Source of the DNA: Candidatus Heimdallarchaeota archaeon
GTDB lineage: Archaea; Asgardarchaeota; Heimdallarchaeia; Hodarchaeales; Hodarchaeaceae
Length of the DNA stretch: 64,000 nt
Reading direction: 5' to 3'
Assembly (NCBI GenBank): GCA_020353515.1
Contig: CP070695.1
Location: 3,806,277 to 3,870,276 of the forward strand
Both the position numbers and the translations under genes were made by a program. Within the stretch, counting starts at the first letter, position 1. Every line of letters begins with the position of its first letter. Below, one piece after another: positions 1 to 64,000 of the stretch. The notes beneath the pieces are model-generated. The model ran no database searches and was not told where the DNA came from. It saw nothing but the letters and a program-made list of their open reading frames with translations.

Positions 1-826
1 GGTCACCAGCATACGCAATGAAATCTAATGTTATCAAATCTTCATCCTTCTTTATTGCCACAGCTTTACTTTGAAGTCCGCATACGAATCCTTTGGGTAT
101 GGTACAATAAGAAGTTGTGATTTCTTTTTCTGCCAAGACTGCACTTGGAGGATATTCAATTATTTCTTCACATGTCATACCTAATGCAGACAGAATCATT
201 TGGATAGACTGTGTTAAACCAACGTGGCCTGTTATTATCCGCTCGTCAATTTTCTCTCGAAACTCCTCAGTGGAAAGCCCAGTTCCAATTTTCTCTTGGA
301 AAGGTCCTCTTCTCTTCGCAGAATTCATCATTCGTGTTATAGTGATCTTCTGAACAGTTTGACAGGGAGCTGTTAATACAATGGGCAATAGATCCATTAA
401 ATAACCAGGATTTATGCCTGTACCAACCACAGACACATTGTGCGTTTTAGCAAGTTCATCAATTTCATCAGAAAGATCTGGAAAGTACTCAAATGGATAA
501 GATAATTCTTCACAAATTGAAATAATGTTACAATCTGTCTTAATCGCCTCTATGATGAGTGGTGTAACCTTTTCAAGGGAGGAGGAAGTCGAAATTATCA
601 CCACATCAGCTTGTTTCTCATGGAGAAGTTTTTCTAGATTCGATTCGATCGTTATTGCTGGTACGTTTGAAACTCCTATAATTTCACCTAATTCCTTACC
701 TTCGAGAGTTGGGTCTATATCAACAGCGCCAATTAGATCAATATTCTCACGTTCAACTAATAGCTTCGTTATTCGCTGCCCCATCGGCCCTAATCCTACT
801 TGAAGCACATTAAATTTGGTTTTCAT
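1..826 (-). CDS. NAD(P)H-dependent amine dehydrogenase / 2,4-diaminopentanoate dehydrogenase-like (dihydrodipicolinate reductase-like) protein, partial (runs off left edge)
   Basis: Not in ORF track. Hand translation from ATG at 826: MKTKFNVLQVGLGPMGQRITKLLVERENIDLIGAVDID...IISICEELSYP...VVGTGINPGYLMD...GHVGL. Rossmann GxGxxG plus the family motifs CEELSYP and GTGINPG. Confidence 0.8.
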   Translation of the reverse strand, partial: MKTKFNVLQVGLGPMGQRITKLLVERENIDLIGAVDIDPTLEGKELGEIIGVSNVPAITIESNLEKLLHEKQADVVIISTSSSLEKVTPLIIEAIKTDCNIISICEELSYPFEYFPDLSDEIDELAKTHNVSVVGTGINPGYLMDLLPIVLTAPCQTVQKITITRMMNSAKRRGPFQEKIGTGLSTEEFREKIDERIITGHVGLTQSIQMILSALGMTCEEIIEYPPSAVLAEKEITTSYCTIPKGFVCGLQSKAVAIKKDEDLITLDFIAYAGD

Positions 827-895
827 CAGAATCAGACCCCTTAATTCAATTAAAGATAGTGATTAAGCAATTTTTCTAGTTGTACCTTTAGAATT

Positions 896-1852
896 TTACT
901 TAAAAAACTTTTCAGCATTCTGCCAGTAAAACCTATCGAGTACGGATTGGGGGAGATTTAATCCATTTATAAAGGTAGGAGGATTCAGATTGTCCTCATC
1001 TGAAAAGGGTAACTTCACTTTCCGGACGTTAGTCTCCCAGAATATACGCTGTGCCCAGTATCGAGTAGGGAAATATTTCTCAGAACGATCAGCCCATCCG
1101 ACTGACAAATCAGTTGCAAAAAGAATTCTATCCTGATTACGGATTATAAAATCACGAGCTTGTTGAGGATCTTTCCCCAATTCGCGCACAATCCATTTTG
1201 TAGAAGCTGTATCAATATAAAAATTAGTAAATTTCTTAAAAATCTCTTCTAGTTTAATTAAATTATGAATTTCAGGTAAGGACCCGAAATGAACACTAAT
1301 TACCTTAAGAGACGGATGTCGTTCAAGTACTTCGTTAAATTCGTTGATCGCTTGAGTTTTTGTACGATAACGTTCAGAATCTTGGTACTTAGTAGAGTAC
1401 CAAATATCAGGATCAGCAACATGAATATCTAATGGCAGACCATAATCTTCAATTCGACTAAAAACGGGTTCAAAGATAGGGTCTGCAATGGATACCAGCT
1501 TCTCTGTGTTATAGAAATCGATCTGACGTGGGCCAAACCAAGTTTTGGTGAGCGAATAGTTTAAGCTATGAGCTTCGTCAACAGCTTCCACGATTCTTTC
1601 AGGTTTTTTTTCAGCGAAAGCTTGCATAGGTAAGTAGTACGCAAAAACAATATCAGAGGCTTTTCCATTCTGCTCCAGAGTTTTTTTAACATCGGGTTGA
1701 GCAATACCCATAAAACGTTTAACACCAAACATATGACCCCACTTCTCAAGATCACTAAACGCGTCAGCATCCCAGATATGGACATGAGAATCGCATATAT
1801 CTGTCTTAAGAGGGGGTAATCCTTCTAGTGGGTCTTTAAAATCGAAATTCAA
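896..1852 (-). CDS. Amidohydrolase family protein (Amidohydro_2-like)
   Basis: DSHVH metal motif, IHVADP, VHFG, YIDT, ILFATD. Confidence 0.8.
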   Translation of the reverse strand: MNFDFKDPLEGLPPLKTDICDSHVHIWDADAFSDLEKWGHMFGVKRFMGIAQPDVKKTLEQNGKASDIVFAYYLPMQAFAEKKPERIVEAVDEAHSLNYSLTKTWFGPRQIDFYNTEKLVSIADPIFEPVFSRIEDYGLPLDIHVADPDIWYSTKYQDSERYRTKTQAINEFNEVLERHPSLKVISVHFGSLPEIHNLIKLEEIFKKFTNFYIDTASTKWIVRELGKDPQQARDFIIRNQDRILFATDLSVGWADRSEKYFPTRYWAQRIFWETNVRKVKLPFSDEDNLNPPTFINGLNLPQSVLDRFYWQNAEKFFK

Positions 1853-2015
1853 TAAAATGCCTCTATATGATCAGACGAATTCGGAATATATTTGTGAATA
1901 CTCCAAAACTTTAACAGATAATAAAAAATTGCTTTAAGGTAGACACAAGAAATATGCCAAAGTGTTTTTATTTTAGTAAGATAGTCAACCTAGTAATCCT
2001 TGGGATAGTTATCTC

Positions 2016-2741
2016 ATGCCCCAATTAGTTTACATACCAATAAAAGCGATAATATTTGATTTTGATGGAACATTGGTTGATACAAAACATTATTACTTTG
2101 GATTATTAGCACAATATTTACAAGTTGATCTTACTCTCGTAATCTCGAAAGCAGATGAGATAACTTTCTCTAAGCTTACCTCACAAGAAAGAAATGTGAA
2201 ATGGAAAATCGTTAAGGCCCTGTATAAAGTTTCACGGGCTTTAGAATTTGGATATTTCAAATCATTAAGAGCCTTGTTTTATGTCATAAGAAATCAATCA
2301 AAACAGTTTTCTTTGGCTCAACCAACGAAGGACGCTGTAATTGCCTTAAAGCGATTACATTCTTCTGGAATTAAATTAGCCATCGTGAGTGATTCTCCCA
2401 GAAAAAAAATTGAAATCTTTATTACCAACCATCTCAAGGACACAAGTTATTTTTCCCCTGATCGAATTCTAGCCTCTGGGGAGTTTGGAAAACACAAAGA
2501 GGAAGGATTTGTTCACTTTATGCGAAAATTTCAATTAACAAACACTCCAAGAAGCTGTGCAATTATCGGAGACTTAGGTGGGGACATTATTGCGGGGAAA
2601 ACTGTAAGAGTCACAACATTTGGATTTGCAGCGGGCTATTCTTCTCCTGATACCTTAATGGAAACTGGACCAGATGGTATTTACGAGACTTTACTTGAAA
2701 TGGAAGGGGCAGTGCATCTGTTTTTAGCAGAGGAGAAGTAG
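2016..2741 (+). CDS. HAD-superfamily hydrolase (phosphoglycolate phosphatase-like)
   Basis: FDFDGTLVDT motif I, IVSD motif II, IGDLGGDI motif IV. Confidence 0.85.
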   Translation: MPQLVYIPIKAIIFDFDGTLVDTKHYYFGLLAQYLQVDLTLVISKADEITFSKLTSQERNVKWKIVKALYKVSRALEFGYFKSLRALFYVIRNQSKQFSLAQPTKDAVIALKRLHSSGIKLAIVSDSPRKKIEIFITNHLKDTSYFSPDRILASGEFGKHKEEGFVHFMRKFQLTNTPRSCAIIGDLGGDIIAGKTVRVTTFGFAAGYSSPDTLMETGPDGIYETLLEMEGAVHLFLAEEK

Positions 2742-2771
2742 CAATAATTAAAGAAAAAGGTTTAATTTTGA

Positions 2772-2921
2772 TTAGCAATTTCCTGCTCTTCTAATAGCCT
2801 CCAACCATTTTCTCTTTTCTGTTTCTTCTGAGAATTTAACTCGACAATATTCTTTTAATGGATCAATATACTTTGAGGCATCCCACGCTCCTTGAAGAAG
2901 ATTGATGAGAAGAAATGAGAC
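2772..2921 (-). pseudogene. Start-less C-terminal gene fragment of unknown protein
   Basis: Hand translation VSFLLINLLQGAWDASKYIDPLKEYCRVKFSEETEKRKWLEAIRRAGNC*. No start codon; its 5' boundary coincides with that of the LRR fragment. Confidence 0.3.
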
Positions 2922-3131
2922 TTAATAAGCCTCCTATTGCTAGACTTGAACCATAATCAGTTAGTTTCTCTTCCCAAAGAAATTCTAGAGCTAAAAAACC
3001 TACAATATTTGGATTTATCAAATAATATGCCCTTGAAAGAATTTGTTCGAGAATCTGGTTCCCCTCACAACGAAGAAAAAGGTTATTTAGCTGTACAAAC
3101 TTTTTTACAGGAGTTTCTTTCGAAAGAATAG
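2919..3131 (+). pseudogene. Leucine-rich repeat protein C-terminal remnant
   Basis: DLISLLLLDLNHNQLVSLPKEILELKNLQYLDLSNN gives about two LxxLxLxxNxL repeats plus a cap (GYLAVQTFL). Truncated upstream by TGA at 2916. Confidence 0.65.
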
Positions 3132-3156
3132 TGATATTTACTCATATAAACATGCA

Positions 3157-4668
3157 TTAGTTCTCTACCCATCCTTTTGCTTTTTCAATGGCTTTATTCC
3201 AATGGTAGGTCATCCCTTGTCGCTTAGCATCATCCATTTGTGGTTTAAAGACACGATCTACTATCCATTTCTCACGCAACTCATTAAGATCCCAGAGTCC
3301 CACAGCAAGTCCAGCAGAATAAGCTGCTCCAAGAGCGGTGGTTTCTTCGATTTTTGGCCGAATACATTCGATATTTAATAAATCAGCTTGAATCTGCATT
3401 AGAAGATCATTCTTGGAAGCGCCGCCGTCTACTCGTAAACTCTGAAGTTTAATTCCACTATCTTTCTCCATAGCCTTGAAAACATCAAGTGATTGGAAAG
3501 CGATGGATTCCAGTACAGCACGAGTAATATGAGCACGATTACTTCCTCTTGTAAGTCCCACTAAGGTGCCTCGCGCAGTAGTATCCCAATGTGGGGCAAA
3601 TAGACCTACAAATGCTGGTACAAAATACACCCCACCATTATCAACGACGGAATTAGCCAGTTCTTCTGATTTAGAAGCAGAAGAGAAGAATTTTAATTGG
3701 TCTCGGAGCCATTGAATTGCTGCACCACTTATAGCAATACTTCCCTCAAGTGCATAGATTGTTTTTTTCCCGATTCCATACGCCACAGTCGTAAGAAGTC
3801 CCGAATCAGAGTGTACAATTTTATCACCTGTATTTAATAAAAGAAAATTTCCAGTACCGTAAGTATTTTTAGCCATACCTGGATTAAAACATGTTTGACC
3901 AAATAGGGCTGCTTGTTGATCTCCGAGATCTCCAGAGATAGGTGGATTACCATCTATCCCTTTGATTATTGTACGACCATAAAGATTTGGATCACTTGAC
4001 GGTCTAATTTCAGGTAACAATGACTTAGGAATTTTTAATTGTTCTACTAATTCATCATCCCAATCAAGCGTTCTAAGATCCATTAGCATTGTACGGGAAG
4101 CATTAGAAACGTCAGTAACATGTGTTCCCCCTTTGACACCTCCAGTTAGATTCCAAATCAACCACGTGTCGATGTTCCCAAAAATTAATTCTCCTTTTTC
4201 AGCTTTTGATTGAGCTCCTGGGACATTTTCTAGTAACCATCGGATTTTTGGGCCAGAAAAATAAGTAGCTATGACTAAACCAGTACGTTCTTTTACAAGA
4301 GGTTCTAAATCTTCTTTCCTGAGGTTTTCACAGATTTCAGCTGTACGAACACACTGCCAGACCACAGCATTATGAATAGGAAGCCCAGTCTTTCGATCCC
4401 AGACAATAGTTGTCTCACGCTGATTGGTTATACCAATAGCTACAAGATCTTTTAGTGAGATCTGAGCTTGATTAAGAGTTTCACGTATAACCAATTGAGT
4501 GTTTGTCCAGATGGTTAAAGGATCATGTTCAACCCATCCTGGATGAGGAAAAATCTGTTCATGTTCTCTATATTGAGAACCAGCTAAGTTACTATTCCTA
4601 TCAAAGACCATGAATCGTGTACCTGTAGTTCCCTGATCAACAGCCCCTATATACTCTTCTTTTGACAT
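3157..4668 (-). CDS. glpK: Glycerol kinase
   Basis: DQGTTGTR, GITNQRETT, TDVSNASRT, GDQQAALFGQ, KNTYGTG, LRVDGG. ATG at 4668 preferred over GTG at 4677. Confidence 0.97.
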   Translation of the reverse strand: MSKEEYIGAVDQGTTGTRFMVFDRNSNLAGSQYREHEQIFPHPGWVEHDPLTIWTNTQLVIRETLNQAQISLKDLVAIGITNQRETTIVWDRKTGLPIHNAVVWQCVRTAEICENLRKEDLEPLVKERTGLVIATYFSGPKIRWLLENVPGAQSKAEKGELIFGNIDTWLIWNLTGGVKGGTHVTDVSNASRTMLMDLRTLDWDDELVEQLKIPKSLLPEIRPSSDPNLYGRTIIKGIDGNPPISGDLGDQQAALFGQTCFNPGMAKNTYGTGNFLLLNTGDKIVHSDSGLLTTVAYGIGKKTIYALEGSIAISGAAIQWLRDQLKFFSSASKSEELANSVVDNGGVYFVPAFVGLFAPHWDTTARGTLVGLTRGSNRAHITRAVLESIAFQSLDVFKAMEKDSGIKLQSLRVDGGASKNDLLMQIQADLLNIECIRPKIEETTALGAAYSAGLAVGLWDLNELREKWIVDRVFKPQMDDAKRQGMTYHWNKAIEKAKGWVEN

Positions 4669-4749
4669 TTTTTTCACTTCAATGTGAAAATTGCTTGATC
4701 ACTACCCTATTTTCTTCAAATGATCTATCAAATTCTCAAATATCTCAAA

Positions 4750-5271
4750 TTATGTCTTGAAATGTTGATTAATTTGTTCTTTGATAATCTTAAAGGGAGA
4801 TGATATCTCGTGATTTTTTACCCGAATAATAGTGTAAGCCTTTGCTTGGGGGTATTGAGAGAAAAAATCATTTAAGAGGCTTTCTCTCACCACTAGAATA
4901 TTTCCCTGTTTTCGCTTTAGTACTGCATTGAGTATAGGATAATAACCACTCCCTTGAAGTTCTAAAGGACCGATTTCATCAAGGAAAATAAACTTACTAT
5001 CTAAACCTGCGTGGATACTATTGAGTACTCGCGTTAGATTGTTCTTATGAATACGAAATTGACCTATTGGTATAAATGTGTCTGTCTCTTGAGCCTCAAA
5101 TGGAATTTTTACCTTTTCAGTTATTATATAGAACCACTTCTTTTCATTTTGTAAGGTTATTACCCCGCTTGATAACACCTGCTTTTGATTTAGGTATTTT
5201 AATACCTCCCAACATAAGGTGGATTTTCCTGCCTCTATTGACCCTGTAATTATGAAAGAATAGTCATTCAT
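4750..5271 (-). CDS. Nucleoside triphosphatase, THEP1/NTPase_1 family
   Basis: Walker A TGSIEAGKST, Walker B FLDEIGPLEL. Confidence 0.75.
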   Translation of the reverse strand: MNDYSFIITGSIEAGKSTLCWEVLKYLNQKQVLSSGVITLQNEKKWFYIITEKVKIPFEAQETDTFIPIGQFRIHKNNLTRVLNSIHAGLDSKFIFLDEIGPLELQGSGYYPILNAVLKRKQGNILVVRESLLNDFFSQYPQAKAYTIIRVKNHEISSPFKIIKEQINQHFKT

Positions 5272-5385
5272 GCTTATGATCAACAATCCAAATCAGGTAG
5301 TTTTGGTACAGAATTCATTATTATCTAAAAATTTTTTGCTACATAGATTTTATGGCTGATTCATAAATATTAAAATCACGCTAGA

Positions 5386-5994
5386 CTATTTTTTCCAAAA
5401 CTTAGGAATCAATGCTCCAGTTTGATGACGGTACTCAAGGTAAGGAGCCCCAAATCGCTTAATCAAATCCTTTTCTTCAAAATAAATATATATTGGAACA
5501 TAAATGACGATATAAAGTGTAATCCAAATAACAAGAAATAATGAATTGACAAATAAAGCGATAACGATGTATAAAGGCATCTCCCCCAGGACACCAGGAT
5601 GACGAATATGTTTATATATACCGCCATGGAGCTCAGTTTCTTTTGATGGTTTCATATGCTCCTCACCTCCATCCTGTATGGCTTTAATCAATATAATAAT
5701 ACATGGAATAGCGATAATAACTCCAACGAGAAATCCAAAGAATGGATCGGGATGGATATGCCAATTAAATTCGGGTACAGGAAACCAGATCCAAAGAATT
5801 ATATTTATGACCATGATACTGGCAAAAATACTCAGTATGATTCGAAACCAGTAGCACTCTTTCCACGCTTTCTCTCCTCGTTTTTCTTCCCTAGTCACAG
5901 GCATCACACTAATTATGCTAAAATAAGCAAACATTATTGCACTGACGTGTAATGAGCACAAATTCACCCATGGGATTAAATCAGAGCCATTCAT
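5386..5994 (-). CDS. Isoprenylcysteine carboxylmethyltransferase / PEMT-family membrane methyltransferase
   Basis: Multiple TM helices, GIYKHIRHP, EEKDLxxRFGxxYxEY...GxLIP. Confidence 0.8.
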   Translation of the reverse strand: MNGSDLIPWVNLCSLHVSAIMFAYFSIISVMPVTREEKRGEKAWKECYWFRIILSIFASIMVINIILWIWFPVPEFNWHIHPDPFFGFLVGVIIAIPCIIILIKAIQDGGEEHMKPSKETELHGGIYKHIRHPGVLGEMPLYIVIALFVNSLFLVIWITLYIVIYVPIYIYFEEKDLIKRFGAPYLEYRHQTGALIPKFWKK

Positions 5995-6110
5995 GAAAAT
6001 CCCTTAAAATCTAGTAGCCTGATTCTATCCCCAATTTGTCCCTTTATATATGAAAGCGTATCTGATGTACACCACGTATACTGAGAAGAAAAAGAATTGG
6101 ATGGTGGAAT

Positions 6111-7220
6111 TTATCCTACATCGGTTATTCCATCACTAGTTATTGCAAATACGGTTTCATTTTCAGGAAGTAACGGAGAGTCAGCGATTCTAGCGATCCT
6201 ACGCTCACCTTTAGACTTTCGAAGATATACACGAGTATGACTTGCATGAGCTACGATATTCCCACCAACAGGAGCCGTGGGATCACCAAAAAACATATCA
6301 GGTTTGGAATGAACCTGATTAGTAACTATTATAGCTAAATTCCCGACCTCAGCGACTTTGAGAAGAGTGTGAATATGCTGATTCAGTTTTTGCTGCCGTC
6401 CAGCTAGCGTTCCACGTCCAACATATTCAGCACGAAAATGAGAAATGAGGGAGTCAACAATTAGAAGCCCGATTCTTTCTGTTTGACTATCTTTGGCAAC
6501 TTTTTCTGCTAAAACCATTTGATGATCACTATTGTACGCTCTCCCATGCATGATATTTTTTAGGGTTTTTTTGATATTTAGATCCCCTTCCCAACGTTTA
6601 CTCATATCGAGGATTCTTTCAGGACGAAAAGTACCCTCAGTATCAATATAGACTACTTTTACAGGCTCATTATCATCCACATTCAATCCACCCATCTCAC
6701 GAGGAAGTTGAGCTGTAATACAGAGCTGATGAGCGATCTGGGTCTTACCTGTCCGGTATTCACCATAAAATTCTGTCATAGATCCTGTTTCGATCCCACC
6801 TCCAAAAAGATCATCAAGGGAAGCAGAGCCTGTGGTGATTTTTAACATATTTCTACGGCGTTCTAAGACTTCCTCAGCCGTAATGAAGCCAAAATCTAAA
6901 GCATCCCGAGCAGCTTGGATAATCTTCCTAGATGTCGCTTCTCCTAGATTACCAACTGCGACTAGTTCCCCGATACTTACTGTTGCAAGGGATTCCAATG
7001 TTCCAAAGCCAGAATCTTGAAGTTTCTTCGCAGTAGCAGGACCAATGCCTGGAAGATCTCCAATATCATTTATTCCTGCTTTATTATCCTTCAGTGTTGT
7101 GGGAGAGGTGCTTAATGCATCATTATTCAGAGGTTGTGAAACTACTTTAGATTCTTTAGAGTTTTTGTCCTCTTCCCCCTTTTTATTGCGCGATATTGTC
7201 TTTCTTTTCCGTGGTGGCAA
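6111..7220 (-). CDS. radA: DNA repair and recombination protein RadA with extended basic N-terminus
   Basis: HhH (DLPGIGPATAKKL), Walker A GEYRTGKTQ, YIDTEGTFRPER, LIVDSL, GRGTLAGRQQKL, GGNIVAHAS. Confidence 0.96.
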   Translation of the reverse strand: MPPRKRKTISRNKKGEEDKNSKESKVVSQPLNNDALSTSPTTLKDNKAGINDIGDLPGIGPATAKKLQDSGFGTLESLATVSIGELVAVGNLGEATSRKIIQAARDALDFGFITAEEVLERRRNMLKITTGSASLDDLFGGGIETGSMTEFYGEYRTGKTQIAHQLCITAQLPREMGGLNVDDNEPVKVVYIDTEGTFRPERILDMSKRWEGDLNIKKTLKNIMHGRAYNSDHQMVLAEKVAKDSQTERIGLLIVDSLISHFRAEYVGRGTLAGRQQKLNQHIHTLLKVAEVGNLAIIVTNQVHSKPDMFFGDPTAPVGGNIVAHASHTRVYLRKSKGERRIARIADSPLLPENETVFAITSDGITDVG

Positions 7221-7565
7221 TATTAATCAAACCTTGTATCTGATTTATGATAGATAATGTAAAACTAGACGTATTTTTAACTAAACAGAGTGTAAAATCA
7301 ATATGAAACTGGGTTAATTTGACAATTACTAATGTCACTGAGGAAAATGTAGATCCATAATATAGTAACTACGATGAGAAAGCCGATTCAAGAAGCTGAT
7401 AGAAATTTTAATCCTGCTTGGTATGGACTTGTATCATTTAGACAAAATTTTTTCACACTGATAGCGAAATAATCTGTTCGATCCATTTTCGTCATTTTCG
7501 ATGATCTCACTCTATGATCTGACACTTTGGGTAAAGAATGCTATGAGTTGTTCATTATTCTTCTT

Positions 7566-8399
7566 TCAGCCCCTCCAAATAATAGAAACAGGATTTCGAA
7601 TAGGAATCTTGGAGTATTCATAAATAGGATAGCCCATGGATAAGACTGCAAAAACCTCGTATTTTTCCGGTGAGACCCCCAATTCTTCCGCTATTTTTGG
7701 TCTTCGGCGAATCGCTTCAATAGCGTAGCCAATGTTTAAGGTTCCTAATCCATTCACATGTGCTGCTAACATCAAATAAGCAACAGCAAAACCAACGTTT
7801 AATGCCACCATTGAATCATCTTTAGGTGCGTACACAACGAGAATCGCTGGAGGGTCATAAAAAATCGCATCTCTACCTTTATCAGCTTCCATCAACCAAT
7901 AGTTCCATTTTCGTATACGTCGTAACGTATTAGGATCCTCTGATTCTGATGATTCGAAGATTTTCAACACAGAGGCATAGAAATTCCTGAGATTTTCCAC
8001 AAATGGAGGTATAGCTTGGTTTTTCATAATGAGATATTTAACATTCTGCAAATTACTTGCCGTTGGAGCATATCGTGCTTCAGATATGAGTCGTTCTAGT
8101 AAATCTTTAGGGATCGGCTTTTCTTTGAAATTTCTAATCGATCTTCTGGTTTGAAATAATGTATACAGATCTTGAGGATCGATTTTAGAGGTAGTTGGAA
8201 TTTTTCTAGATAATGTGTAATCTAGCTTAGCGTGTCTGATGGCATCTTCAGGACAAATAGCTATACAGTGGCCACATAATATACAATACTCTTCAAACTC
8301 AACTTTTATGCTGTCTTGATCCAATGCAAAAATAATTGAGGGGCAAGTATTAACACAATAACCACATTTGATACATAATTCTGGTAAAACTTCAATCAT
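7566..8399 (-). CDS. Nitroreductase family protein with N-terminal 2x[4Fe-4S] ferredoxin domain
   Basis: CIKCGYCVNTCP and CILCGHCIAICP; RRSIRNF; APTASNLQ. Confidence 0.88.
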   Translation of the reverse strand: MIEVLPELCIKCGYCVNTCPSIIFALDQDSIKVEFEEYCILCGHCIAICPEDAIRHAKLDYTLSRKIPTTSKIDPQDLYTLFQTRRSIRNFKEKPIPKDLLERLISEARYAPTASNLQNVKYLIMKNQAIPPFVENLRNFYASVLKIFESSESEDPNTLRRIRKWNYWLMEADKGRDAIFYDPPAILVVYAPKDDSMVALNVGFAVAYLMLAAHVNGLGTLNIGYAIEAIRRRPKIAEELGVSPEKYEVFAVLSMGYPIYEYSKIPIRNPVSIIWRG

Positions 8400-8590
8400 T
8401 TAATTCGTGCCACTCCTAAAGTCTAAGTAAGTCCGTTTTATTCTAGTTTTTATTTAATTCTTTTCCTGATATAATGATTACTCTTGTTTAATCTTGATTG
8501 GAGAAATTTTAAAGATAAATTTAGACTAATGGTACTGGAAAAACTCAATGTTTAAATTAGAGAACTCCAATATTTTCACTAGTGTAAAAG

Positions 8591-11500
8591 ATGACTCTCA
8601 ATTCCCTTTTACTAAGAGACGACATCCCTGACGATGTAATAAGAGAAATCAAATTAGCAATTACTGATCAAAGAAAAATAGAAGAAAACTCTCTAAAAAC
8701 AGAAACAAGACTCCAATTTCTACTTAAATCCAGTCCAGCAGTAATTTTTTCTTGTGAACCTCGAGATAACTTCCCAACAACCTTTATGAGCGAGAACGTA
8801 AAGGAAATCCTTGGCCATGATGTTCATGAGTTTATTAGCAATCCGAGTTTCTGGACTAACGGAATCCATCCTGATGATAGACAACATTCAGTGGAAATAT
8901 TTCAGGGAATAGTTCAAAGTGAACATTATAGTGTAACTTACCGCTTTAAACACAAAAATGGTTCTTATCTTTGGATGATGGATGAAGCTACTCTTATTCG
9001 AGACAACCAGGGGAACCCCATTGAGATTGTGGGCTATTGGACTGATATTACAAAACAGAAAGAAGCAGAGGAAAGGTTACGTAAAAGTGAAGAAGACTAC
9101 AGATCGCTCTTTGAAAACATACCAATTGGCTTATATCGTAGCACACCTGATCATGAATTTGTTGCAGCTAATCCAACCTTTATCAAACAGGTAGGACTTT
9201 CTTCGTTTGAAGAATTAGCATTGATTGAGCCTAATAAGCTAGCGACAAGACGAAATTATCCAAGGGATCGTTTTCTAAAGGAAATCCATACGAAGGGGGA
9301 AGTCAAAGGATTGGAGTTTGAACTTAAAAAATCCGATGGAACATCAATATATATCAGAGAAAATGCAAGAGCAATCAAAGATTCAAAAGGAACAATCAGA
9401 TATTATGAAGGGAGTGTTGAAGATATTACTGACCGAGTTCTAATGGAAGAAGCTTTACGTGAAAGTGAGACAAAATATCGGACTTTAGTTGAACGAGCAA
9501 ACGATGGAATTGCAATTGTTCAGGGTGGTAAGTTAGGTGACAAGTTTCTATTCATCAACCAGCGATTTGCGCAAATGCTTGGATACAGACCTGATGAACT
9601 CCTGAATATGTCTTATGCACAGGTTGTTCATCCTGACGCTTTTCCTGAAATTAATGAGCGTCGTAAAGCCAGATTAGCGGGTAATGAAGTTTCTCTTACC
9701 TATGATTCAAAACTAATAAAGAAAAATGGCAATTCATTAGAAGTGGGGTTAAATCTGGGAATAATTGATTATCAGGGGGAAGAAGCAGTTCTAGCGATAG
9801 TCAGGGACATAACAAAACGTAAGCAAGCAGAAGAACAACTCCAATACCAAGCGAATCTGCTAACATATGTTTCTGATGCTGTGATTGCAAGCGATTTGGA
9901 CTTCCGAATAACAAGTTGGAATAAGGCAGCAGAAAAAATCTACGGATGGCAAGAAGAAGAAGTTCTGGGAAAAGAAGTAGGAATATTACTGCATCAGGAA
10001 TTCCCCTATCACATAAGAGATGATGTATTAGGCGATTTCATGAGGGAGGGGATCTGGCAAGGTGAAGTTATACAGAAAAGAAAAGATGGAACGCCAATTA
10101 ACATCCTCATGTCAGTAGCTTTGGTCAAAGACAGGACAGGCAAACCCATAGCTGCACTAGCAGTAAATCGGGACATTACGGAACGAAAACAGGCAGAACA
10201 AGCGATAAAAGAAAATAAGGAAAAATATCGATCTTTTATTGAGAATTTTCAAGGGATTGCATTTGAGGGTTATGCAGATTATACTCAAGACTTTTTCCTT
10301 GGGAATGTGGAAGAGATAACAGGTTATACTGAGACCGATTTTCTTTCTGGAAGAATTATGTTTAAAGAATTAATCCATCCAGAAGATGCACAACGAATAA
10401 CAAATGATGTTGTTAAGTTCTATTCTTCATCTAAAGAATTGACTCGAAGAGAATATCGTATTTTCGACCGATATGGTACCATTCACTGGCTTCAAGAAGA
10501 TATTAAGAAGTTTTATAATAAAGAAAAAGACAAAATTGGCGTATATGGTACAATTCAAGATATTACCAAGAGAAAACAGGCAGAGGAAGCATTAAGGGAA
10601 AATGAGGAGAAATATCGATCACTCGTTGAGCTAGCCAATGATGGGATTGTTATTATTCGTGATATGAAGTTTAATTTCCTTAATAGACAAGCAGTAGAAA
10701 TGCTGGGTTATACTGTTGAAGAGTTAATTGATGTTCCATTCGCTAAAGTAGTTCATCCTGATGGATTTAACGATGCTCTTAAGATGTATCAGGATAGGAT
10801 GGCGGGGCACGATGTACCATCGAAATATGAAATGAAATTATCACGTAAAGATGGAACCCCATTAGACGTGGAAATTAATGTAAGAATGATCACTTATCAA
10901 GATGGTACAGCAGAACTTGCAATGGCTCGTGATATCACTGAGCGAAAGAAGGCTGAAATAGCTTTACGTGAAAGTGAGGAGAGATTACGAAAGTTTATGG
11001 AGTCAGCTACCGATGGATTTACCCTTCTGGATTTAAATTTAAACTTCATTGATATTAACAAAGCAGGATTAATAGGACTCAACCTAGCAGAAGAGGAAGT
11101 AGTGGGAAAGAATTTCCTAGAAATTTTCCCCAAACTAAAGGATTCAAGTACATACGATAACTATCTCGAAGTTTTAAAGACTGGAAAACCATATTATAGT
11201 GATGATATTGATTCTGCTCCAAGAATCAGAAATAAGTACTATTCAGTGAGGGCCTTCAAAGTGGGTGATGGACTTGGTATTATTACCACGGATATTACTG
11301 ATCGGGTAAAAGCAGAAAAAACTAGAGAAGAGCTAGAACAGCGACGTGATAGCTTTGTTTGGATGACCAGTCATGAACTTAGAACTCCCCTGACCGTTCT
11401 TACAGGATACTGTGACTTTCTAATCGAGCATATAAATGATCTAGCCCAACAACGCATAACAAACATCTTAAGTGTTATGAAAAACAATTTAGATAGATTA

Positions 11501-12031
11501 GAACGTTTAACCAGCAAAGTGAGTACAATCGGACAAATTGAACGAGGTATTTTTGAAATTGAAAAAACCTCAATGAATTTATGTGATTTTCTGCAGAATA
11601 CACTAGAACCTTACCATCAGCTATTAGGAAACCAGTTTGAATTTCAAGGATGCTTAGAGGAATCTGCAATAATCATCGATGGGGATCCGCACAGGCTGCA
11701 ACAGGTATTAGATAATATCATTGGTAACGCTATTAAGCAAACGGATAAAGATAGCAGGAGAATAAGCGTCACATCGAAGATTTTTCCCTTAGAAATAAAA
11801 ATTGAAGTTTCAGATAACGGCGCAGGGATTAGATCAGAGGATTTGAATCTGATTTTTGATCAATTCGTAAGTATTCCAACAGAATTTTCTGCCACTGGCA
11901 CAGGTATCGGGCTGTATTTATGTCGAAAGACACTGGAAGCACATGGAGGAAAAATTACAGCAGAGAGTAAAGGACCAGGTCTTGGAGCAACCTTTATTAT
12001 CGAACTTCCAAGGAAAAGTAACTTCAAATAG
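8591..12031 (+). CDS. Cytoplasmic multi-PAS (about 7 PAS/PAC) sensor histidine kinase
   Basis: Repeated PAS-PAC units ending DITxRK; H-box SHELRTPLT; N-box NIIGNAIK; DNGAGI; GTGIGL; no TM helices. Confidence 0.92.
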   Translation: MTLNSLLLRDDIPDDVIREIKLAITDQRKIEENSLKTETRLQFLLKSSPAVIFSCEPRDNFPTTFMSENVKEILGHDVHEFISNPSFWTNGIHPDDRQHSVEIFQGIVQSEHYSVTYRFKHKNGSYLWMMDEATLIRDNQGNPIEIVGYWTDITKQKEAEERLRKSEEDYRSLFENIPIGLYRSTPDHEFVAANPTFIKQVGLSSFEELALIEPNKLATRRNYPRDRFLKEIHTKGEVKGLEFELKKSDGTSIYIRENARAIKDSKGTIRYYEGSVEDITDRVLMEEALRESETKYRTLVERANDGIAIVQGGKLGDKFLFINQRFAQMLGYRPDELLNMSYAQVVHPDAFPEINERRKARLAGNEVSLTYDSKLIKKNGNSLEVGLNLGIIDYQGEEAVLAIVRDITKRKQAEEQLQYQANLLTYVSDAVIASDLDFRITSWNKAAEKIYGWQEEEVLGKEVGILLHQEFPYHIRDDVLGDFMREGIWQGEVIQKRKDGTPINILMSVALVKDRTGKPIAALAVNRDITERKQAEQAIKENKEKYRSFIENFQGIAFEGYADYTQDFFLGNVEEITGYTETDFLSGRIMFKELIHPEDAQRITNDVVKFYSSSKELTRREYRIFDRYGTIHWLQEDIKKFYNKEKDKIGVYGTIQDITKRKQAEEALRENEEKYRSLVELANDGIVIIRDMKFNFLNRQAVEMLGYTVEELIDVPFAKVVHPDGFNDALKMYQDRMAGHDVPSKYEMKLSRKDGTPLDVEINVRMITYQDGTAELAMARDITERKKAEIALRESEERLRKFMESATDGFTLLDLNLNFIDINKAGLIGLNLAEEEVVGKNFLEIFPKLKDSSTYDNYLEVLKTGKPYYSDDIDSAPRIRNKYYSVRAFKVGDGLGIITTDITDRVKAEKTREELEQRRDSFVWMTSHELRTPLTVLTGYCDFLIEHINDLAQQRITNILSVMKNNLDRLERLTSKVSTIGQIERGIFEIEKTSMNLCDFLQNTLEPYHQLLGNQFEFQGCLEESAIIIDGDPHRLQQVLDNIIGNAIKQTDKDSRRISVTSKIFPLEIKIEVSDNGAGIRSEDLNLIFDQFVSIPTEFSATGTGIGLYLCRKTLEAHGGKITAESKGPGLGATFIIELPRKSNFK

Positions 12032-12425
12032 AGAGATTTCTGAAAAGGGAGACAATATTCACTGAAAAGACACTTAGCATTCACTTTCAATGAACCCTCC
12101 CTCTCTAAGATTTTGACTAACTAAAGGGAATAAGGATGTTTAATGTTATAAAGAGAGTAATTACATTATTTGATTTAAAAATATTCTATCAAAACCAGTC
12201 TATTATATGAGTTTAAGCCCTAGCATTCTAATTTTCCCTTATCAAGCGCATCTCTTCCTGAAAATGTCATGATAAAAAGATTACAACAGTTGAAAAGCAT
12301 AAACCAAGATCACACACAACCATTATTACTTGGAAATTACTGTCCTTAACGTTTAAAGTATCCCAATGTATTTCTAGAATATATAGATACGTACGCGAAA
12401 GTGACGAAAAAAATCCGACAGAAAT

Positions 12426-13703
12426 GTGAACTCTATGTCTAGTACTAATTTTTCTGCTCTTTTTACAAACTTTCAATCAGTGTTCATAGAGGCTGGAGAA
12501 AAGGTGTTTGCATCTAATTACATTCCAAATCACCTTTGGCACCGGGAGGAAGAAATGAAAAGCTTAGTTAATTACTTTAGGTCTATTATTACTGAACCTA
12601 CTGGGAGTAGCAGAAAGGTTGTGCTCTATGGGCCAGTTGGTACCGGAAAAACAGTCATTTCGAGGGCATTCGGAGCAGATCTAACCAGGTATTTAAGGTC
12701 AGAACATAAACCAGGAGACCCAAGTTTTCGATTCTTCCATGTGAATTGTCGAAAGACCAAGACCCCACATTTGATTTTAACAACGGTCTTAAGACAGCTT
12801 GTTCCTGGTTTTCCTTTGCGAGGTTTTTCAGTCGATGAACTGTTGAGAATGTTTTCCCTATTGCTTTATGAGCAAAATTTGGTATCTCTACTTGTATTAG
12901 ATGAGATTGATTACTTAATATCTGATGAGCGAACAGATTTTCTTTACGCTTTGTCACGTATAGAGGAAGGAGAGTCTAAAATCCGAAATGACCATTTCTC
13001 TACGTTTCCTGGTAATCACACGGAATCTCGTTTCAACCTATTATGTTGCACCCGAGACAAGAATTTTCGCTATCATCTTGACTCCTCCACCATCTCCTCC
13101 CTTGGTAGAAACTTCATTACTTTCCCTCCTTACACTAGAAATCAGCTTTTCGATATTGTGAGCTCTCGTGCTGAGCTAGGACTCCGAGAAGAGAGTTACA
13201 ATAATGATCTCATTGAAGTCATTGCAAGTCTCGCAGAAGAATATGGAGACGCACGATTTGCCATTGAATTGTTATGGCGAGCTGCGAAACTAGCAGACCG
13301 AGAAAAGAAGGATCAGATCACAGCTGAGCATGTACGTAAAGCAGTCGTATCTGTACTCCCCATTGAAAAATCAGTTCTTGAAGACTTGAATACCCATCAA
13401 AAATTATTATTATTAAGCATTGCTAGACTTCTTTGCGACAATAGACCATTTGTAACTACTCCAGAGGTCAAACATTCCTATATGAGCGTTTGTGAGGAGG
13501 CAGGTGTTCGTGCGAGGCGCCAAACACAAATGTGGGCCTATCTGAAGGATCTAGGCCGACTAGGACTCATTCAACAAGAGGTAGAGAATCGTCATAAAAA
13601 CGGACGGTCGATGGGAAGGGTCACGACAATACGGGTCCGTGATATCCCTGTCAACGAGATCATTCAGTCCTTAAATCACTTAATCGAAGATTCACAATCC
13701 TAA
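12426..13703 (+). CDS. cdc6: Cdc6/Orc1 replication initiator AAA+ ATPase
   Basis: YIPxxLxHREEE, Walker A GPVGTGKT, HVNCR, Walker B VLDEID, FPPYT, GDARFAIELL, C-terminal winged helix. Start may be ATG 12435. Confidence 0.92.
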   Translation: MNSMSSTNFSALFTNFQSVFIEAGEKVFASNYIPNHLWHREEEMKSLVNYFRSIITEPTGSSRKVVLYGPVGTGKTVISRAFGADLTRYLRSEHKPGDPSFRFFHVNCRKTKTPHLILTTVLRQLVPGFPLRGFSVDELLRMFSLLLYEQNLVSLLVLDEIDYLISDERTDFLYALSRIEEGESKIRNDHFSTFPGNHTESRFNLLCCTRDKNFRYHLDSSTISSLGRNFITFPPYTRNQLFDIVSSRAELGLREESYNNDLIEVIASLAEEYGDARFAIELLWRAAKLADREKKDQITAEHVRKAVVSVLPIEKSVLEDLNTHQKLLLLSIARLLCDNRPFVTTPEVKHSYMSVCEEAGVRARRQTQMWAYLKDLGRLGLIQQEVENRHKNGRSMGRVTTIRVRDIPVNEIIQSLNHLIEDSQS

Positions 13704-13720
13704 TCCAATAAAAAGCCAAT

Positions 13721-14398
13721 TTACGCCAAACCACAACACTCCCCCAAGTCCAGCTGCGATAGGCACAGTCCTATCCATGAGATTACTATCATCTTCACCA
13801 TCTGCTTCTGAATGGGTGACTTTTCAGCCCACCCAACTGCAATCATAGCAGCAATAAGAACATGAGTTCCACTTAAGGGGAATCCTAAGAGTGTGCCTAT
13901 TGTCATTATAAGCGTAACTGAAATCATTGAAGAAAGCCCAGAAGTAGGATTCATTTCAACAAGCTCTTTTGTCACGACTCGAATTACGACCTTTCCTATA
14001 ATTATTAGGCCTAAGGCCATGCCAAAACCACCTATCAACATCATTAGTCATAAGTTTATCGTTATAGCTTCTGCTTCGAGTATTTTTAAACCCAAAACTG
14101 GTGCAATAGAGTTTGCAACGTCACGGTGACGATCCTCAGTAGCTTGTGGTAAATAGGCTCCTTTAGAAAAGATACTATTGATTAACTCTTCTTTAATGTC
14201 ATCACATCGTCTTTCAGCTTCAATAATTTCTTCTTTTAACTGACTAATTTTATCTCGAGCTTCAGGATTGTTTTCATGGTCAGACCATATTTTAATCGCT
14301 GCTGCTAATTTTGCTGAACAAACTTGTAGCTCTTATGCATGCTGATCCTAGACAATAATAATATTAATTTTATCTCCCCTTAGTGTTTCTCGTAGCAT
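13721..14398 (-). pseudogene. Degenerate DUF47 (Pit accessory)-PiT inorganic phosphate transporter deletion fusion
   Basis: Single frame from ATG 14398 with in-frame TAG, TAA and TGA. DUF47-like ERRCDDIKEELINSIFSKGAYLPQATEDR is joined directly to PiT C-terminal motifs DVANSIAPV and GFPLSGTH. Confidence 0.8.
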
Positions 14399-14614
14399 AT
14401 TTAAGTACTTGTTTTTGAATGTCTTCAGTTTAAACCATGAAATTAATAGTAATTACTTAAGCAGGAATTTAGAATCAATCAAAGAAAGGAAGAAAAAAAA
14501 AATCCCGATTAGCTATTTTCTAGTTATTAGGTTCTGCAAGGTTAAAATTTAAATCATTTATTTTTGAGGTACTCCATTCAAGTAGTTTACCATGATCGGA
14601 GGTTTTAATGTACT

Positions 14615-15604
14615 TTGGCGAAAGATAAAGAATTTTATGTTCGTGATTTAGCAATCGATGATGAATATGACACTATCACAGCCAATAAATCAGTTAAAGA
14701 TGCAGCTCTAAAAATGAAAGAGCTAGGGATTCCTGATTTAGTTGTAGTTAATAAAGAAGATAAGAAGAAAGTTTTAGGTGTTATAGCAGACTTTGATATT
14801 GTAACAGGACTTGTTGCTGAAGGGTTGTCTGCAGAAACATCTAAAGTGACAGAAATCATGTATACAATTGATCCTGTGACCAAGGATACCCCAGTATCAA
14901 CTGCTTTCTCTCGGATGCGTGATTTAGATGTCTCGATTATTCCAGTCATCGAAAAAGATGAATTAGTCGGTGTTGCGACTATTACTGACTGTTGGGGTTT
15001 TTTACCCGAGAAATATGAAGACCAAAGAGGATTAATTGCCGTTAATAATCCTCGATTCGCAAATTATGGCTTCACAATTTTAATGACTTTACTCTACTTT
15101 TGTTTTGGGATTTTAGCACCTTTTGCGGGTTTTACTGGATTTATAAAGGCACCAACTGCTGGCTCAGCTATTGGATCCCAAATTACTACTTATGGCCTCT
15201 TTGATGCACGAGGAGGAGGTTTTTATATTGGTTACTTAGAATTTCAGGGCACGTACAGTCTCATGTGGCTAGCAATGTTTCTTTATGGGATTATATTCTT
15301 GATTCTAGGAATATTTAGTACTTGGTGCATAATCCACTGGTCGAACGCAGATTATCATTTAGTTAAGACGGATAGAAATTGGCAAGCATTAGGCCTCGGT
15401 GTAGGCATAGTAAATCTCCTTATAGAGTGGGGCCTGTTCGTTATTGTAATTATACTCGGAATCCTACGTATCTCAGATGGTCAAATAACACTCGATATCT
15501 TTGGACTCCTGTTTTCTGGATTGGCGATTATCTTCCTTATTGCAGCTGTTTCTCGGGATATTCTCTTCCGTGAGAGTACACCAACCACTTCAGAGGAGGG
15601 GTGA
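14615..15604 (+). CDS. CBS-pair domain protein with C-terminal multi-pass membrane domain
   Basis: Two CBS repeats (VLGVIADFDIV; LVGVATITDC) followed by about 4 hydrophobic helices; GGAGG upstream of TTG. Confidence 0.75.
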   Translation: MAKDKEFYVRDLAIDDEYDTITANKSVKDAALKMKELGIPDLVVVNKEDKKKVLGVIADFDIVTGLVAEGLSAETSKVTEIMYTIDPVTKDTPVSTAFSRMRDLDVSIIPVIEKDELVGVATITDCWGFLPEKYEDQRGLIAVNNPRFANYGFTILMTLLYFCFGILAPFAGFTGFIKAPTAGSAIGSQITTYGLFDARGGGFYIGYLEFQGTYSLMWLAMFLYGIIFLILGIFSTWCIIHWSNADYHLVKTDRNWQALGLGVGIVNLLIEWGLFVIVIILGILRISDGQITLDIFGLLFSGLAIIFLIAAVSRDILFRESTPTTSEEG

Positions 15605-15609
15605 GTTGT

Positions 15610-17292
15610 ATGCCTCGTGGTGGTGGTGGCTTCCGAGGTGGGGGTTTAGGTGGTGGTGGTTTTCGTGGAGGAGGTTTCCGAGGTGGGAGTCGAAGCTTTC
15701 GAGTAGGAAGTGTCAGATCTTCAGGGCGACCTTTCGGTCGTACTGGCTCACGTAGAACAGTTTCACGAGCGCCTCGTGGTAGAAGTTATCACAGACCCCA
15801 TCATAGACGACATTGGGGGGGATATTATCGACCATGGTATCGTCGATGGTGGCACTGGCATTGGTGGTGGGGATATCCTTATCGGCCTTGGTATTATGCC
15901 CCAGTTTACTGGGGAGGTGGGGCAATTCTCGCGATCATTGCCTTACTAGTGATTCTTCCCCTCATTGGAGTAGCTTTCTGGTACCCCTTCTCAAATACTT
16001 CGCCAAGTGGTGTAGTAACTTACTCCGACACCCAGACTTTATTCTACAACGAATATTGGTATGAGAAAGAGTACTTATCGCAAGGGCAAAGTATTGACTA
16101 CCGTGTGGAAGCTCAGAGTGAAGTGACTTTTCTTATTTGGAACCAACCATTTGAAAATTTCCCCCTCTCAGATAGCCCTCTTACAGGAAGTTATAGTGAG
16201 AATGATATGACTGTTTTAGGAAATCATGATTATCAATATGTTGGTTATTTTTTAAAACCAGGATCCCGACTCGATTATCAATTCAATGTTACTTTAGGCG
16301 GTCCCATTGAATTTTTCGTCACAGATGCTAACGATTTATACCGTTGGAACAATTGGGAGACAATTATCTTCAAAGATTCTTACATAGGATCCGCAGGCTA
16401 TAGTGGAGGAATTGACATCAATTATGCTCAAGATTATTATCTAGTATGGTATAACAGCGGAACTAATCCCGTCTCCATCGATTTTACGGTCGATTATTCA
16501 GCAGCGGGCGCTTTCGATTTTAGTGATGCGGAAGATAATGGTGTTCTTGAACGAGATGTCGTAGATCCTGTATCTGGTTCTCTATCTGTTCCTTCAAGTG
16601 GTGACTGGTACTTCTTTGTATATTTTGATCCTTTTGTTAACCCGGCAGAATCAGTTGATATTACATTTGATGTCTCGTACAATACAGAAGTCACTTATGA
16701 CCAACAGTGGAAAAAAGTTACACCAATTTTTCTCCTTATTGGCTTCATTATTGTAATTTTACTTATTGTAGCTATTATCCAAAGAAGAACATCCAAGGAA
16801 ACTCCTTCACCCACCGACACAACCACAACAACAACACCAGTCTCTACAACTCCACCAACAACAACAGAAACGGTGCAGGTTGAGACATCTAAGACCTGTC
16901 ATCGGTGTAATTCACTCTCTAAACTTGGTGATGTTTATTGTGTCAATTGTGGTGCAAAACTATCTGGTCGAGATTATGGCGTATCCACAATAACAACGCC
17001 AGCCTCTGCAAAGAATTGTCGTAGCTGTGGAAAAGCTCTAATCCCCGAAAGTAGGTATTGTAAATATTGCGGAGCTAAGATCGAACAGGAAGCTAAACCT
17101 TACAAATATTTCCCTGATGAACGAGAAGCATTCTTCTGTCAATTAGACAATGAAAAACATCCCTCAACCGACTCTGCTTATGAATGTGAACAGTGTTCAC
17201 GTAAGATCTGTGGAGATTGTTATAACACAATCACTCAGACTGGAGTGACACGATGTCCATATTGTAAGGGAGAATTACGCCAAATTCAATGA
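15610..17292 (+). CDS. Two-pass membrane protein: RGG/aromatic N-tail, TM, extracellular beta-sandwich domains, TM, T/P linker, double zinc ribbons, C-terminal RING-like Zn finger
   Basis: GGGFRGGG repeats; TM AILAIIALLVILPLIGVAFW; TM IFLLIGFIIVILLIVAII; CHRC..CVNC, CRSC..CKYC; CQLD..CEQC..CGDC..CPYC. GAGGGGTGA lies upstream of ATG 15610. Confidence 0.7.
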   Translation: MPRGGGGFRGGGLGGGGFRGGGFRGGSRSFRVGSVRSSGRPFGRTGSRRTVSRAPRGRSYHRPHHRRHWGGYYRPWYRRWWHWHWWWGYPYRPWYYAPVYWGGGAILAIIALLVILPLIGVAFWYPFSNTSPSGVVTYSDTQTLFYNEYWYEKEYLSQGQSIDYRVEAQSEVTFLIWNQPFENFPLSDSPLTGSYSENDMTVLGNHDYQYVGYFLKPGSRLDYQFNVTLGGPIEFFVTDANDLYRWNNWETIIFKDSYIGSAGYSGGIDINYAQDYYLVWYNSGTNPVSIDFTVDYSAAGAFDFSDAEDNGVLERDVVDPVSGSLSVPSSGDWYFFVYFDPFVNPAESVDITFDVSYNTEVTYDQQWKKVTPIFLLIGFIIVILLIVAIIQRRTSKETPSPTDTTTTTTPVSTTPPTTTETVQVETSKTCHRCNSLSKLGDVYCVNCGAKLSGRDYGVSTITTPASAKNCRSCGKALIPESRYCKYCGAKIEQEAKPYKYFPDEREAFFCQLDNEKHPSTDSAYECEQCSRKICGDCYNTITQTGVTRCPYCKGELRQIQ

Positions 17293-17367
17293 CTTTCTTT
17301 AGCTTTCCTTCTCCTTTTTCCCCTCTAAACCAATTTAAGGTCTCACAAATAGAGAGGATCGATATTT

Positions 17368-18183
17368 TTGGTAATAAAACATAACAATAAAGATTCGGTC
17401 TTATTAGGGAAGATTTTTATTAGTATATTCATTGTATTGACTATAGGAGTTATTTTTGCGGTATTATATTTTGGAATCAATATTGGAATGGAATTATATC
17501 AGTTTGTATATCGATTTTATGATGAATTTGGCATTCTTGGGATAAATATTGGAGTTTTCATTATCAGTATTTTTGGTAATTTTACAATTATTTTCCCTGT
17601 TCCATACCTCTTCGCCCTTATTCTCATTAGTCTTCTACCAGATATTCACAATAATCCATTAATGCTTCTGCTTCTTGGTTTTTCTGCGGGTTTAGGAGCA
17701 TCAATTGGTGAACTTACAGCATGGATCCTGGGTAGAGCAGGAGAAAAGACACTAAAGGAATCATCAAAATTAGAGAAAATGAATCAATGGGTAGAAAAAG
17801 GATATGCCCCTTTTCTGATTTTTCTCTTTGCAGCAACACCGCTACCTGATGATGCCTTCATGGTGGTATTAGGTCTGGCAAATTATACGTTGTGGAAAGT
17901 ATTATTATTCTGTTTCATAGGAAAAGTAACTTTGACATGTACAACCGCTTTTATAGCTTCTACAGCCAGCGAAACAACTCTGGGCCAGTTCTTTTTCAAA
18001 CTTTATGGCATCGATTTGAAGATGATAGAAACAGGCGTGATTCAACCAACTTCCTTCATCGAGATAGTGCTTAGCACTGTAACTTGGATTCTCACGACAT
18101 TATTAATCGCTGGATTTATTCTTATAGATTGGAATGAAACGTATAACAAAATAACAAAATTTCTGAAACGAGAACATGTTTAA
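17368..18183 (+). CDS. DedA/VTT (SNARE-associated Golgi protein-like) membrane protein
   Basis: FPVPY, GLGASIGELTAWILGRAG, FLFAATPLPDD, GK motif typical of VTT/YqaA proteins. Confidence 0.8.
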   Translation: MVIKHNNKDSVLLGKIFISIFIVLTIGVIFAVLYFGINIGMELYQFVYRFYDEFGILGINIGVFIISIFGNFTIIFPVPYLFALILISLLPDIHNNPLMLLLLGFSAGLGASIGELTAWILGRAGEKTLKESSKLEKMNQWVEKGYAPFLIFLFAATPLPDDAFMVVLGLANYTLWKVLLFCFIGKVTLTCTTAFIASTASETTLGQFFFKLYGIDLKMIETGVIQPTSFIEIVLSTVTWILTTLLIAGFILIDWNETYNKITKFLKREHV

Positions 18184-18193
18184 GTGTTAAAAA

Positions 18194-19168
18194 TTATTTT
18201 AATTCTGGAATAAGATTGGGAGGTTGGTCTCCTCGTTCTATTGCTAGAATATTATCTGCTACCATTTTGGCCATTGCATTACGTGCTTGAGTCGTTGCAG
18301 ACCCAATATGTGGAGTCAAAACAACGTTCTTCAATTCTCTTAGCTCAGTAGGAATAGAGGGTTCGTCATAAAATACATCTAATGCCGCTCCTGCAATTAC
18401 TTTGTTTTTTAAAGCATTAATGAGTACTTTTTCATTAATCACTTTCCCACGAGCAGTGTTAATTAGATATGCAGAGGGTTTCATAATCTCGAATTCACGT
18501 TCAGAAATTAAGTGGTGAGTTTCTGATGTATAAGGAACATTTATACTTATTATATCTGCTTCCTTAAGAACATCTTTAAGGTTTTCCTTGAAGACTAAGT
18601 TATATTCAGCTTCAATACTATGTTTCCGAGTTCGGGAATGATAGAGAACTCTCATATCAAAACCATAAGCTCTTTTCGCCACCGCAGTTCCGATACGTCC
18701 GAGACCGATAATCCCAAGAGTTTTTCCAGTGATTTCAAATCCAAGTAAATATTTGGGTAACCATCCTGGGAATTTGTTATCACGACAAATAGTATCTCCC
18801 TCAACAATCCTACGTGTTACTGTGAGGATCAATCCCCAAACAAGATCAGCAGTCGCGTTTGTTAACACGTCAGGAGTATTAGTTACAAGAATGTTTCTTT
18901 TTTTTGCAGAATTAATATCAATATTATTATATCCAACTGCATAGTTTGCAATTCCCCGAAGTGATGGAGCTAAATCCATCAAATCTTCAGTTATATCTAC
19001 AGAGAGAAGTGGTATAAGAAAATCGGCAGTTGGGAGTAGCTCTTGCAATTGAGATTTAATCGAAATGGTTTCATCTAAAATCTTTATATCCATAGATTTC
19101 TTTAAGATATTTAGACCTGTTTCAGGGATTGAATGTGTGCATAGCACTAGTGGACGTGAATTCATCAT
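18194..19168 (-). CDS. gyaR: D-2-hydroxyacid dehydrogenase (glyoxylate reductase / D-glycerate dehydrogenase)
   Basis: AVGYNNID, VTNTPDVLTNATAD, GIIGLGRIG, INTARG, LDVFYDEP, TPHIGSAT. Confidence 0.85.
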   Translation of the reverse strand: MMNSRPLVLCTHSIPETGLNILKKSMDIKILDETISIKSQLQELLPTADFLIPLLSVDITEDLMDLAPSLRGIANYAVGYNNIDINSAKKRNILVTNTPDVLTNATADLVWGLILTVTRRIVEGDTICRDNKFPGWLPKYLLGFEITGKTLGIIGLGRIGTAVAKRAYGFDMRVLYHSRTRKHSIEAEYNLVFKENLKDVLKEADIISINVPYTSETHHLISEREFEIMKPSAYLINTARGKVINEKVLINALKNKVIAGAALDVFYDEPSIPTELRELKNVVLTPHIGSATTQARNAMAKMVADNILAIERGDQPPNLIPELK

Positions 19169-19170
19169 AA

Positions 19171-20292
19171 TCACTCATCATTCAGATATTTCTGTACTTC
19201 TCCAATATCATCAAATCTTAAAATCTCCATATCACGGTTTTTACAGAATTCCTGCAACATAAAATTAAGTTTAGTAGCGTTTTTTTCAATTTTTTGGAAA
19301 TCTTTTTTGGATATTCCCTCCATAAGATTAGGCAGCATTAATTTAAGGTAAAATGTTTTGATTTCCTCAAAGAAGTTGAAATTATCAACATCTACAATTT
19401 GGTTTCCTTCATAATGAGCAAGCTCCTCAGCAATCCATATTTGGAGTTCCGTTGCAGCATAACTAACTGCGAGTATATCTTTTTTATTACAAGCTGATAG
19501 GATCTTATTGACGTATGCTTTCATGCTGATATAATTGTTACAGGTTTTATCTTCTGTAGTTTCATCTATAACAATATTCTGCTGTTTTTTCAATATCATT
19601 TCTCGCATTCCCATCATCAATTCCCGTCCTAAATCCACCATTTCAACAAAGTTATCCGTAGTGCTGAGAGCTGTGACTAGATTTTGATAATTATCGGGTA
19701 ATGATGAGAAATGGAAAGCCTCATGTAGATTAGACCCCCAATTTTTCATCAAAAAGGAATTGTTAGCAAGAGAAAGGTTCCTAACCGTTTTATTTATGAG
19801 TTGCCATGCAGCCCAACGTGCGGAGAGTAGATCAGAATTTTTTTGTGCAATCTTTATTTCTTCAAGGTGAGAATATCCTGAATTAAAATCTGCCATTATT
19901 TGTTTAAGATTATCTTCTTCCTTTCGTTGGGTTTCTATGATTAATAAGTTAAAACGAATTTTATCAGAATTAGATCTAGAATATAAAATCTTACCTTTAG
20001 TAAATAATGCAGCTGATACAGCCCATGGACTCCTATTCTCTTTTCCTAAAGCCATCGTTTCAGCTTGTTTCCAATCCATTTTCCAAAAATCTACTGTATG
20101 GCCTTGGAAGATAAATTCCCAAGGAAGATCAGTATCTTCATTATCATCAACAATTGCGTACATGTCGAGATCAGAGAATTTATTATCCTTTTCTCGAGCA
20201 GTTGAACCGTATAGAACAATTATAGCGATTTTATCAGGATTTCGTCTCACAGCTTGGTTTTTAAGACATTCAGATAATTCTAATAGTGTCAT
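19171..20292 (-). CDS. Nucleotidyltransferase-domain protein (kanamycin nucleotidyltransferase-like architecture)
   Basis: Pol-beta NTase motif LYGSTAR...FSDLDM followed by helical C-terminal domains. Confidence 0.65.
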   Translation of the reverse strand: MTLLELSECLKNQAVRRNPDKIAIIVLYGSTAREKDNKFSDLDMYAIVDDNEDTDLPWEFIFQGHTVDFWKMDWKQAETMALGKENRSPWAVSAALFTKGKILYSRSNSDKIRFNLLIIETQRKEEDNLKQIMADFNSGYSHLEEIKIAQKNSDLLSARWAAWQLINKTVRNLSLANNSFLMKNWGSNLHEAFHFSSLPDNYQNLVTALSTTDNFVEMVDLGRELMMGMREMILKKQQNIVIDETTEDKTCNNYISMKAYVNKILSACNKKDILAVSYAATELQIWIAEELAHYEGNQIVDVDNFNFFEEIKTFYLKLMLPNLMEGISKKDFQKIEKNATKLNFMLQEFCKNRDMEILRFDDIGEVQKYLNDE

Positions 20293-20310
20293 TTTACTTC
20301 CACGTAGACA

Positions 20311-21867
20311 TTACACTTTTGAATAGACCTCTTCTCCTCCAACAATTGTACTTTCTATCAAACTATCATTTAACTTTTCTGGATCTAAATTAAAGGGTGA
20401 ATCTGATAAAATTACAAAATCTGCATATTTTCCAATAGCAATACTTCCGAGTTTGGATTCCATAAATAATGCTTGGGCATTACTGAGAGTATAAGCCTGA
20501 AGTGCTTCCTTGACTGAAATTTTTACATCGGTCTTAGGAAAAGTTATAGCTTTTTGGATTCCATAGAAAGGAGAGAGAGGCATATTATCTGAACCAAAAT
20601 GAAGGGATAAACCATGTTGTAGAATGGTTGAGTATCGATTTAAGGTCATAAAACGTGCTTCTCCTAATCGTGTCTCGTAAAGTTCACCAGGGTACTCCCA
20701 TTTGAGGAAATTAGGCTGCATTGAAAGAAGAATCCCTAACTCTTTTGCCTTCTGAATTTGCACGTCAGTTATCATTTCAGCATGTTCAATCCGGTGTCTG
20801 CGAGACGATGAATTCTTCCCAGATTTCTTGATTCCCTTTTCATAACAATTAAGAAGCTTCTCTATAGCAAGATCCCCAATTGCGTGGATACAGAGAGTAT
20901 AATCATTTTCTTCTGCAAAGACAATCTGAGAAATAAGTTCATCTTCGTCCAAGAATTGGTCTCCTTTCCCTTCTGCATCTTGATACGAAAGACTGATCAA
21001 AGCCGTATGTGCCCCAAGAGCACCATCAAAAAAGCCTTTAAACCCTGAAAATCTCACTTTTGAGGAACCCCAATTTTGATTCATACCCAAAACTGAGAAC
21101 TCATTCATTAATTCCCGTGTTGGATTAAGAAAGATTCGGATTGGTAACTTATCTTCCAAATCTAGTCTGAAATAAGCATGCATCAAATTTTGTTGTCCTG
21201 ATGGCATAATTGTTAGATTATCAACTGCTGCTGTTATACCTTTTGTAGCTGCAATATAACAGGATTCATCTATGCTCTTAGGAATTTTTTCCTTATAATA
21301 CGAGGATAAATCTAACCAAACATCTTTCAAAATTCCTGTCAATTCTCCTGAAGGATCTTTTTCAAGACCAGGATGAGATTCAGGGATAGAAAGCTTTTCT
21401 AGAGCAAGAGAGTTTGCAACAACTAAATGACCATCTTCTCTATGTGTGTATAAAGGATTTTGAGGACTAATTTCATCGAGTGCCCTTTTTGTGAGAAATT
21501 CTTGACGATCCTTCCATTTAGATTCATCCCAGTTTGAAGCAAAAATCCATTCCCCAGGTTTCTTGGTTTTTGCCTCCTTCTCTAGGCGCTTAATAACTTC
21601 TTCATATGTCTGATAAGAACCTAAATCAATCGAAATAATATGAGCTTCTTTCCAGAGATGTGTATGAAGATCGATAAATCCTGGAATAATTGTCTTTCCT
21701 TCAACATCAAGCACAGAAATCGCTTTATCAATTATTTTTGATTTATCTTCACCTACATAGGTAAATTTATCAGCCTTAATCCCTATCATTTCTGCTGATT
21801 CTCTATTTGGATCCATTGTAACAATATTTGCATTGTATAGTACCCAATCATAGGACTGATCAGTCAT
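20311..21867 (-). CDS. Amidohydrolase, YtcJ-like (Amidohydro_3)
   Basis: PGFIDLHTH, KGFFDGALG, IHAIGD, RHRIEHAE, FGSD, GSIAIGKYADFVIL. Confidence 0.88.
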   Translation of the reverse strand: MTDQSYDWVLYNANIVTMDPNRESAEMIGIKADKFTYVGEDKSKIIDKAISVLDVEGKTIIPGFIDLHTHLWKEAHIISIDLGSYQTYEEVIKRLEKEAKTKKPGEWIFASNWDESKWKDRQEFLTKRALDEISPQNPLYTHREDGHLVVANSLALEKLSIPESHPGLEKDPSGELTGILKDVWLDLSSYYKEKIPKSIDESCYIAATKGITAAVDNLTIMPSGQQNLMHAYFRLDLEDKLPIRIFLNPTRELMNEFSVLGMNQNWGSSKVRFSGFKGFFDGALGAHTALISLSYQDAEGKGDQFLDEDELISQIVFAEENDYTLCIHAIGDLAIEKLLNCYEKGIKKSGKNSSSRRHRIEHAEMITDVQIQKAKELGILLSMQPNFLKWEYPGELYETRLGEARFMTLNRYSTILQHGLSLHFGSDNMPLSPFYGIQKAITFPKTDVKISVKEALQAYTLSNAQALFMESKLGSIAIGKYADFVILSDSPFNLDPEKLNDSLIESTIVGGEEVYSKV

Positions 21868-22015
21868 TTGGTCTCACTTTCCTTTTTTTTTGACTTTAAG
21901 TGTTCTATTAAAAGTGGTTTTCTTTTTATCGAAGATTAGATGATTATACCTAAGTGGCTAAATGTAGAGAATTAATTCCTATTTCACCTCACAATCAATA
22001 GGCGTGAAGATAATC

Positions 22016-23062
22016 ATGGCTAAAAAAGAAATTGATGACAGAATTGTTGAATTGGATATGGGACAGGGTGGGAAAAAAATGGATATTCTGTTAGATTTTA
22101 TTACAGAACGAATAAAGATTAAAAAGATCTTAGAAGGTGTTGGGGTTGAATCTTACGATGATGGTGCAATCATTCCATTTGAGGTTTCATCGAAGGATCT
22201 AGTTGTAACCACAGATTCATACACAGTTTCTCCTCTCTTCTTTCGAGGAGGTAATATCGGAACATTGGCAGCGGCAGGCACAATAAATGATCTATTAATG
22301 ATGGGAGCAAAACCCATTGCCATTACCTTAGCCTTAATCATTAAAGAGGGTTTTAAGTTTTCAGATTTAGGAACTATTATTGATACAATATCTGAAATTA
22401 CAGCAGAACATAATATTGCTATCGTAGCGGGTGATACAAAAGTATTACCTCAAAGTACAATGGTTGAGGCTGGAATGTTCATTAATACAACTGGGGTTGG
22501 AATTATCCCTGCAGGAAAACGAATCATGGATCGATTAATACACCCTGGTGACAAAATAATCGCTTCTGGCACGTTAGGAGATCATGGATTTGCTATGTTG
22601 GTAAGTCGGGAAGGAATTGAGCTTGAGACTACTCTCGGATCCGATGTGGCAGCATTAAGCTCGTTGATACTACCAATCCTCAAATATCGTGTTCATGCTA
22701 TGAAAGATCCAACAAGAGGAGGATTGACCGCGGTATTAGCAGAATGGGCTGTGAAATCATCAGTTTCTCTTTGGATTGAGGAGAGTGAAATACCGATTTC
22801 TGAAGAAGTCAGAGTTGTATCAGAAATCTTTGGTATTGATCCATTAAATGTTTCCTGTGAAGGAAAAGCAATAATTGCAATACATCCCGAGGATGCAGAT
22901 GTTGTCCTTCAAATCCTTAAATCCTCCCCGTTAGGTCAAGATGCAGCAATTATTGGTGAAGCTCGAGAAGAAAGACCTGGGAAAGTCCTTATGAAAACCA
23001 TCATTGGGGGTCATCGGATTCTAGATAAGCCAGTTGGGGAACCTATCCCCCGAGTCTGTTGA
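22016..23062 (+). CDS. hypE: [NiFe]-hydrogenase maturation protein HypE
   Basis: TTDSYTVSPLFFRGGNIG, GTINDL, GDTKV, MKDPTRGGL, C-terminal PRVC. Confidence 0.95.
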   Translation: MAKKEIDDRIVELDMGQGGKKMDILLDFITERIKIKKILEGVGVESYDDGAIIPFEVSSKDLVVTTDSYTVSPLFFRGGNIGTLAAAGTINDLLMMGAKPIAITLALIIKEGFKFSDLGTIIDTISEITAEHNIAIVAGDTKVLPQSTMVEAGMFINTTGVGIIPAGKRIMDRLIHPGDKIIASGTLGDHGFAMLVSREGIELETTLGSDVAALSSLILPILKYRVHAMKDPTRGGLTAVLAEWAVKSSVSLWIEESEIPISEEVRVVSEIFGIDPLNVSCEGKAIIAIHPEDADVVLQILKSSPLGQDAAIIGEAREERPGKVLMKTIIGGHRILDKPVGEPIPRVC

Positions 23063-23074
23063 TTAATTTCATCA

Positions 23075-23326
23075 TCAGCCTGTTGATGTTTTCTCCTCTT
23101 CTTGAAGTTTCCAAATTTCCTCCCACATCGCTAACGTTTCTTTAGCTTCTTCTGGCTCCATTTTAGAAACAGCATATCCTGTATGAATTAAAATCCAATC
23201 CCCAATTTTTATCTCTTCAGGCATCAAAGCTATACTAACTTCACGAGTAACTCCTTTTCCAAAATCAGCAATGATGACATCGTCACTAATAAATTTCTTA
23301 ACTTGCGCAGGAATTGCTAAACACAT
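23075..23326 (-). CDS. hypC: [NiFe]-hydrogenase chaperone HypC/HupF
   Basis: N-terminal MCLAIPA, GDWILIHTGYA; ATG at 23326. Confidence 0.93.
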   Translation of the reverse strand: MCLAIPAQVKKFISDDVIIADFGKGVTREVSIALMPEEIKIGDWILIHTGYAVSKMEPEEAKETLAMWEEIWKLQEEEKTSTG

Positions 23327-23431
23327 CTTAAACTTATACAACCCTTCATTTGATCATATTAATGTTCATCTTCTTGTGGTTTAAATTTTCTGTTTTTCTT
23401 TCATAAATCCAGTAAGAAGTATATAATTAAA

Positions 23432-24211
23432 TTACTCTTGAGGTGAGTCTAATTCGTTGAGAATTGTTGTCACATCAATCTGTTCAAAATTAATTCTTAA
23501 AGAACGAAGTAAAGCCCCAAGCAATATTCCTGCGTACATTGGTAAATTCAGATATGTTATCCAGTCTATCAATTCCCATGTTACTACATCTAAAGATAGA
23601 TTATGTACTCCCTTGATCACAATCCATGAGAAACATGTTATAAATGTAAAGGCAGCACAACACGTTCCTAAGAGAAATATTAATTGCGTTAATTCTAGTA
23701 ATTTGAGTTCTTCTCCTTCAAATTGATCAAGAACGGAATTTATTCGTATAATTGCCCTGATAAAAATGTATAGAAGAGAAATAATGGCCAGAAAGTATAC
23801 TAATAGCTCTACGGTCAGAGAAATTTCTAATAAATAAATATCTGGTTTGATAGCAACTAGTGCAGCTGATCCAATGGCCGCACCAAAAACAGGTAACAAA
23901 TATCGTTCAATTTCTCGTGACCGATTGAGAAATGCTGATAGATAAGAATTTCCTACTTCAAGAAAAAGAAGCCAAATGACTATATTTGTGATTAGAAAGA
24001 GCTGGAGTTGAAACGATTGTGGAAGAAGAACTGCAATGAATAAAAGTACAAAAATCAATGTTCCCAGAAGAAAAGTAAAGGCAATATGAAGCATCGTTTT
24101 TTCTCCTTTCTGGCGATAATTTTTAAAAAATACCAGAAAATTCAGGAAAGCGAGTCCAGCTGTAAGGAGTAAAGGTAAAGCTAGGATTAATATTTCTAGT
24201 AAGCCACTCAT
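23432..24211 (-). CDS. Hypothetical integral membrane protein, about 7 TM helices
   Basis: Seven hydrophobic segments; start overlaps the upstream stop (ATGA). Confidence 0.65.
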   Translation of the reverse strand: MSGLLEILILALPLLLTAGLAFLNFLVFFKNYRQKGEKTMLHIAFTFLLGTLIFVLLFIAVLLPQSFQLQLFLITNIVIWLLFLEVGNSYLSAFLNRSREIERYLLPVFGAAIGSAALVAIKPDIYLLEISLTVELLVYFLAIISLLYIFIRAIIRINSVLDQFEGEELKLLELTQLIFLLGTCCAAFTFITCFSWIVIKGVHNLSLDVVTWELIDWITYLNLPMYAGILLGALLRSLRINFEQIDVTTILNELDSPQE

Positions 24212-24417
24212 TGATAATACTCCTCATGATTATTTTCATCAAGTCCTAATTCGTGGAATATCCTAGCAGCATAATCTTTTGCCCATAGTTCTGTTCTCTC
24301 CTCTAGAACCCTTGCGGCTAAAACACTAATTTTCAGATTCAAAATTTTGGCGTTTTTTTCAAGAATTTCTCTAGTTTTTTTATTGATTCTGATGGATAAT
24401 ACCGTAGTTCGTGACAT
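24208..24417 (-). CDS. Small ribbon-helix-helix (CopG-like) DNA-binding protein
   Basis: MSRTTVLSIRINKKTREILEKNAKILNLKISVLAARVLEE fits the beta-helix-helix RHH pattern; ATG 24417 preferred. Confidence 0.55.
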   Translation of the reverse strand: MSRTTVLSIRINKKTREILEKNAKILNLKISVLAARVLEERTELWAKDYAARIFHELGLDENNHEEYYQ

Positions 24418-24539
24418 TTGAAAATCTCTCTTTATAAGTAAACTTTGTAAACGATGCAAACGGGGAGTTATCAAGTCATCTCTTAAATCTCTGCATGGAA
24501 ATAATTTCTTCAATAATTGGACTAGGAGACTTTGTAAGA

Positions 24540-25499
24540 ATGAGTGACCTTACTCTCAATTTAGAACCCGCACAAACACAGTTAAATCATTCTCTTATAA
24601 GCCGAATTCTTATTTGGATTCAAGCTCTCCGAGCACCCTTTTTCACGGCTTCAATTGTTCCCCTTGTATTGGGAATGGCTATTGCTTGGTATGAAACTAG
24701 GATTTTTGATCCTCTTTTAGGATTTCTAACTCTCCTTGCGGGTGTCGCAATTCACGCAGGAACGAACTTAATTAACGATTATTTTGATCAACCCACAGAT
24801 GATCTGAATCAAAATTTTTCCCCTTTCAATGGTGGCTCCCGAATGATTCAGAATAATGTTCTGGTACCACGTCAGATTCTAATTGCATCTGTAATCTGCT
24901 ATCTCGTAGGGGTTGTTACAGCTCTCTTTATTATCATATATACAGGCGGATTTTTATTGTTGCTCTTCTTAGCTATTGCAGTACTCTTAGGACTCTTCTA
25001 TACAGCTCTTCCTGTTCAACTTAGTTATCGGGGATTAGGTGAGATTGCGGTATTCGTTGGTTTTGGACCTCTTGGAGTTTTAAGTGCATTTTTCATTCAA
25101 TTAGGATATATTAATTGGGGATTATGTTTGATGGCTTCAATCCCGATTGCTTTCTTAATTGCAATGGTTTTGTTTCTTAATGAATTTCAAGATAGGGAAG
25201 CAGATCAAGAAGCTGGTAAAAAAACTCTTGTTGTCGTTTTAGGGAAGAGTTCAGGAATTAAAATCTATTTAACAGGCATGATCATTGCATATATCTTCCT
25301 TCTCGTTGGTATATTCTTTACAATATTTCCCTTATCATTATTATTACCTTTTATCACTCTTCCATTGGCAATTAAAGCAATATTGACTGCAACAGAAAAT
25401 TATCAACTGATCAAAGAGCTACAACCTGCCAATGCTATGACAATTCTCACTCATTTTATTTTTGGTATCATGATGGCATTGGCGTTCTTACTAGCATAG
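24540..25499 (+). CDS. menA: 1,4-dihydroxy-2-naphthoate polyprenyltransferase (UbiA family)
   Basis: LRAPFFTAS, NLINDYFD, FNGGSR, YRGLGE, NEFQDREAD..GKKTL; ATG 24540 after AGGAG. Confidence 0.85.
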   Translation: MSDLTLNLEPAQTQLNHSLISRILIWIQALRAPFFTASIVPLVLGMAIAWYETRIFDPLLGFLTLLAGVAIHAGTNLINDYFDQPTDDLNQNFSPFNGGSRMIQNNVLVPRQILIASVICYLVGVVTALFIIIYTGGFLLLLFLAIAVLLGLFYTALPVQLSYRGLGEIAVFVGFGPLGVLSAFFIQLGYINWGLCLMASIPIAFLIAMVLFLNEFQDREADQEAGKKTLVVVLGKSSGIKIYLTGMIIAYIFLLVGIFFTIFPLSLLLPFITLPLAIKAILTATENYQLIKELQPANAMTILTHFIFGIMMALAFLLA

Positions 25500-25507
25500 A
25501 TCTTTCT

Positions 25508-27430
25508 TCATTCGAATAAATATCTAATGGTTTTTTGCTTTATATGGTCAGGAAACTCAGGAACCTCCCAATTAAGAATTGTTACTTCATCAGCTCTCTC
25601 GATTGAAGCATTTTTTGCCAATCCACTTTGAGCAAAGGACTTGAGAAGGTGAATTGCTGCACGATTCCCCATAATTAACTCAGTTACGAAACGTGTAACA
25701 CCTCGTTCAAGAGCTCTCTTTGTAAGGTACTCCAAAAAATATCTAGCTAGTCCCTTATTTCGGTATTTTTCATGAACTAGGAGAGAAATTTCGGCAGTTT
25801 GATTATCATAGAGGATGTAAAAATGGCCAGTTCCGATTATTTGTTCCGATGATATTGGCCCAAGAAAAGCTGCAATCCCCATATCACGAGAAAAATCAAT
25901 ATTTGCTTCTTTTTGTGCTTTTTCATGAGGTAGGGCTCTAATTGCGCTAAAATATCTGGAATATCTACTTTGATCGGATAGAGAATAAAAGAATGTTCGT
26001 AGTTTATCTTCATCGCTGGTTAAAATTGGTCTGATCCTAACCATGGGTCCATGTTTTAATGTAAAGTATTCTTGACAATCTAACGGGTACAACATGATAT
26101 CTGGGGGATCATTGTAGATTTGATCTTGATAACAATACCCATAATCCTTTGCTTTTTCCAATAGTTCTTTTCTAAATTTCGGATGTGCCAGTTCAATCAT
26201 GGCAAGAACCCGCTCTCTAAGAGTGGCACCGTGAAGATAAGCAATTCCGTATTCAGAAACTACATATTCAATGTCAGCTCGTGTGATGGCAACACCTGCC
26301 CCTGGAGATAAATGCGAAACAATTCTGGATTTTCTTCCGTCTCTAGATGTTGAGGGAAGAGCAATAATAACTTTACCACCTTCAGATCTTAAAGCTCCCC
26401 TGTGGAGATCCACTGCTCCTCCTATACCACTATAAAGGTAGTGACCTAAACTATCAGCTGCCACTTGACCTGTAAGATCGATTTCCAATGCAGAATTGAC
26501 TGTTACCATTCTAGGGTTCTTTGAGACAACCGTTGGGTCTAAAACATAATCTGATGTATAAAATTTGAAATTTGGGTTGTCATTAATTGCACTATATAGT
26601 CGCTGAGTTCCCAAACAAAACGCAGAGATTGTAGCTCCTTTATGAATGACTTTTTCGGAATTTGTTACAATCCTTTTTTCAATCAAATCTAAAACAGAAT
26701 CCGTAATCATCTCGGAATGGATACCCAAGTTTTCTCTATTTAGAAGATATTTTGGAACAGCATTTGGTACGTTACCAATACCAAAATGAAGAGTTGATCC
26801 ATCCTCTATTAATGTGGCGACATTTTTAGCAACACGTTCGATTTGCGGGGTTGTTAGCGGGGGAATCCACTCTTGTATTGGTGCTCGATTCTCTACCATG
26901 TAATCAATATCAGAGACATGAATTAGGCTATCTCCATGTGTCACAGGCATTTCAGGATTAATTTCTGCGATTACCAATTTGGCATTTTCAACTGCAGACT
27001 TAGTAATATCAACACTGATTCCTAGACTAATATATCCTGAATCATCTGGCATAGAAGTTTGAATTAACGCAACATCAATAGGAAGTAGTTGTTTTCGAAA
27101 TAACTCTGGGAGTTTTCTTGAGGAGACAGGAGTGTAATCCGCTCTTCCTGTTCTTACTGCATTTCTAATATTGTCAGTAATAAAGAAACTATTATAGCGG
27201 AATCGTTTTACATACTGTTCCTTGACGTAAGGAGCGGAACCAAAGGAGATTACATGATAAATCTCATTATCCTCGGTCCGAGTCTCCATGTTTGAGAGAT
27301 GAAGTATCAGCAACCGAGGTTGGGCACATCCTGTTCCAACGAAGATTCGATCTCCAGGTTTTATATGGGATAGTGCTGAATCAGGTGTAGTTATTTTGGC
27401 TTCATCTGCTTCAACTGGTTGATACAGCAA
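25508..27430 (-). CDS. Acetyl-CoA hydrolase/4-hydroxybutyrate CoA-transferase family protein fused to C-terminal GNAT domain
   Basis: GIGNVP, LGIHSEM, NSALEIDLTGQV, SGIGG, VVSEYGIA, IELAHP; C-terminal IRPI...AEISLLVHEKYRNKGLA. Confidence 0.88.
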   Translation of the reverse strand: MLYQPVEADEAKITTPDSALSHIKPGDRIFVGTGCAQPRLLILHLSNMETRTEDNEIYHVISFGSAPYVKEQYVKRFRYNSFFITDNIRNAVRTGRADYTPVSSRKLPELFRKQLLPIDVALIQTSMPDDSGYISLGISVDITKSAVENAKLVIAEINPEMPVTHGDSLIHVSDIDYMVENRAPIQEWIPPLTTPQIERVAKNVATLIEDGSTLHFGIGNVPNAVPKYLLNRENLGIHSEMITDSVLDLIEKRIVTNSEKVIHKGATISAFCLGTQRLYSAINDNPNFKFYTSDYVLDPTVVSKNPRMVTVNSALEIDLTGQVAADSLGHYLYSGIGGAVDLHRGALRSEGGKVIIALPSTSRDGRKSRIVSHLSPGAGVAITRADIEYVVSEYGIAYLHGATLRERVLAMIELAHPKFRKELLEKAKDYGYCYQDQIYNDPPDIMLYPLDCQEYFTLKHGPMVRIRPILTSDEDKLRTFFYSLSDQSRYSRYFSAIRALPHEKAQKEANIDFSRDMGIAAFLGPISSEQIIGTGHFYILYDNQTAEISLLVHEKYRNKGLARYFLEYLTKRALERGVTRFVTELIMGNRAAIHLLKSFAQSGLAKNASIERADEVTILNWEVPEFPDHIKQKTIRYLFE

Positions 27431-27711
27431 AAACCACCTTGATGGAATATTTCAACTCGGTTTATATCTTATAATGTTAGTTTGAACAAGAATTTATTTG
27501 GGCTTTCTTATTCTTTTTTCGGATATAATTCAATTATTTCATAACTACTTCTTTTTTCAATTGTCATTTTAGGATAAGGTATTTTTTAACAATAGTTAAT
27601 GGCGAACTCCTTTATTCTGAGCGTTAGAGTTTTATACTTCGCATACCTATTTTTACAAAACCAATGATAAGATGTCTATGACTATTTCCAAAGGAAAGAA
27701 AGTGGTAAAGT

Positions 27712-30678
27712 ATGCTAAAGAGCGTTTTCGATCCAAAATCTATTGAGAGGGATTTAAAACCTAGGATCCAAGGGGATATTGCCATTGATGACATCAGTCG
27801 TAATTTCTTCAGCACTGATGCAAGTGTATATAGGATTGTGCCTTCCTGCGCCGTTTATCCCAAAAATAAAGAAGATGTGAAAACTGTAATAAAATACGCA
27901 AGTAGTAAGGGAATTCCTATCCATGCCAGAGGAGCTGGATCTGGATTAACGGGCTCAAGTCTAGGACCAGGAATTGTACTCGCTTTTAGAAGATATATGA
28001 ACCAGATTATCGAGATAAACGAAGATGAGGCATATACGATTGTGCAACCTGGAGTCATCTGTGGGAATTTGAACCACGAACTAGCTAAGATAGGAAAGAT
28101 TGTCTACGTCGATAATTCATCTGAAAATTATGCCTCTATTGGAGGAATGATAGGAACAAACTCATCAGGGGCACATGCAGCAAAGTACGGATATATGGCT
28201 GATTTTGTTGAAGAACTAACGGTTATTTTAAGTAATGGTGAAGAAATCAAGACTTATCCCATCGAAATTGATTCTGAAGAATATAATAGCAAAGTTACAG
28301 CGGATACATTAGAAGGAAATCTTTACAAATCAGTAGTAGACATGATTAACAATCCAGAGATTCAAGGTCTTATTTCAGAAAAATGGCCCAAGGTTAAAAT
28401 GAATGTTAGTGGCTATAACATAAGAGATATGGTAAAAGACAATATGGTTGACTTATCAAAAGCATTTTTGGGGTCTGAAGCAACTTTAGGAGTTGTTGTA
28501 GAGGCTAAACTTAAATATATTGACAAACCAATAGACAAAACCTTAGTAGTCATGGATTTCGACTCTCTTGCTAATTCAGGAAGAGCTGTAGACTTAATGG
28601 TAAATCAGATAGGAGTTGCTGCTATTGAAATGCTTGGCAAGGGTGTTATTGAATTTGGTATCGAAATGAACCCCGATTTGAAACAATTTATCCCCAAAAT
28701 TGTTGATAATATCCTTTACATTGAATTCGACGAACAAGATCCGAAAATCCGATCTGAAAAAGTCGAAAAAACGAGAAAATTAATTATTGAGCAAGAAAAA
28801 TTAGCCACAGATATGAGATTTTCTGATGATCCAGTTGAACAAACAAACCTTTGGAAAGTTAGAAAAGATGCAGTACCTTTACTTCAGAAAGTTCGTGAAC
28901 CTCGTCGTATTATGGCATTCGTAGAAGATCAAACAGTTCCCTTAGAACATTTAGGGCATTATATGACAAAGTTAAGAGAGGAAGTATTTCCTAAACATGG
29001 AATACGAGCAGCAATCTATGGACATGCATCGAAAGGACTTGTTCACACACGACCATTTGTTAATACAAAGGATCCAAAGGACTTACAAATTATAAAGGAT
29101 GTCGCGGATGAAATCAATTCCTATGTTATCAGTATAGGAGGAGCTGTCTCTGGTGAACACAATGATGGCCTTGATCGTGTAAATTTCATTATAGATATGT
29201 ATGGGGAAGACCTGTACGAAGTATTCAGGAAATTAAAAGCACAATTTGATCCAAATGGAATTTTAAATCCTGGGAAAAAGATTACAGATGAACAAGACCT
29301 AATAATAAAGAACTTACGCTTTGGTGCTGAGTATTCAACTTTAGATATGGACACAAATCTCGTTTGGGATGATAAGTGGGGATTTACAGACGTTATTGAA
29401 TCCTGTCACGGTTGTGGAAAATGTACTGTAGAATTGATTCCCCAAAGAGATTGTCCAATTTATAGAGCAAAAAGAGCAAGTACAGGAGAACTAGCCTCAC
29501 CAAGGGCTCGAGCAAATTTAATGCGTGGTATTATCTCTGGACAGTTAGATTACAAGATATTCCACTCAAAAGAAGCCAGAGAGGTATTAGAAGACTGTGC
29601 AGGATGCATGATGTGCATTGTCGACTGTCCCTCTTCAGTAAACATACCCAAAGCAATGTTTGACGCAAAAATCATGCACTATAAAAAATCAAAGTGGCCT
29701 TTTATCGGAAAAATTCCGAGAGGGCATTATTTCGCAGGTAACTATGAACTTATCGCTCGATTAGGAAGTACATTCGCGCCTCTATCAAATATAGGGTTGT
29801 GGGGACCAAACAAGTACATGATGCAACTCTTTGGAGGGGTTCACCACAAGGCAAACTTCCCAAAGTTTCGTAGAAAAACTTTCCAAAAATGGTTCAAGAA
29901 TTATCGTAAATCAAACCCACCTCCCAGTAATCCTACAAAGAAAGTAGCAATTTTCCATGGTTGTTTTGCTAACTACACCGAAAATACAGATATTGCTATT
30001 GCAGAAGTCCAAGTTCTGGAAAAAAATAACATCGAAGTAGTTGTTCCTGATAAACAATATTGCTGTGGAATTCCACTTCTCTCTAATGGTCTCGGTCATG
30101 TGGCGATTAAGAAAGGTGAGAAAAACGCAAAAATTTTTGCAGAATATGTAAAGCAAGGATACGATGTTGTAACCCAATGTAGTTCCTGTTTCGCCACACT
30201 TAAGGATGAATTACACGATACACTAGTTGGGAACGATGACTCGAAGGTAGTCAAAGATAAAACCTATTTCTTCTCTGATTATATCCTAAAACTTAAAGAA
30301 GAGGGAAATTTAAACACTGATTTCAATGGTTCAACAGGAAAGAAACTTCGTTTTGGCTACCACGAACCATGTCATCTTCTTAGTACTGGTAGTAAAGGAA
30401 TATCTGTAAATTTACTAAAAAATGTAGATAGTATAGACCTAATCCCTCTTAAAACTGAATGTTGTGGTCAGCTAGGATCTTGGGCTTTTAAATCAAAGAA
30501 TTACAAGTATGGGCAAATCATTGCTGAAAGAAGTTTATACCCAGAGGCAAAGAGAGAGGATATTGATGTTCTCGTCACTGATTGTCCTACATGTAAACTC
30601 CAGCTCCTAAATGTTGATAAAGAGATCTATCACCCCACCCAAGTTCTTCGAGACGCTTATGGTTTAGAAAAACCTTAA
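27712..30678 (+). CDS. FAD-binding (GlcD/D-lactate dehydrogenase-like) and Fe-S/CCG (GlpC-like) fusion oxidoreductase
   Basis: RGAGSGLTG, GSEATLG, GHASKGLVHTRP, SGEHNDG, FDPNGILNPGK; CHGCGKC, CAGCMMCIVDCP; CCG domains. Confidence 0.88.
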   Translation: MLKSVFDPKSIERDLKPRIQGDIAIDDISRNFFSTDASVYRIVPSCAVYPKNKEDVKTVIKYASSKGIPIHARGAGSGLTGSSLGPGIVLAFRRYMNQIIEINEDEAYTIVQPGVICGNLNHELAKIGKIVYVDNSSENYASIGGMIGTNSSGAHAAKYGYMADFVEELTVILSNGEEIKTYPIEIDSEEYNSKVTADTLEGNLYKSVVDMINNPEIQGLISEKWPKVKMNVSGYNIRDMVKDNMVDLSKAFLGSEATLGVVVEAKLKYIDKPIDKTLVVMDFDSLANSGRAVDLMVNQIGVAAIEMLGKGVIEFGIEMNPDLKQFIPKIVDNILYIEFDEQDPKIRSEKVEKTRKLIIEQEKLATDMRFSDDPVEQTNLWKVRKDAVPLLQKVREPRRIMAFVEDQTVPLEHLGHYMTKLREEVFPKHGIRAAIYGHASKGLVHTRPFVNTKDPKDLQIIKDVADEINSYVISIGGAVSGEHNDGLDRVNFIIDMYGEDLYEVFRKLKAQFDPNGILNPGKKITDEQDLIIKNLRFGAEYSTLDMDTNLVWDDKWGFTDVIESCHGCGKCTVELIPQRDCPIYRAKRASTGELASPRARANLMRGIISGQLDYKIFHSKEAREVLEDCAGCMMCIVDCPSSVNIPKAMFDAKIMHYKKSKWPFIGKIPRGHYFAGNYELIARLGSTFAPLSNIGLWGPNKYMMQLFGGVHHKANFPKFRRKTFQKWFKNYRKSNPPPSNPTKKVAIFHGCFANYTENTDIAIAEVQVLEKNNIEVVVPDKQYCCGIPLLSNGLGHVAIKKGEKNAKIFAEYVKQGYDVVTQCSSCFATLKDELHDTLVGNDDSKVVKDKTYFFSDYILKLKEEGNLNTDFNGSTGKKLRFGYHEPCHLLSTGSKGISVNLLKNVDSIDLIPLKTECCGQLGSWAFKSKNYKYGQIIAERSLYPEAKREDIDVLVTDCPTCKLQLLNVDKEIYHPTQVLRDAYGLEKP

Positions 30679-30739
30679 ATTCTTATTAAACCGTAAATGT
30701 AAGAGATTTGATTGACAATTCATCTCTCTTCCTTTTTTA

Positions 30740-31196
30740 TTAATATCCCTGAATATATTACAGACAATGTTTGATGAGAGACGGATTGATGCAGAAACCA
30801 GAAAAGGAAAGTTTAACAGTGTTTTTTGCCGAAAATTATATACAGATAAATCTGCGTTTGTTTTGATGAATTTTACTGGAAAGCTAATTGATTTATTTAC
30901 CCTTTCACATGAGCTCGGACATGCTCTCCATGCATACCTTGAAACAAGAAATTACGGATATTTCCTTTCAAATAAGTCTGCAATCTTTGCGTTAAATTTC
31001 GTGTACAAAATTGATGGAAACTAATCGTGAGGGAGGGACCCGAAAATTTAAGCATCTTATGGGAGCAGGAATGTCTTCTATGAAAGAAAAAGGTAGATTT
31101 CTGGGAATTGATTTTGATGATCCAACTTGCTGGGATAAAAGCCTTCAGGAATATAAGAAATATCTTGATGAATATGAAAAATTAATTAATTCATAA
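30740..31196 (+). pseudogene. Oligoendopeptidase F (peptidase M3B) remnant with internal deletion and frameshifts
   Basis: MFDERRIDAETRKGK, TLSHELGHALH (HExxH), then the C-terminal-like LGIDFDDPTCWD in another frame; far shorter than an intact M3B peptidase. Confidence 0.75.
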
Positions 31197-33074
31197 CAAT
31201 CTCCCTAAAAAGTACCTTTCTGGATCGAAAGATCTAAGAAAACATAACCAGTCAGCAGAAGGCGACTTAAATTGAGTTAGGGGTCTTTTTATTTGTAGAT
31301 CCCAACTAATAGTATCTCTAATCTTTTTAAGAATTTGATCTTCATTTGAACCTTCTCCAATATATCCAGTTAATACAAATGTTCCATCCTCATTTTTTTC
31401 AAATAGCGCTTCTGTAGTCACACATGCAGCAACTTTTACACCTGGTACTGTGATATAGGGTACTTTAGGAGGAAATCTTCCAGATTTAAGAGGAATGAGT
31501 ACGATGATTTCATGGGCGTTTGATCCCACATCATTGGCACCCCCAGACCCAAATAAGACAAATGAGTTAACCCTGGTTGAATTAATATTACCAAATTGAT
31601 CGATTTGTCCTGCTCCAAGTATACCAAGACTCTTCGTCTTACGCAGCAATACTCCTAGGGAAGTGATAGAATCAAGAATAGCTGTTGAGGAACGAAGGTT
31701 ATTAAATTCAAATATGTAAGGACTTGCTGGTTTAGGTTGATAACCATAAAAACCGACCTCTGCAAGAAGATTAATGTCTTGGCCAGCCTCACTGAGTGAA
31801 TGTGCCGCTAACCATGCAGCAAGATTAGATGCTCCTTGACCAGCCAAAATCGTAGAATATTTTTCCCTTATAACACGATCCTTTATGAGCTCTGTAGCAA
31901 CCCAAATCATATTCTCGACTGGTGTGGCTGGATGGTCTGATTGAATGATGTATTTCTTCTCTGTTACAATCCATTTCCAGTATGATTCATCTAAATGTCC
32001 ACAATTCGCAGCCAAGTGTTCTATTCCTATTTTTTTTAAATAAGATTCTGGATTTGTGTTATGAATCCATTCTTTTATCCAAGAAGACACGGTTTCAGGC
32101 TTTTTCGCTGCTTCACGAAAATTGATCAGATGATCAAGATCGATATCATATCCAGTTCCCCTTGGTCCATAATGAGAACCAGGATGTCCTCCAAACGGTG
32201 ACTCAATCACAAAATCTACAATTCCCCCTGGAAGTGTTTGACACTGATGAGTATTTGCTAATTTCCTAATCACATCTGTAGGTAATATTTTTTCTGTTGT
32301 TAGTATTACTTTTTCACTTGCAAAACAACCCCAGAGGTTTTCACTGTATGGTGGGAAGACAATTGCGTTTCCTAATTGATCAGCTGCCCAAACATGAATG
32401 AAGCTTATATCAGGACTAAGTTCCTCCACAATGGTGACGTCTTGGCTAGGATTAAAAGGATTGGAAACAGTTTTAAAGAAAACTTGATTATCCAATGCCA
32501 TTGTACTTCCACTGATGGATGTAGTTGGAATGAATTGAAGACCAAGGGCACCAGCGTACAAGCGAAGGGAGATTACCATCAAAGACCACTGTTCGATCTC
32601 GAGACCATTGTCCACAGCATGTTGAAACACAGGAGAAATTCCTGGTCTTGGGTAAACATCCCCAACATAGCTTGTAATCAACTTTGATACTAAGCCTTCT
32701 GCAATTATCAATTGAATTTGACTTGCAGAGCCCAGTGAGATTACTTCAAATTGAGGATTTTTGCCGACAGATTGCCTAATAATCTCCCTAATGGATGAAT
32801 AGGGTAATGCGCTAATACAAGCAAAATGAAGCTGCATCTGTTCTATTAAGGTCTCATTTAGTGCATTTGATAGGTCGGTACGTTTATCAGAATGTACTTT
32901 CTGATAAGTTTTGAGCTTAGATTCAAGATCTTGAGAAAAAGAATGCAAAAAAATCACCCAAAATTGTTTTGACTGGTGTCTTTCAACATGGTCTTTATAA
33001 ATTGTGAGGAGTATTATCACGATATTTGGTAGAGATAAATAATCAGCTTTGAGGTTGAAACGTGGATTTGTCAC
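31191..33074 (-). CDS. Family I CoA-transferase, fused alpha+beta subunits (glutaconate CoA-transferase-like); true start probably downstream of 33074
   Basis: AGALGLQFIPT, PDISFIHVWAADQLGN, LAEVG, GAGQIDQFGNINST, GSGGANDV, YITVPG. Confidence 0.8.
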   Translation of the reverse strand: MTNPRFNLKADYLSLPNIVIILLTIYKDHVERHQSKQFWVIFLHSFSQDLESKLKTYQKVHSDKRTDLSNALNETLIEQMQLHFACISALPYSSIREIIRQSVGKNPQFEVISLGSASQIQLIIAEGLVSKLITSYVGDVYPRPGISPVFQHAVDNGLEIEQWSLMVISLRLYAGALGLQFIPTTSISGSTMALDNQVFFKTVSNPFNPSQDVTIVEELSPDISFIHVWAADQLGNAIVFPPYSENLWGCFASEKVILTTEKILPTDVIRKLANTHQCQTLPGGIVDFVIESPFGGHPGSHYGPRGTGYDIDLDHLINFREAAKKPETVSSWIKEWIHNTNPESYLKKIGIEHLAANCGHLDESYWKWIVTEKKYIIQSDHPATPVENMIWVATELIKDRVIREKYSTILAGQGASNLAAWLAAHSLSEAGQDINLLAEVGFYGYQPKPASPYIFEFNNLRSSTAILDSITSLGVLLRKTKSLGILGAGQIDQFGNINSTRVNSFVLFGSGGANDVGSNAHEIIVLIPLKSGRFPPKVPYITVPGVKVAACVTTEALFEKNEDGTFVLTGYIGEGSNEDQILKKIRDTISWDLQIKRPLTQFKSPSADWLCFLRSFDPERYFLGRLL

Positions 33075-33084
33075 CAGGTGGTGA

Positions 33085-33567
33085 ATGGTGAAGTATCAAG
33101 AAATTGTGGATCCGATCCTGTTTAGACAGCATATTAAACTTAACTATGCTGATGTAGTTTGGAATGCCTACATTCACAAAGAAAAAGTCGAACAACTACT
33201 TAACAAGGAGCTCGTCGGATCCTTAAACTCATTAGTCCAGCTTTTTCTGCAGTATGTTGTAAAAGAGTGGGCTTGTCCTAAATGTTTACAAGTCATACTT
33301 CCATTTATGAAGAATTGTTATCGGGAGCTCCCAGAACGGGGAGATATTGTCTATGTTTCCTCTTCTTCTCTTTTAAGTAACTTTCCTGTATTATCGTGTC
33401 CGCATTGTGAAACACAAATTGTTGTGATAGCCACAAGTGAGCATAGTGATATTTTTGAATTTCGTTATCAATTTATCAAGGGGGAATTTTTTGATCTAAT
33501 TGAGCAACGAGCTCTAACAGATTCTGAAATATCAGAACTTGGCTTAACAAAAAAAGATCAACAGTAG
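33085..33567 (+). CDS. Hypothetical protein with two CxxC motifs (putative Zn-binding)
   Basis: CPKC and CPHC; AGGTGGTGA upstream of ATG. Confidence 0.55.
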   Translation: MVKYQEIVDPILFRQHIKLNYADVVWNAYIHKEKVEQLLNKELVGSLNSLVQLFLQYVVKEWACPKCLQVILPFMKNCYRELPERGDIVYVSSSSLLSNFPVLSCPHCETQIVVIATSEHSDIFEFRYQFIKGEFFDLIEQRALTDSEISELGLTKKDQQ

Positions 33568-33595
33568 TGGATAGACAAAAATTAAGAACACTTAG

Positions 33596-34436
33596 AATAA
33601 AAATACCAACGCAAAATCAAAGGAGGAAGAGGAGAAAACGGTTCAAATTGTTATTTCTAATCCATTTTCCCTTACACCTTCTTTCAATTGGGTGAATCTT
33701 ATTATTGCCCTTTTGTTTATAGGTCTAGCTCTAATTGCAGTAATAGGGTCAGTTATTTTTTGGAAAAAAGGATTTTTGTTCAAAAAACCTTCTGTAACCA
33801 TAGAGACTTTCACTTCTCCCAGTCCCAGCACAGATAGCAAGCAAGCAAGCAACACCTAGTGTACCTACTACTATACCAAGTGCATCAGTGACTATGGATT
33901 CAGAATCACTTCAAGATCTACTTAGGGGTCGAGCTATTGCGATTGATACTCTTACCTCTGAGTTCAGTTGTAGTCAGTTAGAACTCCCCCAGATGATAAA
34001 AAACGCGATTGGTGATTCTATAAGAGGACGTAATCTTGTGATGAAAACAGGTCTATTTCTCATGGAAAATTGTCCACCTAATAAAACAAACTGCCAAATC
34101 TGTATAAGAGAGTTCGAAGGAGAGACCTATTTCCAATGCGAAGACTGTCGGAGGCATGTATGCACCCCTCACTACGTTGATCTGAAAACTGTCGGTTCTA
34201 CTAATTGTCCAAATTGTGGTGGAACCCTGATGTCTTTCCCATTCAGCTGTGAAGGGTATGGTTTAGATTTTAGTAATGTGATTGAATTACCACAGGAAAC
34301 TACTCGATGTCCTCTCTGTAGCTACTCTTTACCCTCTCAAACTGATTTAATAGAAGGAAGAACAAGTGCAATTACTTTTTCTACTCGAATTGAACCATCA
34401 GGAGTGGATTTTGAGTCCGAGAAGAAAGGAAAATAA
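33596..34436 (+). pseudogene. Truncated/frameshifted membrane-anchored RING-like Zn-finger protein
   Basis: Upstream frame encodes TM WVNLIIALLFIGLALIAVIGSVIFWKK plus an S/T/P linker. Frameshift at (AGCA)4 33836-33851 into ORF 33888-34436 with CQIC..CEDC..CTPH..CPNC and degenerate CEGY..CPLC. No start codon upstream of the TM. Confidence 0.6.
33836..33851 (+). repeat. Tetranucleotide microsatellite (AGCA)4 at a frameshift
   Basis: Read directly from sequence; removing one unit restores the reading frame. Confidence 0.75.
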
Positions 34437-34464
34437 ATATGGTCTCTATGGAGACCGAATTGAT

Positions 34465-35331
34465 CTAGAGGTAATTTTTGACTGCTTCAGGGATTTCCCA
34501 GGGCGTCTCGGTGACTTTAGCACCGACTGCCTCTAAAGCGTCAATTTTTCCTTGAGCAGTCCCGACATTTCCAGAGATGATGGCGCCAGCGTGACCCATA
34601 CGTTTTCCTTCAGGTGCACTCTTACCTGCTATGTAAGCGACAACAGGTTTGTCAACCTTTTGATCTTTGATATACTGTGCCACTTTCTCTTCGTCATCAC
34701 CACCGATTTCCCCAATTAATACGATTACTCGTGTCCCAAGATCCTTAACATAATAATCAAAAGCTTCAGTTAATGTTTTTCCTCGAACTGGATCTCCACC
34801 AATTCCAATATATGCGGAAACTCCAACATCGGCATTACCAAGAGCTTTTGTGATTTCATATGACAAAGTACCACTTTTTGCGATAACAGCTACATCTCCA
34901 AAATGAGCCATATCACCAGGCATGATACCTAATTTAATTTTATCTGGGATTAACATTCCTGGAGTATTCGGGCCAATTAGGTTTAATTTTCTTGTCTTCG
35001 CAATCTCCACAAGACGAACCATATCAAAAACAGGGACTCCCTCAGTAATGATACATGTCATATTGACTCCTGCATCTAGACTTTCCATAACAGCGCCATA
35101 GGTGAAACGAGCTGGAACAAAAATGATGCTTGTATCCACTTCCTGTTCGTCGACTGCTTCTTGGACAGTATTGTACACAGGAACTCCAAGTACTTCTTGC
35201 CCACCCTTTTTAGGAGTTACTCCTGCAACAACGTTGGTCCCATATTCAAGCATCAATTGGGAATGGAACCTTCCTTGATTACCAGTAATGCCTTGAACAA
35301 CAACTTTCGAATCTTCACTAATGTACATCAT
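34465..35331 (-). CDS. sucD: Succinyl-CoA synthetase alpha subunit
   Basis: [45 protein letters not shown] (phospho-His). Confidence 0.95.
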
Positions 35332-35340
35332 ATCACCTTC

Positions 35341-36477
35341 TTATGTCATAACCTCTTTAAGCTTAGCAACGGCATCCATCATATCTTGATAGGCATTAAC
35401 CCCAGCATTATTGAGTATGGCGATACCTTCAGCCTCTCGTGTTCCAGTTAATCGAATTACCATAGGTGGAGCATCTGGGAACTCTTCCATGGTCTGTAAG
35501 ATAGCCTCTGCCACAACATCACACCGTGTAATGCCACCATATATGTTAATTAAGACAGCTCTTGGATTCATCGTATAGATAAGTTTAAGGGCTTCATATA
35601 CACGTTCCTTGCTGGCTCCTCCACCAACATCTAGGAAATTCATTCCTGCCAAACCATGTTGAGCTAGAACGTCAAGTAATGCCATCGTTAGCCCTGCTCC
35701 ATTTGCTAAAATCCCAATTTCGCCGTCGAGTTCGACAAAAGAAAATCCCACTCTTTGGGCTGTTTTTTCTAACTCCGTAAGCTTATGTTTTCGCAATTCC
35801 ACTATTAGCTCTTGACGAAACGCAGCGTTGTCATCTAGAGTCATTTTTCCATCAACAGCGACCACTCCTGAAGGAGTGAGTACCAAGGGATTGATTTCAA
35901 CCAGCTGGGCTTCTCTCTCGATTGTAATTTGCCATAATTTCAGGAAAAGGTCTGTGGCGGAATCAAGAAATGCACCTGAAAAACCTAATCTTTCAGCAAC
36001 ACTTTTAGCTACTTCTTTGCCTAATCCTTTAGCTATAGATATATTTTCTTTGATTATTGCCTCTGGGCGAGTAGCAGCAACCTCCTCAATGTCAATTCCC
36101 CCTTCTGCACTCGCAATAAGGACAAAACGCCGCCCAGATGAATCTAGTGCAATGGAACAATAATATTCATGTTTAATATCAGCCAAGCCTTCTATAAGGA
36201 TCGCTTCGACTCCATATTCACCAACTTTCCTGCTGAAAAACTCTTCACACATAGCAAGAGCTTCATCTCTTGTTTGAGCAATTTTGATGAGTCCCCTCTT
36301 CTTTCGGCTTCCAACAGCTATTTGACTTTTTACTATGGCAGGAAAGGCAAATTGATCGATTTTTTCCTTAATATTCTCCCCTTTTGTGATTACAAGACGA
36401 TCAGCAAGGGGTATATCAAACTCATTAAAAATTTCTTTACTTTCATATTCGAGAAGACGAATTGTGTAAACCTCCAA
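35341..36477 (-). CDS. sucC: Succinyl-CoA synthetase beta subunit (true start possibly ATT at 36462)
   Basis: RLLEYESK, SAEGGIDIEEVA, VEINPL, DDNAAFR, NGAGLTM, NFLDVGGG, NIYGGITRCD. Confidence 0.93.
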   Translation of the reverse strand: MEVYTIRLLEYESKEIFNEFDIPLADRLVITKGENIKEKIDQFAFPAIVKSQIAVGSRKKRGLIKIAQTRDEALAMCEEFFSRKVGEYGVEAILIEGLADIKHEYYCSIALDSSGRRFVLIASAEGGIDIEEVAATRPEAIIKENISIAKGLGKEVAKSVAERLGFSGAFLDSATDLFLKLWQITIEREAQLVEINPLVLTPSGVVAVDGKMTLDDNAAFRQELIVELRKHKLTELEKTAQRVGFSFVELDGEIGILANGAGLTMALLDVLAQHGLAGMNFLDVGGGASKERVYEALKLIYTMNPRAVLINIYGGITRCDVVAEAILQTMEEFPDAPPMVIRLTGTREAEGIAILNNAGVNAYQDMMDAVAKLKEVMT

Positions 36478-36549
36478 ATAAATTGTAATTTAAAAATAAA
36501 AGGGTTGATAGGGAATTTTTCGCACTCTAATTTCCTATTTTGTGCTTAA

Positions 36550-37155
36550 TTAAAAGGTAATACCTAAAAATTCACCTATTTTACCTAATTTTCCTTGAGC
36601 TTTTAGAGCTACATCTTTAAACAGACTCTCACCGTTAGAATCGATTCCTACGATCAAAGGTCCGAATTTATCTACTTCTAACACCCAAAGACATTCCGGA
36701 GTACCTAAATCTAACCAATGAACCTCTTTAACACGTTTTATCCCTTTTGCAGCAACTACTGCGGCACCACCAACGAAGGCGGTATATATTGCTTTATATT
36801 CCTTCATAGCTTTCGCTGTTCTATCTCCCATGCCACCCTTACCAATAACAACATTAACATTAAATGTTTTAATGAATTCATCTTCAAAAAGATCCATACG
36901 TGTTGAGGTTGTAGGTCCTGCGGCAACAATTTCCCATTCATCCCCTACTTGTCTAACTACTGGTCCACAATGATAAACAGCTAATCCCTCGAAATCAATA
37001 GGCATTTTTTCACCTTTTCCTGCAAGATGCAATGCTCTCTCATGAGCTTCATCTCTAGCAGTGAAAATTGTTCCCGATACGTATATCACATCGCCTATCT
37101 TAACTTTTTGTACATCTTCTTTTGAAATTGGAGTTGTAAAATGAAATTCCGCCAT
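36550..37155 (-). CDS. Class I (Fe-S) fumarate hydratase, beta (C-terminal) subunit
   Basis: TARDEAH, YHCGP, AGPTTSTRM, IGKGGM; TCA context favours fumarase over tartrate dehydratase. Confidence 0.88.
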   Translation of the reverse strand: MAEFHFTTPISKEDVQKVKIGDVIYVSGTIFTARDEAHERALHLAGKGEKMPIDFEGLAVYHCGPVVRQVGDEWEIVAAGPTTSTRMDLFEDEFIKTFNVNVVIGKGGMGDRTAKAMKEYKAIYTAFVGGAAVVAAKGIKRVKEVHWLDLGTPECLWVLEVDKFGPLIVGIDSNGESLFKDVALKAQGKLGKIGEFLGITF

Positions 37156-37157
37156 AT

Positions 37158-38054
37158 TTATTCCTCCTTATGTGTGAGAAACTCAACTCGTTTGTCAGGA
37201 TAAATACGAGCTGTTGCTCTTCTTGCAGCCCAGCACTGAATAGCTACTGCAGCAGGTAATGAGGCTGGATGACGATGAGCATATTCGATTTTTACGTCTA
37301 AAGCTGTAGAGAAATCTCCACCTAATCCCATAGATCCAATGCCTGTCATATTTATTGCTTTTAGTAGATCCTCTTCAAGTTTAGCTATCTCTGGATCAGA
37401 ATGTCTTTCTCCAAGTGGGCGTAGTAATTGTTTTTTCCCGAGTTTTAGTGCAATGTCTGCACCACCACCAATACCAACACCCACGACCACAGGTGGACAA
37501 GGTTGGCCCCCTGCATTCATAATGGTGTCAATAACGAATTTTTTTACCCCATTAATACCTTGGCCTGGTTTAAGCATTCCCAAGGCACACATATTCTCTG
37601 ATCCACCACCCTTGGGAAAAGCAGTAATTTCCAAGTAATCTGCTCCAGGAATGAAATCATAATTTATGAATGGAATATGATTTCCCGTATTATCTCCTGA
37701 ATTACCGCCAACAATAGGATTAACAGCGTTTGGTCTTAAAGGAACCTCCTTGGTTGCTCGAGCTGAAGCTTTTCTAAGCATTCCTTCAATTCCAGCAACT
37801 TTGGGAAAATTCTCACCAATATTTACATAATAGATATGGATCCCTGTATCTTGACACATTGGGGTAGATGTCTCATCTGCAATGGTAAAGTTATCCACAA
37901 TTGTTTTTAACGCAGCTTTACTTGTTGGTTGTGTTTCCTGTTTATACATGGTTTTTAATCCTTCGGAAACATCATTAGGTAGCTGTGTCGCAGCAAACCT
38001 GAGTAATTTTACAGCTGTATCTTCAATTATTGTGTTATCAAACGTTTCTGCCAT
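37158..38054 (-). CDS. Class I (Fe-S) fumarate hydratase, alpha (N-terminal) subunit
   Basis: PMCQDTG, PLRPN, PKGGGSEN, GGQPCPP, GVGIGG, HPASLP, QCWAAR. Confidence 0.88.
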   Translation of the reverse strand: MAETFDNTIIEDTAVKLLRFAATQLPNDVSEGLKTMYKQETQPTSKAALKTIVDNFTIADETSTPMCQDTGIHIYYVNIGENFPKVAGIEGMLRKASARATKEVPLRPNAVNPIVGGNSGDNTGNHIPFINYDFIPGADYLEITAFPKGGGSENMCALGMLKPGQGINGVKKFVIDTIMNAGGQPCPPVVVGVGIGGGADIALKLGKKQLLRPLGERHSDPEIAKLEEDLLKAINMTGIGSMGLGGDFSTALDVKIEYAHRHPASLPAAVAIQCWAARRATARIYPDKRVEFLTHKEE

Positions 38055-38188
38055 ACTTATCACAATTCTCAAGTAATTAGTATATGAAAAACTGATAAAA
38101 TGATTTTTTTTGTCATAATAAAAATTCTATCACTTATAACTTATGAATACAATGTAGCCTTTAGAATCAACTAATTTTAATTTGAAAT

Positions 38189-38227
38189 AAAAGGGAGAGT
38201 GGGATGATGGCAACCAATTTTGCCATC
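38189..38227 (-). terminator. Candidate terminator downstream of sdhB (hairpin followed by pyrimidine tract)
   Basis: Inverted repeat GATGGCAA (38206-38213)/TTGCCATC (38220-38227), followed on the minus strand by CTCTCCCTTTT. Confidence 0.45.
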
Positions 38228-38246
38228 CTTGAAGCTAGGAACTAGG

Positions 38247-38978
38247 CTAACGTGACCAAAATTTAAGTGCCTGAATCGCTGCTTGCCGTTTCAAAGCCTG
38301 AATAGCCTCTGTCGGATTAAGCTCCTTTGGACAAGCTTCCACACAATTAAAGGCGGTATGACAACGGAAAACACCATCTTCAGCAGAGACACGTTTAACA
38401 CGATCTTTAGTGTTTTCATCTCTAGTATCCTTTGCAAAACGGAATGCTTTTAAAAGTGCTCCAGGGCCTAAATAATTCTTGTCTGTCCATACTGATACGC
38501 ATGAACTATGGCAACAGCCGCATAGAATGCACTTAGTCGCTTCTTCGATAATTTTGAAGTCTTCGGGACTTTGAATAAGCTCAGTTTCTGGATCTTTGCT
38601 ATGATCGCGCATTAAGAAAGGATCGATAGCAAGCAGTTTCTCATAAAACGGATCCATATCAACTACCAAGTCTTTAATCACAGGGAAGAAGGGGATGGGT
38701 TCTAGTTTAATCTCATCTTTCTTAAGTTGAAGAACTAAGGTCTCGCATGCTAATTGATACTTTTTATTGACTAGAACGGCACAGGAGCCACACACACCAG
38801 CCCGACAGTTATATCTCATGGCTATCGAGCCATCTTGTTTAGCAATTAGTTCTTGTATTGCGATTAAAACAGTTGTCCCTTTGTCACAGTCTAATTCAAA
38901 AGTATCCCAATAAGGTTCAATATCCTTTTTTGGATTGAAGCGTTTGATCTTGAAAATTATTTTTTTAGTTTCACTCAT
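38247..38978 (-). CDS. sdhB: Succinate dehydrogenase/fumarate reductase iron-sulfur subunit
   Basis: CRAGVCGSC [2Fe-2S], CILCGCCHSSC, CHTAFNCVEACP; ATG 38978 after GAGGTGA. Confidence 0.93.
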   Translation of the reverse strand: MSETKKIIFKIKRFNPKKDIEPYWDTFELDCDKGTTVLIAIQELIAKQDGSIAMRYNCRAGVCGSCAVLVNKKYQLACETLVLQLKKDEIKLEPIPFFPVIKDLVVDMDPFYEKLLAIDPFLMRDHSKDPETELIQSPEDFKIIEEATKCILCGCCHSSCVSVWTDKNYLGPGALLKAFRFAKDTRDENTKDRVKRVSAEDGVFRCHTAFNCVEACPKELNPTEAIQALKRQAAIQALKFWSR

Positions 38979-38988
38979 TGTTTTCACC

Positions 38989-40710
38989 TCAGTACTTTCG
39001 TTCCTCCGGTTGCCACTTCGTAATAATGACATCTAGATAGCTCAGTTTGGCTTCACCATCCACATAATTTACCAACGTGTGCTTCAGGAAGTTATCATCG
39101 TCTCTTCCCATGTTATCTAGTCTCCAGTGGCTACCACGGCATTCCTTTCGCTCAAGAGCACCTAAACAAATCGCTTCGGAAAGTTCCAACATTCCCTCGA
39201 GAGCCAAGACCCACTCTAACTCCCTATTGTACAATCTGTCCTTGGATTTAAGGTAAACACCTTCTTTGAATCGTTTCTTAAGTTCCCTGATCTTATTGAG
39301 CGCTTCCGCTAAAGGAGCTTCTTCTCGATAAACAAACACCTTCAACTTCATTGTATCACGCATTTCTTGCATGATCTGGAATGGATCGTTCTTACCTTCA
39401 CCACTGAACCAGAAATCATGTTTTTCTTGTTCCTTAACGAATTCTTCGAAGATTGCATACTTTGCATCAGGAGATGGAGACACTCCTTCTACAAATTTTG
39501 CTGCCTCTAAACCAGATACTTTCCCGAAAACAGCACAACCTAATAATGAATTACCACCCAGACGATTTGCACCATGCACTGAAATGCATGCGCCTTCACC
39601 GCAGGCATAGAAACCTTCCACTTCTTTACTTGCACAGTTCCCATCAACATGAATACCTCCCATTGCGTAATGAAAACCTGGTTGAACTGGGATAGGATCT
39701 TTAATCATGTCCTGGCCACTGAACCGTAAAGCTAGCTCTCTGATTTGGGGAAGACGTTCTAGGATCTGTTCAGCTGGAAGATGTGTTAAGTCAAGATGAA
39801 CATATCCATTCTCTTTTGTCCCATACCCTCTGCCTTCAAGTACTTCTTGGTAAATTGACCTCGATACAATATCTCTCGGAGCAAGCTCCATCTTTTCTGG
39901 AGCATATTTTTCCATGAAACGCTCACCTTTGTTATTTCGTAAGTAACCACCTTCTCCTCGTGCTGCTTCTGAAATTAGAACGTTATTCCCATATAAAGTG
40001 GTTGGGTGAAACTGAATGAACTCCATATCTTTCAAAGCAACGCCTCCCCAATATGCGACAGCCATACCAAAACCTGTACAGTTTAAGGCATTTGATGTAG
40101 CCCCATAGATCTGCCCAGCTCCCCCAATGGCAAATATTGTTGCATCACACTCCCACATCTCAAGTTCACCACTTTTGAAATTGTATACGATAAGTCCTTT
40201 CACTTTTTGGTCTCTTACTACGAGTCGAACAACAAGACGATCTTCGTAAACAGGTACACCTAATTTTACTGATCTTTCCCAGGCAACATGGAGAATTGAA
40301 TGCCCAGTACGATCTGCTGCAAAGCAGGTACGTGGATATCCTGCACCACCAAAAGGCCTTTGACCAATCCTACCATCTTCAAATCTTGAAAAAGGGCAGC
40401 CCCAGTGTTCTAACTCATAAATAGTTTCCTTGGCTAGTTCAATCATCTTGATTACTGCTGGTTGGTCAGCTAAATAATCAGAACCTTTTACAGTGTCAAA
40501 AGCATGCCTTTCAACCGAATCATCTTTAGACTCAGGATGATTTCCGAGGGGAGCATTAATTCCACCTTGAGCTGCAACAGAGTGACTTCTTACAGGCTGA
40601 CAAATTGAAATGACAGCTACATCTGCCCCATTTTCTCTAGCGGCTACTGCTGCACGCATACCAGCTAAGCCAGATCCTACAACTAAGATACTATGTCTCT
40701 TTATTTGCAT
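38989..40710 (-). CDS. sdhA: Succinate dehydrogenase/fumarate reductase flavoprotein subunit
   Basis: [19 protein letters not shown] (covalent FAD His), [35 protein letters not shown] end. Confidence 0.95.
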
Positions 40711-40714
40711 GACT

Positions 40715-41227
40715 CTAACCTCCAAGGGTTCCTCCTATTTCGACAATTCCAGGAAGAATAGCTATTAGGAATAAGCCTAAAGCCCATGTAATAACTCCAA
40801 GAACTAGAAATATCCAAAATATCATCTTTTGATGACGGATTCCTATACCGAGGTCAAATAAAACCACTCTTACTCCATTAGCACCATGATATATTCCTAA
40901 AGCCATTACTCCAGCATCAATGAAGAATCCAATAGACAACATGTGATTTAACAATTCAACTCCAGTGTCAAAGAGATTTTGATTCATTGCATGAACTACT
41001 GTATTATATAATTCTCCCGCTTGAAATCCTAGGAACGGATCGAGTAACATCAAACCGATGATTGACATATGAATAAAAACGTAGATTAGAAGGCATAATC
41101 CAGTTATCCTCTGGAAAAGCCATGCATACATACCCATTCCACGAGAAAATGGATTGAACCAAGAGAGGAAATTAGATGCTTTACTGCTTGTTTCAATTTG
41201 TGAATCTTCAACTGTGACTTTTGTCAT
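40715..41227 (-). CDS. sdhC: Succinate dehydrogenase cytochrome b subunit (SdhC-like)
   Basis: [25 protein letters not shown]; 3 TM. Confidence 0.8.
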
Positions 41228-41237
41228 TTACTTCACC

Positions 41238-41663
41238 TTATGCAACCATCACCGTATAATTTAGGAAGAACGCATAAACTACCAATAAAAAGCCAATAAG
41301 TAGGAGTACTATTGCGAGTAACCTTTTACTCACTCTTCCAGGGGCTAAATCAAGTGTGACCGTTCTAAATCCGTTTAACATGTGAAAAACAACTGTTAAA
41401 ACGAATAATACCGATATCCAGAAGTAAAAAGGAAAATTAATCATCTTCCATCGAACAGCTTGGAATGATGCAATACCATATGTTTCGACTATATCTAGTG
41501 GAAGATGAGCACTTAAATAGTGGTTTACCAGCATATGAAATAGGATCAGGAAAAATAACATTACTCCTGTTATTCGCTGAAGAACCCACCAAAGAGCACT
41601 CTTCTTACTATGTTTTGGCAAAAATTTTGCAAATTTGCTTTCAGAAAAAAGTTCAGTTCCCAT
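41238..41663 (-). CDS. sdhD: Succinate dehydrogenase membrane anchor subunit (SdhD-like)
   Basis: WWVLQRITG, FHM, FHMLNGFRTV; 3 TM. Confidence 0.75.
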   Translation of the reverse strand: MGTELFSESKFAKFLPKHSKKSALWWVLQRITGVMLFFLILFHMLVNHYLSAHLPLDIVETYGIASFQAVRWKMINFPFYFWISVLFVLTVVFHMLNGFRTVTLDLAPGRVSKRLLAIVLLLIGFLLVVYAFFLNYTVMVA

Positions 41664-41941
41664 ATTTTGCTCACATCACACATAAAACTATTAATTTCTA
41701 CGATTATCGTAAGCTAATAACTCTGTGGAATATATGGACATGTCGAGAATAGTATCTTAAATTATTTGTTGGAAAAAAGTGGCTATTTTTCAAACACAAA
41801 GTAAAATTCATAATAATTCAGGCTGAGTATTCCTGAGGGAATAATAACTAAAAACAAAAAAATGGATTGAAATAGAGAAATAGTAACTCTATTAACCTAA
41901 CTGGGACTACTAATCTTAATTCGTAGAATTCAGGTGATTTT

Positions 41942-42271
41942 ATGTTTATTCGCATTATTACAGTACCAGCACGAGAAATCGCTTTTGAAAATCTAGAATC
42001 AATCCGAAAAACTCTAGTTGAAGAGAATTATCGAGCATTAAAGGAACAAAAGGGATGGAAAAAGACAGTAGTTATGTATAATCAAGAAAAGAAACAATTC
42101 AAAGTAATCACTTACTGGTCTTCCAAGGAACAAGCTGGAGTCCTTGATGAAAGGGATCCTGAGTTGTCTAGCTCAGCTTATATACAAGTTGGAAAACATG
42201 CAGAATATTTTGAAAATGAAAACCTCACTGTTGAACATTATGATCATTTAGAAACTATAGAAAACACCTAA
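41942..42271 (+). CDS. ABM-like (dimeric alpha-beta barrel) small protein
   Basis: MFIRI..., LKEQKGW, ITYWSSKE pattern; AGGTGA upstream. Confidence 0.5.
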   Translation: MFIRIITVPAREIAFENLESIRKTLVEENYRALKEQKGWKKTVVMYNQEKKQFKVITYWSSKEQAGVLDERDPELSSSAYIQVGKHAEYFENENLTVEHYDHLETIENT

Positions 42272-42332
42272 TCCAAAACAATTGAAATTTCACTACTAGG
42301 AAAAAAAAGAAATTGTGAGTAAGAATCTCATT

Positions 42333-43682
42333 TTACCGATTCTTCACATCAATATAATTTCCTGCATCTGGGAGTATGTAGACAAGGGGATCTTGATTCT
42401 TTTCTTCTCTGTACTTCTGAATCCATGCAAGAAGGCTTTCCTGAACATCACCTGTTCGTGGAACATATTTTATCTGGAAAATCTCTTCGAGCTCGTCTTT
42501 ATCCATCTCAGTAATCATGTGACAAGTACATCGTTGTAAGATGCGTATTAAATCGACTACTTTCTGATTACCAATCTTAAAATTATCAATACTACATTTA
42601 GTTTTAATCACATGATCCATCGCTTCATCAAGTTCCATACCTTTAATTTCTTCCATCGTATCTTTGTAATTCTGAGACCCATGACCTAGGGGGCAGTGAG
42701 CAAGTAACAACACGTCCCCACCTTCTTTTACTGCATTCCAACCAGCATGAAATCCTTTTCCACCTTGATACAAATTGATACTCAATGCTCCAGTAGATAC
42801 AATGACAAGGTCAGCACCTTCATCCACCTCTACAATCCTTAGTGGCTTTAAAGTTTCTAGAACTAATTCATGTAAAGAGTTGATATCTCCTGCATTCAGA
42901 ATAACTATGTCGTCTCCTTCCATCACCGCATCAATATCAAAGACAGGTACCATCTTTTTAGTTTTTTTTGCCATCTCTATCATATCTTGGATGACAGGAT
43001 TCCCTTCGGTATTTCCGAGTCTACATGCAGGTTTAAACCCGTGATCCTTATCAAACATTTGAGGATGATTCCTGGCAATGGTTTCTTTTCCTGCACATCC
43101 TGGAAAGAAAGATTTTACGGTTCCTGCTACTCCAGCGAAATAGTGGTATTCACTATCAGAGACTGCAATGACTAAACCAGATTCCAACACATCAATGTCT
43201 ACTTCAATAGGTGTACCCAGCGATGATGTTCCAATATTCTTACAGTTTTCCGCTTGCTTGTGGATTAAGACATATTCTTTCCACGCATTATAAATTTCAG
43301 AACCAAGGATTTTATTTTCAAGTAAATCATCACTTGGTGGACTATGGGATCCACTTGCAATCATAATACGAATGTCATCTTTATCTACTCCATAATCGAA
43401 CAGTTTTTCTAAAAGCATTGGAAGTAAAATCTTCGTGTGCTTATTTGGCCTTGTTGCATCATCCACAAGAATCATTATTTTCGGTCTTTGCCGATTTTTC
43501 ACCATTTCCTCTAAAGGGGGTGAATCAACTGGATTTTTGATGATTTCATCAAAACGAGCTTGGAGATCTGTGAAAGTTCGTTTTGCTTTCTCGGGCTCCA
43601 GAACTCGTACATTCAGATCAGCTGGGATAAAATGGGAAATCATTTCATCCCCGTATGCTAACGCTATATCCTTGTAAGTCAT
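42333..43682 (-). CDS. larA: LarA-family nickel-pincer-dependent 2-hydroxyacid racemase
   Basis: VDDATRP, ASGSH, EYHYFAGVAGTVKSFFPG, IARNH correspond to conserved LarA D/R, H, H/K, H residues; ATG 43682 preferred. Confidence 0.85.
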   Translation of the reverse strand: MTYKDIALAYGDEMISHFIPADLNVRVLEPEKAKRTFTDLQARFDEIIKNPVDSPPLEEMVKNRQRPKIMILVDDATRPNKHTKILLPMLLEKLFDYGVDKDDIRIMIASGSHSPPSDDLLENKILGSEIYNAWKEYVLIHKQAENCKNIGTSSLGTPIEVDIDVLESGLVIAVSDSEYHYFAGVAGTVKSFFPGCAGKETIARNHPQMFDKDHGFKPACRLGNTEGNPVIQDMIEMAKKTKKMVPVFDIDAVMEGDDIVILNAGDINSLHELVLETLKPLRIVEVDEGADLVIVSTGALSINLYQGGKGFHAGWNAVKEGGDVLLLAHCPLGHGSQNYKDTMEEIKGMELDEAMDHVIKTKCSIDNFKIGNQKVVDLIRILQRCTCHMITEMDKDELEEIFQIKYVPRTGDVQESLLAWIQKYREEKNQDPLVYILPDAGNYIDVKNR

Positions 43683-43806
43683 AAGTATCATCCCTACTAA
43701 ATCCGTAATTTCCATTATTTTATAATAATTTTTCCTCCAATGCTTTATGAGAAGCAAGAATAAGCAGGTTTCACTTAATATTCTATTTCTAACCACAATA
43801 AAACGT

Positions 43807-43917
43807 AAATGTAATTAGAATGTAGATTACATTTTTTATAATAAAATTCTTATTGACTTGTCAATTTTTTATAACTAGACTCTAGAATTCCCTCGTAAGT
43901 AAATAAGAGGGAAATTC
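43807..43917. promoter_or_regulatory. Cluster of three inverted repeats in the divergent larA/acl promoter region
   Basis: AAATGTAAT-N10-ATTACATTT (43807-43834); ATTGAC-TT-GTCAAT (43852-43865); TTCCCTC-N12-GAGGGAA (43888-43913). Confidence 0.4.
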
Positions 43918-43984
43918 AAAATGTACGTTACTTCCTGCCTTTTTCTATATTATATTTCTTAAGTAGATTTAGAGAGGAAAGAAT

Positions 43985-45274
43985 ATGGCACAAAAGTCAA
44001 TATATGAATTTTCAGCAAAGAAATTACTTATGTTAGAGTTACCAAAATATTTCCCTGAATATAATTATCATGGGAAACTCGCGGTAATTACGCCTGATAC
44101 TGATTGGAATAAATTAGTCACCGCCAATCCTTGGCTTAAAACTGATAAGCTTGTAGCAAAGCCTGATCAACTTTTTGGAAAGCGTGGTAAAGCAAAATTA
44201 TTGCTATTAGACGCGGATTTTGATGGACTGAAATCTTTCTGTTCTGATAGGTTAAATAAAGGAGTGGAAATTGATGGTATTAAAGGTACTCTCAATAGAT
44301 TTCTAGTTGAACCATTCATTCCACACGAGAAAGAATTTTATGTCTCAATAACTTCTGATATGGAAAATGATATTATTCACTTTTCTTTCGAAGGAGGTAT
44401 TTTCGTTGAGGAAAACTGGGATAAAGTAATACATATTCCTGTCCCAATTGGAACTGATATTTCAACTTTTGATCTAGCAAGTAAGCTTCCAGATTTAGGT
44501 AACTTGAGAAATGAACTTATACAATTTATCAAAGGAGTTTATCAAGTCTATGTCGACCAAGATTTCGCTTTTCTAGAGATAAATCCTTTCGCCATCACTG
44601 AAGACAAAAAGATAGTTCCTTTAGATTTAAAAGCCAAACTTGATGATACTGCTAGTTTTTTACATATAGATACTTGGGGAAATCCAGATAATCCTATTGA
44701 GTTTCCAAGGGCTTTTGGACAAAAATTATCTAAAGAGGAACAATTTATTTCTGACTTGGATGAAAAAACTGGAGCTTCCTTAAAATTTACCATCTTGAAC
44801 AGAGACGCCCGAGTATGGACGATGGTAGCAGGGGGCGGTGGATCTGTCGTGTACACAGATACTATCGCTGATATGGGGTTTTCTAAAGAATTAGGCAATT
44901 ATGGAGAATATTCAGGAAACCCTAATCGAGAGCATACAGAACTTTACGCCCAGACGATCATTGATGTTATCACGGAAAAACCTGATCCTCAAGGACGCCC
45001 CAAGATTTTACTTATAGGTGGTGGAATTGCGAATTTCACTGATGTGAAAGCAACCTTTATGGGTATTGTAGCAGCCTTACGTAAATCTGCAGAAAAGTTG
45101 CGTAATGCTAATGTTAAAATCTACGTCCGGCGAGGTGGGCCAAATGAAAAAGAAGGATTGAAATTGATGAAGGATGTTGGTCAAGAAATAGGGGTTCCTA
45201 TTGAAGTCTTTGATAGATATACACATATGACAAAGATTGTTCCATTATCCTTGGAGCTAGTTAAAGGAGATTAG
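43985..45274 (+). CDS. aclB: ATP-citrate lyase, ATP-grasp/citrate-binding subunit (AclB; equivalent to N-terminal half of eukaryotic ACLY)
   Basis: VAKPDQLFGKRGK, LEINP, GASLKFTILN, WTMVAGGGGSVVYTD, NYGEYSGNP, GGGIANFT, VRRGGPN. Confidence 0.93.
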   Translation: MAQKSIYEFSAKKLLMLELPKYFPEYNYHGKLAVITPDTDWNKLVTANPWLKTDKLVAKPDQLFGKRGKAKLLLLDADFDGLKSFCSDRLNKGVEIDGIKGTLNRFLVEPFIPHEKEFYVSITSDMENDIIHFSFEGGIFVEENWDKVIHIPVPIGTDISTFDLASKLPDLGNLRNELIQFIKGVYQVYVDQDFAFLEINPFAITEDKKIVPLDLKAKLDDTASFLHIDTWGNPDNPIEFPRAFGQKLSKEEQFISDLDEKTGASLKFTILNRDARVWTMVAGGGGSVVYTDTIADMGFSKELGNYGEYSGNPNREHTELYAQTIIDVITEKPDPQGRPKILLIGGGIANFTDVKATFMGIVAALRKSAEKLRNANVKIYVRRGGPNEKEGLKLMKDVGQEIGVPIEVFDRYTHMTKIVPLSLELVKGD

Positions 45275-45277
45275 AAA

Positions 45278-47116
45278 ATGACAGTTGAACTATTTAATCG
45301 GAATACTAAGGCAATTATTTACGGTTTTCAACGTAATGCCATTCAACGAATGCTTGATTTTGACTTTGTATGTAAAAGAGAAACTCCTTCGGTCGCTGCA
45401 GTAATCAGACCGAGTCAAGCAGGGGCAATCGGTTACCATAAAGTGTTTTGGGGTGGGAAAGAAATTGTTATACCAATTTATCGCAAACTTGCACTCGCAA
45501 TCAAAAAACATCCTGATGCCGACGTTTTAATCAACTTTTCATCATTTCGCTCTGCGTATCCAACAACAATGGAAGCGTTGAATGCTGATACCATCAAGAC
45601 TGTAGCTGTTATTGCAGAGGGAATCCCTGAACGCCAAAGCCGTGAAATGCATAAGTTAGCCCAGAGTAAAGGAAAAGTAATAATTGGTCCTGCGACTGTG
45701 GGCGGAATACAAGCAGGGGCATTCAAAATTGGTAATACAGCCGGAACAATAGAAAATGTTGTTCTTTCTAAACTCTATCGTCCAGGTAGTGTTGGATTCG
45801 TGTCAAAAAGCGGAGGTATGAGTAATGAAATGAATTTTGCAATCTCTCAGAACTCCGATGGTGTCTATGAAGGAATAGCTATCGGTGGTGACCGCTATGC
45901 TGGATCGACCCTATTGGATCATCTGCTTCGGTACGAGGCTAATCCTAAGATAAAGATGATGGTTTGTCTTGGTGAAGTTGGTGGTACAGGAGAAATAGAT
46001 ATTGTCAATGCTGTTAAAGATGGTCGTATCACTAAACCCCTAGTGATGTGGTGTATTGGTACAGCAGCTAGTATCCTCCCATCTGGATTACAATTCGGAC
46101 ATGCAGGTGCAATGGCTGGTAGTGAGATGGAAACAGCTAGCGCAAAGAATAAAGCTCTCGCGGAAGTCGGAGTAATCGTTCCTGATTCCTATGACGATTT
46201 CGGTGACAAGATCAAGGAAACCTTTGAAAAACTGAAAGCTGAAGGAAAGATTGACCCCATCGATGAATTTGAACCTCCAAAATTACCTATGGACTATGCC
46301 CAAGCTTCTAGACAAGGTATTGTAAGAAGACCAACCGATGTTGTATGTACAATCAGTGATGAGCGAGGAGACGTTCCAATGTTTGCAGGTGTTGGTCTTG
46401 ATAGAATTATTAGGGAAAATAAATCGATTGGGTATACAATAGGTTTACTCTGGTTCAAAAGGGAGTTACCACAATATGCCCAAGACTACATCGAAATGGT
46501 TGTAAAATTAACTGCAGATCATGGACCAGCTGTTAGTGGTGCCCATAATGCAATAATAACTGCTCGCGCTGGTCGAGATCTTATGTCTTCGCTTTCGAGT
46601 GGAATCTTAACAATAGGTCCACGATTTGGTGGTGCCATCTCTGATGCAGCGAAATACATCAAGGAAGCTGTTGATAAAGGCTCGAAACCAGTAGATTTCG
46701 TTGACTACATGAAAAACGTTGTCGGAATAAATATTCCTGGTATCGGCCATAGGATAAAATCTGTCCAGAATCCTGATGTTCGTGTAACACTCCTAAAGGA
46801 ATTCGTTTTCAAACACTTTGAGACACATCCTCATCTTGATTTTTCCTTAGAAGTAGAAAAAATTACTACTGCAAAGCGAAATAACCTTATCCTCAATGTT
46901 GACGGATGTATTGGGATCTGTTTCTTGGATCTCCTCTTAAATCTTGGTTTAACTGATGATGAAATACAAGATGTTATCGATAGCGAGTTACTCAACGGAT
47001 TATTCGTTCTTGGCCGATCTATTGGAATGATGGGGCATATCTTTGATCAGAAAAGACAGAGAGCCGCTCTTTATAGACAACCGTGGGATGAGATCTTGTT
47101 TAGTACAGAAAACTAG
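45278..47116 (+). CDS. aclA: ATP-citrate lyase, CoA-binding/citryl-CoA lyase subunit (AclA; C-terminal half of ACLY)
   Basis: MLDFDFVCKRETPSVAA, IGPATVGGI, KLYRPGSV, QFGHAGA, ADHGPAVSGAHN, PGIGHRIKS, NLILNVDG, LYRQPWDEI. Confidence 0.95.
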   Translation: MTVELFNRNTKAIIYGFQRNAIQRMLDFDFVCKRETPSVAAVIRPSQAGAIGYHKVFWGGKEIVIPIYRKLALAIKKHPDADVLINFSSFRSAYPTTMEALNADTIKTVAVIAEGIPERQSREMHKLAQSKGKVIIGPATVGGIQAGAFKIGNTAGTIENVVLSKLYRPGSVGFVSKSGGMSNEMNFAISQNSDGVYEGIAIGGDRYAGSTLLDHLLRYEANPKIKMMVCLGEVGGTGEIDIVNAVKDGRITKPLVMWCIGTAASILPSGLQFGHAGAMAGSEMETASAKNKALAEVGVIVPDSYDDFGDKIKETFEKLKAEGKIDPIDEFEPPKLPMDYAQASRQGIVRRPTDVVCTISDERGDVPMFAGVGLDRIIRENKSIGYTIGLLWFKRELPQYAQDYIEMVVKLTADHGPAVSGAHNAIITARAGRDLMSSLSSGILTIGPRFGGAISDAAKYIKEAVDKGSKPVDFVDYMKNVVGINIPGIGHRIKSVQNPDVRVTLLKEFVFKHFETHPHLDFSLEVEKITTAKRNNLILNVDGCIGICFLDLLLNLGLTDDEIQDVIDSELLNGLFVLGRSIGMMGHIFDQKRQRAALYRQPWDEILFSTEN

Positions 47117-47117
47117 G

Positions 47118-47141
47118 AGAAAAGTCCCCCCTTTTCTTTTT
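47118..47141 (+). terminator. Candidate terminator after aclA
   Basis: AGAAAAG/CTTTTCT inverted repeat running into a T tract immediately after the stop codon. Confidence 0.35.
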
Positions 47142-47202
47142 ACTAAGGTTTAAAGATAAATCAATTAAATTAAAATTATTAAAATCGTAAAGGTGATAAA
47201 TA

Positions 47203-48402
47203 ATGTCTGAAGAATATGTGAAAAAAGCAACAGAGCATTTTGAAAAATTGGTAAGGGAACAGTTAGAACGCGTAGAAAGGATGAAAAAAGAGCCTGATTG
47301 GACAGATTACAGCACATTAAAACCGATCATCATTGGTGCTTGTGGTGGAGATGGTATCGGGCCTAAAATCACTGAGCACGCTGTGGCTGTTTTAAACTTC
47401 CTCTTAAAGGATGAAATCAAGTCAGGAAAAATCGAAATCCGAAATATTGAAGGTTTAACCATCGAGAACAGAGCAAAAGTGATGAAAGCGATTCCTGATG
47501 ATGTTTTGGAAGATTTAAAGAAATGCCACGTCATCCTCAAAGGTCCAACCACCACTCCGTGGAAAGGAAATAAGTATGGTTGGCCAAATATTGAGAGTGC
47601 TAATGTGGCAATGCGTCGAGAACTAGACCTCTTTGCCAACGTTCGTCCTGTTCGTGTTCCCGAAAAGAACATCGATTGGATGTTTTATCGTGAGAATACA
47701 GAAGGAGCATACGTTCTTGGTTCAAAAGGTGTTGATGTCTCCGATGACCTGGCCATAGACTTCAAAGTGATTACTAATCAGGGTTCTGACCGTATTATCA
47801 GAGCAGCGTTTGATTATGCAAAGAAAAACAATATCAATAAAGTTACTGTAGTCACAAAGGCCAATGTTGTCAAGAAAACAGATGGTAAATTCCTTGCAAT
47901 TGCTGAAGAAGTTGCTAAAGACTATCCAGAGGTTGAATGGGACGATTGGTATATTGACATCATGACCGCAAAACTCATCGATCCTGCTCGACAGAGCTCG
48001 TTCCGAGTGATTACTGCTCCAAACCTGTATGGTGACATTGTTACCGACGAAGCAGCTCAGATTCAAGGGGGTTTAGGAACTGCAGGGGCCGCTAATATTG
48101 GAAAACGATATTCGATGTTTGAAGCTGTCCACGGTTCTGCTCTTCGAATGGTTGAAGATGGCAGGGTGGACTACGCAGACCCTACAAGTATCATTAAGGC
48201 AGCTTCGATGTTATTGAACCATATTGGATTCACAGAGAAGGCAGACAGACTTGACAAAGCTATTGAGATCTGTTCTCAGTATGAAAAGAAGTTTGTCATA
48301 ACAGGCAGAGATACAGGAGCAACTGGAGAAGAATATGCCAAATATATAATGGAAACGCTCCAAGATCCCAATATTGACCAGAAATGGCAAAGTTATCAGT
48401 GA
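47203..48402 (+). CDS. icd: Isocitrate dehydrogenase (isocitrate/isopropylmalate dehydrogenase family)
   Basis: GDGIGP, KGPTTTP, SANVAMR (S/N isocitrate-type motif), RENTEG, KANVVK, NLYGDI, FEAVHGS; TCA context. Confidence 0.8.
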   Translation: MSEEYVKKATEHFEKLVREQLERVERMKKEPDWTDYSTLKPIIIGACGGDGIGPKITEHAVAVLNFLLKDEIKSGKIEIRNIEGLTIENRAKVMKAIPDDVLEDLKKCHVILKGPTTTPWKGNKYGWPNIESANVAMRRELDLFANVRPVRVPEKNIDWMFYRENTEGAYVLGSKGVDVSDDLAIDFKVITNQGSDRIIRAAFDYAKKNNINKVTVVTKANVVKKTDGKFLAIAEEVAKDYPEVEWDDWYIDIMTAKLIDPARQSSFRVITAPNLYGDIVTDEAAQIQGGLGTAGAANIGKRYSMFEAVHGSALRMVEDGRVDYADPTSIIKAASMLLNHIGFTEKADRLDKAIEICSQYEKKFVITGRDTGATGEEYAKYIMETLQDPNIDQKWQSYQ

Positions 48403-48486
48403 AATGCTTAATTTTCCATTTCTTTCCTTTTTTCTTTGTTGTCACATCAATATTTTTTTTTAAATAAAGAGGGAGATTGGAAGGAA

Positions 48487-50406
48487 TTATATATAACTTA
48501 ATTTTCCACCGGCAAGGAGTATTTTGCGATCACGCTCTGAAAGATCATATGAAGTTTCTATGTCAAATCTTTGGGTAACATCTCGGATGATAATGGTTTG
48601 ATTTTCTTCTAAGGCTTTACGCACTCCTTTAATCTCTAAAATATCATTTTCTTTAATTTTGTCATAATCCGCTGTGTTTGCGAAAGATAAAGGAAGAATT
48701 CCGAAGTTAATTAAGTTGTCCCGATGAATACGGGCAAAGGACTTCGTAAGGACGGTCTTTATTCCTAGATACATTGGAGCAAGTGCTGCATGTTCCCTGC
48801 TTGAACCTTGACCGTAATTCTCACCGCCAATTATGATTCCCCCGCCTTCCTCTTTACTTTCAAGAGCTCGCTCGGGGAATGTTGGATCGACCTGCTCGAA
48901 CACATGCTTACTAATTTCAGGAAGATTAGACCTTAGAGGTAGAATCTTTGCTCCTGCAGGCATGATATGATCCGTAGTGACGTTATCTTCTGTTTTAATG
49001 AGCACTTTGAATTGAAAATCGTCAGGAAGCGCTTGGAATTCTGGTAATGGGGCAATATTGGGGCCTCGGATTATCTCGACCTCTTCAGGTTTGTCAGATG
49101 GTTTAAGAATCATTGAGTCATCGATTTCAATTGATTTGGGAATTTCAATTTTTGGAAAGTCTCCTAATTTTCGGGGATCTGTGAACTCTCCAAAAACAGC
49201 GGCAGCCACAGCAACTTCTGGACTGACCAAATATGCATTTGCACTTTTTGTTCCACTTCTACCATAAAAATTCCTGTTGAAAGTACGGGCAATTGTTGCA
49301 TCTGTCTTAGGAGCAAAACCCATGCCAATGCATGGACCACAAGCAGTCTCAAGAATCCGAGCTCCTGCGGTAATCATATCAGCCAAACTACCATCTTTTG
49401 ATAATTGCATTAACACTTGACGTGATCCAGGAGAAATACCTAAAACTGTGTCTGGATGGATTTTCCGTCCTTTTAGAAGAGCTGCAGCAGTTAACATGTC
49501 TTTTAATGAACTATTAGTGCAAGATCCGATTGCTACTTGGTCTACCTTCATTCCTTCAACTTCAGATAGAGGAATAACGTCACCTGGAGAATGGGGTTTA
49601 GCAACAAGGGGTTCCAGTTCAGAAAGATTGATCTCTATTATCTCATCAAAATCATCATCGCTTCCAGCAGGAATTTCCATCCATTGATCTTCCCTTTCTT
49701 GCCATTTAAGAAACTCACGCGTGATTTCATCAGAGGGGAAAATTGATGTTGTTGCTCCAGTTTCAGCCCCCATGTTTGTAATAGTAGCTCGCTCGGGAAC
49801 TGATAGTGTTTTCACTCCTGAACCAAAGTATTCTAGGATTTTACCAACACCACCTTTTACTGATATCCTCCTGAGAACTTCTAAGATTACATCTTTGGCA
49901 GTAACATAATCTGGTAAAGATCCAGTTAGTTTGACTCCTACCATCTTCGGTGTTTTGAGATAAAATGGACCCGCACCCATTGCTACAGCAACATCAAGAC
50001 CACCAGCACCGATTGCAATTGCACCCATTCCACCAGCTGTTGGAGTATGCGAATCAGAACCAATCATTGTCTTTCCTGGTCTCGCAAAACGCTCGAGAAA
50101 AACTTGATGGCAGATACCATTACCAGGTCTAGAAAACATAATGCCATATTTTGCTGCGACTGATTGTAGATACCGATGGTCATCAGGGTTTTTAAAATCT
50201 GTTTGTAACGTATTATGATCTACAATTGACACAGATAATTCTGTCTTGACCTTATCAAGACCCATTGCTTCAAATTGAAGGTATGCCATCGTTCCAGTGG
50301 CATCTTGAGTCAGAGTATGATCAATACGAATACCAATTTCTTCTCCGATCTCAAATTTTCCCTCAACAAGATGATCTTCTAATATTTTCTTTGCTATGGA
50401 TACCAT
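48487..50406 (-). CDS. acn: Aconitate hydratase (short Aquifex-type)
   Basis: TLTQDATGTMA, DHN, GNGICHQ, GSDSHT, IGSCTNSS, CGPCIG, FNRNF, TTDHI, NYGQGSSREHA. Confidence 0.92.
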   Translation of the reverse strand: MVSIAKKILEDHLVEGKFEIGEEIGIRIDHTLTQDATGTMAYLQFEAMGLDKVKTELSVSIVDHNTLQTDFKNPDDHRYLQSVAAKYGIMFSRPGNGICHQVFLERFARPGKTMIGSDSHTPTAGGMGAIAIGAGGLDVAVAMGAGPFYLKTPKMVGVKLTGSLPDYVTAKDVILEVLRRISVKGGVGKILEYFGSGVKTLSVPERATITNMGAETGATTSIFPSDEITREFLKWQEREDQWMEIPAGSDDDFDEIIEINLSELEPLVAKPHSPGDVIPLSEVEGMKVDQVAIGSCTNSSLKDMLTAAALLKGRKIHPDTVLGISPGSRQVLMQLSKDGSLADMITAGARILETACGPCIGMGFAPKTDATIARTFNRNFYGRSGTKSANAYLVSPEVAVAAAVFGEFTDPRKLGDFPKIEIPKSIEIDDSMILKPSDKPEEVEIIRGPNIAPLPEFQALPDDFQFKVLIKTEDNVTTDHIMPAGAKILPLRSNLPEISKHVFEQVDPTFPERALESKEEGGGIIIGGENYGQGSSREHAALAPMYLGIKTVLTKSFARIHRDNLINFGILPLSFANTADYDKIKENDILEIKGVRKALEENQTIIIRDVTQRFDIETSYDLSERDRKILLAGGKLSYI

Positions 50407-50558
50407 TCACCAAACATCCTATTCTTAAAAGGTATTAAGCTGTTTTTTCAGTATTTAGCTTGATTAAAAAAAGGCTTTTACAAATTTATAAATTCTTTTT
50501 ACTAAATGATTTCCATGAACGAATTATTAGCTCTCCTCTTTCGCGTAGTTTCAATAAT

Positions 50559-53678
<3,120 letters not shown>

Positions 53679-53827
53679 TCATCAACTTTTCTCGAATATC
53701 TCATTCCCCTTTTAAAGGTTTGAATTATTATAACTTGATATATCTCTAGTATCTACCTTTTTCTGCTAAACGTTTAAAAAAAAAATCTTGAAAAATGTCC
53801 ACAATCAAGAAAGGTGGATTAAATACA

Positions 53828-54295
53828 ATGAGCAAACAGGAAAAAGTGGAATTCTACAAAGAACAAATCAACATAGAGAACACAATAGTTGAAAAGGCTG
53901 AAAAAGCAGTCCAAGGGATGGAAAATATTCTGATTCGGGAACTAATTCTTGGGATCGCTTTGGATTCAAAAAAGCATGCAGGCATGTTAAATGCATTAGT
54001 GAGTATATATACCAAACCAACTCCCTCTGTTGCCGAAGAATTCGGAGAAGATCTGAAAAAAGCTATTGCAGAGCACATTGAGCTAGAACAGCAAGCAATT
54101 GATGCTTATCAGGAACAATTAGACAACACCGATAATGAAAGTGAAAAACTCATCATCAAGGCCATCCTCAATGATGAAAAAAAGCACCACACGCTCCTCC
54201 AAACAATCCAAAAAATGATTGTTGAAAAATTAACCCTATCAGAAAATGAGCTTTGGGAGATGGTAGAAGAAAGCTTTTTTGATTTCGGGGAATAG
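53828..54295 (+). CDS. Ferritin-like (rubrerythrin-type four-helix) protein
   Basis: DSKKH and EKKHH diiron-type motifs, HIELE. Confidence 0.65.
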   Translation: MSKQEKVEFYKEQINIENTIVEKAEKAVQGMENILIRELILGIALDSKKHAGMLNALVSIYTKPTPSVAEEFGEDLKKAIAEHIELEQQAIDAYQEQLDNTDNESEKLIIKAILNDEKKHHTLLQTIQKMIVEKLTLSENELWEMVEESFFDFGE

Positions 54296-54421
54296 AAGCT
54301 TATTATACGGATTTTGGAGACCCTTTTTAGGGTTCTGATCTCCCTTTTTTTGTACAGTTATCTTAGGAATAGAAGAAAAGAAAACTCCCAATCCTTTTAG
54401 TTAAATTTGAAAAATCTGTAT

Positions 54422-56812
54422 TTAGGCAGCAGCCTTTGCTTCTTTGTGAGCAACCTCATGATTTTTACGAGCAATTTTACTCATCTCTGTGACGACATCA
54501 GCAAATTTCTTGCCCTCAGCAGCTGACATCCATTCAATGATAAAGCGCTCATCAGCGATACCTTGTTTCTTCATCCAGCGACGAATCTTTCTCTCACGCT
54601 TCAATGCCCAATCGTTTCCAGAGATATAATGACAGTCTTGAGGATGACACCCAGTCAGCATTACAGCACCTGCACCTCGTTCAAAAGCCCGCTTGATGAA
54701 GTCAACATCGACACGTCCAGAACACATAGTCCTAACTATACGGGAATTGGTTGGATACTGAATTCGGCTTGTTCCAGCAAGATCAGCGCCTCCATACGAG
54801 CACCAATTGCAAGCGAAGATCATCACCTTCTCTGAAGCGTTATCTCTTAGGGCAATGTCTACTTGTCGAAGGATCATCGCGTCAGTAAAGTTAGTCATGG
54901 TAATGCAGTCTTTTGGACAATCTGCGGCACAGGTTCCGCATCCTTTACACAAGATGGGGTTGACATGAGCTGGAGTCTTTTTCTTCGTATCCACACTAAT
55001 AGCATTGTATGGGCAACGTTTTGCACATGTTCCACAGGAATTGCACAGTTCGGTATCTACATAGGCAAACAGGGGTTCAACACTAAACTCTCCTTTAGTA
55101 AGTAATCGTGTAACTCTTCCTGCTGAAGCACTAGCCTGAGTAACACACTCACGAATGTCTTTTGGAGCTTCTGCCCCGCCAGCAATGAATACACCATCAG
55201 TTGGAGTATCAACGGGTTTTAATTTGGGGTGAGCTTCAATATAGAACCCTTTAGGATCTCTTGAGACAGGAAATGGTATGGGATATGCAGAACCTTCCGC
55301 CCCAACAGAAAGTACAACTAGATCGAATTCTTTAGTAAGAAGTTTTCCTGACCGAGTATCTTCTACAGATACAAAGAGATTATTATCTCCAGGATTCTCT
55401 TCTATCAAACTTGGACGTCCACGGATATAATGAACTCCTTCCTCTCTAGAACGAGTGTAAAGCTCCTCAAAACCTTTACCAAAGGCTCTAATGTCCATAT
55501 AGAAAACAGAAATATCTACTTCAGGCCAGTGTTCTTTGATGAGTAGACTATCTTTTATAACTTCCATGCAGCAGAAATTACTACAGTATGGGTTGAATCG
55601 AACGTCTCGTGATCCGACACAATTGATAAATGCGACACTTTTAGGAGGTTTAAGGTCACTGGGCCTAACAAGTTCTCCCGAGGTAGGACCAGCAGCATTA
55701 ATCAAACGTTCAAATTCGAAAGTTGTTACAACATTAGGATACTGTCCCCATCCGTATTCAGGGATCTTAGAGGCATCAAAAATCTCAAAACCCGTTGCTA
55801 CAATTATTGAACCAACTTTATAGGTATATGTCTTTTCAGTATCCTCGTAATTAATAGCTTCTTTATCACATGTGCCAGCACACTTTCCACATGCTAAAGG
55901 GGAAAGTCCAAGGCAGTTATCGGTATCTATCAAGTAAGCTGCTGGGACAGACTGTGGATATGGAATATATATTGCTTTTCTCCAACCTAGATTACCAGAA
56001 TACTCGTCAATGACGTTTACAGGACAGATATCTATGCAATCATTACATGCTGTACAAAGATCCTCGTCAACATAGCGTGCTTGCTTCTTAATTGTAACCT
56101 CAAAATTCCCCACATATCCTTCAATATTTGTTACTTCTGCACTTGCAATTAAATCGATATTCTGGTGATTACCCACATCAGCCATTTTTGGACCAAGGAT
56201 ACAAATAGAACAATCCATTGTAGGAAATGTTTTGTCAATTAAAGCCATTTTTCCGCCAATCGTCGGACTTTTCTCAACCATGACGACTTGATAATCATCA
56301 GCTAAGTCTAACGCTGCCTGAATCCCAGCTACTCCTCCACCGATGATCAATACCCTTTTCTCAACAGGAACTACGATTTCGTCAACAGCCTCGAGTAACT
56401 CGGCCTTGGCTATTGCCATTTCAGTTAATTCTTTTGCTTTTAAGGTCGCTTCTTCTTTCTCATGAAGATGTACCCAAGAGCAATGTTCTCTGATATTAGC
56501 AACCTCGACTACTTCTGGGTTCATTCCAACACGTTTTAACAGGTTTTTCCATGTTGGAAGATGTAATCTTGGGGAACAGGCTGATACAACTATTTTTTCT
56601 ATTCCTTGTTCTTTAATTGCTTCCTCAATTTCAACTTGTCCTGGATCTGAACAAGTATAGGTGTTTACCTGAACGAGTTTTACTCCTGGTAACTGCTCTG
56701 CTTCTTTAGCTATTTCATCGATATCAACGGTACCACCAATATTCTTCCCACATTTACAGAGAAAAACACCAATTTTAGATTCTTCAGTTGGTTGATCTAC
56801 ACTTTCAGTCAT
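54422..56812 (-). CDS. hdrA: Heterodisulfide reductase subunit A fused to MvhD (HdrA-MvhD)
   Basis: CKCGKNI/YTCS/ACSP/NIREHCSWVH N-terminal cluster; IGGGVAG FAD; KTFPTMDCSIC; CVGSRD, CSNFCC; four ferredoxin-type motifs; C-terminal MvhD FACNWCSY..MCSGRV..GCHPQDCHYISGN. Confidence 0.93.
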   Translation of the reverse strand: MTESVDQPTEESKIGVFLCKCGKNIGGTVDIDEIAKEAEQLPGVKLVQVNTYTCSDPGQVEIEEAIKEQGIEKIVVSACSPRLHLPTWKNLLKRVGMNPEVVEVANIREHCSWVHLHEKEEATLKAKELTEMAIAKAELLEAVDEIVVPVEKRVLIIGGGVAGIQAALDLADDYQVVMVEKSPTIGGKMALIDKTFPTMDCSICILGPKMADVGNHQNIDLIASAEVTNIEGYVGNFEVTIKKQARYVDEDLCTACNDCIDICPVNVIDEYSGNLGWRKAIYIPYPQSVPAAYLIDTDNCLGLSPLACGKCAGTCDKEAINYEDTEKTYTYKVGSIIVATGFEIFDASKIPEYGWGQYPNVVTTFEFERLINAAGPTSGELVRPSDLKPPKSVAFINCVGSRDVRFNPYCSNFCCMEVIKDSLLIKEHWPEVDISVFYMDIRAFGKGFEELYTRSREEGVHYIRGRPSLIEENPGDNNLFVSVEDTRSGKLLTKEFDLVVLSVGAEGSAYPIPFPVSRDPKGFYIEAHPKLKPVDTPTDGVFIAGGAEAPKDIRECVTQASASAGRVTRLLTKGEFSVEPLFAYVDTELCNSCGTCAKRCPYNAISVDTKKKTPAHVNPILCKGCGTCAADCPKDCITMTNFTDAMILRQVDIALRDNASEKVMIFACNWCSYGGADLAGTSRIQYPTNSRIVRTMCSGRVDVDFIKRAFERGAGAVMLTGCHPQDCHYISGNDWALKRERKIRRWMKKQGIADERFIIEWMSAAEGKKFADVVTEMSKIARKNHEVAHKEAKAAA

Positions 56813-56830
56813 TGTTATCACTTAATATCA

Positions 56831-57700
56831 TTATTTCTTCTTTTGAGCCACATCTCGAAGATGTTGAACCTTCTGACTAAAACCCTCCCTTGGCGCATCA
56901 ACAAACTCCCCGCAGATTATCTTCCCCTGTTTGAAGTCAAATGTAGCTTCATGAGGTGGCCAATCAGTTTTTATCCTCACTTGATTTTTTATCCAGTCTA
57001 ACATCTGGACAGCGTCACCGAGCTTGTTCTTGCGACCGTATTGGGTGAAACATGGAGCAAGCACTTCGATGAAGCTAAATCCTGGATTATCAAATGATTT
57101 TAAAATGCTGTTTCTTAATCTGATAGTGTCATATCCAGGCCAACGGGCAACATAACTTGCCCCTGAAGCTGCTGCTAATGAAACTAAATTGAATGGAGGT
57201 TCAATATTCCCATAAGGAGTGGTTGTTGTGAAGTCACCTATCTGAGTGGTCGGAGCACATTGACCTCCAGTCATCCCATAGACATTGTTATTTATACACA
57301 GAACGGTTATTTCTACATTTCTTCTACAGGCATGGATGAAATGATTCCCACCAATGGCAAAAAGATCTCCGTCTCCTGAAAGAACAACTACTTCAAGATT
57401 AGGATTTGCCAGTTTCAACCCTGTAGCAAAGGGAATAGCTCTCCCATGCGTTGTGTGAAAAGCAGGAGAATTAAAACATCCACTAGATCGGCCAGTGCAA
57501 CCAATACCTGAAACCACTGCATAATCTTTAGATGTGAGACCTCTTTCTGCAAAACAGCTAGTTATAGATGTTATTGCTGATCCGATCAGACAACCAGGAC
57601 AAAAGATAAATCGATGTAAGTTTAACCTTTCATGTAAGGGATGATCCTCAGGGATCTCGTCAGAACTTTTTGGAGCTGGAATTTTATCTGTTGTTGTCAT
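56831..57700 (-). CDS. korB: 2-oxoacid:ferredoxin oxidoreductase beta subunit (2-oxoglutarate-type)
   Basis: FCPGC, VSGIGC, HTTHGRA, SGDGD (TPP), NNNVYGMTGGQ. Confidence 0.85.
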   Translation of the reverse strand: MTTTDKIPAPKSSDEIPEDHPLHERLNLHRFIFCPGCLIGSAITSITSCFAERGLTSKDYAVVSGIGCTGRSSGCFNSPAFHTTHGRAIPFATGLKLANPNLEVVVLSGDGDLFAIGGNHFIHACRRNVEITVLCINNNVYGMTGGQCAPTTQIGDFTTTTPYGNIEPPFNLVSLAAASGASYVARWPGYDTIRLRNSILKSFDNPGFSFIEVLAPCFTQYGRKNKLGDAVQMLDWIKNQVRIKTDWPPHEATFDFKQGKIICGEFVDAPREGFSQKVQHLRDVAQKKK

Positions 57701-57702
57701 AT

Positions 57703-58857
57703 TTAAACCTCCTTTAGCAACTCCTCATAAATAAACCGTGGACTGAAGGGAATGGTTGTTGGTACTAAACTACCAGTTACTTCAAATCCAAGATGTCGGA
57801 ATCGTTCAACTTCTCGGATCACTTGACCATAATTCATTTCGCTAACAATCACTTTTTTCAAGCCAAGCTGACCTAATTTTTCCATGAGTTTTTCGGGAAA
57901 AGGCCACAACGTTCTTAATCTCACTAAACCGACCTTATGGCCTTCTTTGCGTGCACGTTCAACTGCCTCGGGAACGCCTCTTGAATTAATACCATAAGAT
58001 AAAATAACCGTCTCGGCATCATCTAAATGTTGTTCCTCCCATGGGACGTATTCATTAATCGCAACGCTCGCGTTTCTAATCTTATCACAAAGACGTGTAA
58101 TAAGCTTTATCGCTCTCTCTGGAGTCATATCTGGACTTCCAGTGTCATCATGAGTCAACCCTGTTACATAAAAGTTATATTCTGTTCCAGCTGTAGCCAT
58201 ACCTGGAACCAAGTCCTCATCGAGAACTTCAAATGGTTTGTATTCCTCTGGAGGAACTTGGGGAGGTTTTCGGTTGATAACTTCAAAATTTGAGTGATAC
58301 CTTACAGGTTCCATCATTTGACCTACTATGCCATCTGATGCAATAATAACTGGTGTTCGATACTTCTCAGCTAAATTAAAACCATATATAGAGAAATCGT
58401 AACATTCTTGAACTGTACCTGGAGCAAGAACGATCATCTCATAATCCCCATGTGAAAGGTATCGTGTTTGCATAACATCAGATTGTGAGGCTTTAGTAGG
58501 TTGTCCAGTGCTAGGTCCCCCTCGCATCACAGTGATAACTACCATAGGTGCTTCCAACATGAATCCTAAACCAATAGTTTCCGCCATTAAGGACAATCCA
58601 GGACCAGATGTCGCAGTCATTGCTTTAACACCAGCGTAGGAAGCTCCTACTACCGAAACAATCGAAGCTAGTTCATCTTCCATTTGGATGAAGGTACCAC
58701 CAACTTGAGGAAGACGTCTTGACATATAATGGGCAATTTCTGAGGATGGAGTAATGGGATACCCTCCAAAGTAGCGGCAGCCAACCGCAATAGCTCCTTC
58801 AGCACTCGCATAATTTCCAGTAGTAAGTACTAGCTTTCCATTATTATCACTACTCAT
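57703..58857 (-). CDS. korA: 2-oxoacid:ferredoxin oxidoreductase alpha subunit (no fused gamma domain)
   Basis: GYPITPSSE, QMEDE, TATSGPG, RGGPSTG, HGDY, TGLTHD, EMNYGQ. Confidence 0.88.
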   Translation of the reverse strand: MSSDNNGKLVLTTGNYASAEGAIAVGCRYFGGYPITPSSEIAHYMSRRLPQVGGTFIQMEDELASIVSVVGASYAGVKAMTATSGPGLSLMAETIGLGFMLEAPMVVITVMRGGPSTGQPTKASQSDVMQTRYLSHGDYEMIVLAPGTVQECYDFSIYGFNLAEKYRTPVIIASDGIVGQMMEPVRYHSNFEVINRKPPQVPPEEYKPFEVLDEDLVPGMATAGTEYNFYVTGLTHDDTGSPDMTPERAIKLITRLCDKIRNASVAINEYVPWEEQHLDDAETVILSYGINSRGVPEAVERARKEGHKVGLVRLRTLWPFPEKLMEKLGQLGLKKVIVSEMNYGQVIREVERFRHLGFEVTGSLVPTTIPFSPRFIYEELLKEV

Positions 58858-59138
58858 GAACTCTCCTCCTGTAGTAATTGTATCTCAGTTACAAATATTG
58901 AGACAGAGGGGCAGATCCGCTCACACTGTTGACACCCTACACATTCATCTGGCTTAACAGCAATCGCAGGGTGTAACATTCTTGAGTTGTATGCCTCCAT
59001 ATCGATCTCCAATACGTCTGTTGGACAGAACTCCACACATAATTCACATCCATCACACTGTTCAGGTAGTATCGTCACGACATACTCCTTATCAGTAGTT
59101 GGAGGAGGTAATATGGGCTTCCGTTGGCTTCTTAACAT
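58854..59138 (-). CDS. korD: 2x[4Fe-4S] ferredoxin, OFOR delta subunit
   Basis: CDGCELCVEFCP and CVGCQQCERICP; stop overlaps korA start. Confidence 0.85.
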   Translation of the reverse strand: MLRSQRKPILPPPTTDKEYVVTILPEQCDGCELCVEFCPTDVLEIDMEAYNSRMLHPAIAVKPDECVGCQQCERICPSVSIFVTEIQLLQEESS

Positions 59139-59707
59139 TTTCTTTCCTCTTTGTGAAGTTTAGACTTCCAATCAATATTTTTCTTAGTTGTGCTTCAATT
59201 TAATGACTAGGCTTTTAACTTTGTTTTCTATTTCGCTGATTCGTTTTCACTTTATAGTTACTTCTTAATCATAAGATCTGATAACTAAAATCACTAATTA
59301 GCGAACCTTGTGTAATTTTTCAATTGTTAACTATTAAAGATGAGATATTTTCTAATAATAACAACAAAAGATTTATCTGACTTGTAAAGATTCTTAGTCA
59401 ATCTTTTTAAGCAGATGCTAGCAATAAGACTGATTACTTAATCTAGTATCTTGACGATCTATTCAAGGATTCTTTGATTCAATAGGTAGAGTAATATCTC
59501 CAACTATTCCGATACATAATAGCTGATGATTATTTATAATAATTATTCTACGCAGGTCAAAATTAAACAATTGTTATGTGTGAAAATAATACCATTCTAT
59601 CTAATGGTAGATCCTGCTTCAAAATATAATATAGATTGTAGCAAGTAAAAGTAATAATAATGAAATTATTCTTGATTCAAAAATTGAAAAAAAAAAAGGG
59701 AGTATCT

Positions 59708-60250
59708 CTATTTTAGGATTGGATATTTCTCTACGAAAGAAAGTTTTGACCATTTTTCGCCTAAGCCAAGGTAATTCCCAACTGGCACTATAATGAATAA
59801 TAATAGTACTAGAATATAGATAATGTGTTCATCGATTAAAGGATTAAATACCATAGTACCTTGAGCTGGAGCAATTATCCACTCCGAGAGGTATACTGAA
59901 GATAGAAAGATTATTGTAGAAATACTTGATAGTCTTACAAGTACACCAGACATGAGTCCAACACCAGCGAACAGCAACATTCCCATATAAGCAATATCTA
60001 CTAGTTGATATGCATTCCCTAAGGTGTCGGAGAAGAGGAAGGCGAATGGGCTATTCTGGTTTACACCATAAAACTGCAAAAATCCTTGTGTAGGAGATGC
60101 ACCAGCAAGCCACGAGTTTTCAGGTGCTGTAGCAAACCTTAAACCGAACATTTTATCTAAGAATGGCCAAAGGAACACAAAACCCATCGCTATTCTTATT
60201 ATACCAAGAGTTTTTTGATCAAGATTATATTTTTCGAACTTAGAATTCAA
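59708..60250 (-). CDS. DoxX/DoxD-like membrane protein
   Basis: RIAMGFVFLWPFLDKMFG..SW..G.SPT.GFL, NPLIDEHIIY; TTG 60250 preferred. Confidence 0.7.
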   Translation of the reverse strand: MNSKFEKYNLDQKTLGIIRIAMGFVFLWPFLDKMFGLRFATAPENSWLAGASPTQGFLQFYGVNQNSPFAFLFSDTLGNAYQLVDIAYMGMLLFAGVGLMSGVLVRLSSISTIIFLSSVYLSEWIIAPAQGTMVFNPLIDEHIIYILVLLLFIIVPVGNYLGLGEKWSKLSFVEKYPILK

Positions 60251-60282
60251 TTCTTTTCCCTCTATGATTAGTTTGATTCTAA

Positions 60283-60296
60283 TTAACAATTGTTAA
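60283..60296. promoter_or_regulatory. Perfect 14-bp palindrome TTAACAATTGTTAA in a divergent promoter region (candidate operator)
   Basis: Read directly; one-mismatch copy at 27586-27599. Confidence 0.35.
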
Positions 60297-60372
60297 ACTA
60301 GATATATTATCTTTAGGTTTTGTTTTTCGGAACCCTTATTATTGAGATTATTTGTTTAATTATTTGGATATA

Positions 60373-61035
60373 ATGAAAAGAAAAGAACATGAATCGCTTT
60401 TAGTTGTAAAAAAAAGTAAATTTCTATTTTCAATTACATTCACTTTCGTACTTCCAATCTGTACCGTGTTCTCTCCACTTCCATTGTTAATTTTCAATAT
60501 CCTTTATTTTCCTTTTACTCTAGCTCATGAAGTAGGACATTTCGTTGTAATAAAATTAGTTTTACCATCATTGGATCCTCATTTAAAGTTCTATATTTCC
60601 AATGGAGAATTTTGTTGTGCATGTTTAACTACTAATGAATTTCCTCACTGTTGGCAATCTATTATTGCCATGTTTGCTGGATCTACTTCAGTAATCACTT
60701 TAGCAATTCTAGGTTCATTGTTTTGGATGAAATCGGGGAGTTTAAATGATACAGGAAAGTATTATCTTACTTTTGGCGTATTAGCTGATCTTCCCAACCT
60801 TTTACCTATTTTACCCTCTACTTTAAGGTTTGTTAACGATGGTTTTGCAATAAATTCTTATCTCTGCCAGATGGGATATTCATTCTCCTTATCAAATAAG
60901 ATATCATATCTTTTTTCAGTAATCTCGATTCTAATGGTTCTAACATCCTTCTTCTTCCTTGGGATGTTTCTTTACCGCTTAGGTGAACATCTAGTAACTA
61001 AATTCGAAAAAGGAGAAATGAATGAATCAATTTGA
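60373..61035 (+). CDS. Membrane protein with HExxH motif (M50-like metallopeptidase)
   Basis: TLAHEVGH within a TM region, FAGS, NDG. Confidence 0.55.
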   Translation: MKRKEHESLLVVKKSKFLFSITFTFVLPICTVFSPLPLLIFNILYFPFTLAHEVGHFVVIKLVLPSLDPHLKFYISNGEFCCACLTTNEFPHCWQSIIAMFAGSTSVITLAILGSLFWMKSGSLNDTGKYYLTFGVLADLPNLLPILPSTLRFVNDGFAINSYLCQMGYSFSLSNKISYLFSVISILMVLTSFFFLGMFLYRLGEHLVTKFEKGEMNESI

Positions 61036-61050
61036 TTACTCATAACTATA

Positions 61051-61788
61051 TCAGTTTTTGCTAAGAATATCTATTTTCAAAAGGTTTTCAGGAGGTTCTT
61101 GCGCATTAATAGACCAATCATACTTTATATATTTGATTCTCGCCTTTTTGTAGGTTTCAATGATTGACTTTTCAGCGTCCTGTAGATATTTCAATATGAA
61201 TCCTTTCACTCCACCCTGAATCTCAAAATCTTTCGTATACCACTTGAATATAGGATTTAAATATAAAATATCCTTCTCTGTATCTAAGAAGACATGATCC
61301 TTATCATTAATGAAACTTAATGTAAGTGAATCCAAAAATTTATCTAAAGTTTCTGGATCGAAAAGTCTCTTAGGTAAATTGGGACACGATTTTGAAGCAC
61401 AATTGATTGCAAAGTGAATTCTGGGATCTTTGAAACGTTTCCGTAAGATTTTATTCTCTAGATTACGTAAATTGATTTTTTTTCCTGCCACATTGAATCT
61501 TCTTAAAAAGAAGAATCTTATTTTATTGAAGAGAGAAAGATTCCCTTTCCAGTTTGGATTTCGCTCTAATTCTATATATACTCCTTTAATCGTAAGTATA
61601 TTGTAAGCATTTAACCAAAATGCGAACTCTTCGTTCTGATTCATGTTATGTAAGTCTGCTGTTTTCAGGTGTTGAACTTGATCAATTAACCATTCGTCTT
61701 TCTTTAACTTTTCATAGTTTACGAGACCATTACTATCTATATATGGTTTAAGGGCACTTAAATGGTCAAAAGGAGTTGTAGAGGACAT
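61051..61788 (-). CDS. DUF547 domain-containing protein
   Basis: AFWLNAYN, LENKILR, DPRIHFAINCASKSCP, IFKWYTKDF, YDWSIN. Confidence 0.88.
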   Translation of the reverse strand: MSSTTPFDHLSALKPYIDSNGLVNYEKLKKDEWLIDQVQHLKTADLHNMNQNEEFAFWLNAYNILTIKGVYIELERNPNWKGNLSLFNKIRFFFLRRFNVAGKKINLRNLENKILRKRFKDPRIHFAINCASKSCPNLPKRLFDPETLDKFLDSLTLSFINDKDHVFLDTEKDILYLNPIFKWYTKDFEIQGGVKGFILKYLQDAEKSIIETYKKARIKYIKYDWSINAQEPPENLLKIDILSKN

Positions 61789-62023
61789 TGATACTCAGAT
61801 ATTACTTGAGAAAATTCCAATTATAAGGAATTCTAGAAAAAATTCAAAATCTTGGTTATTAAAAATAATAATGGGTTTGGATGTGGGTTTTTATGTTCGA
61901 AAAAAGAACAAACATACAAAATAAATAATCTTGAACCAATATAGAATGTTCAGAAATCAACAGTTTTGGACTATAAACAAAAATTTGATTCAATATCTGT
62001 AATAAAAGATAGAGTTGAAAGTT

Positions 62024-62527
62024 ATGGGAAAAACAGAAGAGAATTTAATGGCAGCATTTGCTGGTGAAAGTCAGGCAAATCGAAAATATCTTGCATATGC
62101 AAAAAAGGCAGAAAAGGATGGATTTCCTCAAGTAGGACGTCTTTTTCGTGCAGTTGCACATGCAGAAACCGTGCATGCACATAGTCATTTACATCTTTAT
62201 GGTGGAATTAAAACGACTCTTGAAAATATTAAGGCAGCAATTGAAGGAGAACATTATGAATTTACTAAAATGTACCCTGAATTCTTGGAAGACGCCAAAG
62301 AGGAAACACAGAAGGCTGCAGAGCGAACTTTTGATTTCGCTAATCAAGTAGAGAAAATTCACCATGAATTATATTCACGAGCACTACAAGCGATTGAGGA
62401 TGGAAAAGATCTCCCAGAAAAGACGATGTATGTGTGTGAAGTCTGTGGCTATACCGTTGAGGATGGAATCCCAGACAAATGCCCTATTTGCAACACCTCC
62501 CACGAAAGATTTGTTAAGATAGAATAA
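62024..62527 (+). CDS. rbr: Rubrerythrin
   Basis: AFAGESQANRKY, AETVHA, GEHYE..MYP, VEKIH, CEVCGY..CPIC. Confidence 0.93.
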   Translation: MGKTEENLMAAFAGESQANRKYLAYAKKAEKDGFPQVGRLFRAVAHAETVHAHSHLHLYGGIKTTLENIKAAIEGEHYEFTKMYPEFLEDAKEETQKAAERTFDFANQVEKIHHELYSRALQAIEDGKDLPEKTMYVCEVCGYTVEDGIPDKCPICNTSHERFVKIE

Positions 62528-62579
62528 GAATTTTCTATCCACTTCTATTCAATTTTTCATGAGATTAGGTGATAATGGA

Positions 62580-63143
62580 TTGACATTTGAGAATTTGGTT
62601 AAGAGAAGAAGAGCATATAGATCATTAGAACCGGTCAAAATTACACAAGATCTAATTGAAGAAACAGCACGAGTAGCTCAATTAGCTCCTTCGTGCTTCA
62701 ACAAACAACCATGGAGATATGTATTTGTTTATGATAAAACAACTCTCACTAAATTGCAAACTGAAGGTCTTTCGAAAGGAAATCAGTGGGCAAAAGCTGC
62801 TAGTATGATCATTGCAGTATTTTCAAGAGTCGACATGGATTGTGTAATTGGTGATCGCCAGTATTATCTGTTTGATTCTGGTATGGCAACAGCAATAATG
62901 ATTTTACACTTAACTGATCAAGGTTTAGTTGCGCATCCAATTGCAGGATTTGATCCAGTTAAAGTAAAGGAACTTTTGGAAATTCCTAATGAGATGCATC
63001 TGATAACCTTAATAATCGTTGGGAAAAAATCCAATACAATTCCAGACTTCTTCAAAGACTATCAAAAGAAAAGTGAAGTAACACGTCCTGAACGAAAATC
63101 ACTAAATGAATTCATCTATTTAAATAAATATATTGAAAAATAA
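62580..63143 (+). CDS. Nitroreductase family protein
   Basis: RRAYR, APSCFNKQPW, FDSG, GLVAHPIAGF; TTG 62580 after AGGTGA (alternative ATG 62559). Confidence 0.85.
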   Translation: MTFENLVKRRRAYRSLEPVKITQDLIEETARVAQLAPSCFNKQPWRYVFVYDKTTLTKLQTEGLSKGNQWAKAASMIIAVFSRVDMDCVIGDRQYYLFDSGMATAIMILHLTDQGLVAHPIAGFDPVKVKELLEIPNEMHLITLIIVGKKSNTIPDFFKDYQKKSEVTRPERKSLNEFIYLNKYIEK

Positions 63144-63162
63144 TTTTAATCATTCTTTCTTA

Positions 63163-63303
63163 CTAATAATCAACAATATCGAAGTATTTTTTGGGGGCTC
63201 TACACCAAGGACAAACCCAATCATCGGGGAGCTCTTCAAAAGGAATACCTTGGGCTTCCTCGTCATAGGTATATCCACACATGCGACATTCCCAGATTGC
63301 CAT
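63163..63303 (-). CDS. Rubredoxin (46 aa, short form)
   Basis: Not in ORF track. Hand translation MAIWECRMCGYTYDEEAQGIPFEELPDDWVCPWCRAPKKYFDIVDY*. Confidence 0.9.
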   Translation of the reverse strand: MAIWECRMCGYTYDEEAQGIPFEELPDDWVCPWCRAPKKYFDIVDY

Positions 63304-63564
63304 TTTTTTACGCCTTAATATAAATTAGAAATACTGTGATTAAAATTTTCGGATTGAAAATTTAGTTTTGAAAAAATTATCTACCTACCATCATTCTCAT
63401 ATAAGATGGATAGATAACGAAATTCATATTGAAAAAAATATATTGCTAAGAATTAATATCTAATCGGAGAGTACTTTGAATTTAATTAGAGAGACTCTGA
63501 TATATGTGATGAGTAAATGAAAATTACTACTTTATTAGACGTCTTTAAGAGAAAAAAACATCGC

Positions 63565-64000
63565 TTGATTAGTTTGGAATATGTCATTATCTGTCAAAAT
63601 TCTGGACAACCAATCTATGCGAAATGTTGGGGAAATGTATGCGGGATGTTGGGAAAAAAAGATGAATTGATGACGGCATTTTTAGCTGCTTTGTCCACAA
63701 TGCCAACGATGTTTGCAGAATCAGACAATCAACTCCATAATATGAGTATTGGATCCTTAAAACTAATGTTTTGCCACACAGAATCACAAAATATTATATC
63801 TCTAGCATTTCCCGAAAATAATGTAAATGAGAACACAATGGAAATCATAGAAGCTCTTTTCGAAGATATTGAGCAATTTTTAAACAAAGATTATCAAGAA
63901 ACTCCTTGGGATAGATTGAACGATCCAAAAGTCCAATTATTTGAAAAAGAACTGCTTAAGAAAGTCATACATCCTTGGTTTTATCGTATATTACCAAACA
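63565..64000 (+). CDS. Longin-like domain protein, partial (runs off right edge)
   Basis: Not in ORF track. From TTG 63565: MISLEYVIICQNSGQPIYAKCWG...DELMTAFLAALSTM...LHNMSIGSLKLMFCHTESQNIISLAF...IIEALFEDIEQFL fits longin beta-beta-alpha-beta-beta-beta-alpha-alpha. Confidence 0.65.
   Translation, partial: MISLEYVIICQNSGQPIYAKCWGNVCGMLGKKDELMTAFLAALSTMPTMFAESDNQLHNMSIGSLKLMFCHTESQNIISLAFPENNVNENTMEIIEALFEDIEQFLNKDYQETPWDRLNDPKVQLFEKELLKKVIHPWFYRILPN

Follow-up and report, generated by a model that had tools for sequence, protein, structure and literature searches.

A family-specific tricarboxylic acid gene supercluster in Hodarchaeales, with ATP-citrate lyase in the position of citrate synthase and a probable amphibolic role

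A 64,000-nucleotide stretch of a Candidatus Heimdallarchaeota genome (contig CP070695.1, positions 3,806,277 to 3,870,276; the window hereafter) was found to carry a supercluster of tricarboxylic acid (TCA) cycle genes, which as a whole is conserved in, and specific to, one family of Hodarchaeales. We favour, with modest confidence, the reading that it serves as an amphibolic, bidirectional network of an anaerobic heterotroph, with ATP-citrate lyase (ACL) in place of citrate synthase (CS). All genes named in a first-pass annotation of the window were recovered intact and at the same coordinates with Pfam and NCBIfam models, including the three enzymes it regarded as signatures of the reductive TCA (rTCA) cycle, namely ACL, a KorDAB resembling 2-oxoglutarate:ferredoxin oxidoreductase (OGOR) and complex II of the succinate dehydrogenase/fumarate reductase (SDH/FRD) family. 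The supercluster spans ~40 kb, more than first described, and continues past the window end with the beta and alpha genes of a second 2-oxoacid:ferredoxin oxidoreductase (OFOR2; G000:3874839-3877755), which lie just beyond it, and a second aconitase, AcnA, of 897 aa (G000:3878316-3881009). The earlier assignment to the Asgard archaea also stands, as the nearest homologs of AclA carry Hodarchaeales, Hodarchaeota or Heimdallarchaeota annotations and the window contains RadA and Orc1/Cdc6. That Asgard archaea have ACL and TCA genes is already known from published work.

The minus-strand genes sucD (34465-35331; NCBIfam NF004230, 379 bits, cut-off 336) and sucC (35341-36477; NF001913, 370 bits, cut-off 370) encode an ADP-forming succinyl-CoA synthetase (NCBIfam equivalogs; Pfam CoA_binding, Ligase_CoA and ATP-grasp_2). 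They are followed on the same strand by fumB (36550-37155) and fumA (37158-38072), which encode a two-subunit class I Fe-S fumarate hydratase (Pfam Fumerase_C and Fumerase; NF004885, 340.6 bits, cut-off 276; TIGR00723, 227 bits, cut-off 145), and by sdhB (38247-39032), sdhA (38989-40725), sdhD (40715-41227) and sdhC (41238-41663), which encode a membrane complex II of the succinate:quinone/quinol:fumarate family (TIGR01812, 703.5 bits, cut-off 567; NF004616, 285 bits, cut-off 228). Both anchor subunits carry the Pfam domain Sdh_cyt, and their four transmembrane histidines (SdhC H43 and H94; SdhD H53 and H114) would fit a two-haem complex II. The region upstream of the cluster (24495-33074) has an organic-acid and quinone context. 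It contains MenA ~9 kb upstream (24495-25499, plus strand; TIGR00751, 102.5 bits, cut-off 102.15) and, by Pfam, an acyl-CoA:acetate CoA-transferase-GNAT gene (25508-27430, minus strand; best NCBIfam match butyryl-CoA:acetate CoA-transferase, 242 bits, under cut-off), a YdiJ-like FAD oxidase with two CCG domains (27712-30678, plus strand; D-2-hydroxyglutarate dehydrogenase YdiJ model, 377 bits, under cut-off) and another CoA-transferase (31191-33074, minus strand). No terminal oxidase of the COX1 or cytochrome bd type was found in the genome; together with MenA and the four anchor histidines, this points to an anaerobic, menaquinone-type system.

The plus-strand genes aclB (43985-45274; Pfam Citrate_synth_N and Citrate_bind) and aclA (45278-47116; CoA_binding, Ligase_CoA and Citrate_synt) encode a two-subunit ACL. 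AclA has the GHAGA phospho-histidine motif (His275) and NVDG, and it aligns over its full length with Methanosaeta concilii ACLY-B (790 bits) and human ACLY (763 bits) in the PDB, with the same domain order as eukaryotic ACLY and Methanosaeta/Methanothrix ACLY-A/B (PDB 6hxh, 6hxi and 6znw), although the enzyme here is split into two genes. It scores 430 bits with the 'ATP-citrate lyase alpha-subunit' chain 6hxj_B, which we take to be that of Chlorobium limicola, and is thus of the eukaryote/Methanothrix sequence type rather than that of the 6hxj chain. In published trees, eukaryotes are not sister to the Asgard ACL sequences (PMC11976288; bioRxiv 10.1101/2022.10.25.513756). Downstream, and probably in the same operon, lies icd (47203-48402, plus strand; Pfam Iso_dh), the only paralog of which is located in a leu/lys-type cluster. 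Its product is an isocitrate dehydrogenase (IDH) of the NAD-IDH/IDH3-like subfamily with the isocitrate signature Ser132-x-Asn134 and with NAD-dependent IDHs as its top PDB matches. However, Hodarchaeales orthologs have Arg/Lys (HGSAL[RK]M) instead of the NAD-determining Asp, and the Arg at this position suggests that the enzyme uses NADP(H). The minus-strand acn (48487-50406) encodes an aconitate hydratase of 639 aa (NF005558, 973.8 bits, cut-off 612).

Three non-TCA genes are placed among the TCA genes. The first encodes a LarA-family (nickel-pincer) 2-hydroxyacid racemase homolog (42333-43796, minus strand; Pfam Lar_N and LarA_C; top NCBIfam match malate racemase LarAH6 at 259 bits, under its cut-off of 500), which is divergent from aclB and adjoins it also in G018, G015, G009 and G005 (79-88% identity). 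The second is a GH2 beta-galactosidase of 1036 aa (50559-53669, minus strand; Pfam Glyco_hydro_2_C, Bgal_small_N and others), found at the same cluster position in G018 and G015 with 70-76% identity. The third, a rubrerythrin/ferritin-like gene (53795-54295, plus strand; Pfam Rubrerythrin, 33 bits), is convergent with hdrA2 and also kept in these two genomes.

The least expected element of the supercluster is the minus-strand operon korD-korA-korB-hdrA2/mvhD (54422-59138), consisting of korD (58854-59138), korA (57703-58857), korB (56831-57700) and an hdrA2-mvhD fusion (54422-56821). No description of a Kor-HdrA operon was found in the literature searched. The gamma subunit is relocated (G000:1570843-1571403) rather than truly missing, and each of the four Kor subunits has its top NCBIfam match in an OGOR/Oor family, from which 2-oxoglutarate is the predicted substrate. 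With 1074 bits, HdrA2 falls just under the NF040770 cut-off of 1100; its FAD motif is intact and no cluster cysteine is missing. The linkage of HdrA-MvhD to kor, pointed out in the first-pass annotation, is real and conserved, with the adjacency occurring in four Asgard families and three arrangements; structure prediction of a KorD-HdrA2 complex (0.58 versus 0.00 for the best control) gives weak support for a physical association. A flavoprotein subunit supplements the 2-oxoacid oxidoreductase in Azoarcus evansii NADP-dependent KorABC and in phenylglyoxylate:NAD+ oxidoreductase PadEFGHI. The operon resembles these, as well as MvhADG-HdrABC and Methanosarcina HdrA2B2C2, in that an OFOR core is encoded with an FAD/Fe-S protein, and such a partner could hand electrons to a carrier besides free ferredoxin. 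It differs in that the partner is a full HdrA-MvhD fusion and that neither HdrBC nor a hydrogenase is encoded in the operon.

The clustering is not due to chance, since random placement of the eight units in 4.94 Mb would bring them within 24.7 kb with p ~6e-16 and since the whole order is kept in two close relatives, G015 and G018, at 70-96% protein identity. Only the (acn)-aclBA-icd core is kept more widely, reaching other Hodarchaeales as well as a Lokiarchaeon, in which acn is the first gene of an acn-aclB-aclA-icd operon; acn lies beside the core in most loci. A cluster GC of 0.36-0.42, marginally higher than the 0.358 of the genome as a whole, and a CheckM-type contamination of 7.4% might suggest that the genes came together by chance, through mis-assembly or on a bacterial island acquired recently. 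Nevertheless, the same gene order recurs in G015, G018 and G005, each time on an independent contig, and the closest AclA homologs are all Asgard, and these explanations are effectively refuted by the conserved synteny and extremely improbable.

The earlier observation that the cluster lacks CS and malate dehydrogenase (MDH) holds for the window ORFs scanned, which were all but a few small ones. Whole-genome searches with Ldh_1_N and Ldh_2 gave no MDH-family match in the window, and the sole CS-family match inside it is the CS-like domain of AclA. CS homologs are encoded elsewhere in the genome, but one is a methylcitrate-type PrpC belonging to a prpBCD operon and the other, among BMC shell genes of a microcompartment operon, is a CS-PTAC fusion. 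Seven CS frames of ~380 aa were identified within the family, and all five of those fetched lie in prpB-prpC-prpD operons; the ~620-aa frames are of the CS-PTAC fusion length. The family is thus without a free CS, though not absolutely so in function, because PrpC enzymes commonly have CS side activity. In a survey of 83 genomes of the class (82 and the window's own), ACL was found in 19 of the 21 other genomes of the family and in none of the 61 elsewhere, whereas strong CS matches occur in the sister families f2 (2/2), f4 (11/12) and f6 (3/3). ACL therefore holds the position of CS in this family. The only MDH candidate in the genome is an Ldh_2-type protein travelling with prpBCD; there is no canonical MDH.

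This exchange would also suit an oxidative cycle that is complete, as in Desulfobacter postgatei, with ACL reversed as an ATP-conserving CS, Kor and complex II feeding an anaerobic chain (aerobic in relatives) and a CoA-transferase possibly activating acetate. A precedent is the modified cycle of that organism (Moller et al., 1987, Arch Microbiol 148:202, as cited in PMC9768450), which likewise has ACL instead of CS, a ferredoxin-dependent OGOR and a menaquinone-linked membrane complex II, with a CoA-transferase homolog nearby in the present case. Published reconstructions include an oxidative TCA cycle with an electron-transport chain in Hodarchaeales (PMC10307638; bioRxiv 10.1101/2024.07.04.601786), and the prpBCD operon requires oxidation of succinate to oxaloacetate. 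MenA and the CoA-transferase homolog lie just upstream. In G015 (96% complete) the same cluster occurs with cytochrome oxidase and no strong CS match at all, which fits ACL working towards citrate better than the cleavage direction that we prefer. However, with a single molybdopterin oxidoreductase and no oxidase in the window's genome there is no evident acceptor for succinate oxidation, nor was sulfate reduction or another terminal reductase identified. The MDH/MQO step is uncertain, the CoA-transferase scores best, though below all cut-offs, as a butyryl-CoA:acetate type, and the acn-aclBA-icd operon occurs in a Lokiarchaeon, in whose class Bulzu et al. (bioRxiv 10.1101/385732) found the ATPase but no further respiratory-chain components. 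An oxidative cycle is accordingly regarded as a minority reading, although one of some weight.

The first-pass annotation proposed a capacity for reductive CO2 assimilation, and the genome has much of what an autotrophic Arnon-Buchanan cycle (Chlorobium, Aquificales, Desulfobacter hydrogenophilus) would need. Mvh-type hydrogenases would oxidise H2, HdrA-type bifurcation would supply reduced ferredoxin to KorGDAB and pyruvate:ferredoxin oxidoreductase (POR), and ACL would cleave citrate as CO2 is fixed. ACL, an OGOR-like Kor, FRD-family complex II, class I fumarase, SCS, IDH and aconitase are shared with such systems and, unlike in them, are physically clustered here; HdrA2-MvhD is built into the kor operon and three [NiFe] hydrogenase large subunits adjoin HdrA paralogs. 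The lack of free CS, the predicted NADPH use of IDH and a proposal of rTCA in Lokiarchaeia from the same marker genes (Bulzu et al.) agree with this. Of the steps that the annotation proposed to look for elsewhere in the genome, PEP synthase and a pair of POR-like OFORs were found, but the anaplerotic ones are missing: PEP carboxylase of either type, pyruvate carboxylase and GTP-PEPCK are absent and PEPCK_ATP-like proteins are represented by two remote matches (45-49 bits, cut-off 369), as judged by Pfam-model searches of one assembly estimated to be 96% complete. Without these there is no C3 replenishment of the cycle save by malic enzyme, which could in principle carboxylate pyruvate. CODH/ACS of the Wood-Ljungdahl pathway is likewise absent from the genome. 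A canonical MDH and a respiratory acceptor system to supply ATP were not found, the ACL operon is shared with a Lokiarchaeon and the cluster with a COX-bearing relative (half of the sister genomes have cytochrome oxidase), the cluster includes a gene for a sugar hydrolase and the organism looks heterotrophic. CO2 assimilation is therefore not supported, and an autotrophic rTCA cycle is poorly supported and improbable.

The alternative in the same annotation, conversion of citrate to acetyl-CoA, is a better fit, and the annotation rightly cautioned that sequence does not reveal the direction. Under the favoured amphibolic reading the enzyme set (two-subunit ACL, aconitase, NADP(H)-predicted IDH, ferredoxin-type KorGDAB, SCS, a two-haem, menaquinone-type complex II and class I fumarase) is reversible throughout. 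The aclBA-icd core, with acn, would interconvert 2-oxoglutarate, citrate, and acetyl-CoA with oxaloacetate. Flow would mainly run from amino-acid-derived 2-oxoglutarate through reductive carboxylation and cleavage to acetyl-CoA and to oxaloacetate, for which this would be the only obvious source in the cell. Oxidation by KorGDAB and SucCD would convert 2-oxoglutarate to succinate with ATP, and complex II and fumarase would connect fumarate with succinate, whichever way the flow runs, and would serve the methylcitrate cycle as well. This reading is adopted because no O2 oxidase and no C3-to-C4 carboxylase were found and because the organism has genes for peptide, sugar and organic-acid catabolism and H2-evolving-type hydrogenases. 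The GH2 gene inside the cluster, the CoA-transferases and 2-hydroxyacid dehydrogenase upstream, the ACD-like paralogs and two malic enzymes were counted in its support. Against it, everything that rTCA needs except the carboxylase is present, including hydrogenases, POR-like enzymes and PEP synthase. Overall, the genome suggests the organic-acid network of a flexible heterotroph rather than a CO2-fixing cycle.

The window (G000:C1:3806277-3870276) belongs to a genome (G000) assembled as a single contig of 4.94 Mb with 35.8% GC and a completeness of 96%. Scans against Pfam and NCBIfam confirmed all of the genes listed by the first-pass annotation, which had read the region as a near-complete reverse-TCA supercluster with capacity for reductive CO2 assimilation or citrate-to-acetyl-CoA conversion. 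An eight-gene run, sdhC-sdhD-sdhA-sdhB-fumA-fumB-sucC-sucD, was identified by the same scans on the minus strand from 41663 down to 34465. A LarA-family gene (42333–43796) is divergent from aclB-aclA-icd (43985–48402, plus strand), the members of which are separated by gaps of 3 and 86 bp, and the aconitase gene acn (48487–50406) is convergent with these genes. The tightly packed operon korD-korA-korB-hdrA2/mvhD runs from 59138 down to 54422 on the minus strand. The chance of eight units falling within 24.7 kb by random placement is p ~6e-16. The supercluster continues beyond the window end, where genes for a two-subunit (gamma-alpha fused) 2-oxoacid oxidoreductase (OFOR) and an AcnA-type aconitase of 897 aa are located after ~4.5 kb; peroxiredoxin and thioredoxin-reductase-like genes come before them. 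The assignment to the Asgard archaea was upheld, the closest AclA homologs (80–89% identity) being annotated as Hodarchaeales, Hodarchaeota or Heimdallarchaeota, and is supported by RadA and Orc1/Cdc6 encoded in the window.

The full gene order is found in two close relatives, G018 and G015, with protein identities of 70–96% except for SdhC and SdhD (51–54%). The order is partly retained in G005, while G003 retains acn-aclBA-icd and the closed genome G009 only larA-aclBA-icd, its kor-hdrA2 genes being located elsewhere. An acn-aclB-aclA-icd operon is also present in a Lokiarchaeon. As the full order occurs only in near relatives and the acn/aclBA/icd core is more widespread, the supercluster represents an arrangement at the level of the family, assembled around a citrate module of wide conservation.

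Several other genes accompany the cluster. A GH2 beta-galactosidase of 1036 aa (50559–53669) is embedded between acn and a rubrerythrin/ferritin-like gene (53795–54295), and both are in the same place in G015 and G018. The genes for the oxygen-sensitive Fe-S enzymes are flanked by genes related to oxidative stress, namely the rubrerythrin-like gene and, at G000:C1:3870415-3873942, a peroxiredoxin fusion, a thioredoxin-reductase-like gene and a pyridine-nucleotide disulfide oxidoreductase. The upstream part of the window encodes MenA, two CoA-transferases (one of them an acyl-CoA:acetate CoA-transferase homolog) and a YdiJ-like FAD/CCG dehydrogenase. In the dehydrogenase (27712–30678, 988 aa), an FAD-linked oxidase is fused to a GlpC/HdrD-like module with two CCG domains; its best match, under the cut-off, is the D-2-hydroxyglutarate dehydrogenase YdiJ, and it could provide the oxidation of 2-hydroxyacids with a high-potential outlet for electrons.

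AclB carries an ATP-grasp (PF24948) and a citrate-binding domain (PF16114), and AclA the CoA-binding/ligase domains PF02629 and PF00549 together with a citrate synthase-like, citryl-CoA-lyase domain (PF00285), the phospho-histidine His275 in GHAGA and an NVDG motif. By these domains and motifs, AclBA is identified as a two-subunit ATP-citrate lyase (ACL). In a search of the PDB, AclA scored 790 bits against Methanosaeta concilii ACLY-B and 763 bits against human ACLY, but only 430 bits against the "ATP-citrate lyase alpha-subunit" chain 6hxj_B, from Chlorobium limicola. The search for AclA homologs also returned fused ACL-like proteins of ~1020–1040 aa, with 53–55% identity to AclA, on metagenomic contigs.

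When 83 genomes of the class were searched (including that of the window), ACL was found in 19 of the 21 other genomes of the window's family and in none of 61 elsewhere; because the genomes are related and incomplete, these counts and those given below for citrate synthase (CS), COX1 and microcompartment (BMC) genes describe the sample and are not statistical tests. Outside the class, orthologs with 75–80% identity occur in Thor- and Lokiarchaeia. Strong CS matches were found in the sister families f2, f4 and f6 and in half of f7, with none in f3. Within the window's family there are seven CS frames of ~380 aa, and all five of those fetched sit in prpBCD operons; further frames of ~620 aa have the length of a fusion of CS with PTAC. 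No strong CS match was found in 8 of the 21 family genomes, including G015 (96% complete). The possibility that a CS is encoded elsewhere in G000, raised in the first-pass annotation, held only in so far as CS-family proteins were found, these being PrpC, a 614-aa CS-PTAC fusion and a 713-aa fusion resembling SCS-alpha and citryl-CoA lyase. Judged from gene content, ACL would replace CS in the window's family, where the sole CS homologs are the predicted methylcitrate enzyme and a putative microcompartment enzyme.

The latter, a CS-PduL/PTAC fusion, is encoded in a microcompartment operon (G000:C1:3994313-4001278) with two BMC-H genes, BMC-T, EutN, an aldehyde dehydrogenase and a Nuo51/RnfC-like protein, which matches an archaeal microcompartment already described (bioRxiv 10.1101/2025.11.08.687404). 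A citrate shuttle from microcompartment CS to cytosolic ACL was considered as a general explanation and rejected, as no more than 8 of 21 family genomes carry BMC genes and their distribution does not follow ACL: the full cluster with ACL occurs without BMC in G015 and G018, and in the related genomes G002 and G006 BMC was present and ACL not found. The 713-aa fusion is part of a second citrate-lyase-like system (G000:C1:4058522-4063499), where it follows a 428-aa SucC-like gene (the pair at 4060075–4063499). The pair adjoins iorAB and converges on a gene for a CitF-like citrate CoA-transferase (498 bits, cut-off 501), and the SCS-alpha-like N-terminal part of the fusion scores higher as true SCS (192 bits) than as CCS (100 bits).

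The icd product (47203–48402) is the sole isocitrate dehydrogenase (IDH) candidate in G000, the one paralog being located in a leu/lys-type cluster and scoring best as a homoisocitrate or isopropylmalate dehydrogenase. It has the Ser-x-Asn isocitrate signature, is closest to NAD-IDHs and IDH3, and carries a 44-residue N-terminal extension. In Hodarchaeales orthologs the NAD-determining Asp of HGSAPD is replaced by Arg or Lys (HGSALRM in the window, Lys in G005), from which we infer that the enzyme probably uses NADP(H). The LarA-family racemase homolog is found beside aclB in several Hodarchaeales and scores best as a malate racemase, under the cut-off. A pairing of LarA with the icd product as a D-malate/tartrate or homoisocitrate dehydrogenase is unsupported in view of the Ser-x-Asn signature and the best scores to IDHs. 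Complex II is of the SdhABCD family with two small anchor subunits and four transmembrane histidines, and MenA is encoded nearby; it is predicted to be a two-haem, menaquinone-type enzyme which could operate in either direction.

KorA, KorB, KorD and a gamma subunit encoded apart from them (G000:1570843-1571403) all scored best on families of 2-oxoglutarate:ferredoxin oxidoreductase (OGOR/Oor), with only KorA exceeding a cut-off (475 bits against 411, for the generic model NF006412); the solved relatives of KorA in the PDB include two OGORs. The gamma subunit is 59–66% identical to that encoded directly upstream of korD in f14, another Asgard family, and 75% identical to that beside korD in G005. 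HdrA2 was rejected as a stand-in for a missing gamma, because the orphan subunit encoded at 1.57 Mb is orthologous to the gamma within the kor-hdrA2 operons of other Asgard families, and for the same reason the enzyme is taken to be an ordinary OGOR of four subunits to which a flavoprotein has been added, rather than a gamma-less one. The flavoprotein, an HdrA-MvhD fusion of 799 aa, scored 1074 bits on NF040770, the Methanosarcina HdrA2 model (cut-off 1100), and its G161xG163xxG166 FAD motif and the Fe-S/[2Fe-2S] cysteines of CNWCSY, MCSGR and GCHxxDCHY are invariant in 13 orthologs. The G009 HdrA2 (L080:4413-6332) is only 639 aa long and matches no further than residue 584, the MvhD part being missing or split off. 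No hdrB or hdrC was detected among the window ORFs scanned, and none adjoins hdrA2.

In the loci of other genomes, which were searched for hdrA2 and the four kor genes only, adjacency of korDAB and hdrA2 was found in four Asgard families (the window's family being one) and in three arrangements. The order in f14 is korG-korD-korA-korB-hdrA2, with identities of 72–78% for KorA, KorB and HdrA2 and ~57% for KorD; two closed genomes of f18 have hdrA2-korD-korA-korB-korG, and in G114 a KorB-gamma fusion of 504 aa (L070:4935-6449) directly precedes hdrA2. The genes are non-adjacent in the sampled genomes of five other families. No description of a kor-hdrA2 operon was found in the literature searched. 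The operon could pass OGOR electrons to another carrier, or could encode a bifurcating device powering reductive carboxylation.

Complex prediction for KorD with HdrA2 gave a score of 0.58 against 0.00 for the best control, with contact agreement between runs of at least 76%, partner pLDDT of at least 77 and a verdict of weak support. Of 80 solved complexes, 58 reach the mark, as do 2 of 110 mismatched pairs; these counts are only roughly valid here as custom alignments were used. At scores up to 0.60 only seven of the 80 solved complexes pass, along with both passing mismatches, and by the calibration of the tool a pass as low as this is wrong more often than not unless the pairing is likely beforehand. 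HdrA naturally binds ferredoxins and KorD is ferredoxin-like, so the pass may reflect family likeness. That KorGDAB and HdrA2-MvhD form a single complex, a flavin-based bifurcating or confurcating 2-oxoglutarate oxidoreductase, is possible but on balance doubtful. If so, a mid-potential electron donor, whether F420H2, NAD(P)H or, through Mvh, H2, would drive the most demanding reduction in the cycle, the conversion of succinyl-CoA and CO2 to 2-oxoglutarate, without free low-potential ferredoxin or, in reverse, electrons from 2-oxoglutarate would reach carriers other than ferredoxin; together with ACL in place of CS, such a complex would constitute an Asgard-specific cycle variant.

The predicted enzymes are of reversible types, with ACL in the place occupied by CS in sister lineages. 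We lean toward reading the cluster as the amphibolic network of an anaerobic heterotroph. AclBA-Icd and aconitase would interconvert 2-oxoglutarate, citrate, and acetyl-CoA plus oxaloacetate, the favoured flow being reductive carboxylation of amino-acid-derived 2-oxoglutarate followed by cleavage; citrate cleavage would also be the sole evident source of oxaloacetate. KorGDAB and SucCD would yield succinate and ATP, and complex II and fumarase, able to run both ways, would also serve the methylcitrate cycle. This cycle is encoded by a prpB-prpC-prpD operon accompanied by an Ldh_2-family dehydrogenase (G000:C1:506376-512431). The Ldh_2 protein (399 bits), encoded upstream of prpB at a distance given as 1.5 kb from prpB or 2.4 kb from prpBCD, is a candidate malate dehydrogenase, and its closeness to prpBCD is kept in G018, G016 and G020; the mdh sought by the first-pass annotation was not found as an Ldh_1_N protein in the genome search.

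An autotrophic reverse TCA cycle would be consistent with the citrate-cleaving enzyme and with the POR-like OFORs and PEP synthase, both of which the first-pass annotation had proposed to look for. PEP synthase was found at 1210 bits, and two of six OFOR systems are POR-like, these being four-subunit enzymes scoring best as PorA_Arch (393 and 460 bits, cut-off 550). Three [NiFe] hydrogenase large subunits, hydrogenases being likewise on that list, are encoded beside HdrA paralogs. However, in Pfam-family searches of this 96% complete genome anaplerotic C3 carboxylation by PEPC, PYC or PEPCK was not borne out, with no match to PF00311, PF14010, PF02436 or PF00821 and nothing convincing for ATP-PEPCK (PF01293, only 31–33 bits). 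The only PEPCK-like sequences, of 591 and 660 aa (L060:1723-3498, L061:1615-3597), score 45–49 bits against a cut-off of 369. The sole link between C3 and C4 compounds to be found was a pair of malic enzymes, and CdhC was not found in G000. As no C3-to-C4 carboxylase was found and no respiration was identified which would supply ATP, autotrophy is weakened for this genome and appears improbable.

The main rival to the amphibolic reading is an oxidative cycle of the Desulfobacter postgatei type, in which ACL would act as an ATP-yielding citrate synthase, for which there is precedent (Moller et al., 1987, as listed in PMC9768450). It would be a good fit to G015, which bears COX and lacks CS. In G000, however, no acceptor for succinate oxidation was found (COX1 and cytochrome bd not found, one molybdopterin oxidoreductase only), which weakens a complete oxidative cycle there, and we regard it as unlikely, if less so than autotrophy. 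COX1 was detected in 9 of 21 family genomes over the cut-off and in 11 of 21 at E ≤ 0.001, including G015 with its full cluster and excluding G000 and G018; the presence of a terminal oxidase varies among near relatives. In G015 the gene is part of a block of ~8.6 kb (G015:C1:44903-53519) which is separated from the TCA supercluster by 17 kb. Seven of the eight ORFs in the block are without a counterpart in G000, and for the remaining one there is only a partial match (53% identical). An ancestral linkage of COX and supercluster was rejected, as this island is absent from G000, where its flanks map to 1.62–1.63 Mb.

ACL has already been reported in Asgard archaea (bioRxiv 10.1101/385732; bioRxiv 10.1101/2022.10.25.513756; PMC11976288), eukaryotic ACLY not being sister to Asgard ACL in published trees (PMC11976288; bioRxiv 10.1101/2022.10.25.513756), and published reconstructions credit Hodarchaeales with a complete TCA cycle together with complexes I and II and, in many cases, IV (PMC10307638; bioRxiv 10.1101/2024.07.04.601786). 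Added here are the physical clustering with the core that is conserved in it, the replacement of CS by ACL within a single family, the carboxylases and oxidases missing from G000, and the kor-hdrA2 linkage with a relocated gamma subunit. The confinement of ACL to one family in the sampled class is an addition to published reconstructions. Labels such as "aerobic TCA" or "rTCA autotrophy" taken from marker genes alone would be unsafe for G000, which has the full cluster without an O2 oxidase or a C3 carboxylase. As Hodarchaeales count among the archaea most closely related to eukaryotes so far known, their central carbon metabolism bears on host models of eukaryogenesis. The genetic tie of OGOR with HdrA2-MvhD in several Asgard lineages offers a concrete candidate for the handling of low-potential electrons.

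Follow-up and report, generated by a model that had tools for sequence, protein, structure and literature searches.

An OFOR whose gamma subunit is encoded in trans and a co-transcribed HdrA-MvhD protein together appear to constitute one redox unit; this is the explanation of the locus that we judge best and hold with moderate confidence. Judged from its sequence, the locus is a real OFOR-Hdr module, and a slimmed variant of a linkage that has already been noticed.

Anatomy of the operon

The operon lies on the minus strand of the window, the whole 64-kb stretch of Hodarchaeales (Asgard) DNA that was analysed. It begins with korD (58854–59138; 94-residue delta subunit, 2x[4Fe-4S] ferredoxin-like) and continues with korA (57703–58857; alpha subunit of 384 residues), korB (56831–57700; TPP-binding beta subunit of 289 residues), and an hdrA::mvhD fusion (54422–56812) encoding an HdrA2-type flavo-iron-sulfur protein of 796 residues from its ATG. 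An alternative GTG start at 56821 would furnish 799 residues; the homolog consensus favors the ATG at 56812. A 4-bp overlap joins korD to korA, korA and korB are 2 bp apart, and the korB–hdrA gap is 18 bp, or 9 bp with the GTG start. The ORF listing and translations thus agree with the four tightly packed genes of the sequence-only reading, as the Pfam and tblastn searches below do with its KorA devoid of a fused gamma domain, its TCA neighborhood, and the absence of hdrBC and mvhAG from the window.

A convergent rubrerythrin-like gene (53795–54295, plus strand; Pfam Rubrerythrin) closes the operon, and this neighbor is kept within the genus (loci L059, L060, L062, L069, and L146). On the other side, the ORF map leaves a 569-bp intergenic region (59139–59707) that presumably holds the promoter; a promoter and terminator scan, which used a bacterial consensus on an archaeal host, returned sites no more common than in shuffled sequence. 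Queries for gamma, mvhA, mvhG, and hdrB/hdrC found no match in the window by tblastn, and the operon of this genome contains no hydrogenase genes. A TCA cluster is positioned 4–24 kb from the operon, with sucCD, fumarase, sdhAB/frdAB, ATP-citrate lyase, icd, and aconitase identified.

KorD matches Fer4 families and, below threshold, OorD (Pfam, NCBIfam); both of its CxxCxxCxxxCP motifs, and with them all eight cysteines, are invariant in 37 homologs. KorA possesses POR_N (E 1.5e-66) and PFOR_II (E 9.8e-18) domains and no POR domain in Pfam, and scores 475 bits on the 2-oxoacid:acceptor oxidoreductase alpha model NF006412 (cut-off 411); its nearest solved chains are 1yd7, 8ys5, and 6n2n. KorB possesses TPP_enzyme_C (E 4.3e-33) and, in its translation, the CPGC and GDGD...NN motifs; its best NCBIfam match is the 2-oxoglutarate:ferredoxin oxidoreductase beta model NF007207 at 242 bits, below the cut-off of 364. 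These genes encode the delta, alpha, and beta subunits of a four-subunit OFOR of the OorDABC/KorDABG class, probably, as the TCA context and nearest solved relatives suggest, a 2-oxoglutarate enzyme. Correspondence to this type (8ys5, 1yd7; the two-subunit MmOGOR 6n2n) extends to the delta-alpha-beta order, the domains, and the TPP and Fe-S motifs, and the solved chains closest to KorA are 2-keto acid and 2-oxoglutarate enzymes. In contrast to that type, korB is followed here by a translationally coupled HdrA-MvhD gene and not by the gamma gene.

The HdrA-MvhD fusion scores 1074.3 bits on the HdrA2 model NF040770, a narrow miss of the curated cut-off of 1100. Residues 13–662 match HdrA of PDB 5odc (740 bits) with the cysteine motifs all kept, and HdrA residues E371 and K423, aligned with E356 and K409 of 5odc, are invariant in 37 homologs. 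The MvhD domain (residues 664–780; 54482–54832, minus strand) is recognized as PF02662 FlpD (E 1.4e-45) and matches solved MvhD chains. HdrA carries an inserted ferredoxin domain (residues 256–319; 55865–56056, minus strand; Fer4_16 match), the predicted docking site of KorD. With HdrA and MvhD in one polypeptide, as in the HdrA2 subclass, the protein keeps every cofactor motif of bifurcating HdrA.

In Methanosarcina acetivorans, HdrA2 depends on F420H2 and ferredoxin, and with soluble ferredoxin the HdrA2B2C2 complex acts as a ferredoxin:heterodisulfide oxidoreductase (PMC5296606). The present system shares the fused HdrA-MvhD architecture and the presence of F420 biosynthesis genes, with CofD and CofH both above cut-off in this genome; F420 is a plausible carrier by analogy with the M. 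acetivorans enzyme. The two systems differ in that the score here falls just below 1100, in that equivalents of hdrB2C2 are not adjacent, and in that linkage to an OFOR is absent from the M. acetivorans report, in which the word 'oxoglutarate' does not occur (PMC5296606). The present host is not a methanogen, which makes CoM-S-S-CoB an unlikely substrate.

A gamma subunit encoded in trans

The sequence-only reading had taken the OFOR to be gamma-less, with HdrA-MvhD occupying the place of gamma. A gene for a 186-residue protein with a POR domain (80 bits), here called gamma′, is present at genome position 1570843–1571403, 2.29 Mb from the operon. Gamma′ is divergent: the gamma subunits of class relatives share 27% identity with it. 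In all 14 Promethearchaeia loci first fetched, the gene immediately upstream of korD is the gamma′ ortholog (59–64% identity), and gamma′ is inverted beside korD in the same-genus genomes G013, G001, G006, and G022 and in loci L065–L067 and L069. Synteny places the Promethearchaeia gene in the slot that corresponds to 59139–59707 here, a region in which tblastn did not find a gamma remnant. Within the genus, 12 of the 14 tested genomes with korB (G000 counted) possess gamma′.

Since gamma′ is found beside korD in relatives and is kept here, the gamma-less reading fails. The sequence comparison indicates instead that a relocated gene, gamma′, provides the gamma subunit in trans: the gene for this PF01558 subunit, encoded with the other subunits in the OorDABC/KorDABG type, is displaced, and the subunit itself is likely part of the enzyme. 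The proposed search for korC elsewhere in the genome recovered a cognate gamma whose ortholog is tied to korD. In its strong form, the earlier reading would have HdrA-MvhD structurally replace gamma in a truly gamma-less enzyme. The window does lack a gamma gene, and searches of G011 (96% complete) and G004, both of which have the operon, did not turn up gamma′; against the dedicated gamma′ of this genome, its distribution among relatives, and an HdrA without similarity to gamma, we give that form almost no credence. For this window, a false lead is thereby removed. A 193-residue ORF at 59708–60289 was considered as a cryptic gamma and rejected (BLASTP against gamma′, E 1.0; in Pfam, a weak DoxX-like hint only); it probably encodes a small membrane protein.

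The best hdrB2C2 matches in this genome are at 356999–357880 (46%) and at 1568343–1569712 (40–42%), the latter 1.1 kb from gamma′. The hdrC-hdrB pair beside gamma′ stands behind a different hdrA paralog in G014, and we regard it as a candidate cognate HdrBC only. An hdrC-hdrB pair directly 3′ of hdrA2 occurs in L069 of the same genus, in L095 and L024/L103, and in many bacterial clusters. With hdrBC, gamma′, and any hydrogenase outside the operon here, the identities of the redox partners are guesses.

Conservation and precedents of the OFOR–HdrA linkage

The adjacency of korB and hdrA::mvhD is preserved in every Hodarchaeales locus with enough flank, from the same genus or the same order; it also holds for 14 of the first 14 Promethearchaeia loci fetched and for every additional Asgard locus whose flank is long enough. 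In 14 of 21 other same-genus genomes korB lies beside the fusion, and in two more a contig end truncates the fusion. In the other five (G002, G007, G009, G010, and G021) neither korB nor the fusion was found, and a search of four of these for gamma′ was negative. Gamma′, korB, and the fusion thus co-occur within the genus. The arrangement korDABG-hdrA-mvhD-mvhG-mvhA is found in other Heimdallarchaeia and in one further family. Among 29 distant HdrA-MvhD fusion loci (51–56% identity), at least 20 contain OFOR genes, distributed over Bathyarchaeia, Thermoplasmata, Deltaproteobacteria/Thermodesulfobacteriota, Acidobacteriota, Fibrobacteraceae, and Eisenbacteria. In support of the sequence-only reading, the linkage extends beyond this genome to Hodarchaeales, Promethearchaeia, other Heimdallarchaeia, Bathyarchaeia, and several bacterial phyla.

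In a quick KorB tree, the Hodarchaeales and Promethearchaeia operons form their own clade (SH-aLRT 100), with Asgard korDABG sets that have no hdrA in the locus as sisters. The KorB of class relatives groups with bacterial versions and is separate from this clade; the korDABG-hdrA-mvhDGA arrangement of these relatives was thus rejected as a direct ancestor and would represent an independent second OFOR lineage.

Two further known systems resemble the present one. An rTCA cluster of the tubeworm symbiont Ca. Endoriftia has a four-subunit OGOR flanked by HdrA and HdrBC, and flavin-based bifurcation has been proposed to serve the OGOR step (PMC11636981). That Hdr-Flx/KorABCD cluster likewise places a four-subunit OGOR among Hdr genes and near TCA/rTCA genes; there, Kor is between HdrA and HdrBC and accompanied by Flx, PntAB, and Rnf genes, whereas here only the HdrA-MvhD fusion is contiguous, HdrBC is not adjacent, and the host is an Asgard archaeon. 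The Mvh/Fdh-Hdr-Fmd(Fwd) supercomplexes of methanogens (5odc, 7bkb, 8rvu, 9sw2) wire a bifurcating HdrA to a CO2-fixing enzyme via ferredoxin-like Fe-S modules. Here HdrA and MvhD align over their full length to chains of these supercomplexes, and class relatives keep mvhD-mvhG-mvhA after hdrA; the partner, in contrast, is a TPP-dependent OFOR and not formylmethanofuran dehydrogenase, and the docking site is that of a model. The label of an undescribed complex thus survives in part: a Kor-Hdr cluster and its bifurcation hypothesis were already reported for Endoriftia (PMC11636981), while literature searches found no Asgard-specific description of this operon. The operon is not described by Imachi et al., and oxoglutarate appears in unrelated contexts only in an ANME comparative paper and an Hdr-Vhu-Fwd paper.

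Predicted KorD–HdrA interface and proposed electron route

An interface between the OFOR and HdrA, as earlier supposed, was predicted for KorD and HdrA2. The model, with KorD modelled without KorA and KorB, scored 0.64, against 0.00 for the best of three controls, none of which was ferredoxin-like. Of 80 solved complexes, 58 reach the mark applied to such models, as do 2 of 110 mismatched pairs. Runs agreed in at least 67% of contacts, with partner pLDDT of at least 77. The predicted contact places the cluster-binding loops of KorD (39–40, 67–71) on HdrA 264–282 and 304–313, within the inserted ferredoxin domain. Much of the predicted contact is made by an N-terminal arm of KorD, residues 4–17; the R-x-P motif of this arm recurs in OFOR delta subunits whose fetched loci contain no hdrA, so the arm may bind KorA/KorB instead. 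The pass of the model could also echo the solved Hdr-polyferredoxin supercomplexes.

Taken together, a working model for the locus emerges. KorDAB with gamma′ and HdrA-MvhD would form one redox unit. Low-potential electrons would pass directly between the two [4Fe-4S] clusters of KorD and the low-potential iron-sulfur branch of HdrA, represented by its inserted ferredoxin domain, and by way of this branch to and from the FAD. This direct route would bypass or supplement free ferredoxin, by analogy with the formylmethanofuran dehydrogenase wired to Hdr in methanogens. A second partner encoded elsewhere would probably be a mid-potential donor or acceptor acting via MvhD or flavin, for example F420H2, and a third, also encoded elsewhere, probably a high-potential HdrBC-type disulfide branch. 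As to direction, we slightly favor a unit that works reversibly and here, beside the TCA/rTCA cluster, interconverts 2-oxoglutarate and succinyl-CoA. More tentatively, in Asgard archaea and many other anaerobes the delta subunit might hard-wire an OFOR to a bifurcating HdrA at the inserted ferredoxin domain of the latter; in such a ferredoxin-independent supercomplex, the synthesis or oxidation of 2-oxoacids would be coupled both to a thiol/disulfide couple and to a carrier of mid potential, F420H2 or, in relatives, H2.

The same gene order could reflect co-regulation only, a reading that we consider rather unlikely. The OFOR would then reduce free ferredoxin, to be re-oxidised by HdrA-MvhD with HdrBC from elsewhere and with no stable complex, in the manner of the ferredoxin:disulfide oxidoreductase HdrA2B2C2 of M. 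acetivorans on acetate. That complex works with soluble ferredoxin (PMC5296606), HdrBC-like pairs are present elsewhere in this genome, the N-terminal arm of KorD is generic to the delta family, and a shared operon by itself is no proof of binding. However, the adjacency survives across very distant lineages and several gene-order rearrangements, more than is usual for partners that communicate by a diffusible carrier, and the KorD–HdrA2 model passed its controls.

An improbable alternative is that HdrA-MvhD is a non-bifurcating exit module that turns the OFOR into a 2-oxoacid dehydrogenase reducing a two-electron carrier, for instance F420 or NAD(P). OFORs with an extra flavoprotein subunit exist; PadEFGHI, a five-subunit phenylglyoxylate:NAD+ oxidoreductase with a flavoprotein subunit, is a functional parallel, and the NCBIfam PadG and PadI models gave weak matches here. 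Such a module would suit operons without hdrBC and hydrogenase, as here and in Promethearchaeia, the F420 biosynthesis genes, and the F420H2 oxidation by M. acetivorans HdrA2 (PMC5296606). Against it, many distant clusters and a genome of the same genus have hdrC-hdrB after hdrA2, and another lineage has mvhDGA; both observations point to a three-way bifurcating system, and all Fe-S motifs of bifurcating HdrA are kept. The single redox unit remains our preferred explanation.

HdrA-MvhD ('HdrA2') homologs are widespread in non-methanogens. The present comparison ties a large share of them genetically to one OFOR class, which provides a concrete, testable partner and, if the proposal is true, would give these homologs a physiological role. 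If the complex is real, the most reducing step of the TCA/rTCA cycle could be driven or exploited without free ferredoxin, and the CO2-fixing Hdr-Fmd supercomplex would have its first counterpart outside the methanogens.

A korDAB-hdrA::mvhD operon and its surroundings

A sequence-only reading of the stretch had proposed four tightly packed genes, and open reading frames, translations, and Pfam and NCBIfam assignments confirmed them, all co-directional on the reverse strand. The gene korD (58854–59138) encodes the 2x[4Fe-4S] delta subunit of a 2-oxoacid:ferredoxin oxidoreductase (OFOR), korB (56831–57700) its TPP-binding beta subunit, and korA (57703–58857) a POR_N plus PFOR_II protein that clears the NF006412 cut-off (475 vs 411 bits) and, as that reading held, carries no fused gamma (POR) domain. 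Between korD and korA there is a 4-bp overlap, and between korA and korB a 2-bp gap. The hdrA::mvhD fusion (54422–56821; 799-aa open reading frame) starts at a GTG 9 bp or an ATG 18 bp past korB; the ATG (56812) is the likelier start by the consensus of 37 homologs. Against the HdrA2 model NF040770 its product reaches 1074 bits, below the cut-off of 1100; it aligns over the full length of HdrA in PDB 5odc (740 bits), and its C-terminal part matches solved MvhD chains. Every Cys motif is retained in these alignments, and E371 and K423 of the fusion are the retained counterparts of 5odc E356 and K409, which we take to be residues flanking the flavin.

The genome is a single 4.94 Mb contig, and the operon has its closest relatives in MAGs labelled Candidatus Hodarchaeota and Hodarchaeum. 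The adjacent TCA cluster is real: sucCD, a two-subunit fumarase, sdhAB/frdAB, ATP-citrate lyase, icd and aconitase (TCA/rTCA genes) lie 4–24 kb from the operon. A GH2 beta-galactosidase gene (1036 aa) and a convergent rubrerythrin-like gene (together 50559–54295) lie in between; these rubrerythrin-GH2 neighbours are found again in the closest same-genus genomes (loci L059, L060, L062 and L146). No gamma, mvhA, mvhG, hdrB or hdrC gene was detectable within the 64-kb window, as the sequence-only reading had noted for hdrBC and mvhAG. The only CCG-domain (HdrB-like) protein of the window, a 988-aa fusion with an FAD-linked oxidase of the GlcD/D-lactate dehydrogenase type (27712–30678), is unrelated to the OFOR operon.

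The displaced gamma gene

The operon had been read as that of a gamma-less OFOR, with HdrA-MvhD occupying the usual position of gamma. Six POR domains are present in the genome: two fused to the alpha subunits of two-subunit OFORs, two in gamma-delta-alpha-beta operons, one after an IorA-sized gene and a thioesterase gene, and a sixth, gamma', encoded by an orphan 186-aa gene (genome positions 1570843–1571403) behind an AsnC-type regulator, 2.29 Mb from the operon. All 14 Promethearchaeia loci first fetched have the order gamma'-korD-korA-korB-hdrA::mvhD, with gamma' proteins 59–64% identical to the orphan; further Asgard loci keep this order. Within the genus, gamma' lies inverted directly upstream of korD (genomes G013, G001 and G006; loci L065–L067 and L069), as it also does in the sister-family genome G022, 69 kb away (G015) or on other contigs (G003, G008, G012, G014 and G017). 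Among tested same-genus genomes with korB, 12 of 14 have gamma', this genome included; it was not found in korB-bearing G011 (96% complete) or G004 (89%), nor in G002, G007, G009 and G010, in which korB and the fusion were not found either. Within the genus, then, gamma' was displaced step by step. Since it is an orphan here, operonic in Promethearchaeia and variously placed in the genus, the OFOR has four subunits, the gene for gamma having moved away from the others; the enzyme is not gamma-less, and HdrA has not replaced gamma. A 193-aa open reading frame upstream of korD was rejected as a hidden gamma.

The gamma' gene sits immediately 3' of the AsnC/Lrp-type regulator gene (1570843–1571987 for the pair; 6843–7987 of the fetched locus L137). 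This pair is kept in G003, G008 and G012 (L139–L141), which suggests that gamma' came under separate regulation once out of the operon.

Spread and ancestry of the OFOR-HdrA linkage

Wherever a same-genus or same-order locus extends far enough, korB adjoins hdrA::mvhD, and the survival of this adjacency through rearrangement is an argument for a dedicated redox partnership between the OFOR and an Hdr-type bifurcating flavoprotein. A second arrangement, korD-korA-korB-korG-hdrA-mvhD-mvhG-mvhA, occurs in other families of Heimdallarchaeia and in one additional family. In a quick KorB tree, the operons of Hodarchaeales and Promethearchaeia group in a clade of their own (SH-aLRT 100), sister to Asgard korDABG sets whose locus lacks hdrA; the second arrangement belongs to a separate OFOR lineage, so the pairing arose, or was retained, in at least two OFOR lineages. 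KorB of the window has orthologs of 72–80% identity in the Promethearchaeia family, whereas relatives in its own class reach only ~50%. Between the two classes the operons are ~75–80% identical (~78% in the KorB comparison), which suggests that the whole module was transferred from one class to the other.

The linkage is not unique to this genome. A search of 185,579 species genomes returned 29 distant HdrA-MvhD fusions (51–56% identity), at least 20 of them with OFOR genes in the locus. The order is hdrA2-korDABG in Bathyarchaeia; korDABG-hdrA2 in Deltaproteobacteria, Thermodesulfobacteriota and Acidobacteriota; and korB-korG followed by HdrA-like genes, mvhD and hdrA2 in Fibrobacteraceae, Eisenbacteria and Thermoplasmata. 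Conservation of the neighbourhood thus extends across Asgard classes, Bathyarchaeia, Thermoplasmata and several bacterial phyla. Three contigs assigned by binning to Nanopelagicaceae, Desulfobacterales and Rhodobacteraceae (L090, L095 and L100) carry the Asgard-type operon, 72–77% identical to the HdrA fusion of the window, and are most likely mis-binned Asgard contigs, not bacterial copies. The fusion of G015, a closed Heimdall-group MAG (L022/L098; CP070760.1, 2865941 region), matches only to residue 584 within a 639-aa open frame; it may be truncated or frameshifted, or the assembly may be in error there.

Proposed electron routes through the OFOR-Hdr pair

HdrA::MvhD and KorD were modelled together from alignments of 37 rows each, with KorA and KorB left out. 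An interface was predicted with a score of 0.64, against 0.00 for the best of three controls, none of them ferredoxin-like; 58 of 80 solved complexes attain the passing mark, as do 2 of 110 mismatched pairs. Contact agreement between runs was at least 67% and partner pLDDT at least 77. The KorD cluster-binding loops (39–40 and 67–71) and N-terminal arm (4–17) are predicted to contact HdrA residues 264–282 and 304–313, in the inserted ferredoxin domain, presumably the low-potential exit of HdrA. Delta subunits from OFORs whose locus has no hdrA share the N-terminal R-x-P arm, which may therefore bind KorA/KorB in the native enzyme, and solved Hdr-polyferredoxin assemblies may have biased the model.

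Candidate HdrBC partners lie elsewhere in the genome. In the same-genus locus L069, and in L095, L024/L103 and many bacterial clusters, hdrA2 is followed by hdrC-hdrB; the best matches here to those hdrB genes are at 356999–357880 and 1568840–1569712. The latter, accompanied by an hdrC-like gene, is a candidate partner 1.1 kb from gamma'. It belongs to a set convergent with gamma' (1568343–1570759; L137:4343–6759) comprising an hdrC-like gene (165 aa), an hdrB-like gene (290 aa, two CCG domains), a 136-aa open reading frame of no assigned family and a DUF5320 gene; the four recur in G014 behind another hdrA paralog and an mvhA-like gene. The genome also holds a canonical cluster of fused hdrBC, hdrA, mvhD, mvhG and mvhA (1527760–1533856), and, at 2978893–2983644, another HdrA-MvhD fusion (795 aa, 30% identical) with genes for the small and large subunits of a NiFe-hydrogenase after it. 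There are at least three HdrA systems, plus further HdrA-like genes at ~1.75 Mb.

The label 'undescribed' in the sequence-only reading holds only in part. A four-subunit 2-oxoglutarate oxidoreductase lies between HdrA and HdrBC in the Endoriftia rTCA cluster, with a bifurcation hypothesis (PMC11636981), whereas the OFOR here adjoins an HdrA-MvhD fusion and HdrBC is not in the window. HdrA-MvhD fusions have been set apart as a subclass whose homologs occur in both domains, and no OFOR partner was reported for them (PMC5296606), and no Asgard-specific description of the operon was found in the literature. As a gene linkage, OFOR-Hdr is already known; in the variant seen here, gamma and hdrBC are displaced and HdrA is fused to MvhD.

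Taken together, the locus probably encodes an OFOR-Hdr redox unit in which low-potential electrons would pass directly between OFOR and Hdr. F420H2 is a plausible mid-potential partner: CofD and CofH are present in the genome, and in M. acetivorans HdrA2 works with F420H2 and ferredoxin (PMC5296606). A disulfide reductase of the HdrBC type, with its genes elsewhere, would make up the high-potential branch. The nearby ATP-citrate lyase and TCA genes fit 2-oxoglutarate synthesis, and the near-identical operon in the amino-acid-fermenting Promethearchaeia (PMC7015854) fits 2-oxoacid oxidation.
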